Virus record (IMG/VR): IMGVR_UViG_3300045988_133151
Coordinates: 1 to 38,620 of that record
Length of the DNA stretch: 38,620 nucleotides
Reading direction: 5' to 3' (one strand)
Source of the DNA: a virus
The notes below the pieces were generated by a model, which did no database searches, was not told the origin of the DNA, and saw only the letters and a list, made by a program, of their open reading frames with translations. Each line of letters begins with the position of its first letter. Positions within the stretch are counted from its first letter, which is position 1. The position numbers and the translations under genes are program-made. Shown here one piece after another: positions 1 through 38,620 of this stretch.

Positions 1-82
1 CCTTGTTATTGAAAAATATTAAAAATTTGAAAACTTGGTATCCTGGCGAGAGAGATAAAAAAGAAATGAAATATTTCTTTCA

Positions 83-112
83 AAATTGTATTACATGACT
101 AATACAATTTTG
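83..112. other. Perfect 13-bp inverted repeat caaaattgtatta/taatacaattttg with a 6-nt loop
   Basis: Read directly from the sequence; the arms are exact reverse complements. No flanking U-tract on either strand. Confidence 0.5.
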
Positions 113-236
113 AAATACCAAACATCTCACAATAACAAATATAACATCAAATATAACATACTTCTTAACACAAAAATATCTCACAACAACAAACACAACA
201 CTAAACATACTTTTCAACACAAAACATCTAACATCT
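113..236 (+). repeat. G-free, CA-rich low-complexity tract with degenerate direct repeats (aacatctcacaaNaacaaa; atatctcacaacaacaaacacaacac)
   Basis: There are 124 consecutive nt without a single G on the + strand; ACA/CAA-rich with degenerate repeats. A T/G-rich stretch (530-640) is partly complementary to it. Confidence 0.6.
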
Positions 237-630
237 GAAACCTATAATCCCTTGTTACCAGACCACACAAAAAACTATCTATTTCTAATCATTATATTCA
301 AACTAAACCTTTGCCTAAAATCGCTTGTACGAGCTTTTAGCACACTTGGGTATATACAGATATAGGTAAGTCCTTCCTTGCTTCTCAGCGCGTTCTAATG
401 GCCTTATATGCGATATGATATTTAGTTGTACATTGTATACATATTCTTTGTTATTATCCTTATAATCTTTGTTGAAGTTGACGTTGTTTGTCAATATGTA
501 CAAGTGCGGCCTTGTGTTGTTGTGCATGTTGACTATCTATTGTGTTATCATTATACTTATAGTATTGTGATTGATGCGGCCTTTGGTTAATGTGTTGTAT
601 TTTGTTGTTGTATTTTGTGCAAGTTGGCTA

Positions 631-658
631 TTGCTTTTTGCCGCTAATCTGATATAAT
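631..658 (+). promoter_or_regulatory. Sigma-A-type promoter TTGCTT-N16-TGaTATAAT
   Basis: Putative -35 at 631-636 and extended -10 TGaTATAAT at 650-658. It overlaps copy 1 of the ttttgtgcaaNttg...attgctttttg repeat. Confidence 0.45.
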
Positions 659-659
659 G

Positions 660-894
660 GGTACTGTCGAAAGGGCAAGGGCGAAAGCCTTTGAATAAGT
701 AGGCGTGTACCTTGATAATTAAATAGAACGGTGCAAGGCTCTATCAGAGACTATGTAATTAAGGCTATCAGATAACACGGAAGCGCGGTTATTGGATAGC
801 TGGGATAGAGCCTTGCAAAATGGGAAAAAGATTTAATAGAGTATATTAAGTAATGTAATATATTGTATTAAGTCTTTATAAGGAGGTTATAACT
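660..894 (+). promoter_or_regulatory. Structured 5' leader of the 895 gene with a long-range 13-bp stem (737-749 pairs with 803-815)
   Basis: gcaaggctctatc at 737-749 and gatagagccttgc at 803-815 are exact reverse complements. An inner imperfect inverted repeat reads gctatcagataac/gttattggatagc. The leader lies between the promoter at 631-658 and the RBS at 878-884 and contains no ORF. Confidence 0.35.
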
Positions 895-1347
895 ATGTTT
901 ATAACAAGTATTGAATACGGTGCAAGCGTCTCTGGTGACGCAGGATGCAACAACGGCAACTATGATGTTCCGGTAACAATCAGATTCGACACGGGAATTG
1001 TGGCGCGAGTCCACACTTGCGCTTGCGGGAATGGATGCAGTAATTCATTCCCCGCGAACTGGTGCAAAGTGGGGATGGAGTTTCGGTCTATTTCTGACTT
1101 CTGGGAATGGACAAACTTCGGGGATAATGATTTCGGGCCTATCAGTGGTCCAGAAATAAACCGCTTGGAACGGCAGGAGCGCGGGGAATTGTTTTGGTTT
1201 GATTCTCTGTCCTGGGATGTTTACGGACGCTATTGCCGGAAAAAAATGCGCGGACGTGACATTTTGCATGTTATCCGTGCGCGGGAGCAAGTGGAAGATT
1301 GCCGCAAGGATGCTATTCATAACGTTATCTTAGAAATAAGCTATTGA
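895..1347 (+). CDS. Hypothetical protein (150 aa), Cys-rich N-terminal half
   Basis: ORF with a strong RBS (taaggagg) 7 nt upstream. Local GC content is higher than the window average. Confidence 0.6.
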   Translation: MFITSIEYGASVSGDAGCNNGNYDVPVTIRFDTGIVARVHTCACGNGCSNSFPANWCKVGMEFRSISDFWEWTNFGDNDFGPISGPEINRLERQERGELFWFDSLSWDVYGRYCRKKMRGRDILHVIRAREQVEDCRKDAIHNVILEISY

Positions 1348-1365
1348 GAAAGGAGATGGTTTTTA

Positions 1366-1509
1366 ATGAAAAATATCATTAAAAACTTTCGCGCTGATAA
1401 TAAAAAGTTGGCGGCAGAGCATCGGAAAACGATGCAGGAAGCAGAGAAAGCATTGCGGCAGATGAAGGCCGCAATGGATAAAATCGGAACAAGAAAGGAT
1501 GCTCGTTGA
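1366..1509 (+). CDS. Small hypothetical protein (47 aa), basic/helical
   Basis: ATG at 1366 lies 10 nt after the RBS gaaaggag. It falls below the ORF-track length cutoff. Read manually: MKNIIKNFRADNKKLAAEHRKTMQEAEKALRQMKAAMDKIGTRKDAR. Confidence 0.35.
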   Translation: MKNIIKNFRADNKKLAAEHRKTMQEAEKALRQMKAAMDKIGTRKDAR

Positions 1510-1602
1510 TGCAAGCTATTCATGTAGAGCGATATAAAACATATCTACCGCCACCGCGTCGCCAACTACGCTTTTATAGTGTTGGAGAAAGAAGGTATAT
1601 TT

Positions 1603-1938
1603 ATGACAAATATTGAAAAGGCTGTAAATGCCGCTTATGAAGAACTTCTCCACGTTCTGGACGGAGAGGCATACAATGCAGAGGAAGAAATGGAATACAC
1701 CCTAGGGGATTATTTGATGGATGCTTTAGACGTGGACTATCGCGTATCTTCTGGCGGGGAATGTATCGGTGTCCGCGCATGGGTGCAACTGGGCGGGCCT
1801 ACTGTGTGGATTGATACAGAGGACGCCACAATTAGGGGAGCGTGGGGAAATGACAGAGTAGCTATTCCGCTTCCTTATGACGCAGCACAGGAGATTCAGG
1901 AATGCGCATGGAATCTCCGTGGATGCTTTTTAGACTAA
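1603..1938 (+). CDS. Hypothetical protein (111 aa)
   Basis: The track ORF begins at 1579, but the RBS gaagg sits 7 nt before the ATG at 1603 (MTNIEK...). Confidence 0.55.
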   Translation: MTNIEKAVNAAYEELLHVLDGEAYNAEEEMEYTLGDYLMDALDVDYRVSSGGECIGVRAWVQLGGPTVWIDTEDATIRGAWGNDRVAIPLPYDAAQEIQECAWNLRGCFLD

Positions 1939-1958
1939 CTGAAAGGAGAATATTTGCC

Positions 1959-2105
1959 ATGAAAAAATATCTTGCAATCCTGCTACTGTCTTCCCTGTGT
2001 TTTGTTGCAGGGATTGCAGCAACTGTAGCGGAAGCAATGCCGGAACAATCGGCCGTTGTTAGTTATTTCAACGGGTTAATTGTAAAGGAATATTTCAATC
2101 CGTAA
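1959..2105 (+). CDS. Small hydrophobic/secreted peptide (48 aa; MKKYLAILLLSSLCFVAGIAA...)
   Basis: The RBS aaaggag sits 10 nt before the ATG at 1959. The N-terminus looks like a signal peptide or single TM helix. The track ORF 1902.. is an upstream extension that has no RBS. Confidence 0.45.
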   Translation: MKKYLAILLLSSLCFVAGIAATVAEAMPEQSAVVSYFNGLIVKEYFNP

Positions 2106-2212
2106 ATATCAACGCCTTTAGTCGTTGGGCTTATAACGACTAACCACTGCGTATCATAGCCACGCAAGGAATATGCCGATTACCTACAAGGCGGAAAGGA
2201 GGATATTTGACA

Positions 2213-2434
2213 ATGGCAAATGTCAAGAAGTCTGCAACGTTGGAAGTTGAAGACGTGTTTACCAAACAAGTAAACGCCAACTACAAGCGTTGCAAAGAAG
2301 CACGGGAGAAGGTCACAAAACAGCGGCAGGAAGAGCTAAAGCGCATGTATCGCAATAACAAACGTATTGCGGCATGGGGCATTGTGGGCTGTATAGCGGT
2401 TCTTGTTGCGGCCTATGCTATGTGGTTCATTTAA
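2213..2434 (+). CDS. Small protein with a C-terminal transmembrane anchor (73 aa)
   Basis: The RBS aaggagg sits 10 nt before the ATG at 2213; the track calls a TTG at 2207. The C-terminus IAAWGIVGCIAVLVAAYAMWFI is hydrophobic. Confidence 0.5.
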   Translation: MANVKKSATLEVEDVFTKQVNANYKRCKEAREKVTKQRQEELKRMYRNNKRIAAWGIVGCIAVLVAAYAMWFI

Positions 2435-2445
2435 GGGGGTTTGTT

Positions 2446-2748
2446 ATGAACAAGTATTTTGCCACAAGAAGCATCAATCGTCCCTGGAACATTGGGGACA
2501 CAAGAACGCTTATTTACTGCGATAATAACCGTGAATCTATTGCAACGGTTCACAAACGTTTTCCTGATGCTATGCCTGTTACTAGAGAACATGCTTTACA
2601 GCTAGTAAGACAGGAAAGAAGCATCTATCGGAACCACTACGGTTATAATCCAGAGTATCCAACCACGGCCTATATATACCCTTATTGGTGGGAGATGGGA
2701 CGAGCCATTGACGCAACGGATAGCACCGGGTGCATCATCATTATGTAA
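2446..2748 (+). CDS. Hypothetical protein (100 aa)
   Basis: The RBS aaggggg sits before the ATG at 2446 (MNKYFATRS...). The track start at 2374 overlaps the upstream gene and has no RBS. Confidence 0.5.
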   Translation: MNKYFATRSINRPWNIGDTRTLIYCDNNRESIATVHKRFPDAMPVTREHALQLVRQERSIYRNHYGYNPEYPTTAYIYPYWWEMGRAIDATDSTGCIIIM

Positions 2749-2763
2749 GGAGGATATTTTGCA

Positions 2764-3204
2764 ATGGGTACTATTAACTATGGAAGCAACTGCACCAATG
2801 AGGGCCTTCTCAATATTGGCCTTAATTTGAACCGGTTTCGTTCGCCTATAACAATTATGCGTCGCGCAGAGGTGATGCAAGAAATTGTTAATGATTATAA
2901 CGGCACCTGGTTTAAGGTAAACGTTGAACCTGGATACTATGAAGGCGCGTGGGTTTCCATTGAATGGGATGAAGACATACTCTTCTATAACGGGCCTTGG
3001 TCTTTGGAAGAGGTGCGCTCAGAAATAACGTACTTGAATACAATGCTTCAGCTTTTGGTTAATGTTGGGTGCGTGGAATATTGGCCAGGGTGGTGCATGG
3101 GATACAGTACGGCGGCAGAAACAAGAAAGGCCATTATAACCAACGTTGAGCGCCTGTGGGCATATTACAAGAAAACATATCAGGAGGATGAAGGGGATGA
3201 TTAA
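2764..3204 (+). CDS. Hypothetical protein (146 aa)
   Basis: The RBS taaggagg precedes the ATG at 2764. Confidence 0.55.
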   Translation: MGTINYGSNCTNEGLLNIGLNLNRFRSPITIMRRAEVMQEIVNDYNGTWFKVNVEPGYYEGAWVSIEWDEDILFYNGPWSLEEVRSEITYLNTMLQLLVNVGCVEYWPGWCMGYSTAAETRKAIITNVERLWAYYKKTYQEDEGDD

Positions 3205-3361
3205 CAAGAAGGATTTAGAAATTATCCTATCTATGGATAACGAGCTTGAACGGTTACGAATGTTTTTCAGTAAACGGCGCGACAGTCAGGCAGACAAGAA
3301 GGAATGGACAGCAGAAAGTAAGCTGTTTATTAACAAGGTTGAATCAAAGAAAGGGATATAA
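3197..3361 (+). CDS. Small hypothetical protein (54 aa)
   Basis: The ATG at 3197 follows gaagggg and overlaps the upstream stop (ATGA-type coupling). Confidence 0.4.
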   Translation: MINKKDLEIILSMDNELERLRMFFSKRRDSQADKKEWTAESKLFINKVESKKGI

Positions 3362-3366
3362 TTGTT

Positions 3367-3720
3367 ATGAAAAAGTATCTGGTGAACCCTTATGAAGACC
3401 ATTGGATAGAGTGTGACAGTGCAGAAAGTGCCGCGCAGGAGGTAATCGACCGTGTAGATGATTACTATTGGGACGATTTACTTGATGGCGTGTGGGGAGA
3501 AACTACAATATGCGGCCTTGAATATTGTACTTCTCGCGTTTTAAAAATAGCTGACGAAGTGGCTTATAGGTGCGGTAAAAATGATTGGTTAGATGGGGAA
3601 TATAGTGATATAGTATACAGTCTCGAAAGAATGGTAGACGGTGACAAAGAGGACTACTTTGGAATGACTGTCTGCTATGAAGAAGTATACGACGATGAAG
3701 AGGAGGAAGAAGATGAATGA
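3367..3720 (+). CDS. Hypothetical protein with a poly-acidic C-terminus (117 aa)
   Basis: ORF ending ...YDDEEEEEDE. Confidence 0.5.
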   Translation: MKKYLVNPYEDHWIECDSAESAAQEVIDRVDDYYWDDLLDGVWGETTICGLEYCTSRVLKIADEVAYRCGKNDWLDGEYSDIVYSLERMVDGDKEDYFGMTVCYEEVYDDEEEEEDE

Positions 3721-3859
3721 TATAATTCATTGGAAACTATACGCAGAGTGGTTAGACAACGGTAAGTTTTGTGCCGATTGTTTTATGAGCTATGATGAGC
3801 TATGGGACAGGTTGTTCAATCCTGAACTTGAGTTAATCACAATAATTGAGCGCAAGTAA
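3713..3859 (+). CDS. Small hypothetical protein (48 aa)
   Basis: The ATG at 3713 follows gaggaggaag and overlaps the upstream stop. Confidence 0.4.
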   Translation: MNDIIHWKLYAEWLDNGKFCADCFMSYDELWDRLFNPELELITIIERK

Positions 3860-3866
3860 TCATCAA

Positions 3867-3905
3867 ATATAAGCTAGGGTATTTTATCCTAGCTTATATT
3901 TTTAT
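3867..3905 (+). terminator. Rho-independent terminator (12-bp perfect stem atataagctagg/cctagcttatat, 9-nt loop, T-run)
   Basis: The stem is an exact reverse complement at 3867-3878 and 3888-3899, followed by ttttta. It lies just after the last gene of the upstream block. Confidence 0.65.
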
Positions 3906-4273
3906 ACTTATGTTTGTTATTGAATAGTATGGGAACCAGCAGGAGAAGCAGAAAAAATCTTGCACAAAAACAGTGGCGCTGACTTGTATAGTTTGTATAG
4001 AAAACGCTTCTAGCACTTTTTGAATATAGTTATAGCGGGGCAGTGTAAAAGCGCTTAGAGGCCATTCTCGCGGCAATTAGGACTATATACAGTTTGTAAT
4101 TGATTTTGAATACAGTGAGTTATAGAAGTGTTGTGCAAATTGTATAGTTTAGGAATGAAATTTTATATTATTTTGTGCAAATTTTATATAGACTTTTGGC
4201 GGCAAAAAGGCGTATAATAGGGGTACAACAAAGGAAGGGCAACGCCAAAAAGGTGTTGAAAGGTATGTTTGTT

Positions 4274-4468
4274 ATGAAAAAATATAAGGTTTATGACCTA
4301 TATGAAGGTAAGGATGTTGTAGGCTATGCCGATACATTGAATGAGGTGAAACGCCTTGCTAGGGAATGGTTTCGCGATACAGACGGTGAGTGTTGCATGG
4401 TATATGCAGAACTGAACCCCAAAACCAAAAAATATCGGTTTAGTCAATATAAGCCGGTAAAGTTTTAA
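4274..4468 (+). CDS. Small hypothetical protein (64 aa)
   Basis: The ATG at 4274 (MKKYKVYDLY...) lies 12 nt after gaaagg. It is the only plausible ORF in the 3860-5950 region. Confidence 0.4.
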   Translation: MKKYKVYDLYEGKDVVGYADTLNEVKRLAREWFRDTDGECCMVYAELNPKTKKYRFSQYKPVKF

Positions 4469-4480
4469 TTAGAAAATGGA

Positions 4481-4545
4481 ATAATCGAAACGGGGAACGT
4501 TCCCCGTCTGCCGTGGGGTAGCTTCCCGGCACTGACGAGATAGGC
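4481..4545 (+). ncRNA. Candidate type II hammerhead ribozyme (GAAA - stem III hairpin - UC cleavage site - stem I hairpin - CUGACGA)
   Basis: The full core is present in the correct order: GAAA at 4487-4490; stem III cggggaacgttccccg at 4491-4506; U16.1 at 4507 able to pair with A15.1 at 4490; C17 at 4508; stem I tgccg...cggca at 4509-4513/4527-4531; CUGACGA at 4532-4538; G10.1 at 4539 facing C11.1 at 4486. Stem II is only 3 bp (gat/atc) plus possible wobbles, which is the weak point. Confidence 0.35.
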
Positions 4546-4792
4546 TAGTGGGGCTTTTTCTTTTGTCTTTATATTTGTTAATAACAACTATATCAATCTG
4601 CATCTGGCACTATATAACACTGTCCAGCATCTTAAAACAAGGCGCTAAAATCGTCTGTACTGCGTTATAATGTATTGAGTAGGGTAGTTATAGCACTGGT
4701 GCAAAGTGGGCCTTGTGGCGCGTTCTGGAGGCCGTCAGGAGGTATTGTACAAATTGCATAAAAAAGCAAAATAATTTTGTGCAATTTGATTA

Positions 4793-4821
4793 TTGCTTTT
4801 TGTCCTGATTTTTGGTAAAAT
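4793..4821 (+). promoter_or_regulatory. Promoter TTGCTT-N17-TGgTAAAAT inside repeat copy 2, overlapped by an inverted repeat caaattgca/tgcaatttg (4750-4788)
   Basis: -35 at 4793-4798 and extended -10 at 4813-4821. No ORF follows for about 1.1 kb. Confidence 0.4.
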
Positions 4822-5176
4822 ACTTATAGAAAATAAGAAAGGGGGTAAAAAGAAAATAAGGGAGACTGCTTCACAGTGCAAGAGGCAGGGGTAGTTCTGA
4901 GAAAGCCTGGAAGTGAGTAGAGGGAAAGCGCGGGGAGGTTGGTATGATTTCCTAGTTGGTTAGTAGGTTTGACGCATTAATCTGTATCAATGCGCCAGCA
5001 AAAACCGATACTGCACCGCTCAGACCTGCGAGAATGGGCCTAGAAAAAATCCTAGCATTAAACAGGTCAAACTATACCGCTTTACAATGTGGGCCTTACA
5101 ACGCATTTTAGATAGGTCACAGAGGGTCTTGTGCAAAATAGTCAAAAAAATAATATAATTTTGTGCAACTTGCTAA

Positions 5177-5205
5177 TGGACAAGCAGGTAGATTTTTGAT
5201 AAAAT
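5177..5205 (+). promoter_or_regulatory. Promoter TGGACA-N17-TGaTAAAAT inside repeat copy 3
   Basis: -35 at 5177-5182 and extended -10 at 5197-5205. Confidence 0.4.
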
Positions 5206-5206
5206 T

Positions 5207-5301
5207 GTGCTAGGGTGGTTGACTTATACCCTTTTTTATGTTATTATAGCCTTGCAAATCAGGGACGGAAAAAACCGGTTTGATTGCAAGGCTTGTTTTT
5301 T
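5207..5301 (+). ncRNA. Candidate small RNA or attenuator: a promoter-proximal ~90-nt transcript ending at a strong terminator
   Basis: A putative transcription start near 5210 is followed by a small hairpin (agggt...accct) and then a 12-bp stem agccttgcaaatc/gattgcaaggct at 5248-5293 plus a T-run at 5296-5301. No ORF lies between the promoter and the terminator. Confidence 0.3.
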
Positions 5302-5319
5302 AAGAAAAATTTGTTATTG

Positions 5320-5650
5320 GTTAGCATAGTAACAAAAATATCTTTTGAGAACAAGTGTGAACCTTGAAAAATAGTGGTGGATTGCTAAACACCCAATAAA
5401 GTATAACTTTTATTGAAAAGTATGCAGTTGAAATGGTTCGATGGCAAATATTTTTTATTGAATGGCATTTTTTAAGTTCGATATTTGGTGATAAAAGATA
5501 TTTTTCGCTGGAGTTATTTGTTTTCGTGATAACAAATATTTGTTGTACAAAATGCACAAATTAGGTATTTGTCATTAACAAATATCTTTCAATGATTGAT
5601 ACTTGTTTTTGAAAAATGTTTGGTTTTGGCTGATATTTGTCATTGTCGAA
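5320..5650. promoter_or_regulatory. AT-rich cluster of palindromic ACAAATAT/ATATTTGT sites, including a perfect 14-bp palindrome aacaaatatttgtt near 5528
   Basis: At least 7 occurrences of the caaatat/atatttg half-site in both orientations (around 5335, 5445, 5480, 5493, 5528, 5565-5580, 5630). This looks like an operator array or origin. Confidence 0.4.
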
Positions 5651-5951
5651 TCGGGTTCGCGTTTGTGCGGATTATGCGTCGCCAATTTTTTCCCCAGGAA
5701 ATTCAAAAATTCCCCCAGATATATGTACGATATACATACATTCATACATCATATAGTGTATGATTAGTTAATGATTAGAATAATAATTATTGTATTTGTA
5801 GTCAGTGAATGTTGGCCTCGCGCACATTACGCGAAACTTAAAAAATCGCCCACAAGTATATAACAAAAACGCTGTAGCTCCCAAAATAACTGGTTAATTC
5901 AGCGCTTCATCGGAAGATGATAATATTACTATAATATAAGGAGACGATGCT

Positions 5952-6389
5952 ATGAAAATCGAAAACAAAGAACAGTTCAATGAATACATTGATACATTAA
6001 ACAGACGCGGTGCCAAATTTGATTTTGATTGCTGTGAAGTAATTCTATTAAATGACACAATACTTATGCGAGATAAAAGCACTGCGAAACGTTTTCTTGT
6101 GGATACACGAACGGGAGATTGCTTTTGGGTTTACAATGAAAATGAAGAAGTACACAAAGATAATGTGCTTTTAGAAAATGAAAGTGAGGCATGGGCAACG
6201 ATTGAAATTCGTCAAGCTTGCCTCAATTTGCCTAAATACAAAGCGGAAAAAGTAATGCGAGTGCTTGAAGATAAAGACGGTGATGGCATTGTTTTTACTC
6301 CACCTTCTGAAGTTGGGTATTGGGAAAAGTATTTAGATTGGCAAAAGCAAGTTATGTGTGGTGAAATGCCTTGCAATAGTACAAAATAA
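5952..6389 (+). CDS. Hypothetical protein (145 aa)
   Basis: The RBS taaggag precedes the ATG at 5952. The block 5950-10100 is AT-rich. Confidence 0.55.
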   Translation: MKIENKEQFNEYIDTLNRRGAKFDFDCCEVILLNDTILMRDKSTAKRFLVDTRTGDCFWVYNENEEVHKDNVLLENESEAWATIEIRQACLNLPKYKAEKVMRVLEDKDGDGIVFTPPSEVGYWEKYLDWQKQVMCGEMPCNSTK

Positions 6390-6428
6390 TTGCTTTGAAA
6401 AAATCAGCAATTTAATTCAAAGAAAGAC

Positions 6429-6457
6429 TTGACAATGCTATTTCGCTATGCTATAAT
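6429..6457 (+). promoter_or_regulatory. Promoter TTGACA-N17-TGcTATAAT
   Basis: Consensus -35 at 6429-6434 and extended -10 at 6449-6457, upstream of the 6487 gene. Confidence 0.55.
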
Positions 6458-6486
6458 AAACACATAAGCTGAAGGAGGTTTTTGCA

Positions 6487-6753
6487 ATGAACATCGAGCT
6501 GTACAAGAAATGGGCCGCAAAACTCTATACGGAAGATGAGCGGCAGAAGATAAAACAAGCAATGACGACGCTCAAGGAAAAGCTTGTGAAAAATCTTGGC
6601 TTGTTCTATGATGAAGCGGAAATGACCGAAGAAGAGCGTGTTGCCTACGCAGAGCATGAGGTTTTTCTGTTTTTGATTAAAGCTCTTGCTTTTGATATGT
6701 ACAAGAAGGGCGTAGCAGAAGCAGAAATTCTGGAAGTACAACGCAACTTATAG
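6487..6753 (+). CDS. Hypothetical protein (88 aa), helical/acidic
   Basis: The RBS gaaggagg precedes the ATG at 6487. Confidence 0.55.
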   Translation: MNIELYKKWAAKLYTEDERQKIKQAMTTLKEKLVKNLGLFYDEAEMTEEERVAYAEHEVFLFLIKALAFDMYKKGVAEAEILEVQRNL

Positions 6754-6766
6754 AATCCTTATGGGT

Positions 6767-7061
6767 GAGCCAGAAAATTTGATTTTATTTTTCTATTGAG
6801 AAAACAAGTCAAAAATCTTGTCGCCAAAACCCCCCCCTTCACGAGCCAGAAAATTCAAATCGAAAATCGAGGCTGAGATTCACAATTAGATTTGCTACCG
6901 CCAAAACCATCCCTTGGAAGGAATTGGAAAATTTGATTTTGTTTTTGAGTTTCGGATTTTGATTTGACTTTCTCGCCGCCAAAACTACCCCTATTAAATA
7001 AAAACAGAAAACTTGTTAATAAATGACAAAAATGCTTTGACGAGTCAGAAAATTTGATTTT
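6767..7061. repeat. Iteron-like array: four imperfect direct repeats (three with a 76-bp period, at 6767, 6843 and 6919, plus a fourth at 7042)
   Basis: Each unit begins (g)agccagaaaatttgatttt or a variant and ends with cgccaaaac(c/t)(a)cccc. A C7 run lies at 6831-6837. The array is non-coding and lies between the 6487 gene and the promoter at 7153. Confidence 0.6.
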
Positions 7062-7152
7062 AAAAACGAGTTTCCCGTTTTTATTTGTAGGAGTTTAGTT
7101 TCGATTGTAGCTTCGAGCGGACAAAGTTCTGAAAAATTTTTTCAAAAACCTA

Positions 7153-7181
7153 TTGACAAATCAAAGAAAATATGATACAAT
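7153..7181 (+). promoter_or_regulatory. Promoter TTGACA-N17-TGaTACAAT
   Basis: -35 at 7153-7158 and extended -10 at 7173-7181, upstream of the 7212 gene. Confidence 0.55.
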
Positions 7182-7211
7182 AGAAGCAGAAATTAAGAAA
7201 GGAGATTTTAA

Positions 7212-7718
7212 ATGCTAATTGAAACCACTGAAGATTTTAAAAGAGTGAAGAATGTAATTCTAAAAGGGGGCATCCAAACAATTACCCCTCATGCAGGTAC
7301 AAATATTAAAGTTCTAGCATACAAGGATGAAATGCTTTTCCTTGAAATTGAATCTGATTACAATAAAGAAGTTATTCTTAATCTAAAAACTGGAATGAAG
7401 TATTGGTTATCTACCGAAGCGGAAATTTTGATGAAAGAAGATTTGCTTAACATCCTTGACACAAAGCTTATGCCAAGAGAAAAAGCTCGTTTACTTTGTG
7501 CGGCAAGCAACCTTCCTCCAGAAGAACTGGGAAAAGCATTGAAGGAAGCAGAAAGCGTTCTTGTAGAAAAGAAAAAGAGAATAGATGATAACAATGATAA
7601 TGTATCATCTTTAGCATCTTTTGGTTTAAAAGATATGTATGACAAGTTGGTATCTGATTTAGACCAAGGCCCTGTTACTTATACTTTCGATGCAAAGATT
7701 ATGCCTACAAAGGAGTAA
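7212..7718 (+). CDS. Hypothetical protein (168 aa)
   Basis: The RBS gaaaggag precedes the ATG at 7212. A hairpin terminator-like structure follows (ttctgtccc...gggacagaa, 7727-7765). Confidence 0.55.
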   Translation: MLIETTEDFKRVKNVILKGGIQTITPHAGTNIKVLAYKDEMLFLEIESDYNKEVILNLKTGMKYWLSTEAEILMKEDLLNILDTKLMPREKARLLCAASNLPPEELGKALKEAESVLVEKKKRIDDNNDNVSSLASFGLKDMYDKLVSDLDQGPVTYTFDAKIMPTKE

Positions 7719-7776
7719 AAGTTTTTCTGTCCCGTGTTTTATATAATATATGGGACAGAAAATTTTAAAAAAGGGC

Positions 7777-7804
7777 TTGACAAATTAAGAAAAACATGAT
7801 ATAG
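7777..7804 (+). promoter_or_regulatory. Promoter TTGACA-N16-TGaTATAGT driving the tRNA
   Basis: -35 at 7777-7782 and extended -10 at 7796-7804, which is 22 nt upstream of the tRNA 5' end. Confidence 0.55.
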
Positions 7805-7825
7805 TAAATACAGAAGTTAAGAAAT

Positions 7826-7902
7826 GGTTCCTTAGCTCAATAGGTTAGAGCATCCAGCTCATAACTGGAAGGTTGTGATTTCGAGTATCACAGGAGCCAC
7901 CA
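7826..7902 (+). tRNA. tRNA with anticodon CAT (Met, or Ile if lysidinylated), CCA encoded
   Basis: Folded by hand. The acceptor stem is 7 bp (ggttcct/aggagcc). The D-arm is gctc...gagc, the anticodon arm is tccag-CTCATAA-ctgga, the T-arm is gtgat-TTCGAGT-atcac, and the discriminator A and CCA sit at 7900-7902. A T-run follows. Confidence 0.8.
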
Positions 7903-7974
7903 TTTTTTAATAAAATTGAAAGCATGGTCTTATTGATTATGGCTTGATAAAATTCTATTAAAAAGGAAAAAATA

Positions 7975-8652
7975 ATGAAAAAAGAAGATGTTAAAAATCA
8001 AGAAAGCGTATTTGAAGTTTTGTATGAGTGTAATTTTAGGTCAAAAGATGGGCATAAAATGTTTCATGTAAAATGCAAAGAGTGTGGCTGGGAAACAAAC
8101 ATGCAAAAACATCAAATAAAATATGTAAAAAAATGCAACCACATGAATGTAGGGAAAAATTTTTATATCGTACCTTATAACTGGAAGAATGAAAGAATTA
8201 GAAGAATTTTTTCTGGAATGAAATCTCGATGTTACAGACCTGGTGAAAAAGATTATAAGTATTATGGAGGAAAGGGAATTAAAATTTATGAAACATGGTT
8301 AAAAAATCCTTCTGCTTTTGAAGAATGGGCGCTTTCTAACGGATATAAAGATAATTTAACGATAGATAGAATTGACGCAACAAAAGATTATTGTCCTGAA
8401 AATTGTAGATGGGTTTCTTTAGAGGATAACGCAAAATATAAATTAACAACAAAAATGTTATTGGTAGATGGAGAAAGTCACACAGGACGAGAATGGGCTG
8501 AAATCTTAAACTTAGGCACTAATACTATAAATGTAATGAGAAGAAACAATTCAATAAACAAAGTAATAGAGTTTATTAGAAGGAGAAAACAAGACATTAC
8601 CAGAAATCGTACTAATAATCAGTCTTGGTTTGAAGTTTATGGATTAGAATAA
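7975..8652 (+). CDS. HNH-family (HNH_3-like) homing-type endonuclease (225 aa)
   Basis: A C-terminal motif LTIDRIDATKDYCPENCRWVSLEDNAKYK resembles the HNH_3 homing-endonuclease signature. The N-terminus has CxxC and C/H residues. The gene is AT-rich and sits next to a tRNA and an IS element. Confidence 0.5.
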   Translation: MKKEDVKNQESVFEVLYECNFRSKDGHKMFHVKCKECGWETNMQKHQIKYVKKCNHMNVGKNFYIVPYNWKNERIRRIFSGMKSRCYRPGEKDYKYYGGKGIKIYETWLKNPSAFEEWALSNGYKDNLTIDRIDATKDYCPENCRWVSLEDNAKYKLTTKMLLVDGESHTGREWAEILNLGTNTINVMRRNNSINKVIEFIRRRKQDITRNRTNNQSWFEVYGLE

Positions 8653-8979
8653 ACAATCTGAAAAAATCCACCATCTAAACAAATAGTACACTAATATTTG
8701 AGTTTGCGGTTCTCAAGATAATCAAAACCGCTTTATCGGACTACGGTGTTTGGGCATAGCCGGTTAATTAGCAGGTGAAAACTTTTGTCGTAGCTCCCAA
8801 AAGATAACAGTGCGGCTAATGGCAGGAGTTGGGTCATTCCCAGCTAGTCCGTCCAACGTAGATTGTTGTGTGATTTAAATCAATTAGTCAGAAATCCCAT
8901 TAGCTTTAGCTGATGGAATGAATGGCAGAGAATGGTTATATATAAGAAAATATATTGAAAATTAAGGAAGTGATTATAG

Positions 8980-10083
8980 ATGTTTAAAGCGTATAAATAT
9001 CGCTTGTATCCTAATAAGGAACAACAAAAATATTTTGCAAAATGTTTTGGATGTGTACGATTCATCTATAATCGTATGCTTTTAGATAAGATTGAGTATT
9101 ACAAAGAAACAAAACAAAAATTGAATAATACACCTGCTCAATATAAAAAAGAATTTCCTTGGTTGAAAGAAGTAGGTTCTCTTGCATTAGCAAATGCTCA
9201 GATGAATTTACAGGCAGCTTACAATAACTTCTTCAAAAGACCAGAAGTAGGATTTCCAAAATTCAAAAGTAAGAAAAATCATAATTGCTCTTATACTACT
9301 AATAATAAAAGTGGAACTATTTATGTAACTGATAAACACATTAGATTGCCTAAGATTGGCTTAATTAAAATAAAGAAACATAGAGACTTTGCAGGGTTGA
9401 TTAAGTCGGCTACTATTTCGCAAAAACCTTCTGGCAAATATTATGTATCTATTTTGGTTGACCAAAAAGATAAAGAAAAATTGCCTATGAATAATAATGA
9501 GATAGGAGTTGACCTTGGGCTTAAAGAATTTTGTATTACTTCTAACGGTGAAATGGTTAAAAATCCTAAATATTTAAAAAAATCTGAAAAACGATTAAGA
9601 AAGTTACAAAAAGATTTGTCTCGCTGTAAAAAAGAAAGTAAGAATAGAGAAAAATGCAGAGTTAAGGTTGCAAAACAACATGAAAAAATTGCGAATCAAA
9701 GAAAAGATTTTTTACATAAACTTTCTAAAAGATTGATTAACGAAAATCAAGTTATTTGTCTTGAGGATTTAAAAGTAAAAAATATGATGAGTAATCATAA
9801 ATTAGCAAAATCAATAGCAGATGTATCTTGGAGTGAATTTGTAAGGCAATTAGAATATAAAGCTGATTGGTATGGACGAGAGATTATTAAGATTGATACT
9901 TGGTATCCTTCTAGTCAGATATGTTCTAATTGCGGTCACAAAGATGGGAAGAAAGCATTATCAATAAGAGAATGGACTTGCTCTGTTTGTGGAACACATC
10001 ACGAAAGAGATATAAATGCAGCAATAAATATTCTCAATGAAGGTTTGAGAATGAAAACCGTAGGAACTACGGTGTTAGCCTAA
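8980..10083 (+). CDS. tnpB: TnpB (IS605 OrfB-family RNA-guided nuclease), 367 aa
   Basis: The N-terminus [15 protein letters not shown]...FGCVRFIYN is characteristic. The RuvC-like region contains [10 protein letters not shown], and the zinc finger is CSNCG...CSVCG. The RBS aaggaag precedes the ATG at 8980. Confidence 0.85.
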
Positions 10084-10390
10084 GTAAACTTGTGCGGTTG
10101 TGCATATTGATTAGGAAGCCCAACAAGCTTTAGCTTGTGGGTGGTTCACCTGCGTTAAAAAATAAAATCACATTATAAAAAGCTTTTCCTTCGGGAGTAG
10201 CCAAAGATATGTTAGGGATAAGTATTTTTGGTAATTAAGCAAAACTGTTTGCGGTAAGCAGGGCACAAGCTAAAAACCGCTTTATGGCAAAGGTGATGTA
10301 ACAGCAAACCATCTTAGTTTTGCGATGACTAAGTTATGCGGGTTGGAGTCCCGCCCTTGCCGCCAATACGCCTTGAAAATTAAATAGCAA
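10084..10390 (+). ncRNA. Probable omega-RNA (reRNA) scaffold region of the TnpB element; 3' boundary not determined
   Basis: In IS200/605 elements the TnpB guide RNA derives from the right-end region downstream of tnpB. This stretch is structured, with hairpins at 10118-10140, 10250-10283 and 10340-10360. Confidence 0.35.
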
Positions 10391-10443
10391 ATTTTTTGGT
10401 TCTCTATCTCCTCCGTTGTTTAATTTTTCATGTATCTCCTTTC

Positions 10444-10463
10444 TTTTTTTTTTTTTTTTTTTT
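10444..10463. repeat. Homopolymer T20 tract
   Basis: Counted as 20 consecutive T directly from the sequence, preceded by tctcctttc. It lies just right of the IS right end. Confidence 0.7.
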
Positions 10464-10606
10464 GTTTTACTATTTAGTTTGTCAAGGCGTTATATCGGGC
10501 AACAAACCGCATGAAGTTTGAAGCCTGCTGATGATTTGTTTTTAGAAAAAGTGCTTTTATGGTTCTCTTCCCCCATCGAATCATTTAAGCGCTTTTTCTG
10601 TACTTC

Positions 10607-10692
10607 CTGTAAAAAATGTGAAAATGAAGCAAAAACTCGCTGTAAAAAGTGTAAATTTCAATGGAAAATCACTGTTAAAATGTGAAATTGTC
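10607..10692 (+). promoter_or_regulatory. Three direct repeats of ctgtaaaaa(a/g)tgt(g)aaa(a)tt spaced ~33 bp apart; candidate protein-binding (arm-type or operator) sites
   Basis: Copies sit at 10607-10626, 10640-10659 and 10672-10692, with the same orientation and roughly three helical turns between them. They lie about 700 bp upstream of the integrase. Confidence 0.4.
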
Positions 10693-10744
10693 TTTTAGTT
10701 AGATTTACTAATATCTCAAATAGGCTTTTATACAACTTGCCTAT

Positions 10745-10773
10745 TGAATATCGGACGAAGAAGTTATATAATA
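10745..10773 (+). promoter_or_regulatory. Putative promoter TTGAAT-N17-TATAAT
   Basis: Lies upstream of the lipoprotein gene. It is a weaker match than the consensus promoters elsewhere in the window. Confidence 0.35.
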
Positions 10774-10802
10774 AAAATATAAAATATAAGGAGGTCAACA
10801 AA

Positions 10803-11339
10803 ATGAAAAAGTTGATTATTATGATTCTTGCAGGTGCGATGGTATTGAGCATGGCATCTTGCGGAAATCAGCCGTCAGAAGAAGCAAGCAATGACTCATT
10901 GACTCAAAGTACAATCCAGGAAAAGAGCTTTTATCTAAGTCCTAATACTATAGTTGCACTTCAGCGTTGCTATAATAATCTGAAAGAACTTGGTAATGCT
11001 GGTATGGTTGTTTGCGACGATGTAGTTGTATTTGATGCAGGAAGCGAAAGCGGCGAAGTTGTTTGCGCTAAAGTTATGTATGCTGAATACGAAGGTGTTG
11101 TTGAGGGTACAGAAATCGAAATTAGCTTTGATAAATATGGGCTGATTGATGGCGTTTATGTTGAAGGGAACCCTTGCTTCATTGGTGCGAGAGAATGGTA
11201 TTTGAGTGCAGATACAGAAACTCAAAGAAAAGCAAGCGAAAAATTTACTTGCTACGATGCCGCAAAAGTAGTATCAGAAATGCGCTCCTGGAAAGGGTAT
11301 GAAAATACCTTTCTCGCAAAAGATTACCTGAAAAATTAA
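10803..11339 (+). CDS. Lipoprotein (178 aa); candidate superinfection-exclusion or host-surface factor
   Basis: The RBS aaggagg sits 8 nt before the ATG at 10803. The signal peptide MKKLIIMILAGAMVLSMASC carries a lipobox Cys. The track start at 10737 is an upstream extension. Confidence 0.6.
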   Translation: MKKLIIMILAGAMVLSMASCGNQPSEEASNDSLTQSTIQEKSFYLSPNTIVALQRCYNNLKELGNAGMVVCDDVVVFDAGSESGEVVCAKVMYAEYEGVVEGTEIEISFDKYGLIDGVYVEGNPCFIGAREWYLSADTETQRKASEKFTCYDAAKVVSEMRSWKGYENTFLAKDYLKN

Positions 11340-11347
11340 AAAAGTTC

Positions 11348-11376
11348 TTGACAATGCTACAAATCTGTGTTATATT
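11348..11376 (+). promoter_or_regulatory. Promoter TTGACA-N17-TGtTATATT
   Basis: -35 at 11348-11353 and extended -10 at 11368-11376, upstream of the integrase. Confidence 0.5.
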
Positions 11377-11406
11377 ATAGTTACAGAAACAAAGGGGGAT
11401 TTAAAA

Positions 11407-12243
11407 ATGTTGAAGCAGTATGAAGCTTATCTAAAAGCAGAACATAGAAGCCAGCGGACGATTGATTCTTATCTTGACACTTGTGCTAAGATGATGAACT
11501 ATATTAGCAAGAAAGTAAGCGATGTTACTTATGCTGACTTAATGGAATGGAAAGGCACTTTAGCAAATTTAAGTCCTTCTAGCGTAAATCAGAAGACTGC
11601 GGCAATTAAGAACTTTTTCTCTTGGTGTCAGTTTATGGGATATACTGAAAGCAATCCTGCGGCTGATATGAAGCGTCTGAGAGCAAATCCTAAAGAAAGC
11701 ATTTATATAGGCGCAGAAGAGATTGAAGCATTTCTGGGTGCTTGTAGAAGTATCAGAGATAAAGCTATGCTAACTGTCATGGTGAAAACAGGTGTTCGTC
11801 AGCACGAACTCGCGAGTCTCACAATTTACGAATACTTCAAGATGAGAAATGAAGGCTCTAATTTTTTAGTAATTGTTGGTAAAGGAAACAAGGAACGTAA
11901 GATTTACTTCAGTGATGAAGTTATGGATTTAGTTGATGAGTACGTCATTTGGAGAAATAACCATGCTGTCAATAGCGACCGGTTATTCTTGACCTTTGCA
12001 GGATTGCCGCTTAATGATTCTGGTATGAACAGAGTTATTAAGAATACAGCCAAAAGAGCTGGACTTGCAAACGCTGAAGAGTACACTTGTCATTCGTTAA
12101 GAAGGGCTTTTGCTACTATTAAATCAAACAATAATGTCCCTATTGCTATTATTGGTAAAGCGTTGGGTCATTCTAATATTGCAACAACCACAAGATACAT
12201 TGAGACTAACGACGAGCTTATTGAAGCCGCCATGACAATGTAA
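11407..12243 (+). CDS. int: Tyrosine recombinase/integrase, XerC/D-like (278 aa)
   Basis: An N-terminal core-binding-like domain is followed by a catalytic domain with R (VRQHELASL region), H-x-x-R (CHSLRRAFAT) and HSNIATTTRYIE carrying the catalytic Tyr. The RBS aaagggggat precedes the ATG. Confidence 0.85.
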   Translation: MLKQYEAYLKAEHRSQRTIDSYLDTCAKMMNYISKKVSDVTYADLMEWKGTLANLSPSSVNQKTAAIKNFFSWCQFMGYTESNPAADMKRLRANPKESIYIGAEEIEAFLGACRSIRDKAMLTVMVKTGVRQHELASLTIYEYFKMRNEGSNFLVIVGKGNKERKIYFSDEVMDLVDEYVIWRNNHAVNSDRLFLTFAGLPLNDSGMNRVIKNTAKRAGLANAEEYTCHSLRRAFATIKSNNNVPIAIIGKALGHSNIATTTRYIETNDELIEAAMTM

Positions 12244-12273
12244 GAACTAACGGAAATTGAAAGGAGTTAAATC

Positions 12274-12513
12274 ATGCCTGAGAATATTAAGTATATTATC
12301 TCAAAAACAGAAAATGGGACAAAGTTCTATCTTTGTCCGCACGAGGAACAGTATCAATGGGAAGAAGGGAATCTGTTCAATGCTGTAAAGTTTTCTAGTG
12401 CGAGTTTGGCTAGAAACTACAGCAATGGTATTCCTAATGCTATTGTGCAAGCGGTTATCTGGGAAGATGATGTAGGATGTTTTGGTGGCTATAAGTTGAA
12501 AGAAAGTGAGTAA
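12274..12513 (+). CDS. Hypothetical protein (79 aa), paralog A
   Basis: The RBS aaaggag precedes the ATG. It shares an N-terminal motif (KYIISKTENGTKFYLC; LFNAVKF) with the next ORF. Confidence 0.5.
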   Translation: MPENIKYIISKTENGTKFYLCPHEEQYQWEEGNLFNAVKFSSASLARNYSNGIPNAIVQAVIWEDDVGCFGGYKLKESE

Positions 12514-12518
12514 AAATT

Positions 12519-12779
12519 ATGATATTTAAAACCATTAAATATGTTATTTCAAAAACAAAAGGAAAAACAAAGCTTTATCTTTGCTCGCAATTAGATAGAG
12601 GATGTGTAAATTTTTATTCTCTTTTGTATGATTTATATTATAAATGGGACAAAGATTTGCTTAATGCAATTAAATTTCCTTCGGTAATTTTAGCAAAAAA
12701 ATATGCTAATAAATTTTCTAGTGTTTCTAGTATTAAGATAGAGCCTATAGTTTATGAAGAAATGAAGGTGGGCGTATGA
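12519..12779 (+). CDS. Hypothetical protein (86 aa), paralog B of 12274..12513
   Basis: KYVISKTKGKTKLYLC...LLNAIKF aligns with the upstream ORF. This copy is more AT-rich and diverged. Confidence 0.5.
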   Translation: MIFKTIKYVISKTKGKTKLYLCSQLDRGCVNFYSLLYDLYYKWDKDLLNAIKFPSVILAKKYANKFSSVSSIKIEPIVYEEMKVGV

Positions 12780-13081
12780 GAGAACTTACAGAACGTGATG
12801 AAGGATTTGGGTTTTTAGCTCCATTTCTCAACGATTTTAAAAGAGCGCTAGACGAAGAAATGAAGTGCGATACTGGAACTGACTTCTTGTGGATGAATTA
12901 TAGTGGTTCTTCCGGTTGGCATCGAGCTTTTATTGAAGCATGTATTGACAATGAAGAAGCAGATTTACTGATGTTTTACAAGAATCTTGAATGGTTTGAG
13001 TCTGACAAATTTGATAGTTTTTTGATTGATGTTGCTGTTTTTATTGGTGTTATTGAACATGATACAGTAATGATATGCTGA
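12776..13081 (+). CDS. Hypothetical acidic protein (101 aa)
   Basis: ORF with an overlapping start and gaaggtggg upstream. Confidence 0.45.
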   Translation: MRELTERDEGFGFLAPFLNDFKRALDEEMKCDTGTDFLWMNYSGSSGWHRAFIEACIDNEEADLLMFYKNLEWFESDKFDSFLIDVAVFIGVIEHDTVMIC

Positions 13082-13374
13082 TTTGCTTTATTTTTGAAAA
13101 AGACGAGGGTGATTGTTGCGGGTTTAACGAAATTACAACAAATTTATTCATTAACGAAGAAGAGTTGCGTAGAAAACCAATTATTACCAGCGTAGAAACA
13201 GAAAGAGACGTTGGCGATAATGAAGATAGACTTATTATCACTCTTTTTGAAGAGCAGAAGCAAATTGCAGAAATCAAGTCGATGTCTAGTAATGGACATG
13301 GTTGGAATTGTGGCGCAACTGTGACTCTTCGCTGTCTTAAAACAAATGAAAAGGAAGTTCTAACAAGTTGGTAA
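13075..13374 (+). CDS. Hypothetical protein (99 aa)
   Basis: ORF in a frame that overlaps the previous stop. The RBS is weak. Confidence 0.3.
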   Translation: MLICFIFEKDEGDCCGFNEITTNLFINEEELRRKPIITSVETERDVGDNEDRLIITLFEEQKQIAEIKSMSSNGHGWNCGATVTLRCLKTNEKEVLTSW

Positions 13375-13380
13375 AACCTC

Positions 13381-13409
13381 TTGACAAACAAAAAGAAATG
13401 TGGTATAGT
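13381..13409 (+). promoter_or_regulatory. Promoter TTGACA-N17-TGgTATAGT
   Basis: Consensus -35 at 13381-13386 and extended -10 at 13401-13409. This shows the track ORF start at 13381 is really the promoter, not a start codon. Confidence 0.55.
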
Positions 13410-13437
13410 AGATACACTAAAGGTGGTGGTGATACAC

Positions 13438-13662
13438 ATGATTGTTGAGTCTGATAATTGTTGCGAGTTTTGTGGCAAAAAGATGTTGACTCAAATTTAT
13501 AAAGAATCTTATGGAGAGTACAACATGTTTGATTTTTGTCCTGATTGCGACGGCAGACCTGGTGGAATGGCTTATGAAGATACAACGCGGCCTTTTGGCT
13601 ATTTGCCTCCAGAAAGAATATACAAAGAATTACGAGAAGAATATTATAAAAATGATGATTGA
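13438..13662 (+). CDS. Small zinc-ribbon protein (74 aa; CCEFCGKK...CPDCDG)
   Basis: The ATG at 13438 follows aaaggtgg. The Cys pattern is CxxC-x20-CxxC. Confidence 0.45.
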   Translation: MIVESDNCCEFCGKKMLTQIYKESYGEYNMFDFCPDCDGRPGGMAYEDTTRPFGYLPPERIYKELREEYYKNDD

Positions 13663-13680
13663 TAAAAGGAGAAATATTTA

Positions 13681-14718
13681 ATGAAGGATGTTCTAAATCA
13701 GACCAAGACAAGTTTTGTTTGCGTCGGCACTGCTTATGAAGTGTCTCTGGAAGAAAAGGTAAATTCTAATGGTGATGATTGTATCATGGGCACAATCATT
13801 CTTCGTGTTCCTGGCGGTACTCAGAGATTTAGAGTGTATAGCAATAAGTTTTACAAGTCCGGCAAGAACGCTGGTAAGCTACATTATCTATACAATGCTC
13901 TCGTCTCTGCAAACAACTGGAACACTGAAATCAATGGCTATGGTGGCGAACCCACTCGTGTTATGCTGAAAGGCGAATTTGATATTAACGATTATGCTTC
14001 TACAACTTCCAATCGTGTTGTTTCTACTCTTGATTTCAAAACCAAGAGCATTACTCATCGAGTCCCTGAAGATACTGAAGACGGTATGATTATGGAGTTT
14101 GACGGTATTTGTACCAAGTTTGCTCCTGAGATTAAGGATGATGAAGAGACTGGGCGGCTTGTTGGTCAGTTTATGGCTGTTAATTACAATGGTCAAGTCA
14201 TTCCTATCGACTTTGTGGTTGAAAAGGAGGGTGCGGAGCTAGTTGTAGACGGTGATAGCGAGATTGAGGCGCTATGCGTGGGTCAGACTAGAACTACTGT
14301 CTCTATGGATGTTCGTCATACCACTCAAGGCGTAGCAAAAGCTCCTGTCAAGAAGGCTGTTTTTGGTAAGTCTCATGGCCCGAAGATGGTTGATACTCCC
14401 CGTGAAATTGTTGAATATGTTCTGACTTCTTACGATTACGAAGCTGTAAGAGAACCAGAAGACGAAGATGAAAACTCTGTATGGATTAACCCCAAGACTA
14501 TTGCAGAAGCCGTGAAACAGCGTAGGATTCATCTGGAAGAACTTGAGCAATCTCTAAAGGATGGTACTGCGGCAAAGTCTAATAACACTCAGAAGAAGGC
14601 TAATGCGGCTTCTAGCGCTCTTAATATGGCTAAGAACGCAAGCCGTCCTTCTACTCCTATTAACGAAGACCCCTTTAATGGTGTAAATGTTGAAGATGTT
14701 TTTGGTGGTCTAATGTAA
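13681..14718 (+). CDS. Putative single-stranded DNA-binding protein (345 aa) with a long disordered acidic tail ending in EDPF...EDVF
   Basis: The RBS aaaggag precedes the ATG. The N-terminus is beta-rich (OB-fold-like), followed by a low-complexity linker. The C-terminal DPF/DVF tips resemble the SSB C-terminal D-x-P-F motif. It lies immediately upstream of a Sak4-like ATPase. Confidence that this is a gene is high; the function is inferred. Confidence 0.45.
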   Translation: MKDVLNQTKTSFVCVGTAYEVSLEEKVNSNGDDCIMGTIILRVPGGTQRFRVYSNKFYKSGKNAGKLHYLYNALVSANNWNTEINGYGGEPTRVMLKGEFDINDYASTTSNRVVSTLDFKTKSITHRVPEDTEDGMIMEFDGICTKFAPEIKDDEETGRLVGQFMAVNYNGQVIPIDFVVEKEGAELVVDGDSEIEALCVGQTRTTVSMDVRHTTQGVAKAPVKKAVFGKSHGPKMVDTPREIVEYVLTSYDYEAVREPEDEDENSVWINPKTIAEAVKQRRIHLEELEQSLKDGTAAKSNNTQKKANAASSALNMAKNASRPSTPINEDPFNGVNVEDVFGGLM

Positions 14719-14727
14719 TTTAAAATT

Positions 14728-14764
14728 GTCCTGGTAGATGGGGTTATTTTCTATCTACCAGGAC
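14728..14764. terminator. Perfect 12-bp hairpin gtcctggtagat/atctaccaggac (13-nt loop) with no downstream U-tract
   Basis: The arms are exact reverse complements. It is followed by tatataaaaaa on + rather than a T-run, so it may be a factor-dependent terminator or a processing or regulatory hairpin. Confidence 0.4.
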
Positions 14765-14804
14765 TATATAAAAAATAAATTAAGATAGGAGTTAAGTGAT
14801 AGTT

Positions 14805-15854
14805 ATGGCAAAAATTAACTTATTTGACCTTGAACCAGAAAATATTGTAGGGTCAATGGCAGGGCAAAAGTTGTATCTCTACTCTATGAATAATTGCGGC
14901 AAGACGAAGGTTGCTTCAAAGTTACCTAAAGCTCTTCTTATGATGTGTGAACCTGGTGGCAACGGTGTTAAATGCTTAAAGGTTCGTGTTGATAAGTGGA
15001 GTGTATTTAAGGATTTTGTCAATCAGCTTACGAGTGAAAAACTTGTTGTAGACCCCAATGACGAAAATGTTAAATTACCTCAATGGGAACTAATGCAACG
15101 TAAGATTCAGACAGTGGTTATTGATACTGTTGATGAATTGGTTGAATATGCTGAAACTGCAACTTGTCAGGAATATGGAGTAAGTGACCTTTCTGAAATC
15201 ACAGGAAAGGTCAATGGTTATTCTATTTATCGTAAAGATTTTAAAAAGCAAATCAATCGACTTTGTTCTTATGGATATACTTGCGTCTTTATTGGACATG
15301 AGGAGAGAGTAACTATTACTGATGAACTGACTGGTAAAGAATATGAATTTATTCAACCAAAGGGTAGTAGTAATGTGAAAGCATCTACTCGTTTTATTCG
15401 AGATATTTGTGATTTCTGTATTTATCTGAAACCCAATGGTATTGATTCTGCTGGTAACACTATTCTTTCTACTGGTATCAGCAAGCAAACAAAGCAGGTT
15501 TTTGCTCGAAGCCGCTATGACATGCAGACTTTGATTGAGCCGTTTACTGCAAAAAATCTTGAAGATGCAATCCTAAAGGCTATTGAAAAGACAGCGGAAG
15601 AAGAAGGTTCTGAAATCAACGAATGGAAGCGCGACAGTAGTAGCTATGATAAGCATGATTGGCTTGAACTAATTAAGCCTTATTTTGCCGCCATTGGTAA
15701 GCGCTATCCTGAAAAGCTGCAAGAAATTGTGATTACTGAAATTGGTGAAGGGCGCAAGCTGTCCGACATTCCAGAAGAAGACCTTGTTCCTTTGGAAAAT
15801 GTTTTCAATAAGCTAGTTACTTTTGCCTGTGATAGAAATATTATTGTAGACTAA
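14805..15854 (+). CDS. AAA_24 / Sak4-like RecA-fold ATPase (349 aa)
   Basis: Walker A variant YLYSMNNCGKTKVA, Walker B VVIDTVDEL, and the N-terminal MAKINLF...IYGxxGxGKT-like layout typical of the phage Sak4 family. The ATG at 14805 lies 13 nt after taggag. Confidence 0.6.
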   Translation: MAKINLFDLEPENIVGSMAGQKLYLYSMNNCGKTKVASKLPKALLMMCEPGGNGVKCLKVRVDKWSVFKDFVNQLTSEKLVVDPNDENVKLPQWELMQRKIQTVVIDTVDELVEYAETATCQEYGVSDLSEITGKVNGYSIYRKDFKKQINRLCSYGYTCVFIGHEERVTITDELTGKEYEFIQPKGSSNVKASTRFIRDICDFCIYLKPNGIDSAGNTILSTGISKQTKQVFARSRYDMQTLIEPFTAKNLEDAILKAIEKTAEEEGSEINEWKRDSSSYDKHDWLELIKPYFAAIGKRYPEKLQEIVITEIGEGRKLSDIPEEDLVPLENVFNKLVTFACDRNIIVD

Positions 15855-15929
15855 AAGACAAAGAGAAAAAGCGGCGAGACTGAATCTTACCGCTTTTTCT
15901 TTTTTGTACAAAATAACGAATAATATCCC

Positions 15930-15958
15930 TTGACTTCTTGCTCATAATTTGTTATACT
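15930..15958 (+). promoter_or_regulatory. Promoter TTGACT-N17-TGtTATACT
   Basis: -35 at 15930-15935 and extended -10 at 15950-15958. It is preceded by a terminator-like hairpin plus T-run at about 15869-15905. Confidence 0.5.
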
Positions 15959-15987
15959 AAAAGCACAAACAAGGGGAGGTCAACAAT

Positions 15988-16308
15988 ATGACTGAACAAG
16001 AGTTTATAGAAGTTTGCAAAGAATTAACAGAATTGCTTGTTGCGGGTTATAAAGGGAAGTGCAAAGACATCTATCATTTTCGTGGAGAACATGTAGGATA
16101 TGATGTTTGGTATAATTCTAAGACAGGAAATGTTCATTTCTTGTTGGATGGTGCTATTCAAAGTACAAATATTTGGTTTCCTGATGCAAAATATTTTAGA
16201 GGCGCGGTGCTTCTTTTGTATAGTAGACAAACTTTTTCTGCGGCAAATAATTTCTTGCACAGAAAAAAGAGACAAATGGAAAACTATTTTGAAAAAGGAG
16301 AGAATTAA
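15988..16308 (+). CDS. Hypothetical protein (106 aa)
   Basis: The RBS aaggggagg precedes the ATG at 15988. Confidence 0.55.
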   Translation: MTEQEFIEVCKELTELLVAGYKGKCKDIYHFRGEHVGYDVWYNSKTGNVHFLLDGAIQSTNIWFPDAKYFRGAVLLLYSRQTFSAANNFLHRKKRQMENYFEKGEN

Positions 16309-16310
16309 AA

Positions 16311-16556
16311 ATGAAGCAAACATTCGCTGTAAAAATGACCAACTTTCTGAACGCTTTTGACTATTATTACTATTTTGGCTCTCTGGGGACTACTCTGGAA
16401 GGTATGTACCAGGCAGTAAAGCGTGGCAAACTGAAGAAATCCGTAGCTATTCGTATTCTGAGATATGGTCTGGCTAAAGATATTCATTACGGCTATAACT
16501 ATGCACAAATCAATGAAGTGGTATCTAATTTCAAGGAGGAGCTGAACGATGGCTGA
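16311..16556 (+). CDS. Hypothetical protein (81 aa), tandem paralog A
   Basis: FGSLGTTLEGMYQAVKRGKLKKSVAIRILRYGL aligns with LGSLDRTLACLRKNVEAGILKPTVAVQILKRGL of the next ORF. Confidence 0.5.
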   Translation: MKQTFAVKMTNFLNAFDYYYYFGSLGTTLEGMYQAVKRGKLKKSVAIRILRYGLAKDIHYGYNYAQINEVVSNFKEELNDG

Positions 16557-16785
16557 TTTTTTAAAACAGTATTATAATAACTATTTCTTAGGCAGTTTAG
16601 ATAGAACTCTTGCTTGCCTAAGAAAAAACGTAGAAGCGGGTATTCTTAAACCTACTGTTGCTGTGCAGATTCTCAAGAGAGGATTAAAGCAGGATAAATG
16701 CTTGAAGCTAACTAAAGAACAAGGTTTAGTGATTGCTGGAGAGTTTCGTAACGAACTGAGAGAGAAAGGGTTGTGGAAGAAATGA
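16549..16785 (+). CDS. Hypothetical protein (78 aa), tandem paralog B
   Basis: See the previous feature. The start overlaps the upstream stop. Confidence 0.5.
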   Translation: MADFLKQYYNNYFLGSLDRTLACLRKNVEAGILKPTVAVQILKRGLKQDKCLKLTKEQGLVIAGEFRNELREKGLWKK

Positions 16786-16964
16786 AAAATGGTTGGGTTT
16801 TAAATATATCGAAAAATTCAGTTATTCCACGATGGACTGTTGGGAGAATACTAGCAAAAGAATCAGAACATTCTTGTGTTGAATGGTTTTATAAAAGCGG
16901 AAAAGTAATGATATGGACAGTGCCAAACAAATACTTTATCAAATGGAGAGAACCTAAATGGTAA
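16782..16964 (+). CDS. Small hypothetical protein (60 aa)
   Basis: The ATG at 16782 lies 12 nt after gagaaaggg; the track uses a GTG at 16773. Confidence 0.35.
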   Translation: MKNGWVLNISKNSVIPRWTVGRILAKESEHSCVEWFYKSGKVMIWTVPNKYFIKWREPKW

Positions 16965-17049
16965 AAGTAAAAACTAAAATTGGCTACAAATTTTTTGAGA
17001 TGGATTTTCAAAAGATTAAATATTCTGAACGAGAAGAAGGAGGTTTAAT

Positions 17050-17277
17050 ATGAGACTTGTAGATGCAGATACAGCCCCTATTTATCTAAACAGTGCGGCT
17101 TGCGAACAAATCAAAAAAATGCCTACAGTTGAATTAAAGGTAGCACAAGAAGAAAGATGCGGCCTATGCAGTCGTAAGAAACAACTTTCTGGGCAAGGAA
17201 TGATGATGTCGGGAGACAAGATGAATTGTCATATTTTCATTGTTCATTATTGTCCTAATTGTGGAGCAAAGTGGTGA
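17050..17277 (+). CDS. Small zinc-ribbon protein (75 aa; CGLCSRKK...CPNCGAKW)
   Basis: The RBS gaaggagg precedes the ATG. Confidence 0.45.
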   Translation: MRLVDADTAPIYLNSAACEQIKKMPTVELKVAQEERCGLCSRKKQLSGQGMMMSGDKMNCHIFIVHYCPNCGAKW

Positions 17278-17280
17278 TAA

Positions 17281-17637
17281 ATGATGGTAACACATAATGA
17301 ATTTTATGAATGGCTTAAAGTATTTCCACATATTGAAAATAGTGAGAAGCCTACATTACCATTTGTTTTTTATAGAAATGGAGTGACTGATTTTCCTATT
17401 GAAACTAATTCTTTGTTTTGGAGAAATGATAATTTTGAAGTAACACTTTGCCCGTGGGTAAGTAAAGAAAAAAGTACATCAGATAAATTTTTTATATATT
17501 TTTATCAGTTGGACAAAGGTGTGTCTATGGAGTTTTTAACATTAAATCATTTGTATCGACTTTTCAATTCTTTAGCTAAATCTTCTATCTTGGAATTGAA
17601 AACAGCAATAAACGAATGGGAGAATTGCGATGGCTAA
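17281..17637 (+). CDS. Hypothetical protein (118 aa)
   Basis: ORF immediately following the previous stop. Confidence 0.45.
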   Translation: MMVTHNEFYEWLKVFPHIENSEKPTLPFVFYRNGVTDFPIETNSLFWRNDNFEVTLCPWVSKEKSTSDKFFIYFYQLDKGVSMEFLTLNHLYRLFNSLAKSSILELKTAINEWENCDG

Positions 17638-17884
17638 ACTTTCTGATATGGCTAAACTTTACGGAAATAAAGCCCCTTACTGTTGGACTGTTTATTCTGC
17701 TTTAAAAAAGCGTAAGTCAAAAAAAGACGGAAAAACAAGAAGAACTGCTGTTCAACTAACGGAAGAGTGTGGAATTAGTTTTAACACTCTTTATTTGGCT
17801 ATTGACCTTTTAGAAAAAGAAGGATATATTAGTAGAACACGCGCAGGAGATTTTAAGAGAAATACTTATGAAGTTCTAAAATAA
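17630..17884 (+). CDS. Winged-helix DNA-binding protein (84 aa); candidate replication initiator or helicase-loader accessory factor
   Basis: TAVQLTEECGISFNTLYLAIDLLEKEGYISRTR is a typical wHTH recognition segment, and the N-terminus is basic. It lies immediately upstream of the DnaB-like helicase module. Confidence 0.45.
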   Translation: MAKLSDMAKLYGNKAPYCWTVYSALKKRKSKKDGKTRRTAVQLTEECGISFNTLYLAIDLLEKEGYISRTRAGDFKRNTYEVLK

Positions 17885-17887
17885 GTA

Positions 17888-17916
17888 TTGACTTTGGGCG
17901 GCAAAAGTGGTATGAT
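17888..17916 (+). promoter_or_regulatory. Promoter TTGACT-N17-TGgTATGAT
   Basis: -35 at 17888-17893 and extended -10 at 17908-17916. Confidence 0.5.
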
Positions 17917-17940
17917 ATACAAAGAAAGGGGTAAAGCTAT

Positions 17941-18429
17941 ATGGGCAAGTCAATTTGTAAAGGTTGTGGTGAAAAGTTTCCAACAGAGACACGTTATATC
18001 GGAGAAAAATATAAACAGTTAAAGTTCTGTTGCCAAGGATGTTATCAGGATTATGTCAAAGAGCATAGTAACGAAATTGATAGGGATGATTTAATTAAAT
18101 ACTTGGATACAATTTATGAAAATCCAAATTATAGGATGCTTGGAGCGCAAATCAAATATTTTCGAGATGAGTGTAATGTATCTAGCTTGGCTTTGAGACT
18201 CATTATAGAATATGCTATCAAGTATGAAAATTATATTGTGCGGCAAGAAGACGGATTAGGCCAATTTTATCCTAGATACTATCAACCAGCCTTAGAGTTC
18301 TATAAAAAAATTGAAGAAAACAAAAAGTATGCAAGTGAGCATCCTGACTTGCTTACTCCTGAAGTTATTCGTGTAAAGCCCAAAAATAGTATGCAAAAAT
18401 TTTTTACAAAAGCAGAACTAGAGCTTTGA
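17941..18429 (+). CDS. Hypothetical protein with an N-terminal zinc ribbon (162 aa; CKGCGEKF...CCQGCYQDY)
   Basis: The RBS aaagggg precedes the ATG. Confidence 0.5.
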   Translation: MGKSICKGCGEKFPTETRYIGEKYKQLKFCCQGCYQDYVKEHSNEIDRDDLIKYLDTIYENPNYRMLGAQIKYFRDECNVSSLALRLIIEYAIKYENYIVRQEDGLGQFYPRYYQPALEFYKKIEENKKYASEHPDLLTPEVIRVKPKNSMQKFFTKAELEL

Positions 18430-18448
18430 GTAAGGAGTGTACGCAATA

Positions 18449-20032
18449 ATGGAAAACACTTTATATGACAGAAATGCCGCGAGTGCGTTGTTGGGCTGTT
18501 TGATGAAAAATCCTGCGCTATTATTGAATCCTTCTTTTCCTTTATATAAAAAGGATTTTGAGTGCGTTGCAATGCACGGGATTCTTTTTATTTGTATCAG
18601 AGAACTTTTGGAAGCAGGAACTAGAGAAATTAGTGCCTTAGAAATTGATACCGTAGCAAAAACCAATTCTCAGTATTACGACATTCTTGTTCAAAATGAT
18701 TATATTGGATATATTGATGCAATCAAAGAATTAGCTAATCATAATAACTTTGAATATTTTTATACAGTTGTTAGGAAGTATTCATTGCTTAGAGAAATGA
18801 AAGAAAATGGCATTTCTATTACTGATTTCTTTGACCCTATTACTGGACAGGCAACGAATTTAGAAAAATTTGAATCTATTACTCTTGAAGAAATGGTCGC
18901 AAGAGTAAACAACATAGTTTCAAATCTGAGAAATAAATACGATGTACGCTTTGTCCGCAATCAAATTTCAGTGGGCGAAGATACGGAAGGGCTACTAGAA
19001 TTTTTTGAAAAAGCTCCTGCTTTTGGTGCTTGCTTACAAAGCGGAGTGTTAAGCACTATTGTTCAAGGATGGAATAGAGGGCACTTATTGTGTCGCTCTG
19101 GTCCTTCAGGAGCGAGTAAAACAAAGCAGGGCGTGGGTGATTTATGTATGGTTTCCGCCCCTGCCTATTACTCAGAAGAAGCAGGAGATTTTGTAGTAAA
19201 TCCAAATTATCAAGGCCCAGGATTCTATATTCACACAGAAATGGATAGTAGAACGGAAGTTGAACCAGCATTTTTAAGTTTTGTTGCTTGCGTAGAATAT
19301 AGAAAAATGAGAAATGGTTTGCTTACAAAAGAAGAAAGACTTCGTGTTCTTAAAGCAGGTGAAATTTTAAAAAAGTCAAATTTACAAATTATTGATATGC
19401 CTGAATACACTTCTGCTTCGCTAGAACAAAAAATTCGTGATATGGCTGAATTTGGTTGTCCTTTTGGCGTGTTTGACTATGTGGAATTAAACAGTTCTCT
19501 TGGTGCGGAGTTTAAAAGTATATCCAATATGCCAGTAAGAGAAGATTTGGTGTTAAAATCTTTAGTGACAGACCTTAAAGGTTACGCAGAAAAATATAAT
19601 GTTGGTATACTTACTGGAACTCAGCTTAATGACACTTGGAAAGAAAAGGCTTTCCCTGATGAATCTTGTCTTTCTGGCGCGAAGTCTATTAAAAACAAGC
19701 TGGATGCGGGAACTATTATTATTCCTTTTAATCAAAGAAGAAAAGAAATGGAGTGTTTAAAAGCTTTTCTACCTAAACCTCGCTTTGGTGAACCTGCACC
19801 GATGATGCCTAATATGATAGAATATGTATATAAATCCCGTTTCGGCGTATACGGCGACGAAAAAGTTAAAATTATATATTATTTTGACAAGGGTACTTCA
19901 AGAAGATACGATTTCTTTTGTGCCGATGATAAGGATAAAATAGTAAATGTTCCTAAAACGGAATTAGAACCTGGAGGTATTTATAATGCGAATGACGCAG
20001 AATGTGAAGCAAGTATTAAAGAAACTGTATGA
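18449..20032 (+). CDS. DnaB-like replicative helicase (527 aa) with a non-canonical P-loop
   Basis: The N-terminal domain (NAASALLGCLMKNPALL...FECVAMHGILFICIRELLEAGTREISALEI) resembles the DnaB N-domain. The Walker-A-like segment is RSGPSGASKTKQG (GxxxxSKT rather than GxxxxGKT). The Walker B/DnaB-like segment is GVFDYVELNS. The ATG at 18449 lies 12 nt after taaggag; the track GTG at 18437 sits inside the RBS. Confidence 0.65.
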   Translation: MENTLYDRNAASALLGCLMKNPALLLNPSFPLYKKDFECVAMHGILFICIRELLEAGTREISALEIDTVAKTNSQYYDILVQNDYIGYIDAIKELANHNNFEYFYTVVRKYSLLREMKENGISITDFFDPITGQATNLEKFESITLEEMVARVNNIVSNLRNKYDVRFVRNQISVGEDTEGLLEFFEKAPAFGACLQSGVLSTIVQGWNRGHLLCRSGPSGASKTKQGVGDLCMVSAPAYYSEEAGDFVVNPNYQGPGFYIHTEMDSRTEVEPAFLSFVACVEYRKMRNGLLTKEERLRVLKAGEILKKSNLQIIDMPEYTSASLEQKIRDMAEFGCPFGVFDYVELNSSLGAEFKSISNMPVREDLVLKSLVTDLKGYAEKYNVGILTGTQLNDTWKEKAFPDESCLSGAKSIKNKLDAGTIIIPFNQRRKEMECLKAFLPKPRFGEPAPMMPNMIEYVYKSRFGVYGDEKVKIIYYFDKGTSRRYDFFCADDKDKIVNVPKTELEPGGIYNANDAECEASIKETV

Positions 20033-20198
20033 ATCAGAAATTCCGATTCCAAAACTTGATGGTCTTGATGAGACAAGTTTTTTGGCAGGTGTTCAGTGGC
20101 TAGGTATTTATATTAAGGCTGTAGTTGAGACAGGAAGATTTGATTTTACAGTAGAACAATTAGCTGAAATTGGAGGTTTGAGCAATGAAGAAGTTTAA
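19986..20198 (+). CDS. Small hypothetical protein (70 aa)
   Basis: The RBS ggagg lies 9 nt before the ATG. The gene overlaps the 3' end of the helicase gene in another frame. Confidence 0.35.
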   Translation: MRMTQNVKQVLKKLYESEIPIPKLDGLDETSFLAGVQWLGIYIKAVVETGRFDFTVEQLAEIGGLSNEEV

Positions 20199-20382
20199 GG
20201 TAGCTAATACGATTGCGTGTATTTTAAATGGCATGTGTCTTTCTTATGCAGGAGGTCAGGCGGCATACTATGCCCAGCAAAATGAGCTTCCTTGGTTTCT
20301 TGTGAGTATTGGTCTAGCTGGATTGTTTACTTTCCTTCTTGTTGACCTTATTCACATGAGGATTAAAAACTGGGAGGACTAA
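20185..20382 (+). CDS. Small membrane protein (65 aa)
   Basis: The RBS ggagg precedes the ATG. There is one clear TM helix (WFLVSIGLAGLFTFLLVDLI). Confidence 0.4.
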   Translation: MKKFKVANTIACILNGMCLSYAGGQAAYYAQQNELPWFLVSIGLAGLFTFLLVDLIHMRIKNWED

Positions 20383-20385
20383 TAG

Positions 20386-21432
20386 ATGGAAAGACGGATA
20401 GTCTATTTGGACAGTGCAGCCACTATGCTTCCCACTTTTTGGTCAAAAGATTTTATGGGATACTCTGGAAATCCCAATGCAAAGCACAAAATGGGACAAA
20501 TGGTGCGATATAAATACGAAGAGTGTAAACAGAGACTAAAAGATATTCTTGGAGTGTCTAGTGGAGAAATTTTCTTTGCTAGATGCGCCACAGAAATTGC
20601 CAATGGACTGTGGCTAGAATCTTTTTTTGGTAATAGAGGTCGTAATTTTGATGTTTGGTGTAGCCCTTGGGAGCATGATTCATGTTATGTTGATTCTTCT
20701 GAATTTAGCAAGGATAGAAATGTGTTTGCTACAGATTGTTATCAAATTGTATTTTGGCAATATGTAAATCACATGACAGGAAACCAATTTTTTATGGAGT
20801 TACCTGAAAAGCATGACAACACTTTGCTATTCAGCGACTTCACTGCGGCAATCGGCAAGGCTGAAATTCCAAAGATTGAAGGAAACTTTGACGCAATCTG
20901 GTGTTCTGGACATAAGTTTGGAGCAGAAGGTGGCGGTTGGCTTTGGGTATCTGATAAAGCTTTAGATTGGTTGCCTGGAATCAAATATTCTTTTGGCGGC
21001 ACTCCTAATGTTCCACAGATTGTGGCCTTGACAACTGCGACAGAATATGCTATAATGGGGACAAAGGAAAACTTTAAGCATTATGTTTTTCTTTGGACTG
21101 CGGTTCAAAATCAACTATTTGACGAAGGCATTGAGCATGAAATTATTGGAGACAACAACCTGCCTATTACTTGTGCTGTAATGACTCTACGTTTTCCTGG
21201 AATGAACGCAGATGCTCTTGCTACATATCTCAGCTACAGGAAAATTTATGTCTCTATGGGAAAATCTGCTTGTTCAGAAGATGATGATTTTAGAGCCTTG
21301 GAATCTTGGGGTTTGACCAAAGAGCAAGCAGAAGAGTGCATCCGAATTTCTTTTGACCCTGACAGCACAACGGCAGATACAGATGATTTTGTTAAAGCAG
21401 TGGCGGCGTTTAAAGAAGAATATTTAAATTAA
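20386..21432 (+). CDS. Class-V aminotransferase fold, NifS/IscS-family cysteine desulfurase homologue (348 aa)
   Basis: IVYLDSAATMLPT corresponds to IYLDYSATTPV. SGHKFGAEGGGWLWV corresponds to SGHKIYGPKGIGALYV, preserving the PLP-Lys. SMGKSACSE corresponds to SSGSACTS, preserving the catalytic Cys. A C-terminal IRISF corresponds to IRFSL. The protein is shorter than bacterial IscS (about 404 aa). The RBS gggagg precedes the ATG. Confidence 0.7.
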   Translation: MERRIVYLDSAATMLPTFWSKDFMGYSGNPNAKHKMGQMVRYKYEECKQRLKDILGVSSGEIFFARCATEIANGLWLESFFGNRGRNFDVWCSPWEHDSCYVDSSEFSKDRNVFATDCYQIVFWQYVNHMTGNQFFMELPEKHDNTLLFSDFTAAIGKAEIPKIEGNFDAIWCSGHKFGAEGGGWLWVSDKALDWLPGIKYSFGGTPNVPQIVALTTATEYAIMGTKENFKHYVFLWTAVQNQLFDEGIEHEIIGDNNLPITCAVMTLRFPGMNADALATYLSYRKIYVSMGKSACSEDDDFRALESWGLTKEQAEECIRISFDPDSTTADTDDFVKAVAAFKEEYLN

Positions 21433-21444
21433 GGAGAGTTTATT

Positions 21445-22530
21445 ATGGGGCAGATTGATGTAAAAAAATTAAAAGCAAGTCTGTCCCTTTTAGATATTGA
21501 GTATGTAATGAATCAGCTTGGGATTCCTATGTATAGTAAGGGCAACAGAGAATGGATTTTCTATCCAGGAACTAAATACAAAGACCCTTATGCAGGGAAA
21601 CCCAAGCTGTATTTTTATACTGATTCCAAAATATTCATAAGTTACACTGAGTCATGCTCTATGGACATTATAGGTGTAGTACAAAAAAGACTGGCGTTAC
21701 TGAATGAATCTTGCAGTTTCTTGGATGCAGTTAATTATATTCTTGAGACAACAGGAAAAGAGCCTACTGGTTTACATGAATTAACTAAATCTCCGTTTTA
21801 TGATTGGGAAAGTGATTTAGGCAAATTTTCTAAGTTTGGCGGCAGAGGCAGTGGCTTAAAATGTTATGATGCTAGTGTATTGAATCATTTATCCCAATTA
21901 TACCCTTTAAGATGGATTGATGAGGGTATAAGCTGGGACTCTATGAAAAAATATCGCATAGGCTTTTACGACAGAATGAATCAGACCACCATTCCGGTTT
22001 TTGGAAATGACGGAGGGCTGTTGGGGATTCGGTGTAGGAATTGGACAGAAGATATGCTTGCACAAGCCAAATACATTCCATTAACATTACTTGATGGAAC
22101 AACTTATAAATTTCCTACACACAGTGTTTTATATGGATTAAATTATAATTGGCCCACCATTGAAAGAAAGAAAGAGGTGTGGATTGCTGAAGGTGAAAAA
22201 TCAGTCCTGAAATTAGATACTTGGTATGGAACAGAATCTTGTGCTGTGGCGATGTTTGGAAATAATTTGGGACTTCAAAGAAGACAACAGTTGTTGAGTC
22301 TTGGTGTGAACAAGGTTTTTTATATCCCTGACCATGATTTTGTGGGACTTGGAGACAAAGAATTTGACTTATGGACAACTAAACTAAATAAATTTTGCGA
22401 GTTGTGGCATGGATTTGCTACTGTCAACGTTTTGCTTGATACTAAAGGTTATTTTGGCGCAAAAGACAATGCAACTGATTATAATAAAGAAATTTTTACA
22501 GAGTTGTTGGAAAATTCAGTTCAAATGTGA
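21445..22530 (+). CDS. DnaG-like primase (361 aa) with a TOPRIM domain
   Basis: The TOPRIM motif is VWIAEGEKSVLKLD...FYIPDHD. The N-terminus is only zinc-ribbon-like (single Cys, degenerate). The RBS aaggagag precedes the ATG. Confidence 0.65.
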   Translation: MGQIDVKKLKASLSLLDIEYVMNQLGIPMYSKGNREWIFYPGTKYKDPYAGKPKLYFYTDSKIFISYTESCSMDIIGVVQKRLALLNESCSFLDAVNYILETTGKEPTGLHELTKSPFYDWESDLGKFSKFGGRGSGLKCYDASVLNHLSQLYPLRWIDEGISWDSMKKYRIGFYDRMNQTTIPVFGNDGGLLGIRCRNWTEDMLAQAKYIPLTLLDGTTYKFPTHSVLYGLNYNWPTIERKKEVWIAEGEKSVLKLDTWYGTESCAVAMFGNNLGLQRRQQLLSLGVNKVFYIPDHDFVGLGDKEFDLWTTKLNKFCELWHGFATVNVLLDTKGYFGAKDNATDYNKEIFTELLENSVQM

Positions 22531-22541
22531 GGAGAAAAAAT

Positions 22542-22913
22542 ATGAGCCTTTTTGTGGAATATCGTGGTGATGATTCTATTGTTATGAATTGTCCTCTTCC
22601 TAAAGTTGGGAGTATTGGAATGGTTGCTGAAGAAAAGGGAATTTTTTATAAAGTGAAATTTCCTTACCGATGCTTTGATGAACTTGTAAAGAAAGAAGAA
22701 CTGATTGTTACTTTAGTTAAGAGTCAATTTGTTGATACAGATTTATTCTTACTCGACAAGCTTAACGAATGGGCAGAAAAAGAGACAGAAAAGATGTTTG
22801 ATAAGCTTATGGATTTTATGCAAAAGCATGGAAATGACAAAGAAAAAATTGAAGATATTTTTGGTGAAGAGTTAAGTGAAAAAATGTTTGACTTTTATAA
22901 GAAAAATAAATAA
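22542..22913 (+). CDS. Hypothetical protein (123 aa) carrying one copy of a ~45-aa motif that is triplicated in the next gene
   Basis: The ATG at 22542 lies 7 nt after gaggag. PKVGSIGMVAEEKGIFYKVKF...CFDE resembles two segments of the 22991 product. Confidence 0.5.
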   Translation: MSLFVEYRGDDSIVMNCPLPKVGSIGMVAEEKGIFYKVKFPYRCFDELVKKEELIVTLVKSQFVDTDLFLLDKLNEWAEKETEKMFDKLMDFMQKHGNDKEKIEDIFGEELSEKMFDFYKKNK

Positions 22914-22930
22914 AAAGCGCTTGACAATTC

Positions 22931-22959
22931 TGAAAAAATGTGATATATTATAAATAGTC
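22931..22959 (+). promoter_or_regulatory. Promoter TTGACA-N17-TGaTATATT
   Basis: -35 at 22931-22936 and extended -10 at 22951-22959. Confidence 0.5.
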
Positions 22960-22990
22960 CAAAGGACAATACAATTTTTGGAGGTATTTT

Positions 22991-23818
22991 ATGACGTTTG
23001 TAGCTTTTACCAGTGAAGAACTAGCGACCGGCCCCCTAGCCGACATCTATCCTCGGTTAGGTAGTGTAGGAATTATCATTGGTCAAATGGACGATGAATA
23101 TAATGTTCAATTCTCTCCTGATTGCTTTGATGATGGTTCCCATGAAAGCGCAGAAGAATGTGCGCTAATTCTTAGTAGAGATGAGTTTGAGAGTGCAGAT
23201 ATTTTTGCGGCACAGGTACTAAACAACTATAACGTAGCCAATTCTGTTCCCACGGGTTCACTTGGAGAAGAATCTTGTAATTGCGATTCTAACTGCAAAT
23301 CTGATTATTGCAGTTACGATGAAAGAGAAGAAGGTGAACTTACAGAAGAAGATGCCGAAAATTTAGAGATTTATAAGATGCTTCTTCCCAAGTTCAAGAA
23401 GAATGGTTTTATCACGGAAGACAATAAGATTGAAGAGGGCCTTGATGTTGTTAGAATGGTTTCTTTGGCCTATAAGAGTGCTTACAAGCGCGGAAAAGTA
23501 GGAAGACCTTTCTTTTTTAAGAAGGATAGTCAAGCTAGATGGAGAGAGATGAAGCCAAATGATGTTTACAACACTAGCCTTAGAGTTATGTATGTAAACA
23601 AGCCTAGTGAGGCTCAGTATCCAGAAGGGCCTTGGGATGATGGAAAGGGTTGTTTCCCGCCTGAAGGCACTGTCGGAAGAATGTCTCGTCCCGCCTGGGA
23701 CGATGCTGAAAGTGATGAAGATATTTGGGTTCAATTTGAAGGAACCGAATACGAACACACTTGCTACGGACAGATGTTTGATTGCTTTCTTGTGAGAGAG
23801 GTAGATGAGGATGATTAA
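22991..23818 (+). CDS. Hypothetical protein (275 aa) with N- and C-terminal copies of the GS(V/I)G...VQF...CFD motif and a Cys-rich acidic middle
   Basis: PRLGSVGIIIGQMDDEYNVQFSPDCFDD occurs at the N-terminus and PEGTVGRMSRP...IWVQFEGTEYEHTCYGQMFDCF at the C-terminus. The RBS ggagg precedes the ATG. Confidence 0.55.
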   Translation: MTFVAFTSEELATGPLADIYPRLGSVGIIIGQMDDEYNVQFSPDCFDDGSHESAEECALILSRDEFESADIFAAQVLNNYNVANSVPTGSLGEESCNCDSNCKSDYCSYDEREEGELTEEDAENLEIYKMLLPKFKKNGFITEDNKIEEGLDVVRMVSLAYKSAYKRGKVGRPFFFKKDSQARWREMKPNDVYNTSLRVMYVNKPSEAQYPEGPWDDGKGCFPPEGTVGRMSRPAWDDAESDEDIWVQFEGTEYEHTCYGQMFDCFLVREVDEDD

Positions 23819-24242
23819 AATCATCAAAAAGCCTGAAGAAGTAAAGGAAGTTAAGTGTCAATTTTGCGGTTGTGTGTTAGAATACAGCAATGCAGATATT
23901 ATTCAAACGACAAACGCCGCGTCTAGTATTATTTGTCCGAACTGTGAAAACATCATTACACTGTCCAAAGAAGAGCATTTCAAACCTGATGTTTGGCCTG
24001 ATTTTTACAGTTATGATGGGCCTAACGTAAAGCGTTTAACTGACGAAAAGATTAGTCAATATATTGACAAATGTGTTAAAAACACAATGCAAAACAAAGA
24101 TATGGCGTGTATGGCAAGTGGAGATACTTTTGTTTTAAGTCTTCCTGATTGCGATAATTCGGGAGAAATTGAAACTATTTCTGTTATTGTTGCACAAGGG
24201 TACAAAGAAGGCTTGGTCTATGAAAGAGAGGGACTTTGTTGA
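23811..24242 (+). CDS. Zinc-ribbon protein (143 aa; CQFCGC...CPNCEN)
   Basis: The ATG at 23811 lies 10 nt after gagagagg. Confidence 0.5.
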   Translation: MIKIIKKPEEVKEVKCQFCGCVLEYSNADIIQTTNAASSIICPNCENIITLSKEEHFKPDVWPDFYSYDGPNVKRLTDEKISQYIDKCVKNTMQNKDMACMASGDTFVLSLPDCDNSGEIETISVIVAQGYKEGLVYEREGLC

Positions 24243-25891
24243 GATATAATTCCATATTAAAGGAATTTAATCCCAACACTTTTTTGACCGATTATCTGCA
24301 AGCAAAAGGCATCCAGGGTGGAGAGATTGAAGAATTTCTCCACCCTGACGAAAAAGTGTTGGATAATCCTTTTGATTATAAGAATATGAGTAAAGCTGTT
24401 GAAGAGTTATCTATTCTAAAACAAAAAAATGATATGTGGGGAACGAAGAAAGTTGGCGTCTTAATTGACTGTGATGTTGACGGCATTATGTCGGCGTCAA
24501 TCATTTCTGATTTTGTTCTAAAGTTAGGAATTAAACCAGAAAATCTTTATCTTTATGCTCATAACAAAAAAGCGCATGGTCTTGGCGCAGAGGGAGACAA
24601 TCTTTGTGAAAAGATGACTCAAGATGAACTTGACCTTGTTTTCACTCCTGATAGCAGTAGTAATGACATTGGTGAACTTAAATTTTTAACAGAGCAGTCT
24701 ATTTCTGTTATTGTACTTGACCACCATGAAGTTGAAACAGAGAGTAGCTGGGGAATTACAGTTAATCATCATCTGTCAGAAGGATTGAATAAATCTCTTT
24801 CTGGCGCAGGTGTGACAGATAAATTTGTTCGAGCTTTTTGCGAAAAAGAACAGCTTGAATATCCTGGTTATGAAGATTTTGTAGCAATTAGTCTAGTAAG
24901 TGATGTTTGTAACCTTCGGGTATTAGAAAATAGATGGTATATTGAAAAGGGACTAAAAAATATCAAACATCCTGCACTTAAAATGATAGTAGATAAATTC
25001 TGTCGCTATGGTGTCAGCCCAAAAGGACTGAGCTTTGGCTGCATTCCCCCTATGAACGCTCTTACACGGCTTTCAGGCACTCTGGAAACGATTGAACTTG
25101 TTAAAGCTATCATCGGTATTGGGAATATGGAACAAGCCCTTAAAATGCTTTCTAAGGCGCACAGAACGCAAAAGAAGACAGTTAAAGATATGACTGACGA
25201 ATTGCAACCTAATATGGATAATACACACAAGGTTGCTGTAGGTTTTGCGGATGATGAAAACAGAAATTATATTGGGCTTGTTGCTAATAAAATTCGCTAC
25301 CATTTAAACAAGCCTACATTCGTTCTGAGAGACGCAGGAGTGTCTTATACAGGGTCTTTGAGAAGTCCGATAGATTTGTTGGATATACTCAATGAAAGTG
25401 GTCTAGCGGTTTGTCAAGGGCATCAGAGGGCATGTGGAATTACCTTTAAGAAGGAAAACTATGACCAAGTTATTGACTTGATGGATAGTATGGATTTAGA
25501 TGTAGACCCACCTATTGACGTTGCCACAAAAGCAAAGTTAAGCGACCTAGATATTGATGTAGCACAGTTAATTGAAGATAATGCTTTACTTTGGGGCGAA
25601 GGTGTAGAGTTGCCTACATTTTACACTGAAGTAAAGCTAAATAAAGATGATGTTCATGTCTATAAGAAAAGAGCAACATTTATTAGAATAACCAGTGGAG
25701 ACGCTGTAATGATACTGCCTTTCGCTTCTACTCTGGATGAAACAAAACTAACTGAATATAGTGAATTTACTTTACAAGCTGTTGTAGAACTTGAAGTAAA
25801 TGAATATAATGGTTATGTAAATCCTCAATGTAAGATTATTCAATATGAGGTTGTTCCTGTAGAAACAAAAGAATTTAAGCATTTATGGTAA
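24236..25891 (+). CDS. RecJ-like DHH-family ssDNA exonuclease (551 aa), apparent TTG start
   Basis: DHH motif I is VLIDCDVDG, motif III is VIVLDHHEVE, and a DHHA1-like C-terminal region is present. The first in-frame ATG is far downstream, and the TTG at 24236 follows a purine-rich gagaggga. Confidence 0.7.
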   Translation: MLRYNSILKEFNPNTFLTDYLQAKGIQGGEIEEFLHPDEKVLDNPFDYKNMSKAVEELSILKQKNDMWGTKKVGVLIDCDVDGIMSASIISDFVLKLGIKPENLYLYAHNKKAHGLGAEGDNLCEKMTQDELDLVFTPDSSSNDIGELKFLTEQSISVIVLDHHEVETESSWGITVNHHLSEGLNKSLSGAGVTDKFVRAFCEKEQLEYPGYEDFVAISLVSDVCNLRVLENRWYIEKGLKNIKHPALKMIVDKFCRYGVSPKGLSFGCIPPMNALTRLSGTLETIELVKAIIGIGNMEQALKMLSKAHRTQKKTVKDMTDELQPNMDNTHKVAVGFADDENRNYIGLVANKIRYHLNKPTFVLRDAGVSYTGSLRSPIDLLDILNESGLAVCQGHQRACGITFKKENYDQVIDLMDSMDLDVDPPIDVATKAKLSDLDIDVAQLIEDNALLWGEGVELPTFYTEVKLNKDDVHVYKKRATFIRITSGDAVMILPFASTLDETKLTEYSEFTLQAVVELEVNEYNGYVNPQCKIIQYEVVPVETKEFKHLW

Positions 25892-25907
25892 AAAAGGAGA
25901 AGAAAAA

Positions 25908-26081
25908 ATGCGTATTAGAATGATGATTGACCTTGAAACGCCCCAGACAGAAGAAGAAATCAAGCAAGTTTATGCCAAGATTGAAGATTATGAAGCAAAG
26001 CTTGAACAGGCTTTTATTGAAGGATGGAAAGACGAAGGAGCAAAGATTACAAATATCAAGGCAAAGGCCGTGACAAAGTAA
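25908..26081 (+). CDS. Small hypothetical protein (57 aa), helical/acidic
   Basis: The RBS aaaggagaag precedes the ATG. It falls below the track cutoff and was read manually. Its stop overlaps the next start (TAATG). Confidence 0.35.
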   Translation: MRIRMMIDLETPQTEEEIKQVYAKIEDYEAKLEQAFIEGWKDEGAKITNIKAKAVTK

Positions 26082-26548
26082 TGAGTAACAATCAAAAAAA
26101 TATTGATTTTGTATATATCAATGCTGGAAAAGCTTGTTACACATTAAATAAATATCTTAATAAATGGTTAAATCAAACAGATTTAATCTCTGATGAAGAT
26201 GAATATTTTTTACGAAAGATTGTAAAAATTTGTTCTGACGTGTCGCAACTAGGGTGCAACACTTTTGGACGGCCTCTTTGTACAGACCCTATTTACTACA
26301 TGACTGATGGAGAAGCAATAAGAACTAAGTTTGAAGATATTATATCTAAGCTAATTGATGTTGGTATTATTGGTGAACAGTATGAATACAATGAATTAAA
26401 AATAGTTGATGATGTATTAGTAAGTATTTGGATAGCTAATGCTATTACAACTTTTAATCCCGTACCTTCGGACAAAGAATGGTTTTGGCGTTTCAAATGT
26501 GAACCAAAGGAGTCCGCTAAAGTGAAGGTAGAAGCAAATGAGATTTAA
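26081..26548 (+). CDS. Hypothetical protein (155 aa)
   Basis: Translationally coupled to the upstream small ORF. The track start at 26024 lies inside the upstream gene. Confidence 0.5.
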   Translation: MSNNQKNIDFVYINAGKACYTLNKYLNKWLNQTDLISDEDEYFLRKIVKICSDVSQLGCNTFGRPLCTDPIYYMTDGEAIRTKFEDIISKLIDVGIIGEQYEYNELKIVDDVLVSIWIANAITTFNPVPSDKEWFWRFKCEPKESAKVKVEANEI

Positions 26549-26966
26549 AGAATTGTTTCTTTTTTGGTTTGGCGGCAGTTTTTATGTAACTTTAGAAGTT
26601 TTCTATCGAGGTTATAGTCATATTTCAATGTTCATTCTTGCAGGAGTTGTTTTTAGTCTTGTTGGCCTTTTGAACGAAGTTTTTCCTTGGGAATTTGATT
26701 TAGTCTGGCAAGATATAATCGGTACTGGTGTTGCTTTAATTGGTGAATACTTTACTGGTATGTTAGTCAATGTTAAGTTAGGATTAAATGTTTGGGACTA
26801 TTCCAATGAATTTCTAAACTTAAATGGACAAATATGTTTGAAATTTGGCTTAATTTGGATTCCTCTGATTCTATTGGCTATTGTAGTGGATGATATTATC
26901 CGATGGCGTTTTTATGGAGAAGAGCGGCCCAGATATTATTTATTTGGTAAAATGATAAAAATTTAA
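26538..26966 (+). CDS. Polytopic membrane protein (142 aa, ~4 TM helices) with a conserved-looking VWDYS...N segment
   Basis: Clear hydrophobic helices. It may resemble the DUF1113/PF06541-type small membrane proteins; this is recalled from memory, not verified. Confidence 0.5.
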   Translation: MRFKELFLFWFGGSFYVTLEVFYRGYSHISMFILAGVVFSLVGLLNEVFPWEFDLVWQDIIGTGVALIGEYFTGMLVNVKLGLNVWDYSNEFLNLNGQICLKFGLIWIPLILLAIVVDDIIRWRFYGEERPRYYLFGKMIKI

Positions 26967-26974
26967 ATAAAACT

Positions 26975-27002
26975 TGACAAACCTTCTGTCTTGTGGTACA
27001 AT
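26975..27002 (+). promoter_or_regulatory. Promoter TTGACA-N16-TGgTACAAT
   Basis: -35 at 26975-26980 and extended -10 at 26994-27002. Confidence 0.5.
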
Positions 27003-27030
27003 AAATGTATCGAAGATAGGAGGTTTTGTT

Positions 27031-27270
27031 ATGCTGGTTTATAGGTTTGCTCCAATTAGTGGGCTATTTCATAAATGCAGTCGTTGTAAAAACAAAAAGA
27101 GCAACTGGAAACGACTTTACCGCAGTTGTTTCGATGAAACATACGTCTGGCTTTGCAGTAATTGTGTAAAATCTCTTTCAGCAAGAGCGCCTATTACACC
27201 AACTATAGAAGCTTTAAGTGTTTCATGCAAATTAGATGAACAGATTGGTATCTTTGTTAAAATTGTTTGA
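27031..27270 (+). CDS. Small zinc-ribbon protein (79 aa), paralog of 27279..27509
   Basis: CSRCKNKKSNWKRLYRSCFDETYVWLCSNC aligns with CDVCKCRPKWRLYFNNEKTDFVFLCEEC. The RBS taggagg lies 7 nt before the ATG. Confidence 0.45.
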   Translation: MLVYRFAPISGLFHKCSRCKNKKSNWKRLYRSCFDETYVWLCSNCVKSLSARAPITPTIEALSVSCKLDEQIGIFVKIV

Positions 27271-27278
27271 GGTGAATA

Positions 27279-27509
27279 ATGTTAATATATAAAAGACTAA
27301 AATTATTTGAATCCTTTGGAAAAACTTGTGATGTATGTAAGTGTAGACCTAAATGGCGATTATATTTCAATAATGAAAAAACTGATTTTGTTTTCCTTTG
27401 CGAAGAATGTCTTCGTACACAACAAGGCAAGCGAGTTCCGCCAGAAGATATGCAGGAATTTGTTTTAAAAGTTAAAACGGTAGGTATGGGAATATTTGAG
27501 GTAGTATAA
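27279..27509 (+). CDS. Small zinc-ribbon protein (76 aa)
   Basis: See the previous feature. The RBS gaggtga precedes the ATG. Confidence 0.45.
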   Translation: MLIYKRLKLFESFGKTCDVCKCRPKWRLYFNNEKTDFVFLCEECLRTQQGKRVPPEDMQEFVLKVKTVGMGIFEVV

Positions 27510-27982
27510 TGAGTGAATTTATTGAATTTAACACATATCAAGAAGAATTAAAACGATGTACCAAATGCAATAGACGAATTGCTAGGTTTAAGGATATAGA
27601 TGGTAAATGTTATTGTACACAATGTGCAGACAAAGACCCTACGTTATTTGGAAAATGTTATTATGGTAATAATAGAGAAGATTTATATACTATTGCGCGA
27701 CATGAGTGTAGAGACAGTACAGCAAAAGGCGAAGAATTGTTGGATTACAGACAAGAAATAAGATATTGCGACCCAAAAAAATTCTTTCGTTATCATTGTG
27801 AACTACCAGAAAGAGGATGGTATATTGTAGAACATAAATTCGACTGGGATTGGGGTTCTGAGTGGGATGAAGGAATACTGGAAGTAAATTACTGCCCTTT
27901 TTGTGGCAAAAAATTGGAGGTTCTTAATGAAAACAGAGATAGCAAAAGAAATGTTGAGAATAGTCCAAACAAGATTGAATAA
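27509..27982 (+). CDS. Zinc-ribbon protein (157 aa; CTKCNRR...CTQC; CPFCGKK)
   Basis: The RBS gaggtag precedes the ATG. There are two CxxC pairs plus a C-terminal CxxC. Confidence 0.5.
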   Translation: MSEFIEFNTYQEELKRCTKCNRRIARFKDIDGKCYCTQCADKDPTLFGKCYYGNNREDLYTIARHECRDSTAKGEELLDYRQEIRYCDPKKFFRYHCELPERGWYIVEHKFDWDWGSEWDEGILEVNYCPFCGKKLEVLNENRDSKRNVENSPNKIE

Positions 27983-28130
27983 TCGTGGAGTATTAAAGCC
28001 TATTGAATATAAAACACTAGAAATTTGTTGTGGGATTTTGAACGGTTATGCTATTGTAGAAAAGTGTGATGAGTTAGTTAGACAAGGAGAAAATGATGAT
28101 TGGTGGGGTGAGGAGGATGAAGAATGGTAG
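27927..28130 (+). CDS. Small hypothetical acidic protein (67 aa)
   Basis: The ATG at 27927 lies 6 nt after ggagg. The gene overlaps the previous gene's 3' end out of frame. Confidence 0.35.
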   Translation: MKTEIAKEMLRIVQTRLNNRGVLKPIEYKTLEICCGILNGYAIVEKCDELVRQGENDDWWGEEDEEW

Positions 28131-31100
28131 ATACTTATTTTTCACCACACAACCATAGTGATTATAGTAATCCAAGTTTAGGTTTTAGTGATTCTATTTG
28201 TAAAGTGAGTGGCTTGATTCAAAGAGCTTATGATATTGGTTTACAAGGTGTTACTATCACTGACCATGAATCACTTTCTTCTTTTATTGAAGCATTAAAT
28301 TATTATGAGTCAATGGAGCAAACTAGACCTTTTACTTTAGCTCTGGGCAATGAAATTTATCTTTTAACTGAAGAAGAGTATAAAGAAAATCGTTATAATA
28401 ATGGTACGATTCCTTATTTTCATTTCATTCTTATAGCAAAAGATGATGAAGGTTATCGACAACTTTGTAAATTATCCACAAGAGCTTGGGAACGAGCTTA
28501 TATGAAAGGTTGTTGGCGTAGACCAACTTTAATGGAAGACTTGGTTGAAATAATCCAACCAAACCAAGGTCATGTGTTTGGACTGAGCGCCTGTTTAGGC
28601 TCTCGTATTGACAAAATGCTTCTCGATAAAAACAAAGCATTATTTGAAAAAACTGGGCACTTGGCACAGATTCAACAGATTTTTGGTAAGGGTAATTTCT
28701 ATTTAGAAGTACAACCTTCAGAAATAAAAGGAAATGAACAAAGTATTGTCAATACAATGCTTATGAAAATAGCTAAACAACTGGAATTGCCTATTGTTGT
28801 CAGTACAGACAGTCATTATTTAAAAAAAGATGATGCTATTATCCACGAAGTTTTTTTAAAAAGTCAAGACGGTGAAAGAGAAGTAAGTGATTTTTACGCC
28901 ACTGCCTACATGATGGAACCATCTGATTTGCGAGAACATCTACAACACGAATTTAATGATGAAGAAATTGACTTTTTAATGTCAAATACAATAGAGTTAG
29001 GTCAACGCATAGGTAAATATAGTTTTAAACATAAACCAATTATTCCTGAAATTCCTGAAGAAAAAATTCCTGATTTTAAAACCCAACATACTTTTAAACA
29101 ATATTATTCTGAGTATGAATATTTTGGTTATTATGCTAAAGAAAATTTAGATATACATGAGCGTTATTTCTTTTACCAAATTGAGCAGGGGCTAAAGCAA
29201 AAAGTTGTATTGAAACACAAGGACGTAAAGACCTATGTTGACCGGCTTAATACTGAATGGAGAGAACTAAAGTTAATTAGTGATGAATTAAATGGTTTCA
29301 TGGTAGCATATTACTCAACTATGAGTAAAATAGTAGACCTTATGTGGGAAGCTAACAGTATAGTAGGCCCAGGAAGAGGTTCTTCTTCTGCTTTTTTAAC
29401 TTGCTATTTATTAGACATTACAGCTATAGACCCCGTTCCATTAGGCGATTATATGCCTTATTGGAGACATCTTAGTGCAGAAAGAAAAGCGGAACTTCCT
29501 GATATTGACACTGATTCAGAACCCAGTAAAAAATACGCTATTATAGAAGAAGTCAAAAAGTTTTTTGGAGAAGATAAAGTATTAAATGTTGCTACTTTTT
29601 CTTCAATTTCATCAAAAATAGCTATTGAAAAGGCTTGTCGTGGTTTAGGGATTGATGATACGACTGCGGCATATTTAAAATCTTTGATTCCTGTTAATAG
29701 AGGCAAAATTGCTAAACTTAAAGATTGTTTATACGGTAGTGATAAAACACCTGTAGTTCACGCTCTCGTCGAAGAAATAAAAAAATATCCTAATCTTGAA
29801 AAATGTGCTTTGGGATTGTGCGACATTATTTCTCAAAAAGGACTACATGCCGCAGGTCTTACGGTCAGCAATAAGCCATATACAGAATATTGTAGCATGA
29901 TGAGAGCGCCCAACGGAACCCCTTGCACTTGCTACAATCTTTGGGACGCAGAGGCAGTAAGTTTAGTTAAATTTGATTTGTTGACGGTTGATGCTCTTCA
30001 AAAAGTTCATGGTGCATTAGACGCTATGGCAAATGATGGAACCATTGAATGGCAGGGCAATCTTCGAGACACATACAACAAATATATTCACCCAGACGTT
30101 ATTGATTATGACACACCTGAGATGTGGGATTGTATCAATAAAATGTATTCTATATTTCAGTGGGCCACACCTTTGTCTGTCGCGGCACTAAAGCAAATTC
30201 AGCCAACAACTTTGTCAGAACTTTCAGCAGGAAATAGCCTAATTAGACTTATGCCAGATGGAGACGGTGAAACACCTCTTGATACCTATGTTCGCTATAA
30301 AAATCATCCTGAACAATGGAGCGTAGAAGCTTCTGCGTATGGGCTTAATGAAGAAGAAAAATCAATCATAGCCAAATATACCAAAGATGCTCATTATCTT
30401 GCAGATTGTCAAGAAAAGCTTATGCGACTTTCTATGGATGAGCATGTTGCTGGTTATACTCTAAAAGAAAGCAATCAACTTCGCAAAAGTGTAGCTAAGA
30501 AAGATGAAGCTTTGCAAGAAAAAGCCAAGCAACAATTTTATGAATACGGAAAAAAGCAAGGCACTAGACAAGTAATGCTTGATTATGTTTGGAATGTACT
30601 GTTTAGTAAATCATTTGGATATTCTTTTTCAAGCATCCACAGTTGGGCTTATTCAATGATTGCTCTTCAGGAACTAAACATTTTTTATCATTACGGTGCT
30701 ATATATTGGAACATTGGTTGTTTGCTTACAGAAACAAGTGACGAAGGGTCTGGTTCTGGTGCAGATTACGGTAAGATAGCAAAAGCAATTTATAAAATGC
30801 TTGCATTTGGTGTAAATATTGTATCTCCTAATGTTAATGAGTCTAAAGATAACTTTACTCCAAACGCAAAGGAGAATACTATTTATTACGGATTAGCTAC
30901 AATTTCTGGAATTAACTCTCAGATAGCAAATCAAATCATTTCTATGCGGCCTTATGATTCATTTTTAGATTTTTATCGCAAAAATACATTTCCTGGTTCT
31001 CTAGTTACAAAGTCTAAAATTATTCAACTAATCAAAGCCGGATGTTTTGATTGTTTTAACACAAATAGAATTAAAGTGATGCAAGAATATTTTTGTTTAT

Positions 31101-32008
31101 CTACGCCACAAAAAACAAAGCTTACAACATCTAATCTGCCTGAGATGATTAAAATTGGTGTTGAAATTCCAGAAGAACTTATCAAACCTTATAATTTTAA
31201 GAAGTATGTTTGTCAAAAGCAATTCTTTTACAGTATACATCCTTTGTCTAAATCTAAAAAATTATATAAAGTAGACACTACTGTAATGTCATATTGTGAG
31301 GAATATTTTATATCCGTAATGAAAGAAGGAGCAGATTATTGGTTTGTTGATAGCGAGGTTGTTATTTGCGACAAATCTATTGACAAATGCTTTAAACTTG
31401 TTTTTAATATGTTAAAATCTTGGCTACAAAGACCTGAAACAATCAAAGAATATAACAAAAAGGCTATCATTGCTGCGTACAACACATTAGATTGCGTAGA
31501 TGTAGATAGATGGGCAATGCAATCTACGAGTTATTATCATAACAACGGACATGAATTAAAGAATTTAGATTTTAAGCGTTATGGTATTAGTAGATTTTCT
31601 GACCTTTCAGAAGAACCAGTATTTGTTGAAAAAAACTTTGGACAGCGTTCTTGGCGGCAATATGAAATCAGCGCCATAGCTGGAACATTGATTGCTAAAG
31701 ACGATACTAAGCATATAATTACTTTGCTAACTACTGATTATGATGTAGTAAACTGTAAACTTACTAGAGAAGCCTATGCTCATTATAAACGAGTGATTAG
31801 TTCTGGTAGTGGAAAAGATAAAGTAGTGTATGATGATGCTTGGATTCAAAGAGGGTCTTTGCTGATTGTTTGTGGCTATCGAAATGGTGATGATTTCAGG
31901 TGCAAGAAATACAAAAACAGTGTATATGACCATCAAATGATATTGATTAAACATGTATATAAAGATGGGAGTGCAGACTTACAGACAGAAAGGGTGTTGA
32001 TGGAATAA
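28124..32008 (+). CDS. dnaE: DNA polymerase III alpha subunit, DnaE-type (1294 aa), with an N-terminal PHP domain
   Basis: The PHP motif YFSPHNHSDYS is present. The palm/fingers region GPGRGSSSAFLTCYLLDITAIDP corresponds to [23 protein letters not shown]. The length and domain order match DnaE. The RBS gaggagg lies 7 nt before the ATG. Confidence 0.9.
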   Translation: MVDTYFSPHNHSDYSNPSLGFSDSICKVSGLIQRAYDIGLQGVTITDHESLSSFIEALNYYESMEQTRPFTLALGNEIYLLTEEEYKENRYNNGTIPYFHFILIAKDDEGYRQLCKLSTRAWERAYMKGCWRRPTLMEDLVEIIQPNQGHVFGLSACLGSRIDKMLLDKNKALFEKTGHLAQIQQIFGKGNFYLEVQPSEIKGNEQSIVNTMLMKIAKQLELPIVVSTDSHYLKKDDAIIHEVFLKSQDGEREVSDFYATAYMMEPSDLREHLQHEFNDEEIDFLMSNTIELGQRIGKYSFKHKPIIPEIPEEKIPDFKTQHTFKQYYSEYEYFGYYAKENLDIHERYFFYQIEQGLKQKVVLKHKDVKTYVDRLNTEWRELKLISDELNGFMVAYYSTMSKIVDLMWEANSIVGPGRGSSSAFLTCYLLDITAIDPVPLGDYMPYWRHLSAERKAELPDIDTDSEPSKKYAIIEEVKKFFGEDKVLNVATFSSISSKIAIEKACRGLGIDDTTAAYLKSLIPVNRGKIAKLKDCLYGSDKTPVVHALVEEIKKYPNLEKCALGLCDIISQKGLHAAGLTVSNKPYTEYCSMMRAPNGTPCTCYNLWDAEAVSLVKFDLLTVDALQKVHGALDAMANDGTIEWQGNLRDTYNKYIHPDVIDYDTPEMWDCINKMYSIFQWATPLSVAALKQIQPTTLSELSAGNSLIRLMPDGDGETPLDTYVRYKNHPEQWSVEASAYGLNEEEKSIIAKYTKDAHYLADCQEKLMRLSMDEHVAGYTLKESNQLRKSVAKKDEALQEKAKQQFYEYGKKQGTRQVMLDYVWNVLFSKSFGYSFSSIHSWAYSMIALQELNIFYHYGAIYWNIGCLLTETSDEGSGSGADYGKIAKAIYKMLAFGVNIVSPNVNESKDNFTPNAKENTIYYGLATISGINSQIANQIISMRPYDSFLDFYRKNTFPGSLVTKSKIIQLIKAGCFDCFNTNRIKVMQEYFCLSTPQKTKLTTSNLPEMIKIGVEIPEELIKPYNFKKYVCQKQFFYSIHPLSKSKKLYKVDTTVMSYCEEYFISVMKEGADYWFVDSEVVICDKSIDKCFKLVFNMLKSWLQRPETIKEYNKKAIIAAYNTLDCVDVDRWAMQSTSYYHNNGHELKNLDFKRYGISRFSDLSEEPVFVEKNFGQRSWRQYEISAIAGTLIAKDDTKHIITLLTTDYDVVNCKLTREAYAHYKRVISSGSGKDKVVYDDAWIQRGSLLIVCGYRNGDDFRCKKYKNSVYDHQMILIKHVYKDGSADLQTERVLME

Positions 32009-32205
32009 TGAAATGTATTTGGTGTGGAAAAGAAGCTATAGGGATGCCCCTGGTTATGTTTGGACAAAGAGTGGGCGACACTTATATTTGTGCATCTTGT
32101 GGCTATCATTGGGATAATTACGGAAAGAGCTATTCTTCGGACTGGAAACCTGACAAAGAATCGTTATGGAGCAAAATAAAGAAATTTTTTAGAAAATTGA
32201 AATAA
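32008..32205 (+). CDS. Small zinc-ribbon protein (65 aa; CIWCGKE...CASCGYHW)
   Basis: ORF that abuts the dnaE stop (ATAATG). Confidence 0.45.
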   Translation: MKCIWCGKEAIGMPLVMFGQRVGDTYICASCGYHWDNYGKSYSSDWKPDKESLWSKIKKFFRKLK

Positions 32206-32208
32206 TAC

Positions 32209-32237
32209 TTGACAACCCCTTCTTCATGTGATATGAT
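32209..32237 (+). promoter_or_regulatory. Promoter TTGACA-N17-TGaTATGAT
   Basis: -35 at 32209-32214 and extended -10 at 32229-32237. Confidence 0.5.
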
Positions 32238-32267
32238 TGAGTCACAACAAAAGAAGGGGTTATTTTT

Positions 32268-32444
32268 ATGGAACATGAATTTTTAATCGCATGGGTAAAG
32301 GCGGTTTTTACGACGATTGGTATTGGTGCATTGCTAACTGCTTGTCTTGCTTTCAAACAAAAAACGATGCGTGACACAATAATTGGAGTAGGACTTCTGG
32401 TTGCAACAATTCTTTTATTTGTAGCAATCAATGTGGTACAGTAA
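32268..32444 (+). CDS. Small two-helix membrane protein (58 aa)
   Basis: The RBS aagaagggg precedes the ATG at 32268. It falls below the track cutoff and was read manually: MEHEFLIAWVKAVFTTIGIGALLTACLAFKQKTMRDTIIGVGLLVATILLFVAINVVQ. Confidence 0.4.
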   Translation: MEHEFLIAWVKAVFTTIGIGALLTACLAFKQKTMRDTIIGVGLLVATILLFVAINVVQ

Positions 32445-32457
32445 AGGGGGACTTAAA

Positions 32458-32847
32458 ATGCTTAATATTTTTATGATTTGCATATTTGTTTGTACACTTG
32501 TTATTATATTGATGATTTTGTTTATGATAGCTTTTCGTACAATTTTTGAAGAAAAAATAAAAAAGCTACGAGTTCCTAAAATCAAATTTAAAGATTTCAA
32601 GGTGTGGTTTTTGCTTTGTCCAGAGGCTTATGTTTTAAAAGACAACACCATACACCGTTTCGGTCTTGAAGATTTTCGTTTCAGTATCATTGATACCATT
32701 CGATACAAGTTTTGGAGAAAAAGAGAAAACTATCGTCATGCTAAAGAAAAAAATACGGAACAGATTCACATGCTCTTGTCATACGTCAAGCATGATATTG
32801 AAGAGTATGAAATTAAGACAAGAAAGGAGATTGAACGACTTGGATGA
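32458..32847 (+). CDS. Hypothetical protein with an N-terminal TM helix (129 aa)
   Basis: The ATG at 32458 lies 7 nt after aaaggggg. The track start at 32431 is an upstream extension. Confidence 0.5.
   Translation: MLNIFMICIFVCTLVIILMILFMIAFRTIFEEKIKKLRVPKIKFKDFKVWFLLCPEAYVLKDNTIHRFGLEDFRFSIIDTIRYKFWRKRENYRHAKEKNTEQIHMLLSYVKHDIEEYEIKTRKEIERLG

Positions 32848-38620: not shown

What the first reader, a model, noticed from the sequence alone, without database searches (positions are those of the whole stretch)
3860..5950. A ~2.1-kb almost ORF-free region with triplicated promoter modules and candidate ncRNAs
Between the terminator at 3867-3905 and the gene at 5952 there is a single 64-aa ORF. 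This is extremely low coding density for a phage. The region carries three copies of a repeat ending in ttttgtgcaaNttg...attgctttttg (about 608-645, 4775-4812, 5148-5180), and each copy overlaps a plausible promoter. Two of them are preceded by a ~130-bp homologous module (314-405 and 4640-4745) that shares ctaaaatcgNctgtac and gcgcgttctNNNggcc. A third, partial copy lies at about 5088-5140 and shares only gtgggcctt with the 4640-4745 copy. The 4793 promoter would drive a ~300-nt purine-rich transcript (4830-5130) with no ORF. The 5177 promoter drives a ~90-nt unit closed by a strong terminator (5248-5301). An AT-rich palindrome cluster (ACAAATAT|ATATTTGT, 5320-5650) follows. Together this looks like a regulatory or ncRNA hub, or an origin.
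Basis: seen in the sequence. Interest (0 to 1): 0.6.

Follow-up and report, generated by a model that had tools for sequence, protein, structure and literature searches.

The report
Gene-poor phage early-promoter array with hammerhead ribozyme
This stretch is the variable early-gene control region of a large gut phage: four related promoter modules, one small gene ending in a self-cutting hammerhead RNA, two back-to-back transcription stops and a conserved cluster of likely protein-binding sites. It looks empty because this genome lacks the small gene cassettes its relatives carry here, so it is interesting but mostly of known kinds.

Summary
Window 3860-5950 has one credible gene, 4274-4468 (64 aa). 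The repeated promoter modules, the strong terminator and the palindrome cluster are all real.

- A fourth promoter copy, with its box at 4173.
- A type II hammerhead ribozyme at 4483-4549 (Rfam 47.2 bits, cut-off 37), directly after the small gene.

Thirteen related loci (~120-kb SPbeta-like gut phage lineage) show a mosaic slot array. The gap between the upstream terminator and the 145-aa gene is 1.7-3.6 kb and holds 1-6 small ORFs.
- The window lacks the cistron that follows the hammerhead in L002 and L004; a half-terminator scar marks the spot.
- It also lacks a whole promoter-gene-terminator cassette at 4945-4980.
- So the "300-nt purine-rich ncRNA" is a conserved promoter leader joined to the next module, not an RNA gene. 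It is unstructured (z +0.5).

Block 4981-5951 is colinear in 11 relatives and more conserved than the adjacent gene (91% against 87% mean pairwise identity), with no conserved ORF. The only significant structures are the tandem terminators and strand-symmetric palindromes, which points to DNA-level sites.

Verdict: a regulatory promoter array with a known ribozyme class. The ncRNA-hub reading is mostly unsupported. An origin is neither shown nor excluded.

The parts
3865..3901 (+). Intrinsic terminator closing the upstream small-gene operon (17-bp stem followed by a T-rich tail).
   Evidence: I20. The alignment fold gives z -4.9. Near-identical in relatives.
3902..4130 (+). Upstream module U2 of promoter P2. 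Non-coding, and carries an inverted TTGTGCAA box at 3960-3967.
   Evidence: Highly conserved in six relatives (few substitutions in the alignment). No significant RNA structure. No protein similarity.
4131..4218 (+). Promoter P2: distal box TTGTGCAAATTGTATAG (4131), proximal box TTGTGCAAATTTTATAT (4173), -35 TAGACT at 4189-4194, -10 TATAAT at 4213-4218.
   Evidence: (D5, D19).
4274..4468 (+). The only credible gene in the region: 64 aa, function unknown.
   Evidence: Matches phrog_24326 at E 5e-7. 97% identical in L002 and 64-66% in unrelated ~39-kb phage contigs.
4483..4549 (+). Type II hammerhead self-cleaving ribozyme. Predicted cut between C4508 and U4509. The stem I loop UAGCU pairs with the 3' tail GGCUA as a pseudoknot.
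   Evidence: Rfam RF02276 at 47.2 bits against a cut-off of 37, full length. The L002 copy keeps stems I and III through double changes, and its loop change UAGCU to UGGCC still pairs with the tail.
4551..4566 (+). Deletion scar: only the 3' half of a terminator (GGGCTTTTTCTTTT) remains. The cistron that follows the hammerhead in L002 and L004, and the 5' half of its terminator, are missing.
4567..4744 (+). Upstream module U3, a paralogue of 314-405 and of 5040-5128.
   Evidence: No significant RNA structure.
4745..4821 (+). Promoter P3: distal box TTGTACAAATTGCATAA (4745), proximal box TTGTGCAATTTGATTAT (4777), -35 TTGCTT at 4793-4798, TGg plus -10 TAAAAT at 4816-4821.
   Evidence: (D5, D6). 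Nearly invariant in the seven relatives that carry it.
4828..4944 (+). Purine-rich leader of P3. It has a strong Shine-Dalgarno-like site at 4836-4847 near the predicted 5' end and one small hairpin at 4866-4888.
   Evidence: 90-93% conserved. Not coding, because L003 has a 1-nt indel. Unstructured, z +0.54. Anti-SD duplex -16.4 kcal/mol. L005 lacks 4828-4850.
4945..4980 (+). Empty cassette slot. The seven relatives compared across this junction insert 302-595 nt here, holding a sigma-A promoter, a ~58-75-aa Cys-rich gene (five of the seven) and a terminator.
   Evidence: L002 and L008 have promoter followed directly by terminator, with the gene missing.
4981..5128 (+). Upstream module U4. It marks the start of the block that is colinear in 11 relatives.
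   Evidence: 87.5% mean pairwise identity.
5129..5205 (+). Promoter P4: distal box at 5129, proximal box TTGTGCAACTTGCTAAT at 5161, -35 TGGACA at 5177-5182, TGa plus -10 TAAAAT at 5200-5205.
   Evidence: D6. Segment 5129-5247 is one of the best-conserved parts of the block, at 94.7%.
5213..5240 (+). Hairpin T1 (AGGGTG...CACCCT) followed by T6, starting at about +2 of the P4 transcript. Its loop holds the -35 of promoter P5.
   Evidence: An extra pair is gained through a double change in L004, L005 and L007.
5219..5247 (+). Promoter-like site P5 (TTGACT, 17 nt, TATTAT) nested between T1 and T2.
   Evidence: 10 of 12 matches, with TG. Conserved.
5248..5301 (+). Strong intrinsic terminator T2.
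   Evidence: z -3.6. 10 basal pairs are kept in 11 genomes with 1 compensatory pair, while the apical part varies by indels.
5302..5700 (.). AT-rich cluster of inverted repeats. It includes TTTGTTA-N13-TAACAAA (5311-5337), six ACAAATA/TATTTGT sites (5515-5640) and TTGTACAA/TTGTGCAT boxes (5543-5560).
   Evidence: Segment 5491-5640 is 94.3% conserved. It folds on both strands, with z -2.9 on + and -3.7 to -4.3 on -, which indicates DNA symmetry.
5701..5951 (+). Conserved non-coding run up to the 145-aa gene. A possible extended -10 (TGATAATAT, 5918-5926) and the RBS AAGGAG lie at its end.
   Evidence: 92-96% identity. The promoter call is inference from the sequence.
612..658 (+). Promoter P1, a paralogue that lies outside the finding: box at 615, -35 TTGCTT at 631-636, TGa plus -10 TATAAT at 653-658.
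   Evidence: (D5).

Best explanation
The region is the variable early-gene control region of a ~120-kb SPbeta-like phage of gut Firmicutes. It is built as an array of expression slots.

Structure of a slot:
- About 150-250 bp of paralogous upstream sequence.
- One or two 17-bp boxes (TTGTGCAAnTTGnnWAT), with the proximal box at a fixed distance from the promoter.
- A sigma-A-type promoter with a mediocre -35 and, in three of the four, an extended -10.
- Downstream, one or a few tiny orphan genes, closed by a self-cleaving ribozyme and/or an intrinsic terminator.

State of this genome: slot 2 keeps only the 64-aa gene and its hammerhead, and slot 3 is empty.

Inferred mechanism:
- Host RNA polymerase fires rightward from P2, P3 and P4.
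- An unidentified sequence-specific protein reads the boxes and switches the whole promoter class together.
- The hammerhead cuts the P2 transcript 40 nt after the stop codon. The mRNA then ends in the stem III hairpin with a 2',3'-cyclic phosphate, and the downstream RNA carries a 5'-OH.
- The P3 leader supplies a ribosome-binding, stabiliser-like 5' end to whatever cassette sits behind it.
- The tandem terminators T1 and T2 stop everything coming from the slots. P5, nested between them, may restart transcription with a truncated, non-terminating T2 stem.
- The conserved 5302-5950 stretch acts as DNA, as an array of binding sites for a regulator or replication protein.

Shown here: the anatomy, the paralogy, the conservation, the mosaic comparison and the ribozyme assignment. 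Inferred: promoter use, the existence and identity of the box-binding protein, the insulator logic and the stabiliser role.
For: Context:
- The replication genes resemble Enterocloster and SPbeta phages: helicase 37% and 29% identical, YorF, DNA polymerase III alpha, RecJ-like.
- Sigma-A consensus promoters with 11-12 of 12 matches lie at 6429, 7153 and 7777.

Promoter class:
- The box-to-(-35) distance is identical in all four promoters.
- The box is enriched and restricted to these gaps.

Mosaic comparison:
- The gap runs from 1658 nt (L007, 1 ORF) to 3594 nt (L002, 6 ORFs), with break points at 4179-4287, 4548-4551 and 4945-4980.
- The half-terminator scar is seen.

Ribozyme:
-.
- Homologues of the same 64-aa gene in other phages are followed 2 nt after the stop codon by a twister-P5 ribozyme instead. 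What is selected is therefore a self-cleaving site after this gene.
- Relatives carry further twister-P5 ribozymes after small ORFs.

Non-coding block:
- Mean pairwise identity is 91.2%, against 86.7% for the adjacent gene. It stays at 89-92% where the gene falls to 79-85%.
- Indels of 1-2 nt occur throughout, and ORFs are not kept.
- Alignment-fold z-scores are significant only for T1/T2 and for the palindromes, the latter on both strands.

Leader: a strong SD-like site lies about +9 to +20 from the predicted start.
Against: - No transcript data exist. All promoters are consensus matches, and the scan finds 39 such sites in 8 kb against 25 expected.
- No DNA-binding protein was identified. 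Every neighbouring small protein is an orphan, and the model of the 145-aa protein was too poor to use (pLDDT 48).
- L005 lacks the SD-like part of the leader.
- The relatives are close (87-93% identity), so conservation and covariation tests have limited power.
- Whether the window lost cassette B or the others gained it is not decided.
- The role of 5302-5950 is assigned by exclusion.
Confidence: 0.6

Rival explanations
1. A non-coding-RNA hub. P3 makes a functional ~300-470-nt RNA (4828 to T1/T2), and P4/P5 make a small regulatory RNA (5212 or 5254 to 5301) that acts in trans.
For: - The P3 leader is 90-93% conserved.
- The P4-T1-P5-T2 unit is conserved in all 11 relatives, with compensatory changes in both hairpins, and folds well (z -3.6).
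- In this genome neither transcript would contain a gene.
Against: - 4828-5000 folds no better than shuffles, and the alignment scan across the leader and junction (4790-4990) gives nothing below z -2.5.
- All seven relatives compared across the junction carry a promoter-terminator insert in the middle of this 'RNA', five of them with a gene. The 300-nt unit therefore does not exist as such elsewhere.
- No Rfam family matches at E<=5 apart from the hammerhead.
- What is conserved in the 90-nt unit are the features of terminators: a basal stem plus a U tract, with a free apical part.
Confidence: 0.15
2. The conserved AT-rich block 5302-5950 is the replication origin, or another DNA site such as a recombination or partition site. 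The ACAAATA/TATTTGT repeats would act as iterons. This reading is compatible with the promoter-array reading of 3860-5301.
For: - It is more conserved than the neighbouring gene and has no ORF.
- Six ACAAATA sites lie within 125 nt and are arranged as inverted repeats.
- GC content is 32-34%.
- The symmetry is on both strands.
- The replication gene block lies downstream on the same strand.
- A Xer-type tyrosine recombinase is encoded at 11407-12243.
Against: - There is no DnaA-box cluster.
- Cumulative GC skew rises steadily through 5.5 kb. Its minimum is near 500, in the other large gap.
- No initiator gene is adjacent.
- A separate gap at 6760-7100 with ~77-nt periodic repeats is at least as origin-like.
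- The recombinase gene is 5.5 kb away.
Confidence: 0.25
3. Decayed genes: the non-coding stretches are pseudogene remains of cassette genes still intact in relatives.
For: - Relatives carry up to six small ORFs between the same flanks.
- There is one clear deletion scar at 4551-4566.
- Short stretches resembling the local gene-start module TTTGTTATGAAAAAGTAT occur at 3912, 4573 and 5567 (D1).
Against: - blastx of the three non-coding pieces against all ORFs of the window and of 13 loci hits only chance ORFs at the same position in homologous non-coding DNA. It never hits a real cassette protein.
- The extra genes of relatives are insertions at discrete junctions, not aligned to window sequence.
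- The same stretches are gene-free in all relatives.
Confidence: 0.05
4. Hidden coding: the region is translated with a reassigned stop codon, or as many micro-ORFs.
For: - Some gut phages recode TAG or TGA (general knowledge).
- A 30-aa hydrophobic ORF at 5771-5863 is intact in 9 of 10 relatives.
Against: - Reading TGA or TAG as sense gives no open frame over 122 codons.
- The two phage tRNAs are Met-CAT and Arg-GCG, with no suppressor.
- Indels of 1-2 nt are common among relatives.
- The 30-aa ORF has no Shine-Dalgarno sequence and is disrupted in L010.
Confidence: 0.03

Closest known systems
Type II hammerhead ribozymes between small phage genes (Rfam RF02276; reviewed in PMC6155905; activity of type II examples shown in PMC8782182)
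   Same: - The full catalytic core is present: CUGACGA, GAAA and a GUC cleavage triplet.
- Stem II is the open stem, and a Watson-Crick loop-tail pseudoknot is present.
- It sits directly after a small orphan ORF in a phage.
- Relatives carry twister-P5 and RAGATH-18 motifs nearby.
- All of this fits the published picture of such ribozymes flanking small non-conserved ORFs in phage DNA.
   Different: - In this genome the downstream cistron has been deleted, so the ribozyme now ends the coding part of the transcript rather than separating two cistrons.
- Homologues of the same gene in other phages use a twister-P5 ribozyme at the same spot.
SPBRE operators and the integrase-fold repressor MrpR/YopR/SroF of Bacillus phage SPbeta (PMC10516654; bioRxiv 10.1101/2025.11.27.690993)
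   Same: - It is a large SPbeta-like phage.
- It has a long non-palindromic motif repeated at several early promoters in intergenic regions. In SPbeta such a motif is read by one master regulator and co-regulates those promoters.
   Different: - The SPBRE sequence was not compared here.
- The only integrase-fold protein in the window (278 aa) looks like an ordinary Xer recombinase. By eye it keeps the catalytic Arg, Lys, His and Tyr, and it did not match MrpR in the PDB search.
- Whether the box represses or activates is unknown.
Clustered early promoters that drive many tiny host-takeover genes, as in Bacillus phage SPO1's terminal-redundancy module or the T7 A1-A3 promoters (from my own knowledge)
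   Same: - Several strong, similar host-polymerase promoters are packed into a few kb.
- Each drives short transcripts for orphan proteins of 50-150 aa.
- Gene content varies widely between relatives.
   Different: - Here the promoters carry a specific upstream box and ~150-250 bp of paralogous upstream DNA.
- Several slots are empty.
- Transcripts are bounded by ribozymes as well as terminators.
Polypurine / Shine-Dalgarno-like 5' mRNA stabilisers of Bacillus (phage SP82 early RNA, Hue et al. 1995, as cited in PMC7509114)
   Same: The P3 leader starts with a purine-rich run. It has a very strong anti-SD match (-16.4 kcal/mol) about 10-20 nt from the predicted 5' end, with no start codon after it.
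   Different: - This has not been tested.
- L005 has deleted this part.
- The host is not Bacillus.
Promoter-proximal terminators used for antitermination control, such as lambda pR'-tR' with Q (from my own knowledge)
   Same: A well-conserved promoter (P4) is followed within 30-90 nt by two intrinsic terminators, upstream of a long rightward gene block.
   Different: - No antiterminator gene was recognised.
- The downstream genes have their own consensus promoters.
- A second promoter is nested between the terminators.

Membership tests
Hammerhead ribozyme, type II (RF02276) | Score at or above the curated Rfam gathering threshold over the full model. | tested here: met
   47.2 bits against a cut-off of 37, model positions 1-66 of 66. 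E is 8.8e-7 for the window and 5e-8 for the region.
Hammerhead ribozyme, type II (RF02276) | Conserved catalytic core (CUGANGA, GAAA) and an NUH cleavage triplet. | tested here: met
   CUGACGA, CGAAAC and GUC|U were read from the cmscan alignment. L002 has CUGAUGA.
Hammerhead ribozyme, type II (RF02276) | Three-stem junction with stem II open. Stems I and III are closed and supported by covariation. A loop I to 3' tail pseudoknot is present. | tested here: met
   In L002 compared with the window, stem III changes G:C to A:U, stem I changes C:G to U:A, and loop UAGCU becomes UGGCC while still pairing with GGCUA. Only three copies are available, so support is thin.
Hammerhead ribozyme, type II (RF02276) | Self-cleavage activity. 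| not testable with these tools
   Needs in vitro transcription or sequencing of 2',3'-cyclic-phosphate and 5'-OH ends.
Sigma-A (sigma-70 type) promoters | -35 and -10 hexamers 16-18 nt apart, with or without a TGn extension. | tested here: met
   P2 and P4 score 10 of 12. P1, P3 and P4 have TGn before the -10. This is a consensus match only.
Sigma-A (sigma-70 type) promoters | Mapped transcription start. | not testable with these tools
   No transcript data are available.
Intrinsic terminators | A G+C-rich hairpin directly followed by a U tract, with the stem kept in relatives. | tested here: met
   3865-3901 and 5248-5301. T1 at 5213-5240 has a 6-bp stem plus T6.
SPBRE/MrpR-type operator system | One long motif repeated at several early promoters of the phage. 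| tested here: met
   The 17-24-bp box occurs at P1-P4 with fixed geometry, plus three distal copies.
SPBRE/MrpR-type operator system | An integrase-fold repressor that has lost catalytic residues. | tested here: inconclusive
   The 278-aa protein matches XerA, XerC and XerD. By eye it keeps the R...K...HxxR...H...Y residues. No MrpR match was found. The rest of the ~120-kb genome was not examined.
SPBRE/MrpR-type operator system | Sequence similarity of the box to SPBRE. | not tested
   The SPBRE sequence appears only in a figure of PMC10516654 and was not retrieved.
Phage or plasmid replication origin | An AT-rich region with repeated binding sites (iterons). | tested here: met
   GC is 32-34%. 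Six ACAAATA sites lie in 5515-5640.
Phage or plasmid replication origin | A strand-skew turn, DnaA boxes or an adjacent initiator gene. | tested here: not met
   There is no skew turn at 5.5 kb. DnaA-box matches are at chance level, with none in the region. The neighbouring proteins are orphans.
Structured non-coding RNA gene | A fold more stable than shuffles, and covariation, on one strand. | tested here: not met
   4828-5000 gives z +0.54. Scans of 3860-4225, 4551-4990 and 4981-5950 are significant only at the terminators, at the invariant P3 promoter DNA (4711-4849) and at the two-strand palindromes.

The most novel reading that the evidence does not exclude
The TTGTGCAA-box promoters and the ~650-bp conserved ATTTGT/ACAAAT repeat field (5302-5950) would together form the control centre of a so far undescribed master-regulator system in SPbeta-like phages of gut Clostridia. 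It would be analogous to SPBRE/MrpR but use different sites and an unknown protein, possibly coupled to replication initiation. The nested promoter-in-terminator unit (P4-T1-P5-T2) would act as its switch.
Probability: 0.2. Interest if true: 0.55.

Novelty: new member of a known kind. Interest (0 to 1): 0.35.

Why it matters
- It shows how a seemingly empty 2 kb of phage DNA is organised: a reusable array of regulated expression slots whose gene content turns over between close relatives.
- It gives a natural example of two different self-cleaving ribozyme classes (hammerhead II and twister-P5) occupying the same position after homologues of one small gene. This supports the view that the cleavage event itself is what is selected.
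- It defines a co-regulated promoter class and a highly conserved non-coding block in an uncultured ~120-kb gut phage lineage. Both are concrete targets for finding its regulator or origin.
- None of this overturns current understanding.

Tried and rejected
- DNA search of 3860-5950 against 50,697 deposited phage genomes: no match.
- Rfam at permissive thresholds on 3800-6000 and on 1-950: nothing beyond the hammerhead.
- A 14-27-codon GTG-started peptide in the P3 leader looked as if it had synonymous changes, but L003 has a 1-nt indel inside it, so I rejected it.
- The AUG at 4945 with a good SD sequence gives only 3 codons, and five relatives lack the AUG. I rejected it as a gene.
- Stop-codon recoding: rejected.
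- Pseudogene remnants: rejected at blastx sensitivity.
- DnaA boxes: at chance level.
- Structure prediction of the adjacent 145-aa protein, to look for a DNA-binding fold, gave pLDDT 48 and was unusable. No fold search was run.
- Pfam, NCBIfam and PHROGs on the neighbouring small proteins: no functional names.
- Scan of 185,579 species genomes for a prophage copy, using the 145-aa family: nothing found, so the host was not identified.
- Viral-contig scan with the 22-nt promoter pattern: apart from three contigs of this lineage, the 79 hits look like chance matches.
- The apparent RNA fold in 4711-4809 (z -5.7) lies in invariant promoter DNA (AAAAAGCAA...TTGCTTTTT flanking the box) and has no covariation. 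I do not count it as an RNA.
- The Spo0A-box look-alike TGTCGAA at 5644 is not conserved.

Full report
**What is there**

The window is phage-like, about 35% G+C, with nearly all long ORFs on the + strand. Between the terminator at 3865-3901 and the gene starting at 5952 the only credible gene is 4274-4468 (64 aa). It matches a PHROG of unknown function and has homologues in other phages. All other ORFs of 20 aa or more in 4981-5951 are either broken in relatives or lie in invariant sequence, where staying intact means nothing. Reading TGA or TAG as sense opens no long frame. The low coding density is therefore real.

**The repeats**

Each has the box TTGTGCAA starting exactly 16 nt before a -35-like hexamer, which is followed after 17-18 nt by a -10.

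| Promoter | Box start | -35 | -10 |
|---|---|---|---|
| P1 | 615 | TTGCTT, 631 | TGaTATAAT, 653 |
| P2 | 4173 | TAGACT, 4189 | TATAAT, 4213 |
| P3 | 4777 | TTGCTT, 4793 | TGgTAAAAT, 4816 |
| P4 | 5161 | TGGACA, 5177 | TGaTAAAAT, 5200 |

- P2, P3 and P4 each carry a second, distal box 32-42 nt upstream, at 4131, 4745 and 5129.
- TTGTGCAA occurs 10 times in 38.6 kb against 3.1 expected, and six of these lie in the 2.1-kb region.
- TTGTGCAANTT occurs only at these promoters.
- In two long relative contigs (120 kb and 75 kb) the 22-nt P1/P3/P4 pattern occurs three times each.
- The ~130-250 bp upstream of each promoter are weak paralogues of one another.
- These box promoters differ from the near-perfect sigma-A consensus promoters at 6429, 7153 and 7777, which have no box.

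**The missed ribozyme**

Rfam places a type II hammerhead at 4483-4549, 14 nt after the stop codon of the 64-aa gene. It scores 47.2 bits against a gathering score of 37 and matches the full-length model.
- The core (CUGACGA, GAAA, GUC) is intact, and the predicted cut is C4508|U4509.
- The L002 copy differs by paired changes in stems I and III. Its loop I change still pairs with the unchanged 3' tail, which supports the pseudoknot.
- In two unrelated ~39-kb phage contigs, the homologue of the same 64-aa gene (64-66% identity) is followed 2 nt after its stop by a twister-P5 ribozyme. The next cistron's RBS comes right after that.
- Relatives of the window carry further twister-P5 ribozymes after small ORFs, and RAGATH-18 motifs.
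- This matches the published pattern of hammerhead and other self-cleaving motifs flanking small, non-conserved ORFs in phage DNA (PMC6155905). Type II examples next to phage-like genes have been shown to cleave in vivo (PMC8782182).

**Comparison with relatives**

There was no DNA match among deposited phages. The 145-aa protein led to 13 loci from gut metagenomes and IMG/VR. A further contig is 99-100% identical to 4219-4980. Contigs of 120-121 kb and homologues of YorF, a DnaB-like helicase, DNA polymerase III alpha and RecJ place the lineage near Enterocloster phages and SPbeta.

The region is a mosaic.
- The distance from the 3865-type terminator to the 145-aa gene ranges from 1658 nt with one ORF (L007) to 3594 nt with six (L002). 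The window has 2085 nt and one ORF.
- Break points recur at 4179-4287, 4548-4551 and 4945-4980.
- In L002 and L004 the hammerhead is followed at once by an RBS, another small cistron and a terminator. The window keeps only the 3' half of that terminator (GGGCTTTTTCTTTT, 4551-4566). This is a deletion scar.
- At 4945-4980, the seven relatives compared across the junction insert 302-595 nt. The insert carries its own consensus promoter and a terminator. Five of them also have a ~58-75-aa Cys-rich gene in it.
- In L002 and L008 that gene is missing between promoter and terminator. The window lacks the whole unit.

**The supposed 300-nt RNA**

P3 and its first ~115 transcribed nucleotides form a unit that is 90-93% conserved.
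- It is not coding, because L003 has a 1-nt indel.
- It is not stably folded: z +0.54.
- The alignment scan over the leader and junction (4790-4990) gives nothing below z -2.5.
- It has one small hairpin (4866-4888) that is kept through a compensating change in L003.
- It has a very strong Shine-Dalgarno-like site at 4836-4847, -16.4 kcal/mol, about 10-20 nt from the predicted start.

This resembles the polypurine 5' stabiliser of phage SP82 early RNA (Hue et al. 1995, cited in PMC7509114), although L005 lacks that part. Beyond 4945 the "RNA" is simply the upstream module of P4. The 300-nt unit exists only because a cassette is absent here.

**The conserved block 4981-5951**

It is colinear in 11 relatives.
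- Mean pairwise identity is 91.2%, against 86.7% for the DNA of the adjacent gene.
- In L003, L004 and L007 the gene drops to 79-85% while the block stays at 89-92%.
- Short indels are scattered through it.
- The best-kept parts are 5129-5247 (P4, T1, P5; 94.7%), 5491-5640 (94.3%) and 5701-5790 (95.7%).

P4 is followed at about +2 by a hairpin plus T6 (T1, 5213-5240). The loop of T1 holds the -35 of a second promoter-like site (P5, 5219-5247). P5's -10 abuts the strong terminator T2 (5248-5301). Both hairpins are kept with compensating changes, while the top of T2 varies freely, as expected for terminators.

My reading is an insulator. T1 and T2 stop transcripts from the variable slots. RNA started at P5 (about 5254) would lack the outer 5' arm of T2, so the hairpin would no longer abut the U tract and polymerase could pass. 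This reading is inferred.

Downstream, alignment folding is significant only over 5493-5652, and there it is stronger on the minus strand. That fits DNA inverted repeats: six ACAAATA/TATTTGT sites, a perfect 14-bp palindrome, and a TTGTACAA/TTGTGCAT pair.

**What the block does**

I commit to DNA-level protein binding, either regulatory or replicative.
- An origin is possible but unsupported. There is no DnaA-box cluster, no skew turn at this point and no adjacent initiator. The gap at 6760-7100, with ~77-nt periodic repeats, is a competing candidate.
- The nearest described logic for the box promoters is SPbeta's SPBRE, a long motif at about ten early promoters bound by the integrase-fold repressor MrpR/SroF (PMC10516654; bioRxiv 10.1101/2025.11.27.690993).
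- I could not show membership. The only integrase-fold protein in the window looks like a normal Xer recombinase, and the motif sequences were not compared.

**Verdict**

The "regulatory hub" reading is supported. The origin reading stays open at about one in four for the 5302-5950 part.

The parts are of known kinds: a type II hammerhead, sigma-A promoters with an upstream box, intrinsic terminators, and variable early-gene cassettes. What remains unexplained is the strongly conserved ~650-bp repeat field and the protein that reads the boxes.

Noticed in passing
window 660-880 (+): The leader of promoter P1 folds extremely well: -80.2 kcal/mol against -47 for shuffles, z -7.7. In 8 genomes its long hairpin (about 737-826) keeps four pairs through double compensating changes. 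There is no Rfam match at E<=1. L001 lacks it, and its gene follows the first domain directly. It is a candidate structured 5' leader or RNase III-type processing site.
   Followed up: partly
window 6760-7100: A 460-nt gene-free gap holds ~77-nt periodic repeats: GAGCCAGAAAATTTGATTTTA four times and TCTYGYCGCCAAAAC three times. This is an iteron-like layout and a competing origin candidate (D3/D13, 66).
   Followed up: no
L094 3001-3255 and L095 3001-3255; window 4274-4549: Homologues of the same 64-aa gene are followed by a twister-P5 ribozyme in two ~39-kb phage contigs, but by a hammerhead II in the window, L002 and L004. The ribozyme class has been swapped at one gene's 3' end.
   Followed up: partly
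L001 2013; L002 6973 and 12827; L003 4222; L005 7880; L008 1823, 9931 and 11951; L010 1801: Relatives carry twister-P5 ribozymes after other small early ORFs, and RAGATH-18 motifs. One RAGATH-18 lies just after a TnpB (IS605 OrfB) gene in L008. The window's own TnpB (8980-10083) has no RAGATH-18 hit.
   Followed up: no
window 5683-5705: In L001 and L002 a ~20-nt segment is inverted relative to the other genomes (CCCCAGG versus CTGGGG). This turns a direct repeat into a hairpin with CCCCCAG.
   Followed up: no
window 5771-5863 (+): There is a 30-aa ORF, MIRIIIIVFVVSECWPRAHYAKLKKSPTSI, with a hydrophobic start and a basic tail. It looks like a type I toxin and is intact in 9 of 10 relatives. However, it has no Shine-Dalgarno sequence and is disrupted in L010.
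   Followed up: partly
window 2443, 3367, 3677, 4274: Several early genes share a near-identical start module, TTTGTTATGAAAAAGTAT, giving proteins that begin MKKY or MNKY. This suggests the small early genes arose by duplication or share a translation-start cassette (D1, D2).
   Followed up: no
window 1-240: This is a G-poor, C/A-rich tract (GC skew -0.27) of AACA/ACAAATAT-type repeats at the far edge of the other large gene-free gap. In relatives that gap is 1.6-1.8 kb and lies between leftward and rightward genes. The cumulative GC-skew minimum of the window is here.
   Followed up: no
IMG/VR contig 3300045988_123492 (L028, L034, L093): A 70-kb viral contig is 99.3-100% identical to window 4219-4980 but only ~92% identical to 1-911. 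It is a very close relative, or the same population with a recombinant left end.
   Followed up: no

Follow-up and report, generated by a model that had tools for sequence, protein, structure and literature searches.

A type II hammerhead ribozyme behind a small phage gene: a probable RNA-processing module that lost its downstream gene

Positions 4483-4549 of the window, the whole 38,620-nt stretch of viral DNA that was analysed (IMG/VR record IMGVR_UViG_3300045988_133151), hold a genuine type II hammerhead ribozyme that lies on the sense strand of the operon read from the promoter at 4189-4218 and very probably works as an RNA-processing module of the kind proposed here. Its identity, structure, conservation and genomic arrangement were shown by the analysis. 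The locus comprised the following features:

4189-4218, + strand: sigma-70-like promoter TAGACT-18-TATAAT (10/12 matches), which drives the small-gene cassette island
4264-4285, + strand: 22-nt RBS/start-codon repeat TATGTTTGTTATGAAAAAATAT, found in two copies in the closest relative, L001
4274-4468, + strand: gene of a 64-aa protein (PHROG 24326) with SD AAGG at 4260-4263, directly upstream of the ribozyme
4483-4549, + strand: type II hammerhead ribozyme, full Rfam match
4484-4486, + strand: stem II 5' strand (A, U, C11.1), partner of 4539-4541
4487-4489, + strand: core G12 A13 A14, invariant in the subfamily alignment
4490-4507, + strand: stem III hairpin, A15.1-U16.1 plus CGGGGA/UCCCCG, with loop ACGU
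4508-4509, + strand: predicted cleavage site between C17 (4508) and U1.1 (4509), from the Rfam alignment position
4509-4531, + strand: stem I hairpin, UGCCG/CGGCA plus an inner G-C extension, whose loop holds the pseudoknot 5' strand
4519-4524, + strand: pseudoknot 5' strand UAGCUU in loop I, pairing with 4542-4547
4532-4538, + strand: core C3 U4 G5 A6 C7 G8 A9 (CUGACGA)
4539-4541, + strand: stem II 3' strand (G10.1, A, U)
4542-4547, + strand: pseudoknot 3' strand AGGCUA in the 3' tail, pairing with 4519-4524
4548-4549, no strand: deletion junction, placed by BLAST blocks, with 228 nt missing relative to L001
4549-4565, + strand: 3' half of a terminator (UGGGGC plus U-tract), a remnant whose 5' partner is deleted

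The window represented the replication and accessory region of a dsDNA phage, with all genes and the ribozyme on the + strand. It encoded DnaB, a primase, RecJ, a 1294-aa PolIII-alpha-like polymerase and a Sak4-like protein, along with a tyrosine integrase, an HNH endonuclease and an IS605 TnpB. The polymerase was nearest to those of Enterocloster (Lachnospiraceae) phages, at only ~46% amino-acid identity, and one related locus came from a human gut metagenome; BLASTN in distant mode returned no GenBank phage nucleotide match to window 3300-6500. The promoter sequence at 4189-4218 was conserved upstream of different cassettes in L001 and L021. Substitutions in the 64-aa gene were distributed over the three codon positions as 3:1:13 against L004 and 16:11:38 against L002, a skew that indicated a real gene under purifying selection. 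For the cassette proteins, Pfam and PHROG searches returned families of unknown function only. Upstream of the island, a very strong terminator of the intrinsic type, with a stem of 17 bp, a loop of 3 nt and a T-run, was observed at 3865-3901, closing the preceding transcription unit just before the promoter region.

When both strands of the whole 38.6-kb window were compared with all 4227 Rfam families, two matches reached gathering level: one tRNA, and Hammerhead_II (RF02276) at 4483-4549 (+). The latter scored 47.2 bits against a gathering score of 37 (E = 8.8e-7), and the alignment covered the model at full length (positions 1-66 of 66). Even at E <= 1, a permissive Rfam scan detected no further ribozyme in the window. 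The original prediction, made by reading the letters alone, had placed a candidate type II hammerhead at 4481-4545 and had staked it on a covariance-model match; a match above threshold was obtained, and every core element was found where that reading had put it. The class assignment was borne out by the Rfam score, the complete core, covarying stems I and III and a pseudoknot typical of the class. The location also held, whereas the 3' end did not, as the element runs to ~4548, with the tail at 4542-4547 pairing to loop I.

The catalytic core was complete, and all its positions except N7 were invariant in 13 relatives. Position 7 is C in the window and U in the relatives, N7 being non-conserved in the class consensus. 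The core-adjacent pairs were all correct (G4539-C4486, or 10.1-11.1; U4509-A4531; A4490-U4507, or 15.1-16.1) and agreed with those by which hammerheads were accepted in an earlier survey (PMC3088659). In stem III, 4491-4496 paired with 4501-4506; in stem I, 4509-4513 paired with 4527-4531, extended by G4515-C4526 and G4516-C4525 or an equivalent. Both stems were recovered exactly by the nearest-neighbour MFE fold, with a z-score of -1.6 for the 91-nt segment. Cleavage is predicted to yield ...GUC with a 2',3'-cyclic phosphate and 5'-OH-UGCCG..., product ends that follow from the cleavage chemistry of the class (PMC8782182).

Stem II consisted of 3 bp (C4486-G4539, U4485-A4540 and A4484-U4541), which had been singled out beforehand as the weak point of the assignment. 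This objection did not stand: a 3-bp stem II is a documented trait of the class, here backed by a 6-bp pseudoknot, and stems as short as 1-2 bp have been accepted for type II hammerheads (PMC3088659). Stem II was also formed in the homologues, where its C-G and U-A pairs occurred in 13/13 copies and its third pair varied between A-U, G-U and U.U. The pseudoknot helix of 6 bp included one G-U pair and had a duplex energy of -4.5 kcal/mol. Within the subfamily alignment 91% of its cells were paired, and at the orthologous site in L144 it consisted of CGCCC/GGGCG instead of UAGCUU/AGGCUA.

A search with the tail held fixed barred stem II and pseudoknot covariation in the subfamily set, and a tail-free pattern search was therefore run, which returned at least 120 viral loci. 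Of 141 type II hammerheads of distinct sequence, whose tails were of 111 kinds, 77 could form a helix of at least 5 bp between loop I and the tail, compared with 22 +/- 3.5 when the tails were permuted and a maximum of 33 in 300 permutations. The pairing of loop I with the 3' tail has been shown by mutation and compensation to be needed for fast cleavage (PMC3088659). The 6-bp pseudoknot of the window copy compensates for its short stem II.

Conservation was assessed in the window's own subfamily, for which a tail-motif search gave 16 viral stretches with 13 distinct ribozyme sequences. Standard pairs filled 94.7% of the cells in the alignment of the 13 copies, as opposed to 33-41% when the pairing partners were slid by 1-3 columns. 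Stem III was paired in 100% of cells and stem I in 95.5%; changes on both sides were seen in nine pairs (4/6 in stem III and 5/7 in stem I), and 0 of 500 column shuffles reached the observed covariation score. The feature that sets this subfamily apart within the RF02276 type II class is its invariant tail, GAGAUAGGCUAG. A homology search found homologues of the 64-aa gene in four IMG/VR contigs, two of which carried the hammerhead. The window hammerhead was 99-100% identical to the L001 copy, and its preservation after the deletion described below thus reflects recency rather than selection.

When contigs of a genome collection were scanned with the tail motif, 15 of the 16 matches were chance 17-mers lacking a hammerhead. 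The sole real match, L156 1446-1533, lay in the Patescibacteria MAG JAHCSE010000023.1 and had the same GAGAUAGGCUAG tail followed by AGGAG. This one sequence shows that the subfamily extends beyond gut Firmicute phages; because only L156 was real and the rest were chance matches, the scan gave no host assignment.

The arrangement of genes around the ribozyme was regular across the family. In the relatives the order is an upstream stop codon, the ~70-nt hammerhead, an SD and an ATG, with the stop codon of the upstream ORF falling within -5 to +14 nt of the ribozyme 5' end. An SD-like AAAGG or GGAGG with an ATG ORF of at least 40 codons followed 10-16 nt past the tail in 13/16 copies of the subfamily. 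The same held more widely: an ORF start lay 15-40 nt after the CUGAUGAG core in 103 of 132 viral type II hammerheads (78%), against 27.5 expected for random positions in the same loci, and only 8 (~6%) had no ORF start within 60 nt. The flanking proteins were 40-146 aa long and unrelated between loci.

Perreault et al. (2011; PMC3088659) described prophages in which single genes, with identities that were "not constant", are flanked by multiple hammerheads, and also a hammerhead that precedes a start codon by 13 nt. In D. vulgaris, type II hammerheads close to phage-like genes have been shown to be active in vivo (PMC8782182). The purpose of phage ribozymes is still described as elusive, the leading idea being that polycistronic RNA is cut into pieces of differing stability or translatability (PMC6765202). 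Tandem type II arrays were observed as well, in L015 and L081, with spacings of ~200-870 nt and one or few ORFs between copies. L015 carried three hammerheads ~350 nt apart at 11223-11989 on the minus strand that were 96-99% mutually identical; L081 carried seven at 8403-11315 that were only 58-75% mutually identical.

We propose that transcription from the promoter of this phage early/accessory operon would run through the 64-aa gene and that stems III and I would then fold as hairpins, with the 3-bp stem II closing the three-way junction. The pairing of tail 4542-4547 with loop I 4519-4524 would hold stems I and II parallel, and the RNA would cleave itself between C4508 and U4509. Across the family, a module lying between small unrelated genes would in this manner cut polycistronic RNA into gene-length pieces. 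The upstream mRNA would carry the hairpin of stem III and a 2',3'-cyclic phosphate at its 3' end, and the downstream mRNA would begin with a 5'-OH and a structured leader made of stem I and the pseudoknot, its SD and ATG following 10-16 nt past the tail. The module would therefore act as a natural insulator, by which expression of each cassette becomes independent of its neighbours. We infer that cleavage actually takes place and that it influences mRNA stability and translation.

The window copy departed from the family arrangement on its downstream side. BLAST against L001 gave three collinear blocks, in which window 2195-4286 corresponded to L001 652-2745 (92%), window 4265-4548 to L001 2992-3275 (99.3%) and window 4549-4980 to L001 3504-3935 (99.5%). 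The 228-nt piece that follows the hammerhead tail in L001, and that is missing at 4548-4549, contained an SD, a 66-aa ORF and the 5' half of a terminator. The deletion began exactly past the last base of the ribozyme module, so that the full pseudoknot tail was kept, and no microhomology was found at the junction. The terminator is intact in L001 (AAAAAGCCCttTGGGGCTTTTTCTTTT), and the window retains only TGGGGCTTTTTCTTTT at 4549-4565; L022 and L142/L143 have intact terminators at the homologous place, with different, compensating stems. As the terminators of all these relatives are intact, the window state is a derived deletion, and the 99.3-99.5% identity to L001 on both sides shows it to be recent. 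An exact search for the junction sequence did not find it elsewhere in IMG/VR. The next terminator-like site on the + strand is at ~5168.

Two other candidates in this region were rejected. A 40-codon GTG ORF at 4548-4670, which starts within the tail and would make the hammerhead a leader, showed substitutions of 9:9:9 by codon position against L022, and its frame is broken there; no hidden ORF was found in 4469-5951 in any frame or under alternative genetic codes. The stem III hairpin was likewise dismissed as a terminator, including a minus-strand terminator-like match at 4505-4493, this being a by-product of the palindromic stem.

The deletion may also have altered folding. A nested partition-function model, which ignores the pseudoknot, tertiary contacts and kinetics, kept stems I and III (P = 0.74-0.99) but paired the U-rich tract now adjoining the tail with parts of the core (GACGA) and of the tail (AGGCU). 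In this model the probability of being unpaired for those core and tail parts was 0.07-0.2 in the window, compared with 0.3-0.87 in L001. The modelled pairing with the new U-tract could slow cleavage of the window copy.

The position assigned to the ribozyme in the original prediction, the 3' UTR of the 4274-4468 gene, was correct for the window. However, it does not describe the native role: in the relatives the ribozyme is a leader, and the 228-nt deletion removed the next gene, making the 3' UTR a derived situation and the element better described as an orphaned intercistronic module. With the gene downstream deleted, along with half of the terminator, the window copy would be left with a job at the 3' end only, which is to define the end of the 64-aa mRNA and to shed read-through RNA. 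The 7-bp hairpin of stem III, together with a 2',3'-cyclic phosphate, would cap that end, and the shed RNA would run into non-coding promoter/operator-like repeats at 4745-4800. Separation of the small-gene mRNA from downstream non-coding RNA, as first suggested, is accordingly a reasonable role for this copy, although a secondary one and not the usual role of the module.

Whether the window copy still performs such a job bears on a second reading, in which the structurally intact hammerhead is a functional relic, the former leader of the deleted 66-aa gene, and will decay. We regard this as a serious but unlikely possibility. It fits the family statistics, in which an ORF directly follows 78% of viral type II hammerheads and is missing from the next 60 nt in only ~6%, and in the window the GTG ORF that follows is non-coding. 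It also fits the recency of the deletion (flanks 99.3-99.5% identical to L001), the occurrence of the deletion allele in no other IMG/VR contig, and the predicted competing pairing of core and tail with the new U-tract. The breakpoint points the other way, since a deletion that ends at the module's last base is expected if the ribozyme is still useful, for example in replacing the terminator, and a 3'-UTR role has been proposed for bacterial ribozymes (PMC6765202). A single deletion event cannot tell a relic from a copy with retained function.

The RNA-processing role was further addressed through the genes around the 64-aa homologues. A survey of 16 distinct loci with such homologues revealed five layouts, including that of the window:

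twister / gene / hammerhead / ORF: L001, L004, L144
twister / gene / terminator: L142, L143
gene / twister / ORF: L002, L003, L146, L148-150, L152
no ribozyme: L145, L147, L151, L153
promoter / gene / hammerhead / remnant: the window

Between the shared promoter and the 64-aa gene, L001 has an extra 247-nt piece holding a 65-aa ORF and a twister-P5 ribozyme (55.1 bits, GA 37.6), with the stop codon of the ORF inside the twister. The two copies of the 22-nt repeat in L001 bound this 65-aa ORF and twister-P5, both absent from the window. Twister-P5 (RF02684) has a fold unrelated to that of the hammerhead and does not occur in the window; in the seven-locus layout, though, which belongs to more distant orthologous loci, it takes the same junction, after the 64-aa orthologue and before the next SD and ATG. 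In L001, L004 and L142-144 it lies on the other side of the 64-aa gene. The replacement of the hammerhead by twister-P5 after an orthologous gene argues that cleavage itself is the selected function. Reviews note that twisters and hammerheads have gene neighbourhoods in common (PMC6765202).

The mobility of these modules could be viewed at the level of DNA instead, with the ~70-nt hammerhead and twister modules serving as portable junctions or recombination hot spots that shuffle small accessory-gene cassettes between and within phage genomes, a role we consider rather improbable. Each ribozyme would then travel or recombine together with its SD as one unit, and the breakpoints in the window would result from such events. 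Homology was indeed confined to the module: 32 of 44 hammerhead pairs at least 88% identical had both 140-nt flanks unrelated and only two shared both, and L008, L017, L019 and the three copies of L015 had only 63-75 nt and a few SD bases in common. As the stems vary freely across the class, such near-identical copies indicate recent common ancestry of the module alone. The flanking proteins were unrelated, the block of homology between the window and L001 stopped exactly at the tail, the 64-aa gene family occurred in five junction configurations, and the island was hypervariable between phages otherwise ~90% identical. If true, recombination at the modules would explain near-identical ribozymes with identical variable stems between unrelated genes, the class swaps at orthologous junctions and the homology block that ends at the tail.

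However, the same pattern would arise, with no DNA-level function, if strong selection on the RNA were combined with the homologous recombination that ordinarily takes place at any conserved 70-mer, and the sample itself was ascertained by pattern matching. The right-hand deletion in the window joined no two ribozymes and involved no microhomology, and the left-hand event used the 22-nt RBS/start repeat and not a twister. No dedicated recombinase was linked to the modules, the integrase at 11407-12243 being a generic tyrosine recombinase ~7 kb away. Literature searches found no published link between hammerheads and phage mosaic junctions.

Bracketing of one gene by two ribozymes, the arrangement of Perreault et al. 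(2011), was absent from the window and present in L001, L004 and L144, where the 64-aa gene has a twister-P5 upstream and a hammerhead downstream. Such bracketing would free an RNA of ~285 nt whose 5'-OH and 2',3'-cyclic phosphate ends are substrates of RtcB-type ligases, and could suggest a circular-RNA or retrozyme-like element in which a gene-length RNA is excised by both ribozymes and then ligated. This is very improbable here: the window has no upstream ribozyme, neither a reverse transcriptase nor RtcB was seen in its annotated part, the surrounding DNA is an unremarkable replication module of a dsDNA phage, and the other members of the family carry at most one ribozyme. A chance resemblance, or a simple hairpin or terminator, was refuted computationally and deserves next to no credence, as the 3-bp stem II, the z-score of only -1.6 and the U-tract at 4555-4565 are set against E = 8.8e-7 across all Rfam families, compensatory changes that conserve the element, the presence of the pseudoknot, and the origin of the U-tract as a terminator remnant 47 nt from the stem III hairpin.

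An RNA-processing module, the preferred reading, can be compared with several known systems. With the type II hammerheads of RF02276 (PMC3088659), the window copy shares the core, the topology with stems I and III capped and stem II open, the short stem II and the 6-bp pseudoknot, as well as the phage or prophage context, the varied small genes and, in its relatives, the distance of ~13 nt before a start codon. Nothing structural separates it from them; it differs in the C at position 7 and in having no downstream gene.

RiboJ is a hammerhead placed between a promoter with its upstream RNA and an RBS, and was engineered from a type III satellite-RNA hammerhead with an added hairpin. A similar principle is seen here, as a hammerhead just before an SD strips off whatever RNA varies upstream, and the leader left behind is defined and structured and starts with a 5'-OH, but the module is natural and of type II, and in the window no RBS follows it. 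The hyperplastic regions of T4-type phages likewise have short repeats between accessory genes, known as PeSL (promoter-early stem-loop) repeats; PeSL and integron attC sites act via promoters and terminators or a dedicated integrase. As in those systems, variable islands contain small accessory ORFs, unrelated to one another and set apart by short structured repeats, and homology does not extend past the repeat. In contrast, the repeat in our study is a ribozyme, and its role in recombination is a proposed one.

The ribozyme call adds one more instance to a known family with thousands of members, and as a standard Rfam scan detects it, there is little new in the call itself. The added value lies in a natural allelic series around one conserved 64-aa gene in phages that are otherwise ~90% identical. 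These near-isogenic variants, together with the 78% ORF figure and the module-limited homology, provide material with which the insulator and processing hypothesis could be tested.

Several further observations were made in the window and its relatives. About 1 kb at 4981-5951 is AT-rich and holds no ORFs in any genetic code, and it is conserved at ~89% in L021 and L022, equal to the flanking genes. It contains more promoter-like sites than expected (18 against 8.7 +/- 3.3), as well as the inverted repeats ATTTGTCATTAACAAAT (5566-5586 and 5632-5651), which have a partner at 4571-4590. Lying upstream of the replication genes, the stretch is a candidate for an origin of replication or for a regulatory region. 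A near-palindromic motif, TTGTGCAAAT/TTGTACAAAT, occurs at 4131-4146, 4173-4188, 4745-4760, 4777-4792, 5129-5177 and 5543-5560, usually paired and adjoining promoter-like hexamers, and resembles an operator/promoter module at which a phage regulator would act. The motif set includes a ~95-nt direct repeat (4702-4793 and 5085-5177, ~72% identical), and mosaic breakpoints at window 4751 and 4787 fall inside the motif region.

RAGATH motifs owe their definition to an association with genes that occur in the vicinity of twister and hammerhead ribozymes. One such RNA, RAGATH-18, was matched at L022 6827-6887 (59.6 bits, GA 44.9), between the equivalents of window 10657 and 10781. The ~480-nt L022 segment that carries it corresponds to ~124 nt in the window, where RAGATH-18 had no match. 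ARAGORN called an 80-nt tRNA-Arg(GCG) at window 10286-10365 that had no Rfam tRNA match even at E <= 1 and may be an atypical or pseudo-tRNA. A match to 'Plastid-ycf2 5'UTR' at 7826-7900 (minus), also seen in L021 and L022, was discarded as a spurious reading of the antisense of tRNA-Met, its 40 bits lying below the gathering score of 65.7. Between this tRNA-Met (7826-7902) and the tRNA-Arg (10286-10365), ~2.2 kb at 7904-10138 is absent from the syntenic relative L021. In this segment lie genes for an HNH endonuclease (7975-8652) and for a TnpB of the IS605 family (8980-10083), the latter with OrfB_IS605, Cas12f1-like TNB and HTH domains, and the segment probably represents one or two mobile-element insertions.

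Follow-up and report, generated by a model that had tools for sequence, protein, structure and literature searches.

The window analysed here is a 38,620-nucleotide stretch of viral DNA (IMG/VR record IMGVR_UViG_3300045988_133151) that carries a set of small genes encoding paired CxxC motifs. All eight ORFs of this kind listed by the sequence-only reading were found on the plus strand, each with at least two CxxC motifs, and a ninth small ORF of the same description lies besides them. They are named below by the first nucleotide of the reading frame.

10518–10685, ninth small ORF with paired CxxC
13438–13662, + strand, 74 aa, CEFC and CPDC
17050–17277, + strand, 75 aa, CGLC and CPNC
17941–18429, + strand, 162 aa, CKGC and CQGC, N-terminal
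23805 (or 23811)–24242, + strand, 145 (or 143) aa, CQFC and CPNC
27031–27270, + strand, 79 aa, CSRC and CSNC
27279–27509, + strand, 76 aa, CDVC and CEEC
27509–27982, + strand, 157 aa, CTKC and CTQC, plus a C-terminal CPFC
32008–32205, + strand, 65 aa, CIWC and CASC

We conclude that the eight ORFs encode real, expressed-looking and selectively maintained small proteins, expression being read here from signals in the DNA. A Shine-Dalgarno-like sequence stands 5–10 nt 5' of the ATG in each case, and strong promoters lie directly 5' of 13438, 17941, 27031 and the 22991-23805 pair. Orthologues of each ORF are present in every related contig covering its slot (up to 16 contigs), and every one of these contigs retains all CxxC pairs. 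For five of the eight the motifs are kept even in divergent orthologues (49–82% identity), and conservation of the N-terminal finger of 17941 was checkable in close relatives only. The sequence-only reading had named loss of the pairs in orthologues as grounds for its own rejection, and it survives that check. The dN/dS values range from 0.03 to 0.25 (Nei-Gojobori, informative comparators). Short genes, six of them without a significant hit in the profile libraries, could also be chance reading frames, or their CxxC pairs accidents of composition. The probability of this is negligible and the idea is already refuted: the pattern of conservation just described rules it out, and the ribosome-binding sites, the translational coupling and the shuffling result given below speak against it as well. 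In each protein a very small domain would, with high probability, be built around the Cys4 (CxxC...CxxC) metal site as its structural core, and the bound metal is most probably zinc. Rubredoxin-like iron or Fe-S sites share the same knuckles, and the phage also encodes a cysteine desulfurase.

Paired CxxC motifs occur in 9 of the 49 window ORFs of ≤170 aa (10518–10685 included); residue shuffling of the same 49 proteins (2000 rounds) gives 0.25 on average and never more than 3. The early/replication regions of four related cultured phages (SPbeta, Geobacillus GR1, Enterocloster PMBT24 and CB457P2), processed with the same ORF caller, hold 5 such genes among 154 (Fisher p = 0.001). Among metagenomic relatives the excess is weaker (4/62 after removal of the ascertained gene, p = 0.07), and one metagenomic locus, L032, is similarly dense (4/26). 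The copy number, previously called unusual, is thus high relative to cultured relatives and marginally so relative to metagenomic ones. The proposed clustering around dnaE and the helicases says little, as the whole window is an early/replication module. The high count probably reflects the insertion of many small accessory genes among the core genes for replication in this clade; yorG to yorL of SPbeta, by comparison, are contiguous. The paired-CxxC set is unusually dense but of an ordinary kind for phage accessory-gene content.

The same reading had described the ORFs as one expanded family. All-vs-all comparisons do not bear this out: they connect only 27031 and 27279, which represent allele types A and B of a single slot, together with a third allele, type C, of sister phages. 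By blastp no other pair among the eight is connected. With hhalign on orthologue alignments 27031 and 27279 alone align (51 columns, probability 84.5%); the other pairs, two chance-level alignments (probability ≤11%) excepted, share only CPxCG knuckles of 5–14 columns. In reciprocal HMM searches over ~3000 ORFs, profiles of types A, B and C matched none of the other six zinc-ribbon ORFs at E ≤ 10. The set also looks structurally mixed. In 13438, 17050, 23805, 32008 and the C-terminus of 27509, the sequence pattern is that of a classic two-knuckle ribbon; in 17941, 27031, 27279 and the N-terminus of 27509, the second CxxC appears to run into a helix in a treble-clef-like manner. Two low-confidence AlphaFold models (pLDDT 37 and 53) both place the second CxxC at a helix start.

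Judged from these comparisons, the eight ORFs very likely represent at least six independent lineages and not one duplicated ancestor. A single paralogous zinc-ribbon family, whose members arose by duplication in this phage and are no longer easily recognised as related, would account for the CxxC-Xn-CxxC pattern common to all eight. It would also fit the demonstrable 27031/27279 duplication and the frequency of small-gene tandem duplication in the window (12274/12519, 16311/16549, 22527/22991). However, nothing is similar outside the knuckles in any of the three types of search, and spacings, domain architectures and knuckle types differ. Moreover, 17941 and 23805 belong to separate, far wider families with relatives in other phages, these families lack the other seven, and related phages that share the core module have few such genes. 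We regard a single family as very improbable, and the sequence comparisons have already refuted it for the most part. In domains this short and fast-evolving, similarity can decay until none of it is detected, and a shared ancestry of some of the ribbons is conceivable.

The one relationship that does stand is that of 27031 and 27279, which the sequence-only reading had recognised as tandem paralogues. Reciprocal HMM E-values are 1e-10 to 1e-14 between types A and C, 6e-4 to 1e-2 between A and B, and 1e-4 to 4e-3 between B and C. All three types share an MLxY start, a CxxC-x(21-24)-LCxxC pattern (x22 in 27031), the same length and the same slot, between a CmpB-like membrane gene and 27509. The family comprises 16 clusters in 5.8 billion proteins, all of this clade. 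Orthologues of 27031 in contigs L009–L012 are 55–59% identical and keep both cysteine pairs, and in L003, L004, L014, L015 and L017 the gene is replaced by type C (37–40% identity in the coding sequence, cysteines kept). In L002 and L008 the slot is disrupted by an IS. The orthologue of 27279 is 66% identical, again with its cysteines (dN/dS 0.09–0.18), and the stop codon of 27279 overlaps the start of 27509 (TAATG). The allele in the slot is not linked to that of DnaE, as L014 combines type C with DnaE type 1, and L016 combines types A and B with DnaE type 2. Upstream of 27031 lies a consensus promoter.

26974–27002, + strand, extended -10 promoter, TTGACA-17-TGgTACAAT

It heads the string 27031-27279-27509-27903-DnaE-32008, and AGGAGG stands 7 nt before the ATG at 27031. 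The TTG at 26974 was rejected as an ORF start, the hexamer being the -35 element itself; what alleles A and C seem to conserve as an 'N-terminus' is promoter and ribosome-binding-site DNA. The slot is promoter-proximal, at the head of the DnaE operon, swapped by recombination and hit by an IS.

Four further genes, 13438, 17050, 27509 and 32008, were found in this phage clade only. The first gene after a TTGACA-17-TATAGT promoter with TG (13381–13409), 13438 opens an operon in which ORF 13681 (345 aa) and the gene for a Sak4/YorG-like ATPase, 14796, follow. Its Cys4 pattern, CEFCGKK...FCPDCDG, is kept in orthologues of 96–97% identity (dN/dS 0.12). No Pfam, PHROG, PADLOC or NCBIfam family was found for it, and it resembles, weakly, only one 89-aa ORF of L035 (47% over 19 aa). 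In 17050 the second pair (YCPNCGAKW) sits at the extreme C-terminus, following a first pair CGLC. Both pairs are present in all seven distinct orthologues (dN/dS 0.06 against L016), and 17050 has no Pfam or PHROG family match and no phage match by tblastn at E ≤ 1.

The N-terminal C4 module of 27509 consists of C17, C20, C36 and C39, and a second site is probably formed by the C-terminal CPFC (C129, C132) with the conserved C67/C87 or H65. The motif DWDWxSEWDE is invariant in an alignment of 10 orthologues of 54–80% identity. Only six clusters, all of this clade, were recovered from 5.8 billion proteins; no phage or PDB relative was found, and the AlphaFold model has a pLDDT of 37. The start of 32008 overlaps the DnaE stop codon (TAATG), and its product has the pattern CIWCG...CASCGYHW followed by a basic C-terminal tail. 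Orthologues are 78–97% identical with their cysteines kept (dN/dS 0.03), and 32008 is still 95–97% identical where DnaE is a 52% allele (L003, L004). In IMG/VR it occurs in three contigs only, all of this clade, and it matches phrog_2945 at E 5.7e-4.

Two ORFs can be placed more widely. The first, 17941, is by sequence a homologue of SPbeta YorH (phrog_4680, E 3.6e-12), which places the protein without assigning it a function, and which covers this ORF alone among the eight. It is 27% identical to YorH over 162 aa (E 2e-5) and 30% identical to the Geobacillus GR1 protein encoded upstream of DnaB (E 2e-9), the latter two being 32% identical to each other (E 5e-16). The proteins have the same length, align in full and share an architecture of an N-terminal Cys/His finger followed by a conserved helical C-terminal domain, but the finger itself differs: it is C4 in 17941 and C3H in YorH, the first knuckle is CxxxC in GR1, and PMBT24 has a duplicated finger. 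Weak PHROG 'HNH' matches of 17941 (E 0.013–0.035) span the finger only and were rejected. The gene has its own promoter at 17888–17916, a dN/dS of 0.03, and a stop codon separated by a 7-nt gap from the helicase gene.

18437–20032, DnaB-type helicase

Homologues lie directly upstream of DnaB in SPbeta (yorH-yorI), GR1, PMBT24, L039, L041 and L050, with one HTH_36 gene intervening in L009–L012. The protein is a constant part of replication modules of this type, and its position would suggest, as the most likely role, helicase loading or an origin/initiator accessory function.

The second widely distributed protein is 23805 (145 aa, or 143 aa if the ATG at 23811 is the start). Of its two domains, the N-terminal one is a zinc ribbon (CQFCGC...CPNC), which an FPxxFY linker connects to an alpha/beta domain that carries a GDT motif at the C-terminal end. 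At both ends the gene overlaps a neighbour, 22991 upstream and the RecJ-like gene 24236 downstream (dN/dS 0.14–0.17). The family counts 87 clusters at 50% identity among 1.84 billion representatives (E ≤ 1e-3). C18, C21, C44 and C47 are invariant in 62 sequences with a mean column identity of 27%; the family HMM finds the window protein at E 4.9e-37, and the family features recur in proteins of 130–145 aa. It overlaps partly with phrog_2834 and phrog_8736, and Pfam zinc-ribbon models are matched by some members (E 1e-5 to 1e-7). The family is widespread in DnaB-primase-RecJ-DnaE modules, where its gene is usually flanked by those of a phage NifS-like cysteine desulfurase and the primase. In nine contigs (L025, L028, L030, L035, L041, L042, L044, L050 and L051) its gene directly follows that of a desulfurase, often overlapping it, and in most of them it precedes the primase gene. 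Genes for both enzymes are also found in the window.

20386–21432, + strand, divergent NifS/IscS-like cysteine desulfurase, SGHKF PLP-lysine motif and GKSACSE catalytic loop
21445–22530, + strand, YorJ-type primase, N-terminal zinc-binding domain with three of four ligands lost

The desulfurase matches Pfam Aminotran_5, and its NCBIfam matches (NifS 1e-20, IscS 4e-16, DndA 2e-10) are all under the curated cut-offs. In alignments, the primase ligands VCH..CYTEC of SPbeta, ICH..CFTDGC of GR1 and ICH..CYHC of PMBT24 correspond to PGTK..SYTESC in the window. 23805 probably partners one of these enzymes. Conceivably, its Cys4 site could accept sulfur or Fe-S in a sulfur-transfer pathway of the phage that is linked to DNA replication, or the protein could provide the ligand-less primase with a zinc-binding module in trans. 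A zinc ribbon, the CHC2 domain of DnaG/YorJ, belongs to the same replication module, with its ligands missing from the primase of this clade, and 23805-family genes often adjoin the primase gene. However, 23805 has no sequence similarity to the CHC2 domain. The family also occurs beside ligand-intact primases (L033, L034) and is absent from some phages with ligand-less ones (L040, L043, L047); its putative association with ligand-less primases has a Fisher p = 0.06, uncorrected for phylogeny. A dedicated partnership with the desulfurase, the primase or both is a long shot, at about one chance in ten.

Small phage zinc ribbons are candidates for RNA-polymerase, nuclease and anti-defence functions, and Pfam, PADLOC and NCBIfam gave no positive evidence for any of these roles in the eight ORFs. 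None has a Pfam zf-dskA_traR match at E ≤ 1, and the N-terminal coiled helix with an acidic tip that is the hallmark of DksA/TraR is absent from all eight sequences. Lar (PF14354) is matched by 27509 only (residues 125–143, E = 0.044, score 14.5 bits where the cut-off is 28.6). The name 'TFIIS', given in GenBank MAG records to 17050 (DAK70120.1) and 32008, is unsupported: the former has no Pfam match and the latter scores 11.1 bits with Zn_ribbon_TFIIS (E = 0.37), where 21 would be needed. A degenerate homing-endonuclease (HNH) remnant was likewise rejected, with no Pfam HNH match and no His-Asn-His between the pairs, and PADLOC and NCBIfam searches of the eight ORFs returned no match. Lar and TraR/lambda Orf73 are comparable to these proteins in size, likewise have a Cys4 site and are also encoded in the early regions of mobile elements (PMC9239242). 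Generic zinc ribbons or 'mu-proteins' (Zn_Ribbon_1, Zn_Ribbon_TF, LysW, YjdM, and haloarchaeal proteins of the HVO_2753/HVO_0758 type) are of the same general kind, with two CxxC knuckles 20–30 residues apart in 65–80 aa. Window proteins match such models weakly and below threshold, passing no curated cut-off; the likeness is in the ligands only, and a Pfam zinc-ribbon model stands for a structural motif and implies no function.

Several of the ribbons might still act as host-takeover or anti-defence factors that inhibit restriction, nucleases or the RNA polymerase of the host. They are of small size, evolve fast, are restricted to the clade and sit in early operons behind strong sigma-A-type promoters, and the allele replacement and IS insertion in the A/B/C slot are typical of accessory hotspots. 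TraR-like small zinc-finger phage proteins do reprogram RNA polymerase (PMC9239242). Against this stand the lack of an above-cut-off match to DksA/TraR, Lar, TFIIS or PADLOC models, the low dN/dS, with no whole-gene sign of arms-race positive selection, and the conserved positions of 17941 and 23805 among replication genes across distant phages. On balance we consider a host-takeover role unlikely. We favour a view in which the eight proteins would be accessory or adaptor subunits of early/replication operons, each with a different protein or nucleic-acid partner.

None of this would surprise phage specialists. A common CxxC-Xn-CxxC pattern alone is no evidence of a gene family, and two of the eight now have concrete placements, 17941 in the YorH family upstream of the helicase and 23805 in a desulfurase-primase-associated family. 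A small clade-specific family with three alleles is defined in a recombination-prone slot. What emerges is a shortlist of small proteins, conserved and uncharacterised, from the replication module of a phage that is abundant in the human gut, with a testable lead in the neighbouring genes for a cysteine desulfurase, a Cys4 protein and a primase.

All long ORFs of the window lie on the + strand, and their order is that of the SPbeta replication module, with the following genes matched to SPbeta (ORFs are named here by start coordinate):

14796, + strand: Sak4/YorG-like ATPase
17941, + strand: YorH-like protein
18437, + strand: DnaB/YorI-like helicase
21445, + strand: YorJ-type primase
24236, + strand: RecJ/YorK-like protein
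28124, + strand: DnaE/YorL-like polymerase

Whereas these genes are contiguous in SPbeta, many small genes are interspersed among them in the window. The DnaE-type polymerase (28124-32008) shares 46% identity with its counterparts in the Enterocloster phages PMBT24 and CB457P2, and 37% with SPbeta YorL and the polymerase of Geobacillus phage GR1. No DNA-level similarity to the window was found among cultured phages, and a scan of GTDB species representatives with the RecJ-like protein found no prophage of this type. Dozens of gut-metagenome contigs, each 117-126 kb long, carry window proteins with exact sequence. The host is probably related to Lachnospiraceae/Enterocloster. We compared the window with close relatives (contigs L002-L008 and L013-L017; 90-98% protein identity) and with a divergent clade (L009-L012; DnaE 87% identical, small proteins 49-82%). 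Comparison of window 28124-32008 with L003, L004, L015, L016 and L017 revealed two DnaE alleles, only 51-55% identical, in phages with 95-98% identical flanking genes, so that the replicative polymerase gene has been cleanly replaced in mosaic fashion. An IS605-family TnpB (Pfam OrfB_IS605, TNB and HTH) is inserted at 8980-10083 (and ~7900-8700), where the site is unoccupied in L005; a TnpB in L003 (18057-19202) is 50% identical. Adjoining the YorH-like gene is an HTH_36-type protein (17630-17884, 84 aa, weak match), with a 175-aa version (E = 1e-13) also next to a YorH-like gene in L011 (606-1133); this protein is a candidate for the module's initiator or origin-binding factor.

Seven near-consensus extended -10 promoters (TTGACA-17-TGnTAxxxT) split the region into short operons:

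13381-13409, + strand: near-consensus promoter
15930-15958, + strand: near-consensus promoter
17888-17916, + strand: near-consensus promoter
21028-21056, + strand: near-consensus promoter with 12/12 consensus matches, inside the desulfurase gene and ~390 nt upstream of the primase
22921-22949, + strand: near-consensus promoter
26974-27002, + strand: near-consensus promoter, TTGACA-17-TGgTACAAT, followed by AGGAGG and the ATG at 27031
32209-32237, + strand: near-consensus promoter

The TTG at 26974, the mechanical ORF start of 27031, is the -35 hexamer of the promoter ahead of that gene. Strong promoters stand ahead of the 22991-23805 pair and directly ahead of 13438, 17941 and 27031, so that three of the eight zinc ORFs are the first genes of transcription units.

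A uniform ORF call recovered all eight ORFs described in the sequence-only reading (13438, 17050, 17941, 23805 or 23811, 27031, 27279, 27509 and 32008), each bearing a pair of CxxC motifs separated by 24-31 residues; in 27509 a third lies near the C-terminus. A ninth small ORF with paired CxxC was found at 10518-10685 (55 aa, CTSCKKC...CKKC; conserved in L005). Paired motifs are thus present in 9 of the 49 window ORFs of up to 170 aa, while shuffling of residues within the same proteins gave a mean of 0.25 such ORFs and a maximum of 3 in 2000 trials. A Shine-Dalgarno-like sequence accompanies every start codon of the eight, TAATG overlaps join 27279 to 27509 and DnaE to 32008, and 23805 overlaps both neighbouring genes. 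Loss of the cysteine pairs in orthologues, named beforehand as evidence against the idea, was not seen: each ORF has an orthologue in every related contig that covers its slot, and all pairs are kept. This extends to the divergent clade, at identities of 55-59% (27031), 66% (27279), 54% (27509), 49% (23805) and 78-82% (32008); there, the 17941 orthologue is truncated before the finger, and the 13438 and 17050 slots lie outside the covered DNA. Against informative comparators, all eight had dN/dS values of 0.03-0.25, comparable to those of DnaE (0.06) and RecJ (0.10). We conclude that the eight genes are real. Sister phages also carry a 121-aa CSYC...CPNC protein (L002 17348-17713; also L003 and L004); the ORF at this position in the window (35478-35906, 142 aa) is unrelated to it.

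The proposal that the eight form one expanded family did not survive comparison, as blastp, hhalign and HMM searches connect 27031 and 27279 only. In an all-vs-all blastp at permissive settings these two gave the sole match (33% identity over 49 aa), and hhalign of orthologue alignments paired them with 84.5% probability over 51 columns. Other hhalign pairs of appreciable probability spanned 5-14 columns, essentially (Y/F)CPxCG(K/A)K, and two alignments of greater length, over 32 and 42 columns, scored no better than chance. HMMs were built separately for 27031-like (A) and 27279-like (B) proteins and for a third type (C) found in sister phages, and searched against ~3000 ORFs from all loci; they matched one another at E = 1e-10 to 1e-14 (A-C), 6e-4 to 1e-2 (A-B) and 1e-4 to 4e-3 (B-C), with the remaining six zinc ORFs absent at E <= 10. 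The description of 27031 and 27279 as tandem paralogues is therefore borne out. None of the eight passed a Pfam, NCBIfam or PADLOC model, tblastn of the six proteins other than 27031 and 27279 found no match among 50,697 phage records except one at E = 0.06, and PDB profile searches with 27509, 23805 and YorH alignments returned nothing below E = 0.17.

The proteins also differ in the form of their cysteine motifs. Ribbon-type CPxCG knuckles are found in 13438, 17050, 23805, 32008 and the C-terminus of 27509, and a helix-like segment follows the second CxxC (LCxxCxRxL, CCQGCYQDY) in 17941, 27031, 27279 and the N-terminus of 27509. AlphaFold models from shallow alignments place a helix at the second CxxC in both 27509 (pLDDT 37) and 27031 (pLDDT 53); Foldseek with the low-confidence 27031 model gave no match at E <= 0.001. 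These features suggest that the latter group may be treble-clef-like, unlike the ribbon-type rest. From its orthologue alignment, 27509 probably has two metal sites.

The paralogous pair occupies a single slot at the head of the DnaE operon, which is filled in three ways:

A and B: window, L013, L016, L009-L012
C alone (coding-sequence identity to A 37-40%, with the cysteines retained): L003, L004, L014, L015, L017
C-type gene interrupted after codon 11 by an IS200/IS605 element (TnpA and TnpB), with B following: L002/L008

The element in the last of these (L002 7450-9140) encodes an IS200-type TnpA and a TnpB 85% identical to that of the window. Co-evolution of the A/B/C proteins with the DnaE allele was considered and rejected, since both combinations are found (L014 has C with allele type 1, L016 has A and B with type 2); slot type is thus unlinked to the DnaE allele, which argues against a specific A/B-DnaE partnership. 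Among 5.8 billion proteins, the A/B/C profile matched 16 clusters only, all of them A, B or C types of this phage clade. SPbeta YorZ (31206-31418; 70 aa, CDIC...NCCESCAKGY) has the layout and length of this family and was the best non-family match of the C profile (E = 0.08), which at the sequence level is a resemblance rather than demonstrated homology.

Four of the other genes were likewise found in this phage clade alone. A search with 27509, which has an invariant DWDWxSEWDE motif, yielded only six clusters among the 5.8 billion proteins, none of them from outside the clade, and 32008 occurs on three IMG/VR contigs, again all of this clade, remaining 95-97% identical even beside the 52%-identity DnaE allele. 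No significant relatives of 13438 or 17050 were found in any library or phage record searched, with one weak resemblance to 13438 in L035.

17941 belongs to the YorH family, matching SPbeta YorH along its whole length (27% identity, E = 2e-5), the GR1 protein upstream of DnaB (30%, E = 2e-9; this protein is clearly homologous to YorH, at E = 5e-16), phrog_4680 (3.6e-12) and the PMBT24 protein at the same position. Its gene lies directly upstream of a DnaB-type helicase in the window, SPbeta, GR1, PMBT24, L039, L041 and L050. The N-terminal finger varies (C4, C3H, duplicated) and the helical domain is conserved. This position suggests a role as a helicase loading or initiation accessory; literature searches returned nothing on YorH.

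23805 represents a widespread family of two-domain proteins (87 clusters at 50% identity in an exhaustive HMMER search, nearly all 125-150 aa). Across 62 aligned members (27% mean column identity) only the four Cys and one Gly are invariant, with P45, P65, F67, Y27 and V129 nearly so; some members match Pfam zinc-ribbon models, and the C-terminal domain has no Pfam family. The 20 contexts inspected include nine loci (L025, L028, L030, L035, L041, L042, L044, L050, L051) in which the gene comes right after, and in many cases overlaps, a cysteine desulfurase gene. In seven of the nine, the primase gene is the next one after the 23805-family gene; L030 has a further gene between the two, and in L035 a RecJ-like gene is next instead. 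In the window clade 23805 is displaced three genes downstream, adjoining the RecJ-like gene, with the desulfurase at 20386-21432. L039, L040, L043 and L047 have the desulfurase and no family member in their visible DNA; the reverse, the family with no visible desulfurase, is seen in L032, L033 and L034. The desulfurase itself is divergent and NifS/IscS-like (PLP-Lys SGHKF, catalytic GKSACSE), with homologues in L025, L030, L035 and L039-L051, where it is a conserved replication-module member between DnaB and primase in this gut-phage group, and distant copies in 150-216-kb phage contigs; literature searches returned nothing on phage cysteine desulfurases in replication modules.

Of the four zinc ligands in the N-terminal domain of the YorJ-type primase, three have been lost in the window clade. 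In this CHC2 domain (window 21445-22530, residues ~40-72) the sequence reads PGTK..SYTESC, and three or all four ligands are lost in the window, L011, L025, L028, L030, L040-L044, L047, L050 and L051; they are kept as C-H...C-x2/3-C in SPbeta, GR1, PMBT24, L034 and L039, and the surrounding KLYFY.D.K.F is conserved. The 23805 family accompanies ligand-less primases in 10 cases and is absent in 3, while with intact ligands it is present in 2 (L033, L034) and absent in 5 (Fisher p = 0.06, ignoring shared ancestry). The family may serve as a trans zinc module for the ligand-less primase, but with exceptions both ways in these 20 contexts this is not established.

The copy number, which had been called unusual, is indeed high for this phage group. 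Paired CxxC motifs occur in 3/67 small ORFs in the early/replication region of SPbeta, 2/38 in GR1, 0/25 in PMBT24 and 0/24 in CB457P2, or 5/154 pooled (3.2%) against 9/49 in the window (odds ratio 6.7, Fisher p = 0.001). The divergent relative L011 has a similar density (4/21). It is not, however, unique among gut phages: more distant metagenomic loci, with the ascertained gene removed, gave 4/62 (p = 0.07 against the window), and one locus, L032, has 4/26. That Cys-rich small proteins are a trait of anaerobe phages is not supported, given the zero counts in both Enterocloster phages.

Three more tandem pairs of small paralogues were seen (12274-12513/12519-12779, 16311-16556/16549-16785 and the N-termini of 22527-22913/22991-23818), at 30-33% identity and E = 3e-6 to 6e-12. 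Small genes of this region are generally prone to such duplication, which is not peculiar to the zinc proteins. We found no support for the suggested roles in RNA polymerase or nuclease modulation or anti-defence. The eight small Cys4 proteins, whose genes are interspersed in an SPbeta-type replication module, comprise at least six unrelated kinds: one of the YorH family, one of a widespread family associated with desulfurase and primase, one lineage duplicated in a variable slot, and four found only in this clade. We conclude that the gene content of the window is ordinary in kind for a phage and unusual in its density, and that it offers one modest lead worth pursuing.

Follow-up and report, generated by a model that had tools for sequence, protein, structure and literature searches.

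A divergent short-form cysteine desulfurase of the NifS/IscS type in the replication module of an SPbeta-like gut phage

Why should a phage carry a putative sulfur-mobilising enzyme in the middle of its replication genes? The question is raised by a 38,620-nt stretch of viral DNA (IMG/VR record IMGVR_UViG_3300045988_133151, here called the window), which appears to belong to an SPbeta-like phage from gut metagenomes. The first-pass annotation had described a NifS/IscS-type cysteine desulfurase between the DnaB-like helicase and the primase, and the ORF is found exactly there, in the following surroundings:

18437..20032, + strand, DnaB-like replicative helicase, the 5' neighbour (Pfam DnaB_C, PHROG 19)
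19986..20382, + strand, two small ORFs (70 aa and 65 aa) in the gap between helicase and desulfurase, from the ORF list
20372..20377, + strand, Shine-Dalgarno sequence GGGAGG, 8 nt before the desulfurase ATG, read from the sequence
20386..21432, + strand, desulfurase gene, short-form group-I (NifS/IscS-like), ATG start, 348 aa, from the ORF list
21445..22530, + strand, primase of the YorJ/DUF6371 type (PHROG 47 DNA primase; NCBIfam PRK08624, 195 bits)

The two small ORFs (19986-20198 and 20185-20382, the second of which resembles a small membrane protein) gave no match in a Pfam scan, and both (families 35 and 56) are kept in close relatives only. On the other side, the desulfurase stop and the primase start are separated by 13 nt, and the primase is the commonest 3' neighbour across the desulfurase family: of the 27 loci of the first set with a family-0 ORF, 17 have the primase directly after the desulfurase or with one Zn-ribbon ORF between, and the same order is also present at loci L126, L127 and L129.

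A predicted promoter was also observed inside the desulfurase ORF, about 390 nt before the primase start:

21028..21056, + strand, predicted extended -10 sigma-70 promoter (TTGACA, 17-nt spacer, TG-TATAAT; 12/12 consensus match)

Five orthologues retain both hexamers and the TG without change, even that of L004, for which dS is saturated; the spacer differs at six positions.

Regarding the kind of protein encoded, the match to Pfam PF00266 (Aminotran_5; 77.4 bits vs. a cutoff of 21.5, E 1.4e-21) is far beyond chance. When the family profile was compared with the PDB, the top ranks were exclusively group-I desulfurases aligned end to end, with the NifS-like protein 1ECX at the top (194 bits), and with IscS at 156, DndA at 124 and SspA at 108 bits (6M4J, ranked under NifS, IscS, Nfs1 and DndA). 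Group-II chains of the SufS/CsdA/CsdB type scored about 54-81 bits, compared with 124-194 bits for group-I IscS/NifS/Nfs1/DndA, and selenocysteine lyases were also among the profile matches (79-85 bits). The AlphaFold (AF2) model of the desulfurase has a pLDDT of 89.7, and its best 48 Foldseek matches in the PDB were NifS, IscS or Nfs1 (TM 0.76-0.86), with SufS present from rank 49 on; identity to the structural matches is 18-23%. The class-V PLP enzyme of the NifS/IscS type, as it was first described, is thus borne out by the Pfam match and by the profile and structure matches, the best of which are all group-I desulfurases.

The finer classification is a different matter, as the scores against the NCBIfam equivalogs were all 7- to 17-fold under the cutoff: TIGR03402 gave 73.9 vs. 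530.75 and TIGR02006 38.8 vs. 643.2 and TIGR03403 42.8 vs. 587.7 (models of the NifS, IscS and nifS_epsilon group), the DndA model TIGR03235 40.8 bits vs. 480, and the SufS model TIGR01979 38.3 bits vs. 475.1; PRK02948 gave 59 vs. 304. Among the defence families of PADLOC, SspA was marginally the best match (86.8 bits) and DndA followed at 80, neither being better than generic NifS. Assignment to DndA, SspA, NifS or IscS was tried with NCBIfam and PADLOC, which could not separate them. HMM searches had initially been expected both to confirm a class-V aminotransferase and to decide between DndA, IscS, SufS and NifS; the former holds, while the latter does not, since every curated cutoff (NifS, IscS, DndA, SufS) was missed, which makes a subfamily assignment impossible. 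Judged by homology, the protein is a divergent group-I (NifS/IscS-type) cysteine desulfurase with predicted activity, and we suggest that the family be annotated as "NifS-like cysteine desulfurase, phage short form", not as DndA, IscS or SufS.

Conservation of the active site was computed over 96 homologues, which diverge to 25-40% identity and all carry PF00266. The two central residues are encoded as follows:

20914..20916, + strand, codon of K177, the PLP Schiff-base lysine (SGHK motif), invariant in 96/96
21271..21273, + strand, codon of C296, by alignment the persulfide-forming catalytic cysteine (S-A-C loop), invariant in 96/96

In the alignment K177 falls on K206 of IscS and on the lysine that binds PLP in 1ECX, where the SGHKFG of the phage protein corresponds to SAHKF in the T. 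maritima NifS-like 1ECX and to SGHKIY in E. coli IscS. The loop SMGKSACSE with C296 aligns with STSSACTS (1ECX) and SSGSACTS (IscS, C328), S294 and A295 are as unchanged as C296 in the 96 homologues, and the loop is of the group-I type SSGSAC(T/S)S, not of the group-II type RxGHHCA. Both motifs named in the first-pass annotation are therefore retained; careful alignment revealed neither a loss of the catalytic Cys or the PLP Lys nor a grouping with non-desulfurase class-V aminotransferases, and the protein groups with desulfurases. H97 (stacking), D151 (pyridine N) and R320 (substrate carboxylate) are invariant as well, and so is G205 of the second phosphate loop (96/96), whose T206 is kept in 94/96; N128 is kept in 92/96 and T69 of the GATE phosphate loop in 90/96. 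Two positions are changed: the PLP-O3' Gln (IscS Q183) is absent, being Ala154 in the query and Ala in 93/96, with Gln in only three homologues, and GATE has become CATE, with Cys67 in place of Gly in 90/96 homologues. Because of these two changes, the chemistry of the family may be modified.

The protein had been described as about 55 aa shorter than IscS/NifS, and by measurement E. coli IscS, with 404 aa, is 56 aa longer, and 1ECX, with 384 aa, is 36 aa longer. About 24 aa of this gap are due to a single internal deletion directly after the EH motif:

20680..20760, + strand, region with the ~24-aa internal deletion, about residues 99-125 (query 99-139 = 1ECX 101-165; the profile alignment agrees)

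The rest of the length gap is mostly the absent IscS-type C-terminal tail. The deletion region is the lowest-confidence part of the model (pLDDT 56-77 over the 81-120 blocks), and the block of the catalytic loop (291-300) has a pLDDT of 72, which is expected for a flexible loop. Compared with the 95-97% identical orthologues, dN/dS is 0.06-0.10, and the gene is under purifying selection.

The short-form family comprises about 90 clusters at 50% identity, and its hallmarks (about 330-368 aa, the deletion after the EH motif, and the RCATE and SD(F/I)TA(A/S) motifs) are all found in the query. Its members lie almost solely on 75-120 kb SPbeta-like viral contigs, with neighbours that bear the SPbeta markers YorF, YorH and YonD, and consistently in the replication/nucleotide-metabolism module, not in a moron or AMG island, with a different position, between HU and integrase, at loci L005 and L006. 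The scan gave 21 IMG/VR viral contigs, to which L031 was added later, while the 185,579 species genomes of GTDB gave a single match, on an 81-kb contig in a gut "Tenericutes" MAG. Seven weak matches (at most 30% identity, without annotation) were obtained among GenBank phages, Staphylococcus and Listeria records among them, and PHROG 12787 includes phage relatives of the desulfurase. Relatives of this phage in IMG/VR are IMGVR_UViG_3300045988_133080, _143934 and 3300039378_000108. For the 788-aa terminal ORF of the window, exact look-up and an IMG/VR scan found no relative, and the search with the leftward anchor ORF (895-1347) gave none either.

Which acceptor could such an enzyme serve? A Pfam scan of the window ORFs of at least 58 aa showed no sulfur-acceptor domain in any other ORF, and the added scan of all window ORFs, including 35 small ones, contributed only ABC_trans_CmpB, HTH_36 and DUF5795; the earlier remark that the window holds no dndBCDE, thiI or mnmA homologue is in keeping with this. 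Scaffold genes (IscU, NifU, SufU) were likewise not found near the desulfurase. It had been suggested that the enzyme might mature the Fe-S cluster of a replication protein, and this is not supported by the adjacent primase, whose family has one semi-conserved Cys and no cluster motif, so that an Fe-S or Zn primase was rejected as the client; RecJ, DnaB, Sak4 and YorF were examined and have no conserved 4-Cys cluster. The co-encoded tRNA-Met was located (7826-7902), and the idea that the desulfurase provides its s2U is at odds with established biology, since s2U34 is found on tRNA-Lys, -Glu and -Gln, which makes tRNA-Met a poor fit.

NrdG of the closest relatives is a better Fe-S candidate than the primase or another replisome protein. 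Contigs with a 95-97% identical desulfurase encode split NrdD and NrdG, about 10 kb or less downstream of a RecD-like helicase, with ThyX and dUTPase further along, and their NrdG (Fer4_12, 153 bits) is the [4Fe-4S] activase of the anaerobic RNR. The window parts from these relatives at about 35,523, just before their nrdDG site, and NrdG is therefore known from the relatives only. Elsewhere in the family, NrdD lies directly 5' of the desulfurase (L013-L015), a radical SAM enzyme lies 5 kb from it (L020), and in the L022-L027 lineage the desulfurase comes after a class II-type RNR, for which, to our knowledge, no Fe-S requirement is known. Within 10 kb of the desulfurase, both RNR and PAPS_reduct genes are missing in most members of the family, and as phages without a desulfurase very commonly carry NrdG, and likewise PAPS_reduct, neither of these requires the desulfurase.

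The reading that we tentatively prefer, as possible rather than probable, is an active stand-alone desulfurase which would supply sulfur to Fe-S or thiolation enzymes of the phage. Its gene would be co-expressed with those for replication and nucleotide metabolism in the SPbeta-like phage; going by the conserved residues, L-cysteine would bind the PLP on K177, C296 on its flexible loop would take the sulfur as a persulfide, and alanine would be released. The persulfide sulfur would then pass to Fe-S or thiolation centres of phage enzymes during infection. In the lineage of the window the most likely client would be NrdG, and in sister lineages it may be an adjacent PAPS-reductase-type PP-loop protein with DndC-like cysteines. 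As a precedent, DndA is described as both sulfur donor and Fe-S cluster assembler for DndC (You et al. 2007, as cited in PMC12914056).

The same PP-loop protein is the basis of another reading, in which the desulfurase is a dedicated donor for nucleic-acid thiolation, passing its persulfide to a DndC/SspD/BrxP-like PP-loop ATPase that would modify phage DNA (phosphorothioate or thio-base) or tRNA; the product could, e.g., protect against restriction, and in the present phage the partner would be elsewhere in the genome, be provided by the host, or have been lost. We regard this as somewhat unlikely, although genomic context speaks for it, since the desulfurase stands directly beside a PAPS_reduct protein in five diverged phages (L031, L071, L101, L110 and L028). 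Their desulfurases are just 25-46% identical, and the adjacency is kept through four different arrangements (DnaB-desulfurase-PAPS-primase; RecJ-desulfurase-PAPS; Int...desulfurase-PAPS; PAPS-desulfurase) and in at least two clades of an NJ tree that, being without bootstrap, is indicative only. The PAPS_reduct family has an SGGKDS PP-loop and invariant C171 (within a CC dyad that the majority keep), C212, C269 and C272, a pattern resembling that of DndC as described in PMC10853773. Thiolation pathways, e.g., DndA-DndC, SspA-SspD and IscS-ThiI/MnmA/TtcA, also have a desulfurase with a PP-loop protein as their standard layout (PMC12914056, PMC10853773). The best defence-family matches of the PAPS_reduct protein in PADLOC are the PT enzymes BrxP and SspD, but these extend over the PP-loop only (32-55 bits), and by NCBIfam the protein is not DndC. 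PT needs an NTPase of the DndD/SspC/BrxC type (PMC12914056), and none was seen. The PAPS_reduct family occurs at more than 548 loci, with a desulfurase nearby in 6 of the 87 sampled, and most desulfurases have no such partner within 10 kb; in L028 the paired gene is decaying (in-frame stop, SRGKDS) beside an intact desulfurase. Finally, PAPS_reduct is absent from the 38.6-kb window and from the early module of the 95-97% relatives, which was walked up to the strand switch into the tail/lysis genes. The Dnd-like thio-modification proposed at first sight thus gains some backing from several related phages, in which the desulfurase has a PAPS-reductase/DndC-like PP-loop protein as its partner, but this partner is missing from the window and from the early module of its closest relatives.

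Alternatively, the gene could be a general AMG that feeds host acceptors (IscU/SufU/NifU, ThiI, MnmA), so that Fe-S enzymes and tRNA thiolation would continue after host shut-off, and has no dedicated phage client. This would explain why no partner is universally conserved in about 30 contexts and why the gene persists at varied positions, as in L005/L006; the sole genome-bin match is to a "Tenericutes" MAG, and organisms of this type have reduced genomes. Metagenome surveys also list phage cysteine desulfurases for cofactor supply (PMC12911398). We consider it unlikely nonetheless, given that the gene lies in the replication/nucleotide-metabolism module and that it is found time and again in close pairs with a phage PP-loop gene, which favours phage-specific clients. 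The absent tail and the internal deletion also amount to a loss of parts that the housekeeping IscS possesses, whose C-terminal tail contributes to IscU binding. A PLP enzyme of altered chemistry (a selenocysteine lyase, a cysteine sulfinate desulfinase, a C-S lyase, or a tailoring step on an amino group or side chain in DNA hypermodification) is very unlikely: the Ala for Gln after D151, the Cys67 of CATE, the missed desulfurase cutoffs and the selenocysteine lyases among the profile matches would suit it, and in L020 the desulfurase lies 3-7 kb from a hypermodification cluster (two TET-associated glycosyltransferases, the radical SAM enzyme and a methyltransferase), but such a context is found at this one locus only, the invariant S-A-C loop together with the substrate-carboxylate Arg is the signature of a persulfide-forming desulfurase, and the best sequence and structure matches are all bona fide group-I desulfurases. 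A captured host nifS/iscS that has lost its function and is decaying might be suspected from the shortness of the gene relative to cellular homologues and from scores under all curated cutoffs; selection (dN/dS 0.06-0.10) and an active site invariant across the 96 homologues effectively refute this, and the confident predicted fold and the gene's own Shine-Dalgarno sequence speak against it too.

If the preferred reading of an active desulfurase is right, the infected cell would receive from this phage group, together with genes for replication and dNTP supply, a sulfur-mobilising step of viral origin, and gut phages of anaerobes would be actively securing their Fe-S supply, e.g., for the activase of the anaerobic RNR. 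Of more consequence is a lead from beyond the window: in related phages the desulfurase repeatedly forms a tight pair with a DndC-like PP-loop protein, which gives a testable hypothesis, namely that abundant phage "PAPS reductase" proteins are sulfur-inserting nucleic-acid modification enzymes. To speculate, and we think it decidedly unlikely, the short-form desulfurase and the PAPS-type PP-loop protein could form a compact viral two-gene thiolation module acting on phage DNA or tRNA during replication as counter-defence, of which the window phage would keep the donor half, with an unlinked or host acceptor. Surveys usually label phage "PAPS reductase" genes as sulfate-assimilation AMGs; if the module were real, the very widespread phage "PAPS reductase / cysH" genes, to which no function is assigned, would instead be nucleic-acid thiolation enzymes.

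With respect to precedent, the literature search found no paper characterising a phage cysteine desulfurase, only AMG lists, and in the publications that it covered neither the replication-module context nor the PP-loop pairing was described. The first-pass annotation saw no obvious role for such an enzyme among replication genes; viral NifS-like proteins are already catalogued, so that the role is not entirely without precedent. All of the catalogued proteins are uncharacterised. By structure, the viral protein that matches best is NifS-like, 351 aa long and from a gut Siphoviridae genome (UniProt entries of the A0A8S5SK43 type; 31% identity, TM 0.84), which probably belongs to the same short family, while the NifS-like proteins of ASFV and giant viruses, which are viruses of eukaryotes, are far more distant (13-18% identity, query-normalised TM 0.65-0.83).

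Among cellular enzymes, the T. maritima NifS-like protein (1ECX/1EG5), E. coli IscS (1P3W), human Nfs1 and H. pylori NifS have the same fold (TM 0.80-0.86), and the phage desulfurase shares with enzymes of the 1ECX/IscS type the PLP lysine, the stacking His, the Asp, the substrate Arg and the group-I S-A-C loop. Unlike them, it is 36-56 aa shorter, with the ~24-aa deletion after EH and no IscS-type tail, and it differs from canonical group-I enzymes by Ala for the PLP-O3' Gln, CATE for GATE, only 18-23% identity and scores under the curated cutoffs; cellular group-I genes also differ from it in that the phage gene has no scaffold or acceptor gene alongside. DndA and SspA likewise have the group-I desulfurase fold, and SspA (6M4J) is also 348 aa long, but the window lacks dndBCDE and sspBCD, and both proteins score under NifS and IscS with the family profile. 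In Firmicutes, specialised group-I desulfurases with the acceptor gene beside them are typical, as in the dedicated B. subtilis pairs NifZ-ThiI, YrvO-MnmA and NifS-NadA. The window gene has no adjacent acceptor, ThiI or MnmA, whereas the desulfurase-PAPS_reduct pairs of some relatives match this logic, and with their PAPS-reductase-domain PP-loop protein they echo the pairing of DndA with DndC and of SspA with SspD.

The desulfurase reading frame lies exactly where the first-pass annotation had placed it, and its Shine-Dalgarno sequence, GGGAGG, stands 8 nt before the start. The features around it are as follows:

14796-15854, Sak4-like AAA_24 protein
18437-20032, DnaB-like helicase
19986-20198 and 20185-20382, two small ORFs
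20386-21432 (+), desulfurase ORF (ATG start, 348 aa)
21445-22530, primase, starting 13 nt past the desulfurase stop
24236-25891, RecJ
28124-32008, PolIII-alpha
32666-35110, RecD-like helicase

Since this set comprises helicases, a primase, Sak4-like and RecJ proteins and PolIII-alpha, the wider window is a phage replication module; in relatives, the SPbeta markers YorF, YorH and YonD are present among the neighbours. Within the desulfurase ORF, an extended -10 sigma-70 promoter is predicted at 21028-21056 (+), some 390 nt before the primase begins (TTGACA, 17-nt spacer, TG-TATAAT; 12/12 consensus). Across all five orthologues compared, the spacer differs at 6 positions, but neither the hexamers nor the TG have changed, not even in relative L004 with its saturated synonymous sites. 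Probably the 3' third of the desulfurase gene also serves the primase operon as promoter region; the gene would then be constrained to lie beside the primase whether or not the two proteins are functionally linked.

Elsewhere in the window, GC content is 44-46% at 1001-3000 compared with 32-39% in most of the window, and the small ORFs there have no family matches. A type II hammerhead ribozyme match at 4483-4549 (+), at Rfam gathering level (47.2 bits, GA 37, E 8.8e-7), opens some 1.5 kb (4470-5950) that are poor in ORFs. An HNH endonuclease (7975-8652) and a TnpB (OrfB_IS605 plus Cas12f-like TNB, 8980-10083) lie between tRNA-Met (7826-7902) and a putative tRNA-Arg(GCG) of 80 nt (10286-10365). 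The latter was called by ARAGORN only, with no Rfam confirmation at the gathering threshold, and may be spurious or part of a TnpB-associated RNA region.

The assignment to NifS/IscS-type cysteine desulfurases is supported by Pfam (77 bits for Aminotran_5, whose cutoff is 21.5), by profile-to-structure ranking and by the neighbours of the structural model. Among NCBIfam models, cysteine desulfurases fill the top ranks (NifS first, then PRK02948 of the Firmicute IscS subfamily, nifS_epsilon, DndA, IscS and SufS), but each score is 7- to 17-fold under its own curated cutoff, and therefore the HMM comparison proposed in the first-pass annotation gives no assignment to DndA, IscS, NifS or SufS. 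The PADLOC models for SspA (87 bits) and DndA (80 bits) have no advantage over NifS. From 5.8 billion proteins searched, 96 homologues were obtained, most of 345-368 aa and 36-40% identical. A family profile built from 41 of these gives full-length alignments with solved group-I desulfurases, at 194 bits for T. maritima NifS-like 1ECX, 156 for E. coli IscS, 138 for Nfs1, 124 for DndA and 108 for SspA, compared with 79-85 bits for selenocysteine lyase and about 54-81 for group-II SufS/CsdA-type chains. The 48 PDB structures closest to the AlphaFold2 model (pLDDT 89.7, pTM 0.89) are NifS, IscS or Nfs1 only (TM 0.76-0.86).

ORFs of 29 loci were clustered and later loci were added to the comparison; in all of them the desulfurase lies within a replication and nucleotide-metabolism module. 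The most frequent order is YorF, Sak4, DnaB, (β-CASP nuclease), desulfurase, (140-aa Zn-ribbon ORF), primase, RecJ, PolIII-alpha. Of the 27 first-set loci containing a family-0 ORF, 17 have the primase immediately after the desulfurase or separated from it by the Zn-ribbon ORF alone, an order shared by L126, L127 and L129. Other arrangements place it directly after an intein-containing NrdD (L013-L015), downstream of a class II-type RNR (L022-L027), between HU and integrase (L005/L006) or after RecJ (L028 and L071). Because no conserved cysteine cluster was found in the primase family, Fe-S or Zn maturation of the primase is not supported.

In the three closest relatives (IMG/VR contigs L042-L044, desulfurase 95-97% identical), nrdD, nrdG, ThyX, dUTPase, an IscB-like ORF and a Dam methylase follow the RecD-like helicase; beyond these, tail-fibre and lysis genes are encoded on the other strand. 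Their NrdG matches Fer4_12 at 153 bits with the motif CNRHCKNC; no PAPS-reductase-type PP-loop protein (PAPS_reduct) was found through their whole early module up to the strand switch. Identity between the window and its IMG/VR relatives is 91-97% as far as about 35,523, beyond which the sequences part; there the relatives continue to nrdD/nrdG, so NrdG can only be inferred for the window phage. In place of these genes stands a 788-aa ORF (36182-38548) with a MVP_shoulder (major vault protein) domain match, for which IMG/VR yielded no relative and the contig index no exact record. RNR genes of related phages are heavily invaded by mobile elements: nrdD in L042-L044 (about 13.8-19.3 kb, locus coordinates) is split into 2-4 pieces by LAGLIDADG/HNH homing endonucleases, with LAGLIDADG, HNH and GIY-YIG-type ORFs in a pattern that differs per contig, and the L014 NrdD (6167-9625) and L025 class II-type RNR (6800-9292) contain inteins or homing endonuclease domains.

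In other relatives, a PAPS_reduct protein adjoins the desulfurase: L031 (DnaB-desulfurase-PAPS-primase), L071 and L028 (RecJ-desulfurase-PAPS), L101 (desulfurase-PAPS) and L110 (PAPS-desulfurase), while in L012 it is 4 kb away. It carries an SGGKDS motif and four invariant cysteines, C212, C269, C272 and C171, the last of which begins a CC dyad present in the majority; this arrangement resembles that described for DndC. By NCBIfam it is not DndC, and PADLOC matches to BrxP and SspD cover the PP-loop only. The paired desulfurases share only 25-46% identity and are spread over at least two clades of a neighbour-joining tree (without bootstrap), therefore the pair either travels as a unit or has formed anew. 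The PAPS_reduct family, observed among IMG/VR loci L030-L120, is very abundant in phages (more than 548 IMG/VR loci), with a desulfurase in only 6 of 87 sampled neighbourhoods. L028 has two diverged desulfurase paralogues (2679-3773 and 11345-12382), one paired with a decaying PAPS_reduct (in-frame stop, SGGKDS to SRGKDS), the other following a class II-type RNR; both persist despite the decay. Radical SAM enzymes occur near the desulfurase possibly in L003, and in L020, where a DNA-hypermodification-like cluster (12988-18394, 3-7 kb downstream) comprises DUF932, two TET-associated glycosyltransferases (TAGT), the radical SAM enzyme and a DNA methyltransferase-like ORF (family 14, for which the SPPY motif is the sole basis).

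As to whether the enzyme works, H97 (PLP stacking), D151, K177 (Schiff base), G205, R320 (substrate carboxylate) and the catalytic loop S294-A295-C296 are invariant across the 96 homologues, so that the PLP lysine and catalytic cysteine noted at first reading are retained on alignment; N128 is kept in 92/96 and T206 in 94/96. H97, D151, K177, C296 and R320 align one-to-one with IscS H104, D180, K206, C328 and R354. Unlike canonical enzymes, 93/96 members carry Ala for the Gln after the Asp (IscS Q183) and 90/96 have CATE for the GATE phosphate-loop motif; the IscS C-terminal tail is absent, as are about 24 residues after the EH motif (query 99-139 vs 1ECX 101-165), in the lowest-confidence part of the model. 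With dN/dS of 0.06-0.10 at dS of about 0.23-0.28 against the 95-97% identical orthologues, a pseudogene is hardly conceivable; given the substitutions, altered, non-desulfurase chemistry is conceivable but improbable. With good confidence, the protein is predicted to be an active, persulfide-forming cysteine desulfurase, possibly of altered fine chemistry.

Most contexts hold at least one phage protein needing a [4Fe-4S] cluster or sulfur-relay centre (NrdG, DndC-like PP-loop protein or radical SAM enzyme), the L022-L027 lineage being the exception. DndA offers a useful precedent, as it both assembles the DndC cluster and donates sulfur (cited in PMC12914056 and PMC10853773). We tentatively favour that the desulfurase would give persulfide sulfur to phage Fe-S or thiolation enzymes, with NrdG as the probable client in the window lineage. 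Dedicated nucleic-acid thiolation via the PP-loop partner is a weaker candidate. DNA phosphorothioation also needs a DndD/SspC/BrxC-type NTPase (PMC12914056), and none was seen. A generic auxiliary metabolic gene feeding host acceptors is slightly less likely again. No sulfur-acceptor domain was found in the window ORFs, in line with the earlier reading. The functions first suggested are supported only in part. For the abundant phage "PAPS reductase" genes, the recurrent pairing of the desulfurase with a PP-loop protein in related phages points to a possible function that can be put to the test.

An exhaustive profile search of 1.84 billion cluster representatives gave about 90 clusters of the short form, with scores of 230-500 bits and lengths of about 330-365 aa; they grade into canonical NifS/IscS at about 190-220 bits. 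At least 22 IMG/VR viral contigs carry the family, mostly of 66-120 kb. Out of 185,579 GTDB species genomes, the only one with it is a gut "Tenericutes" MAG, into which the 81-kb contig that encodes it was binned. L029, a 114-kb contig, holds in 16301-18902 a distant viral desulfurase of canonical length (382 aa), near NAD-salvage genes (NadE NAD synthase, NAPRTase) and an SPFH/Band 7 protein. Our literature search found no characterised virus-encoded NifS-like protein. BFVD lists a 351-aa "NifS-like protein" of a gut Siphoviridae genome (31% identity, TM 0.84) together with more distant ones from ASFV and giant viruses, and PHROG 12787 (function annotated unknown) also matches, so virus-encoded NifS-like proteins are already catalogued; within them, the desulfurase belongs to a coherent, phage-restricted short-form family.
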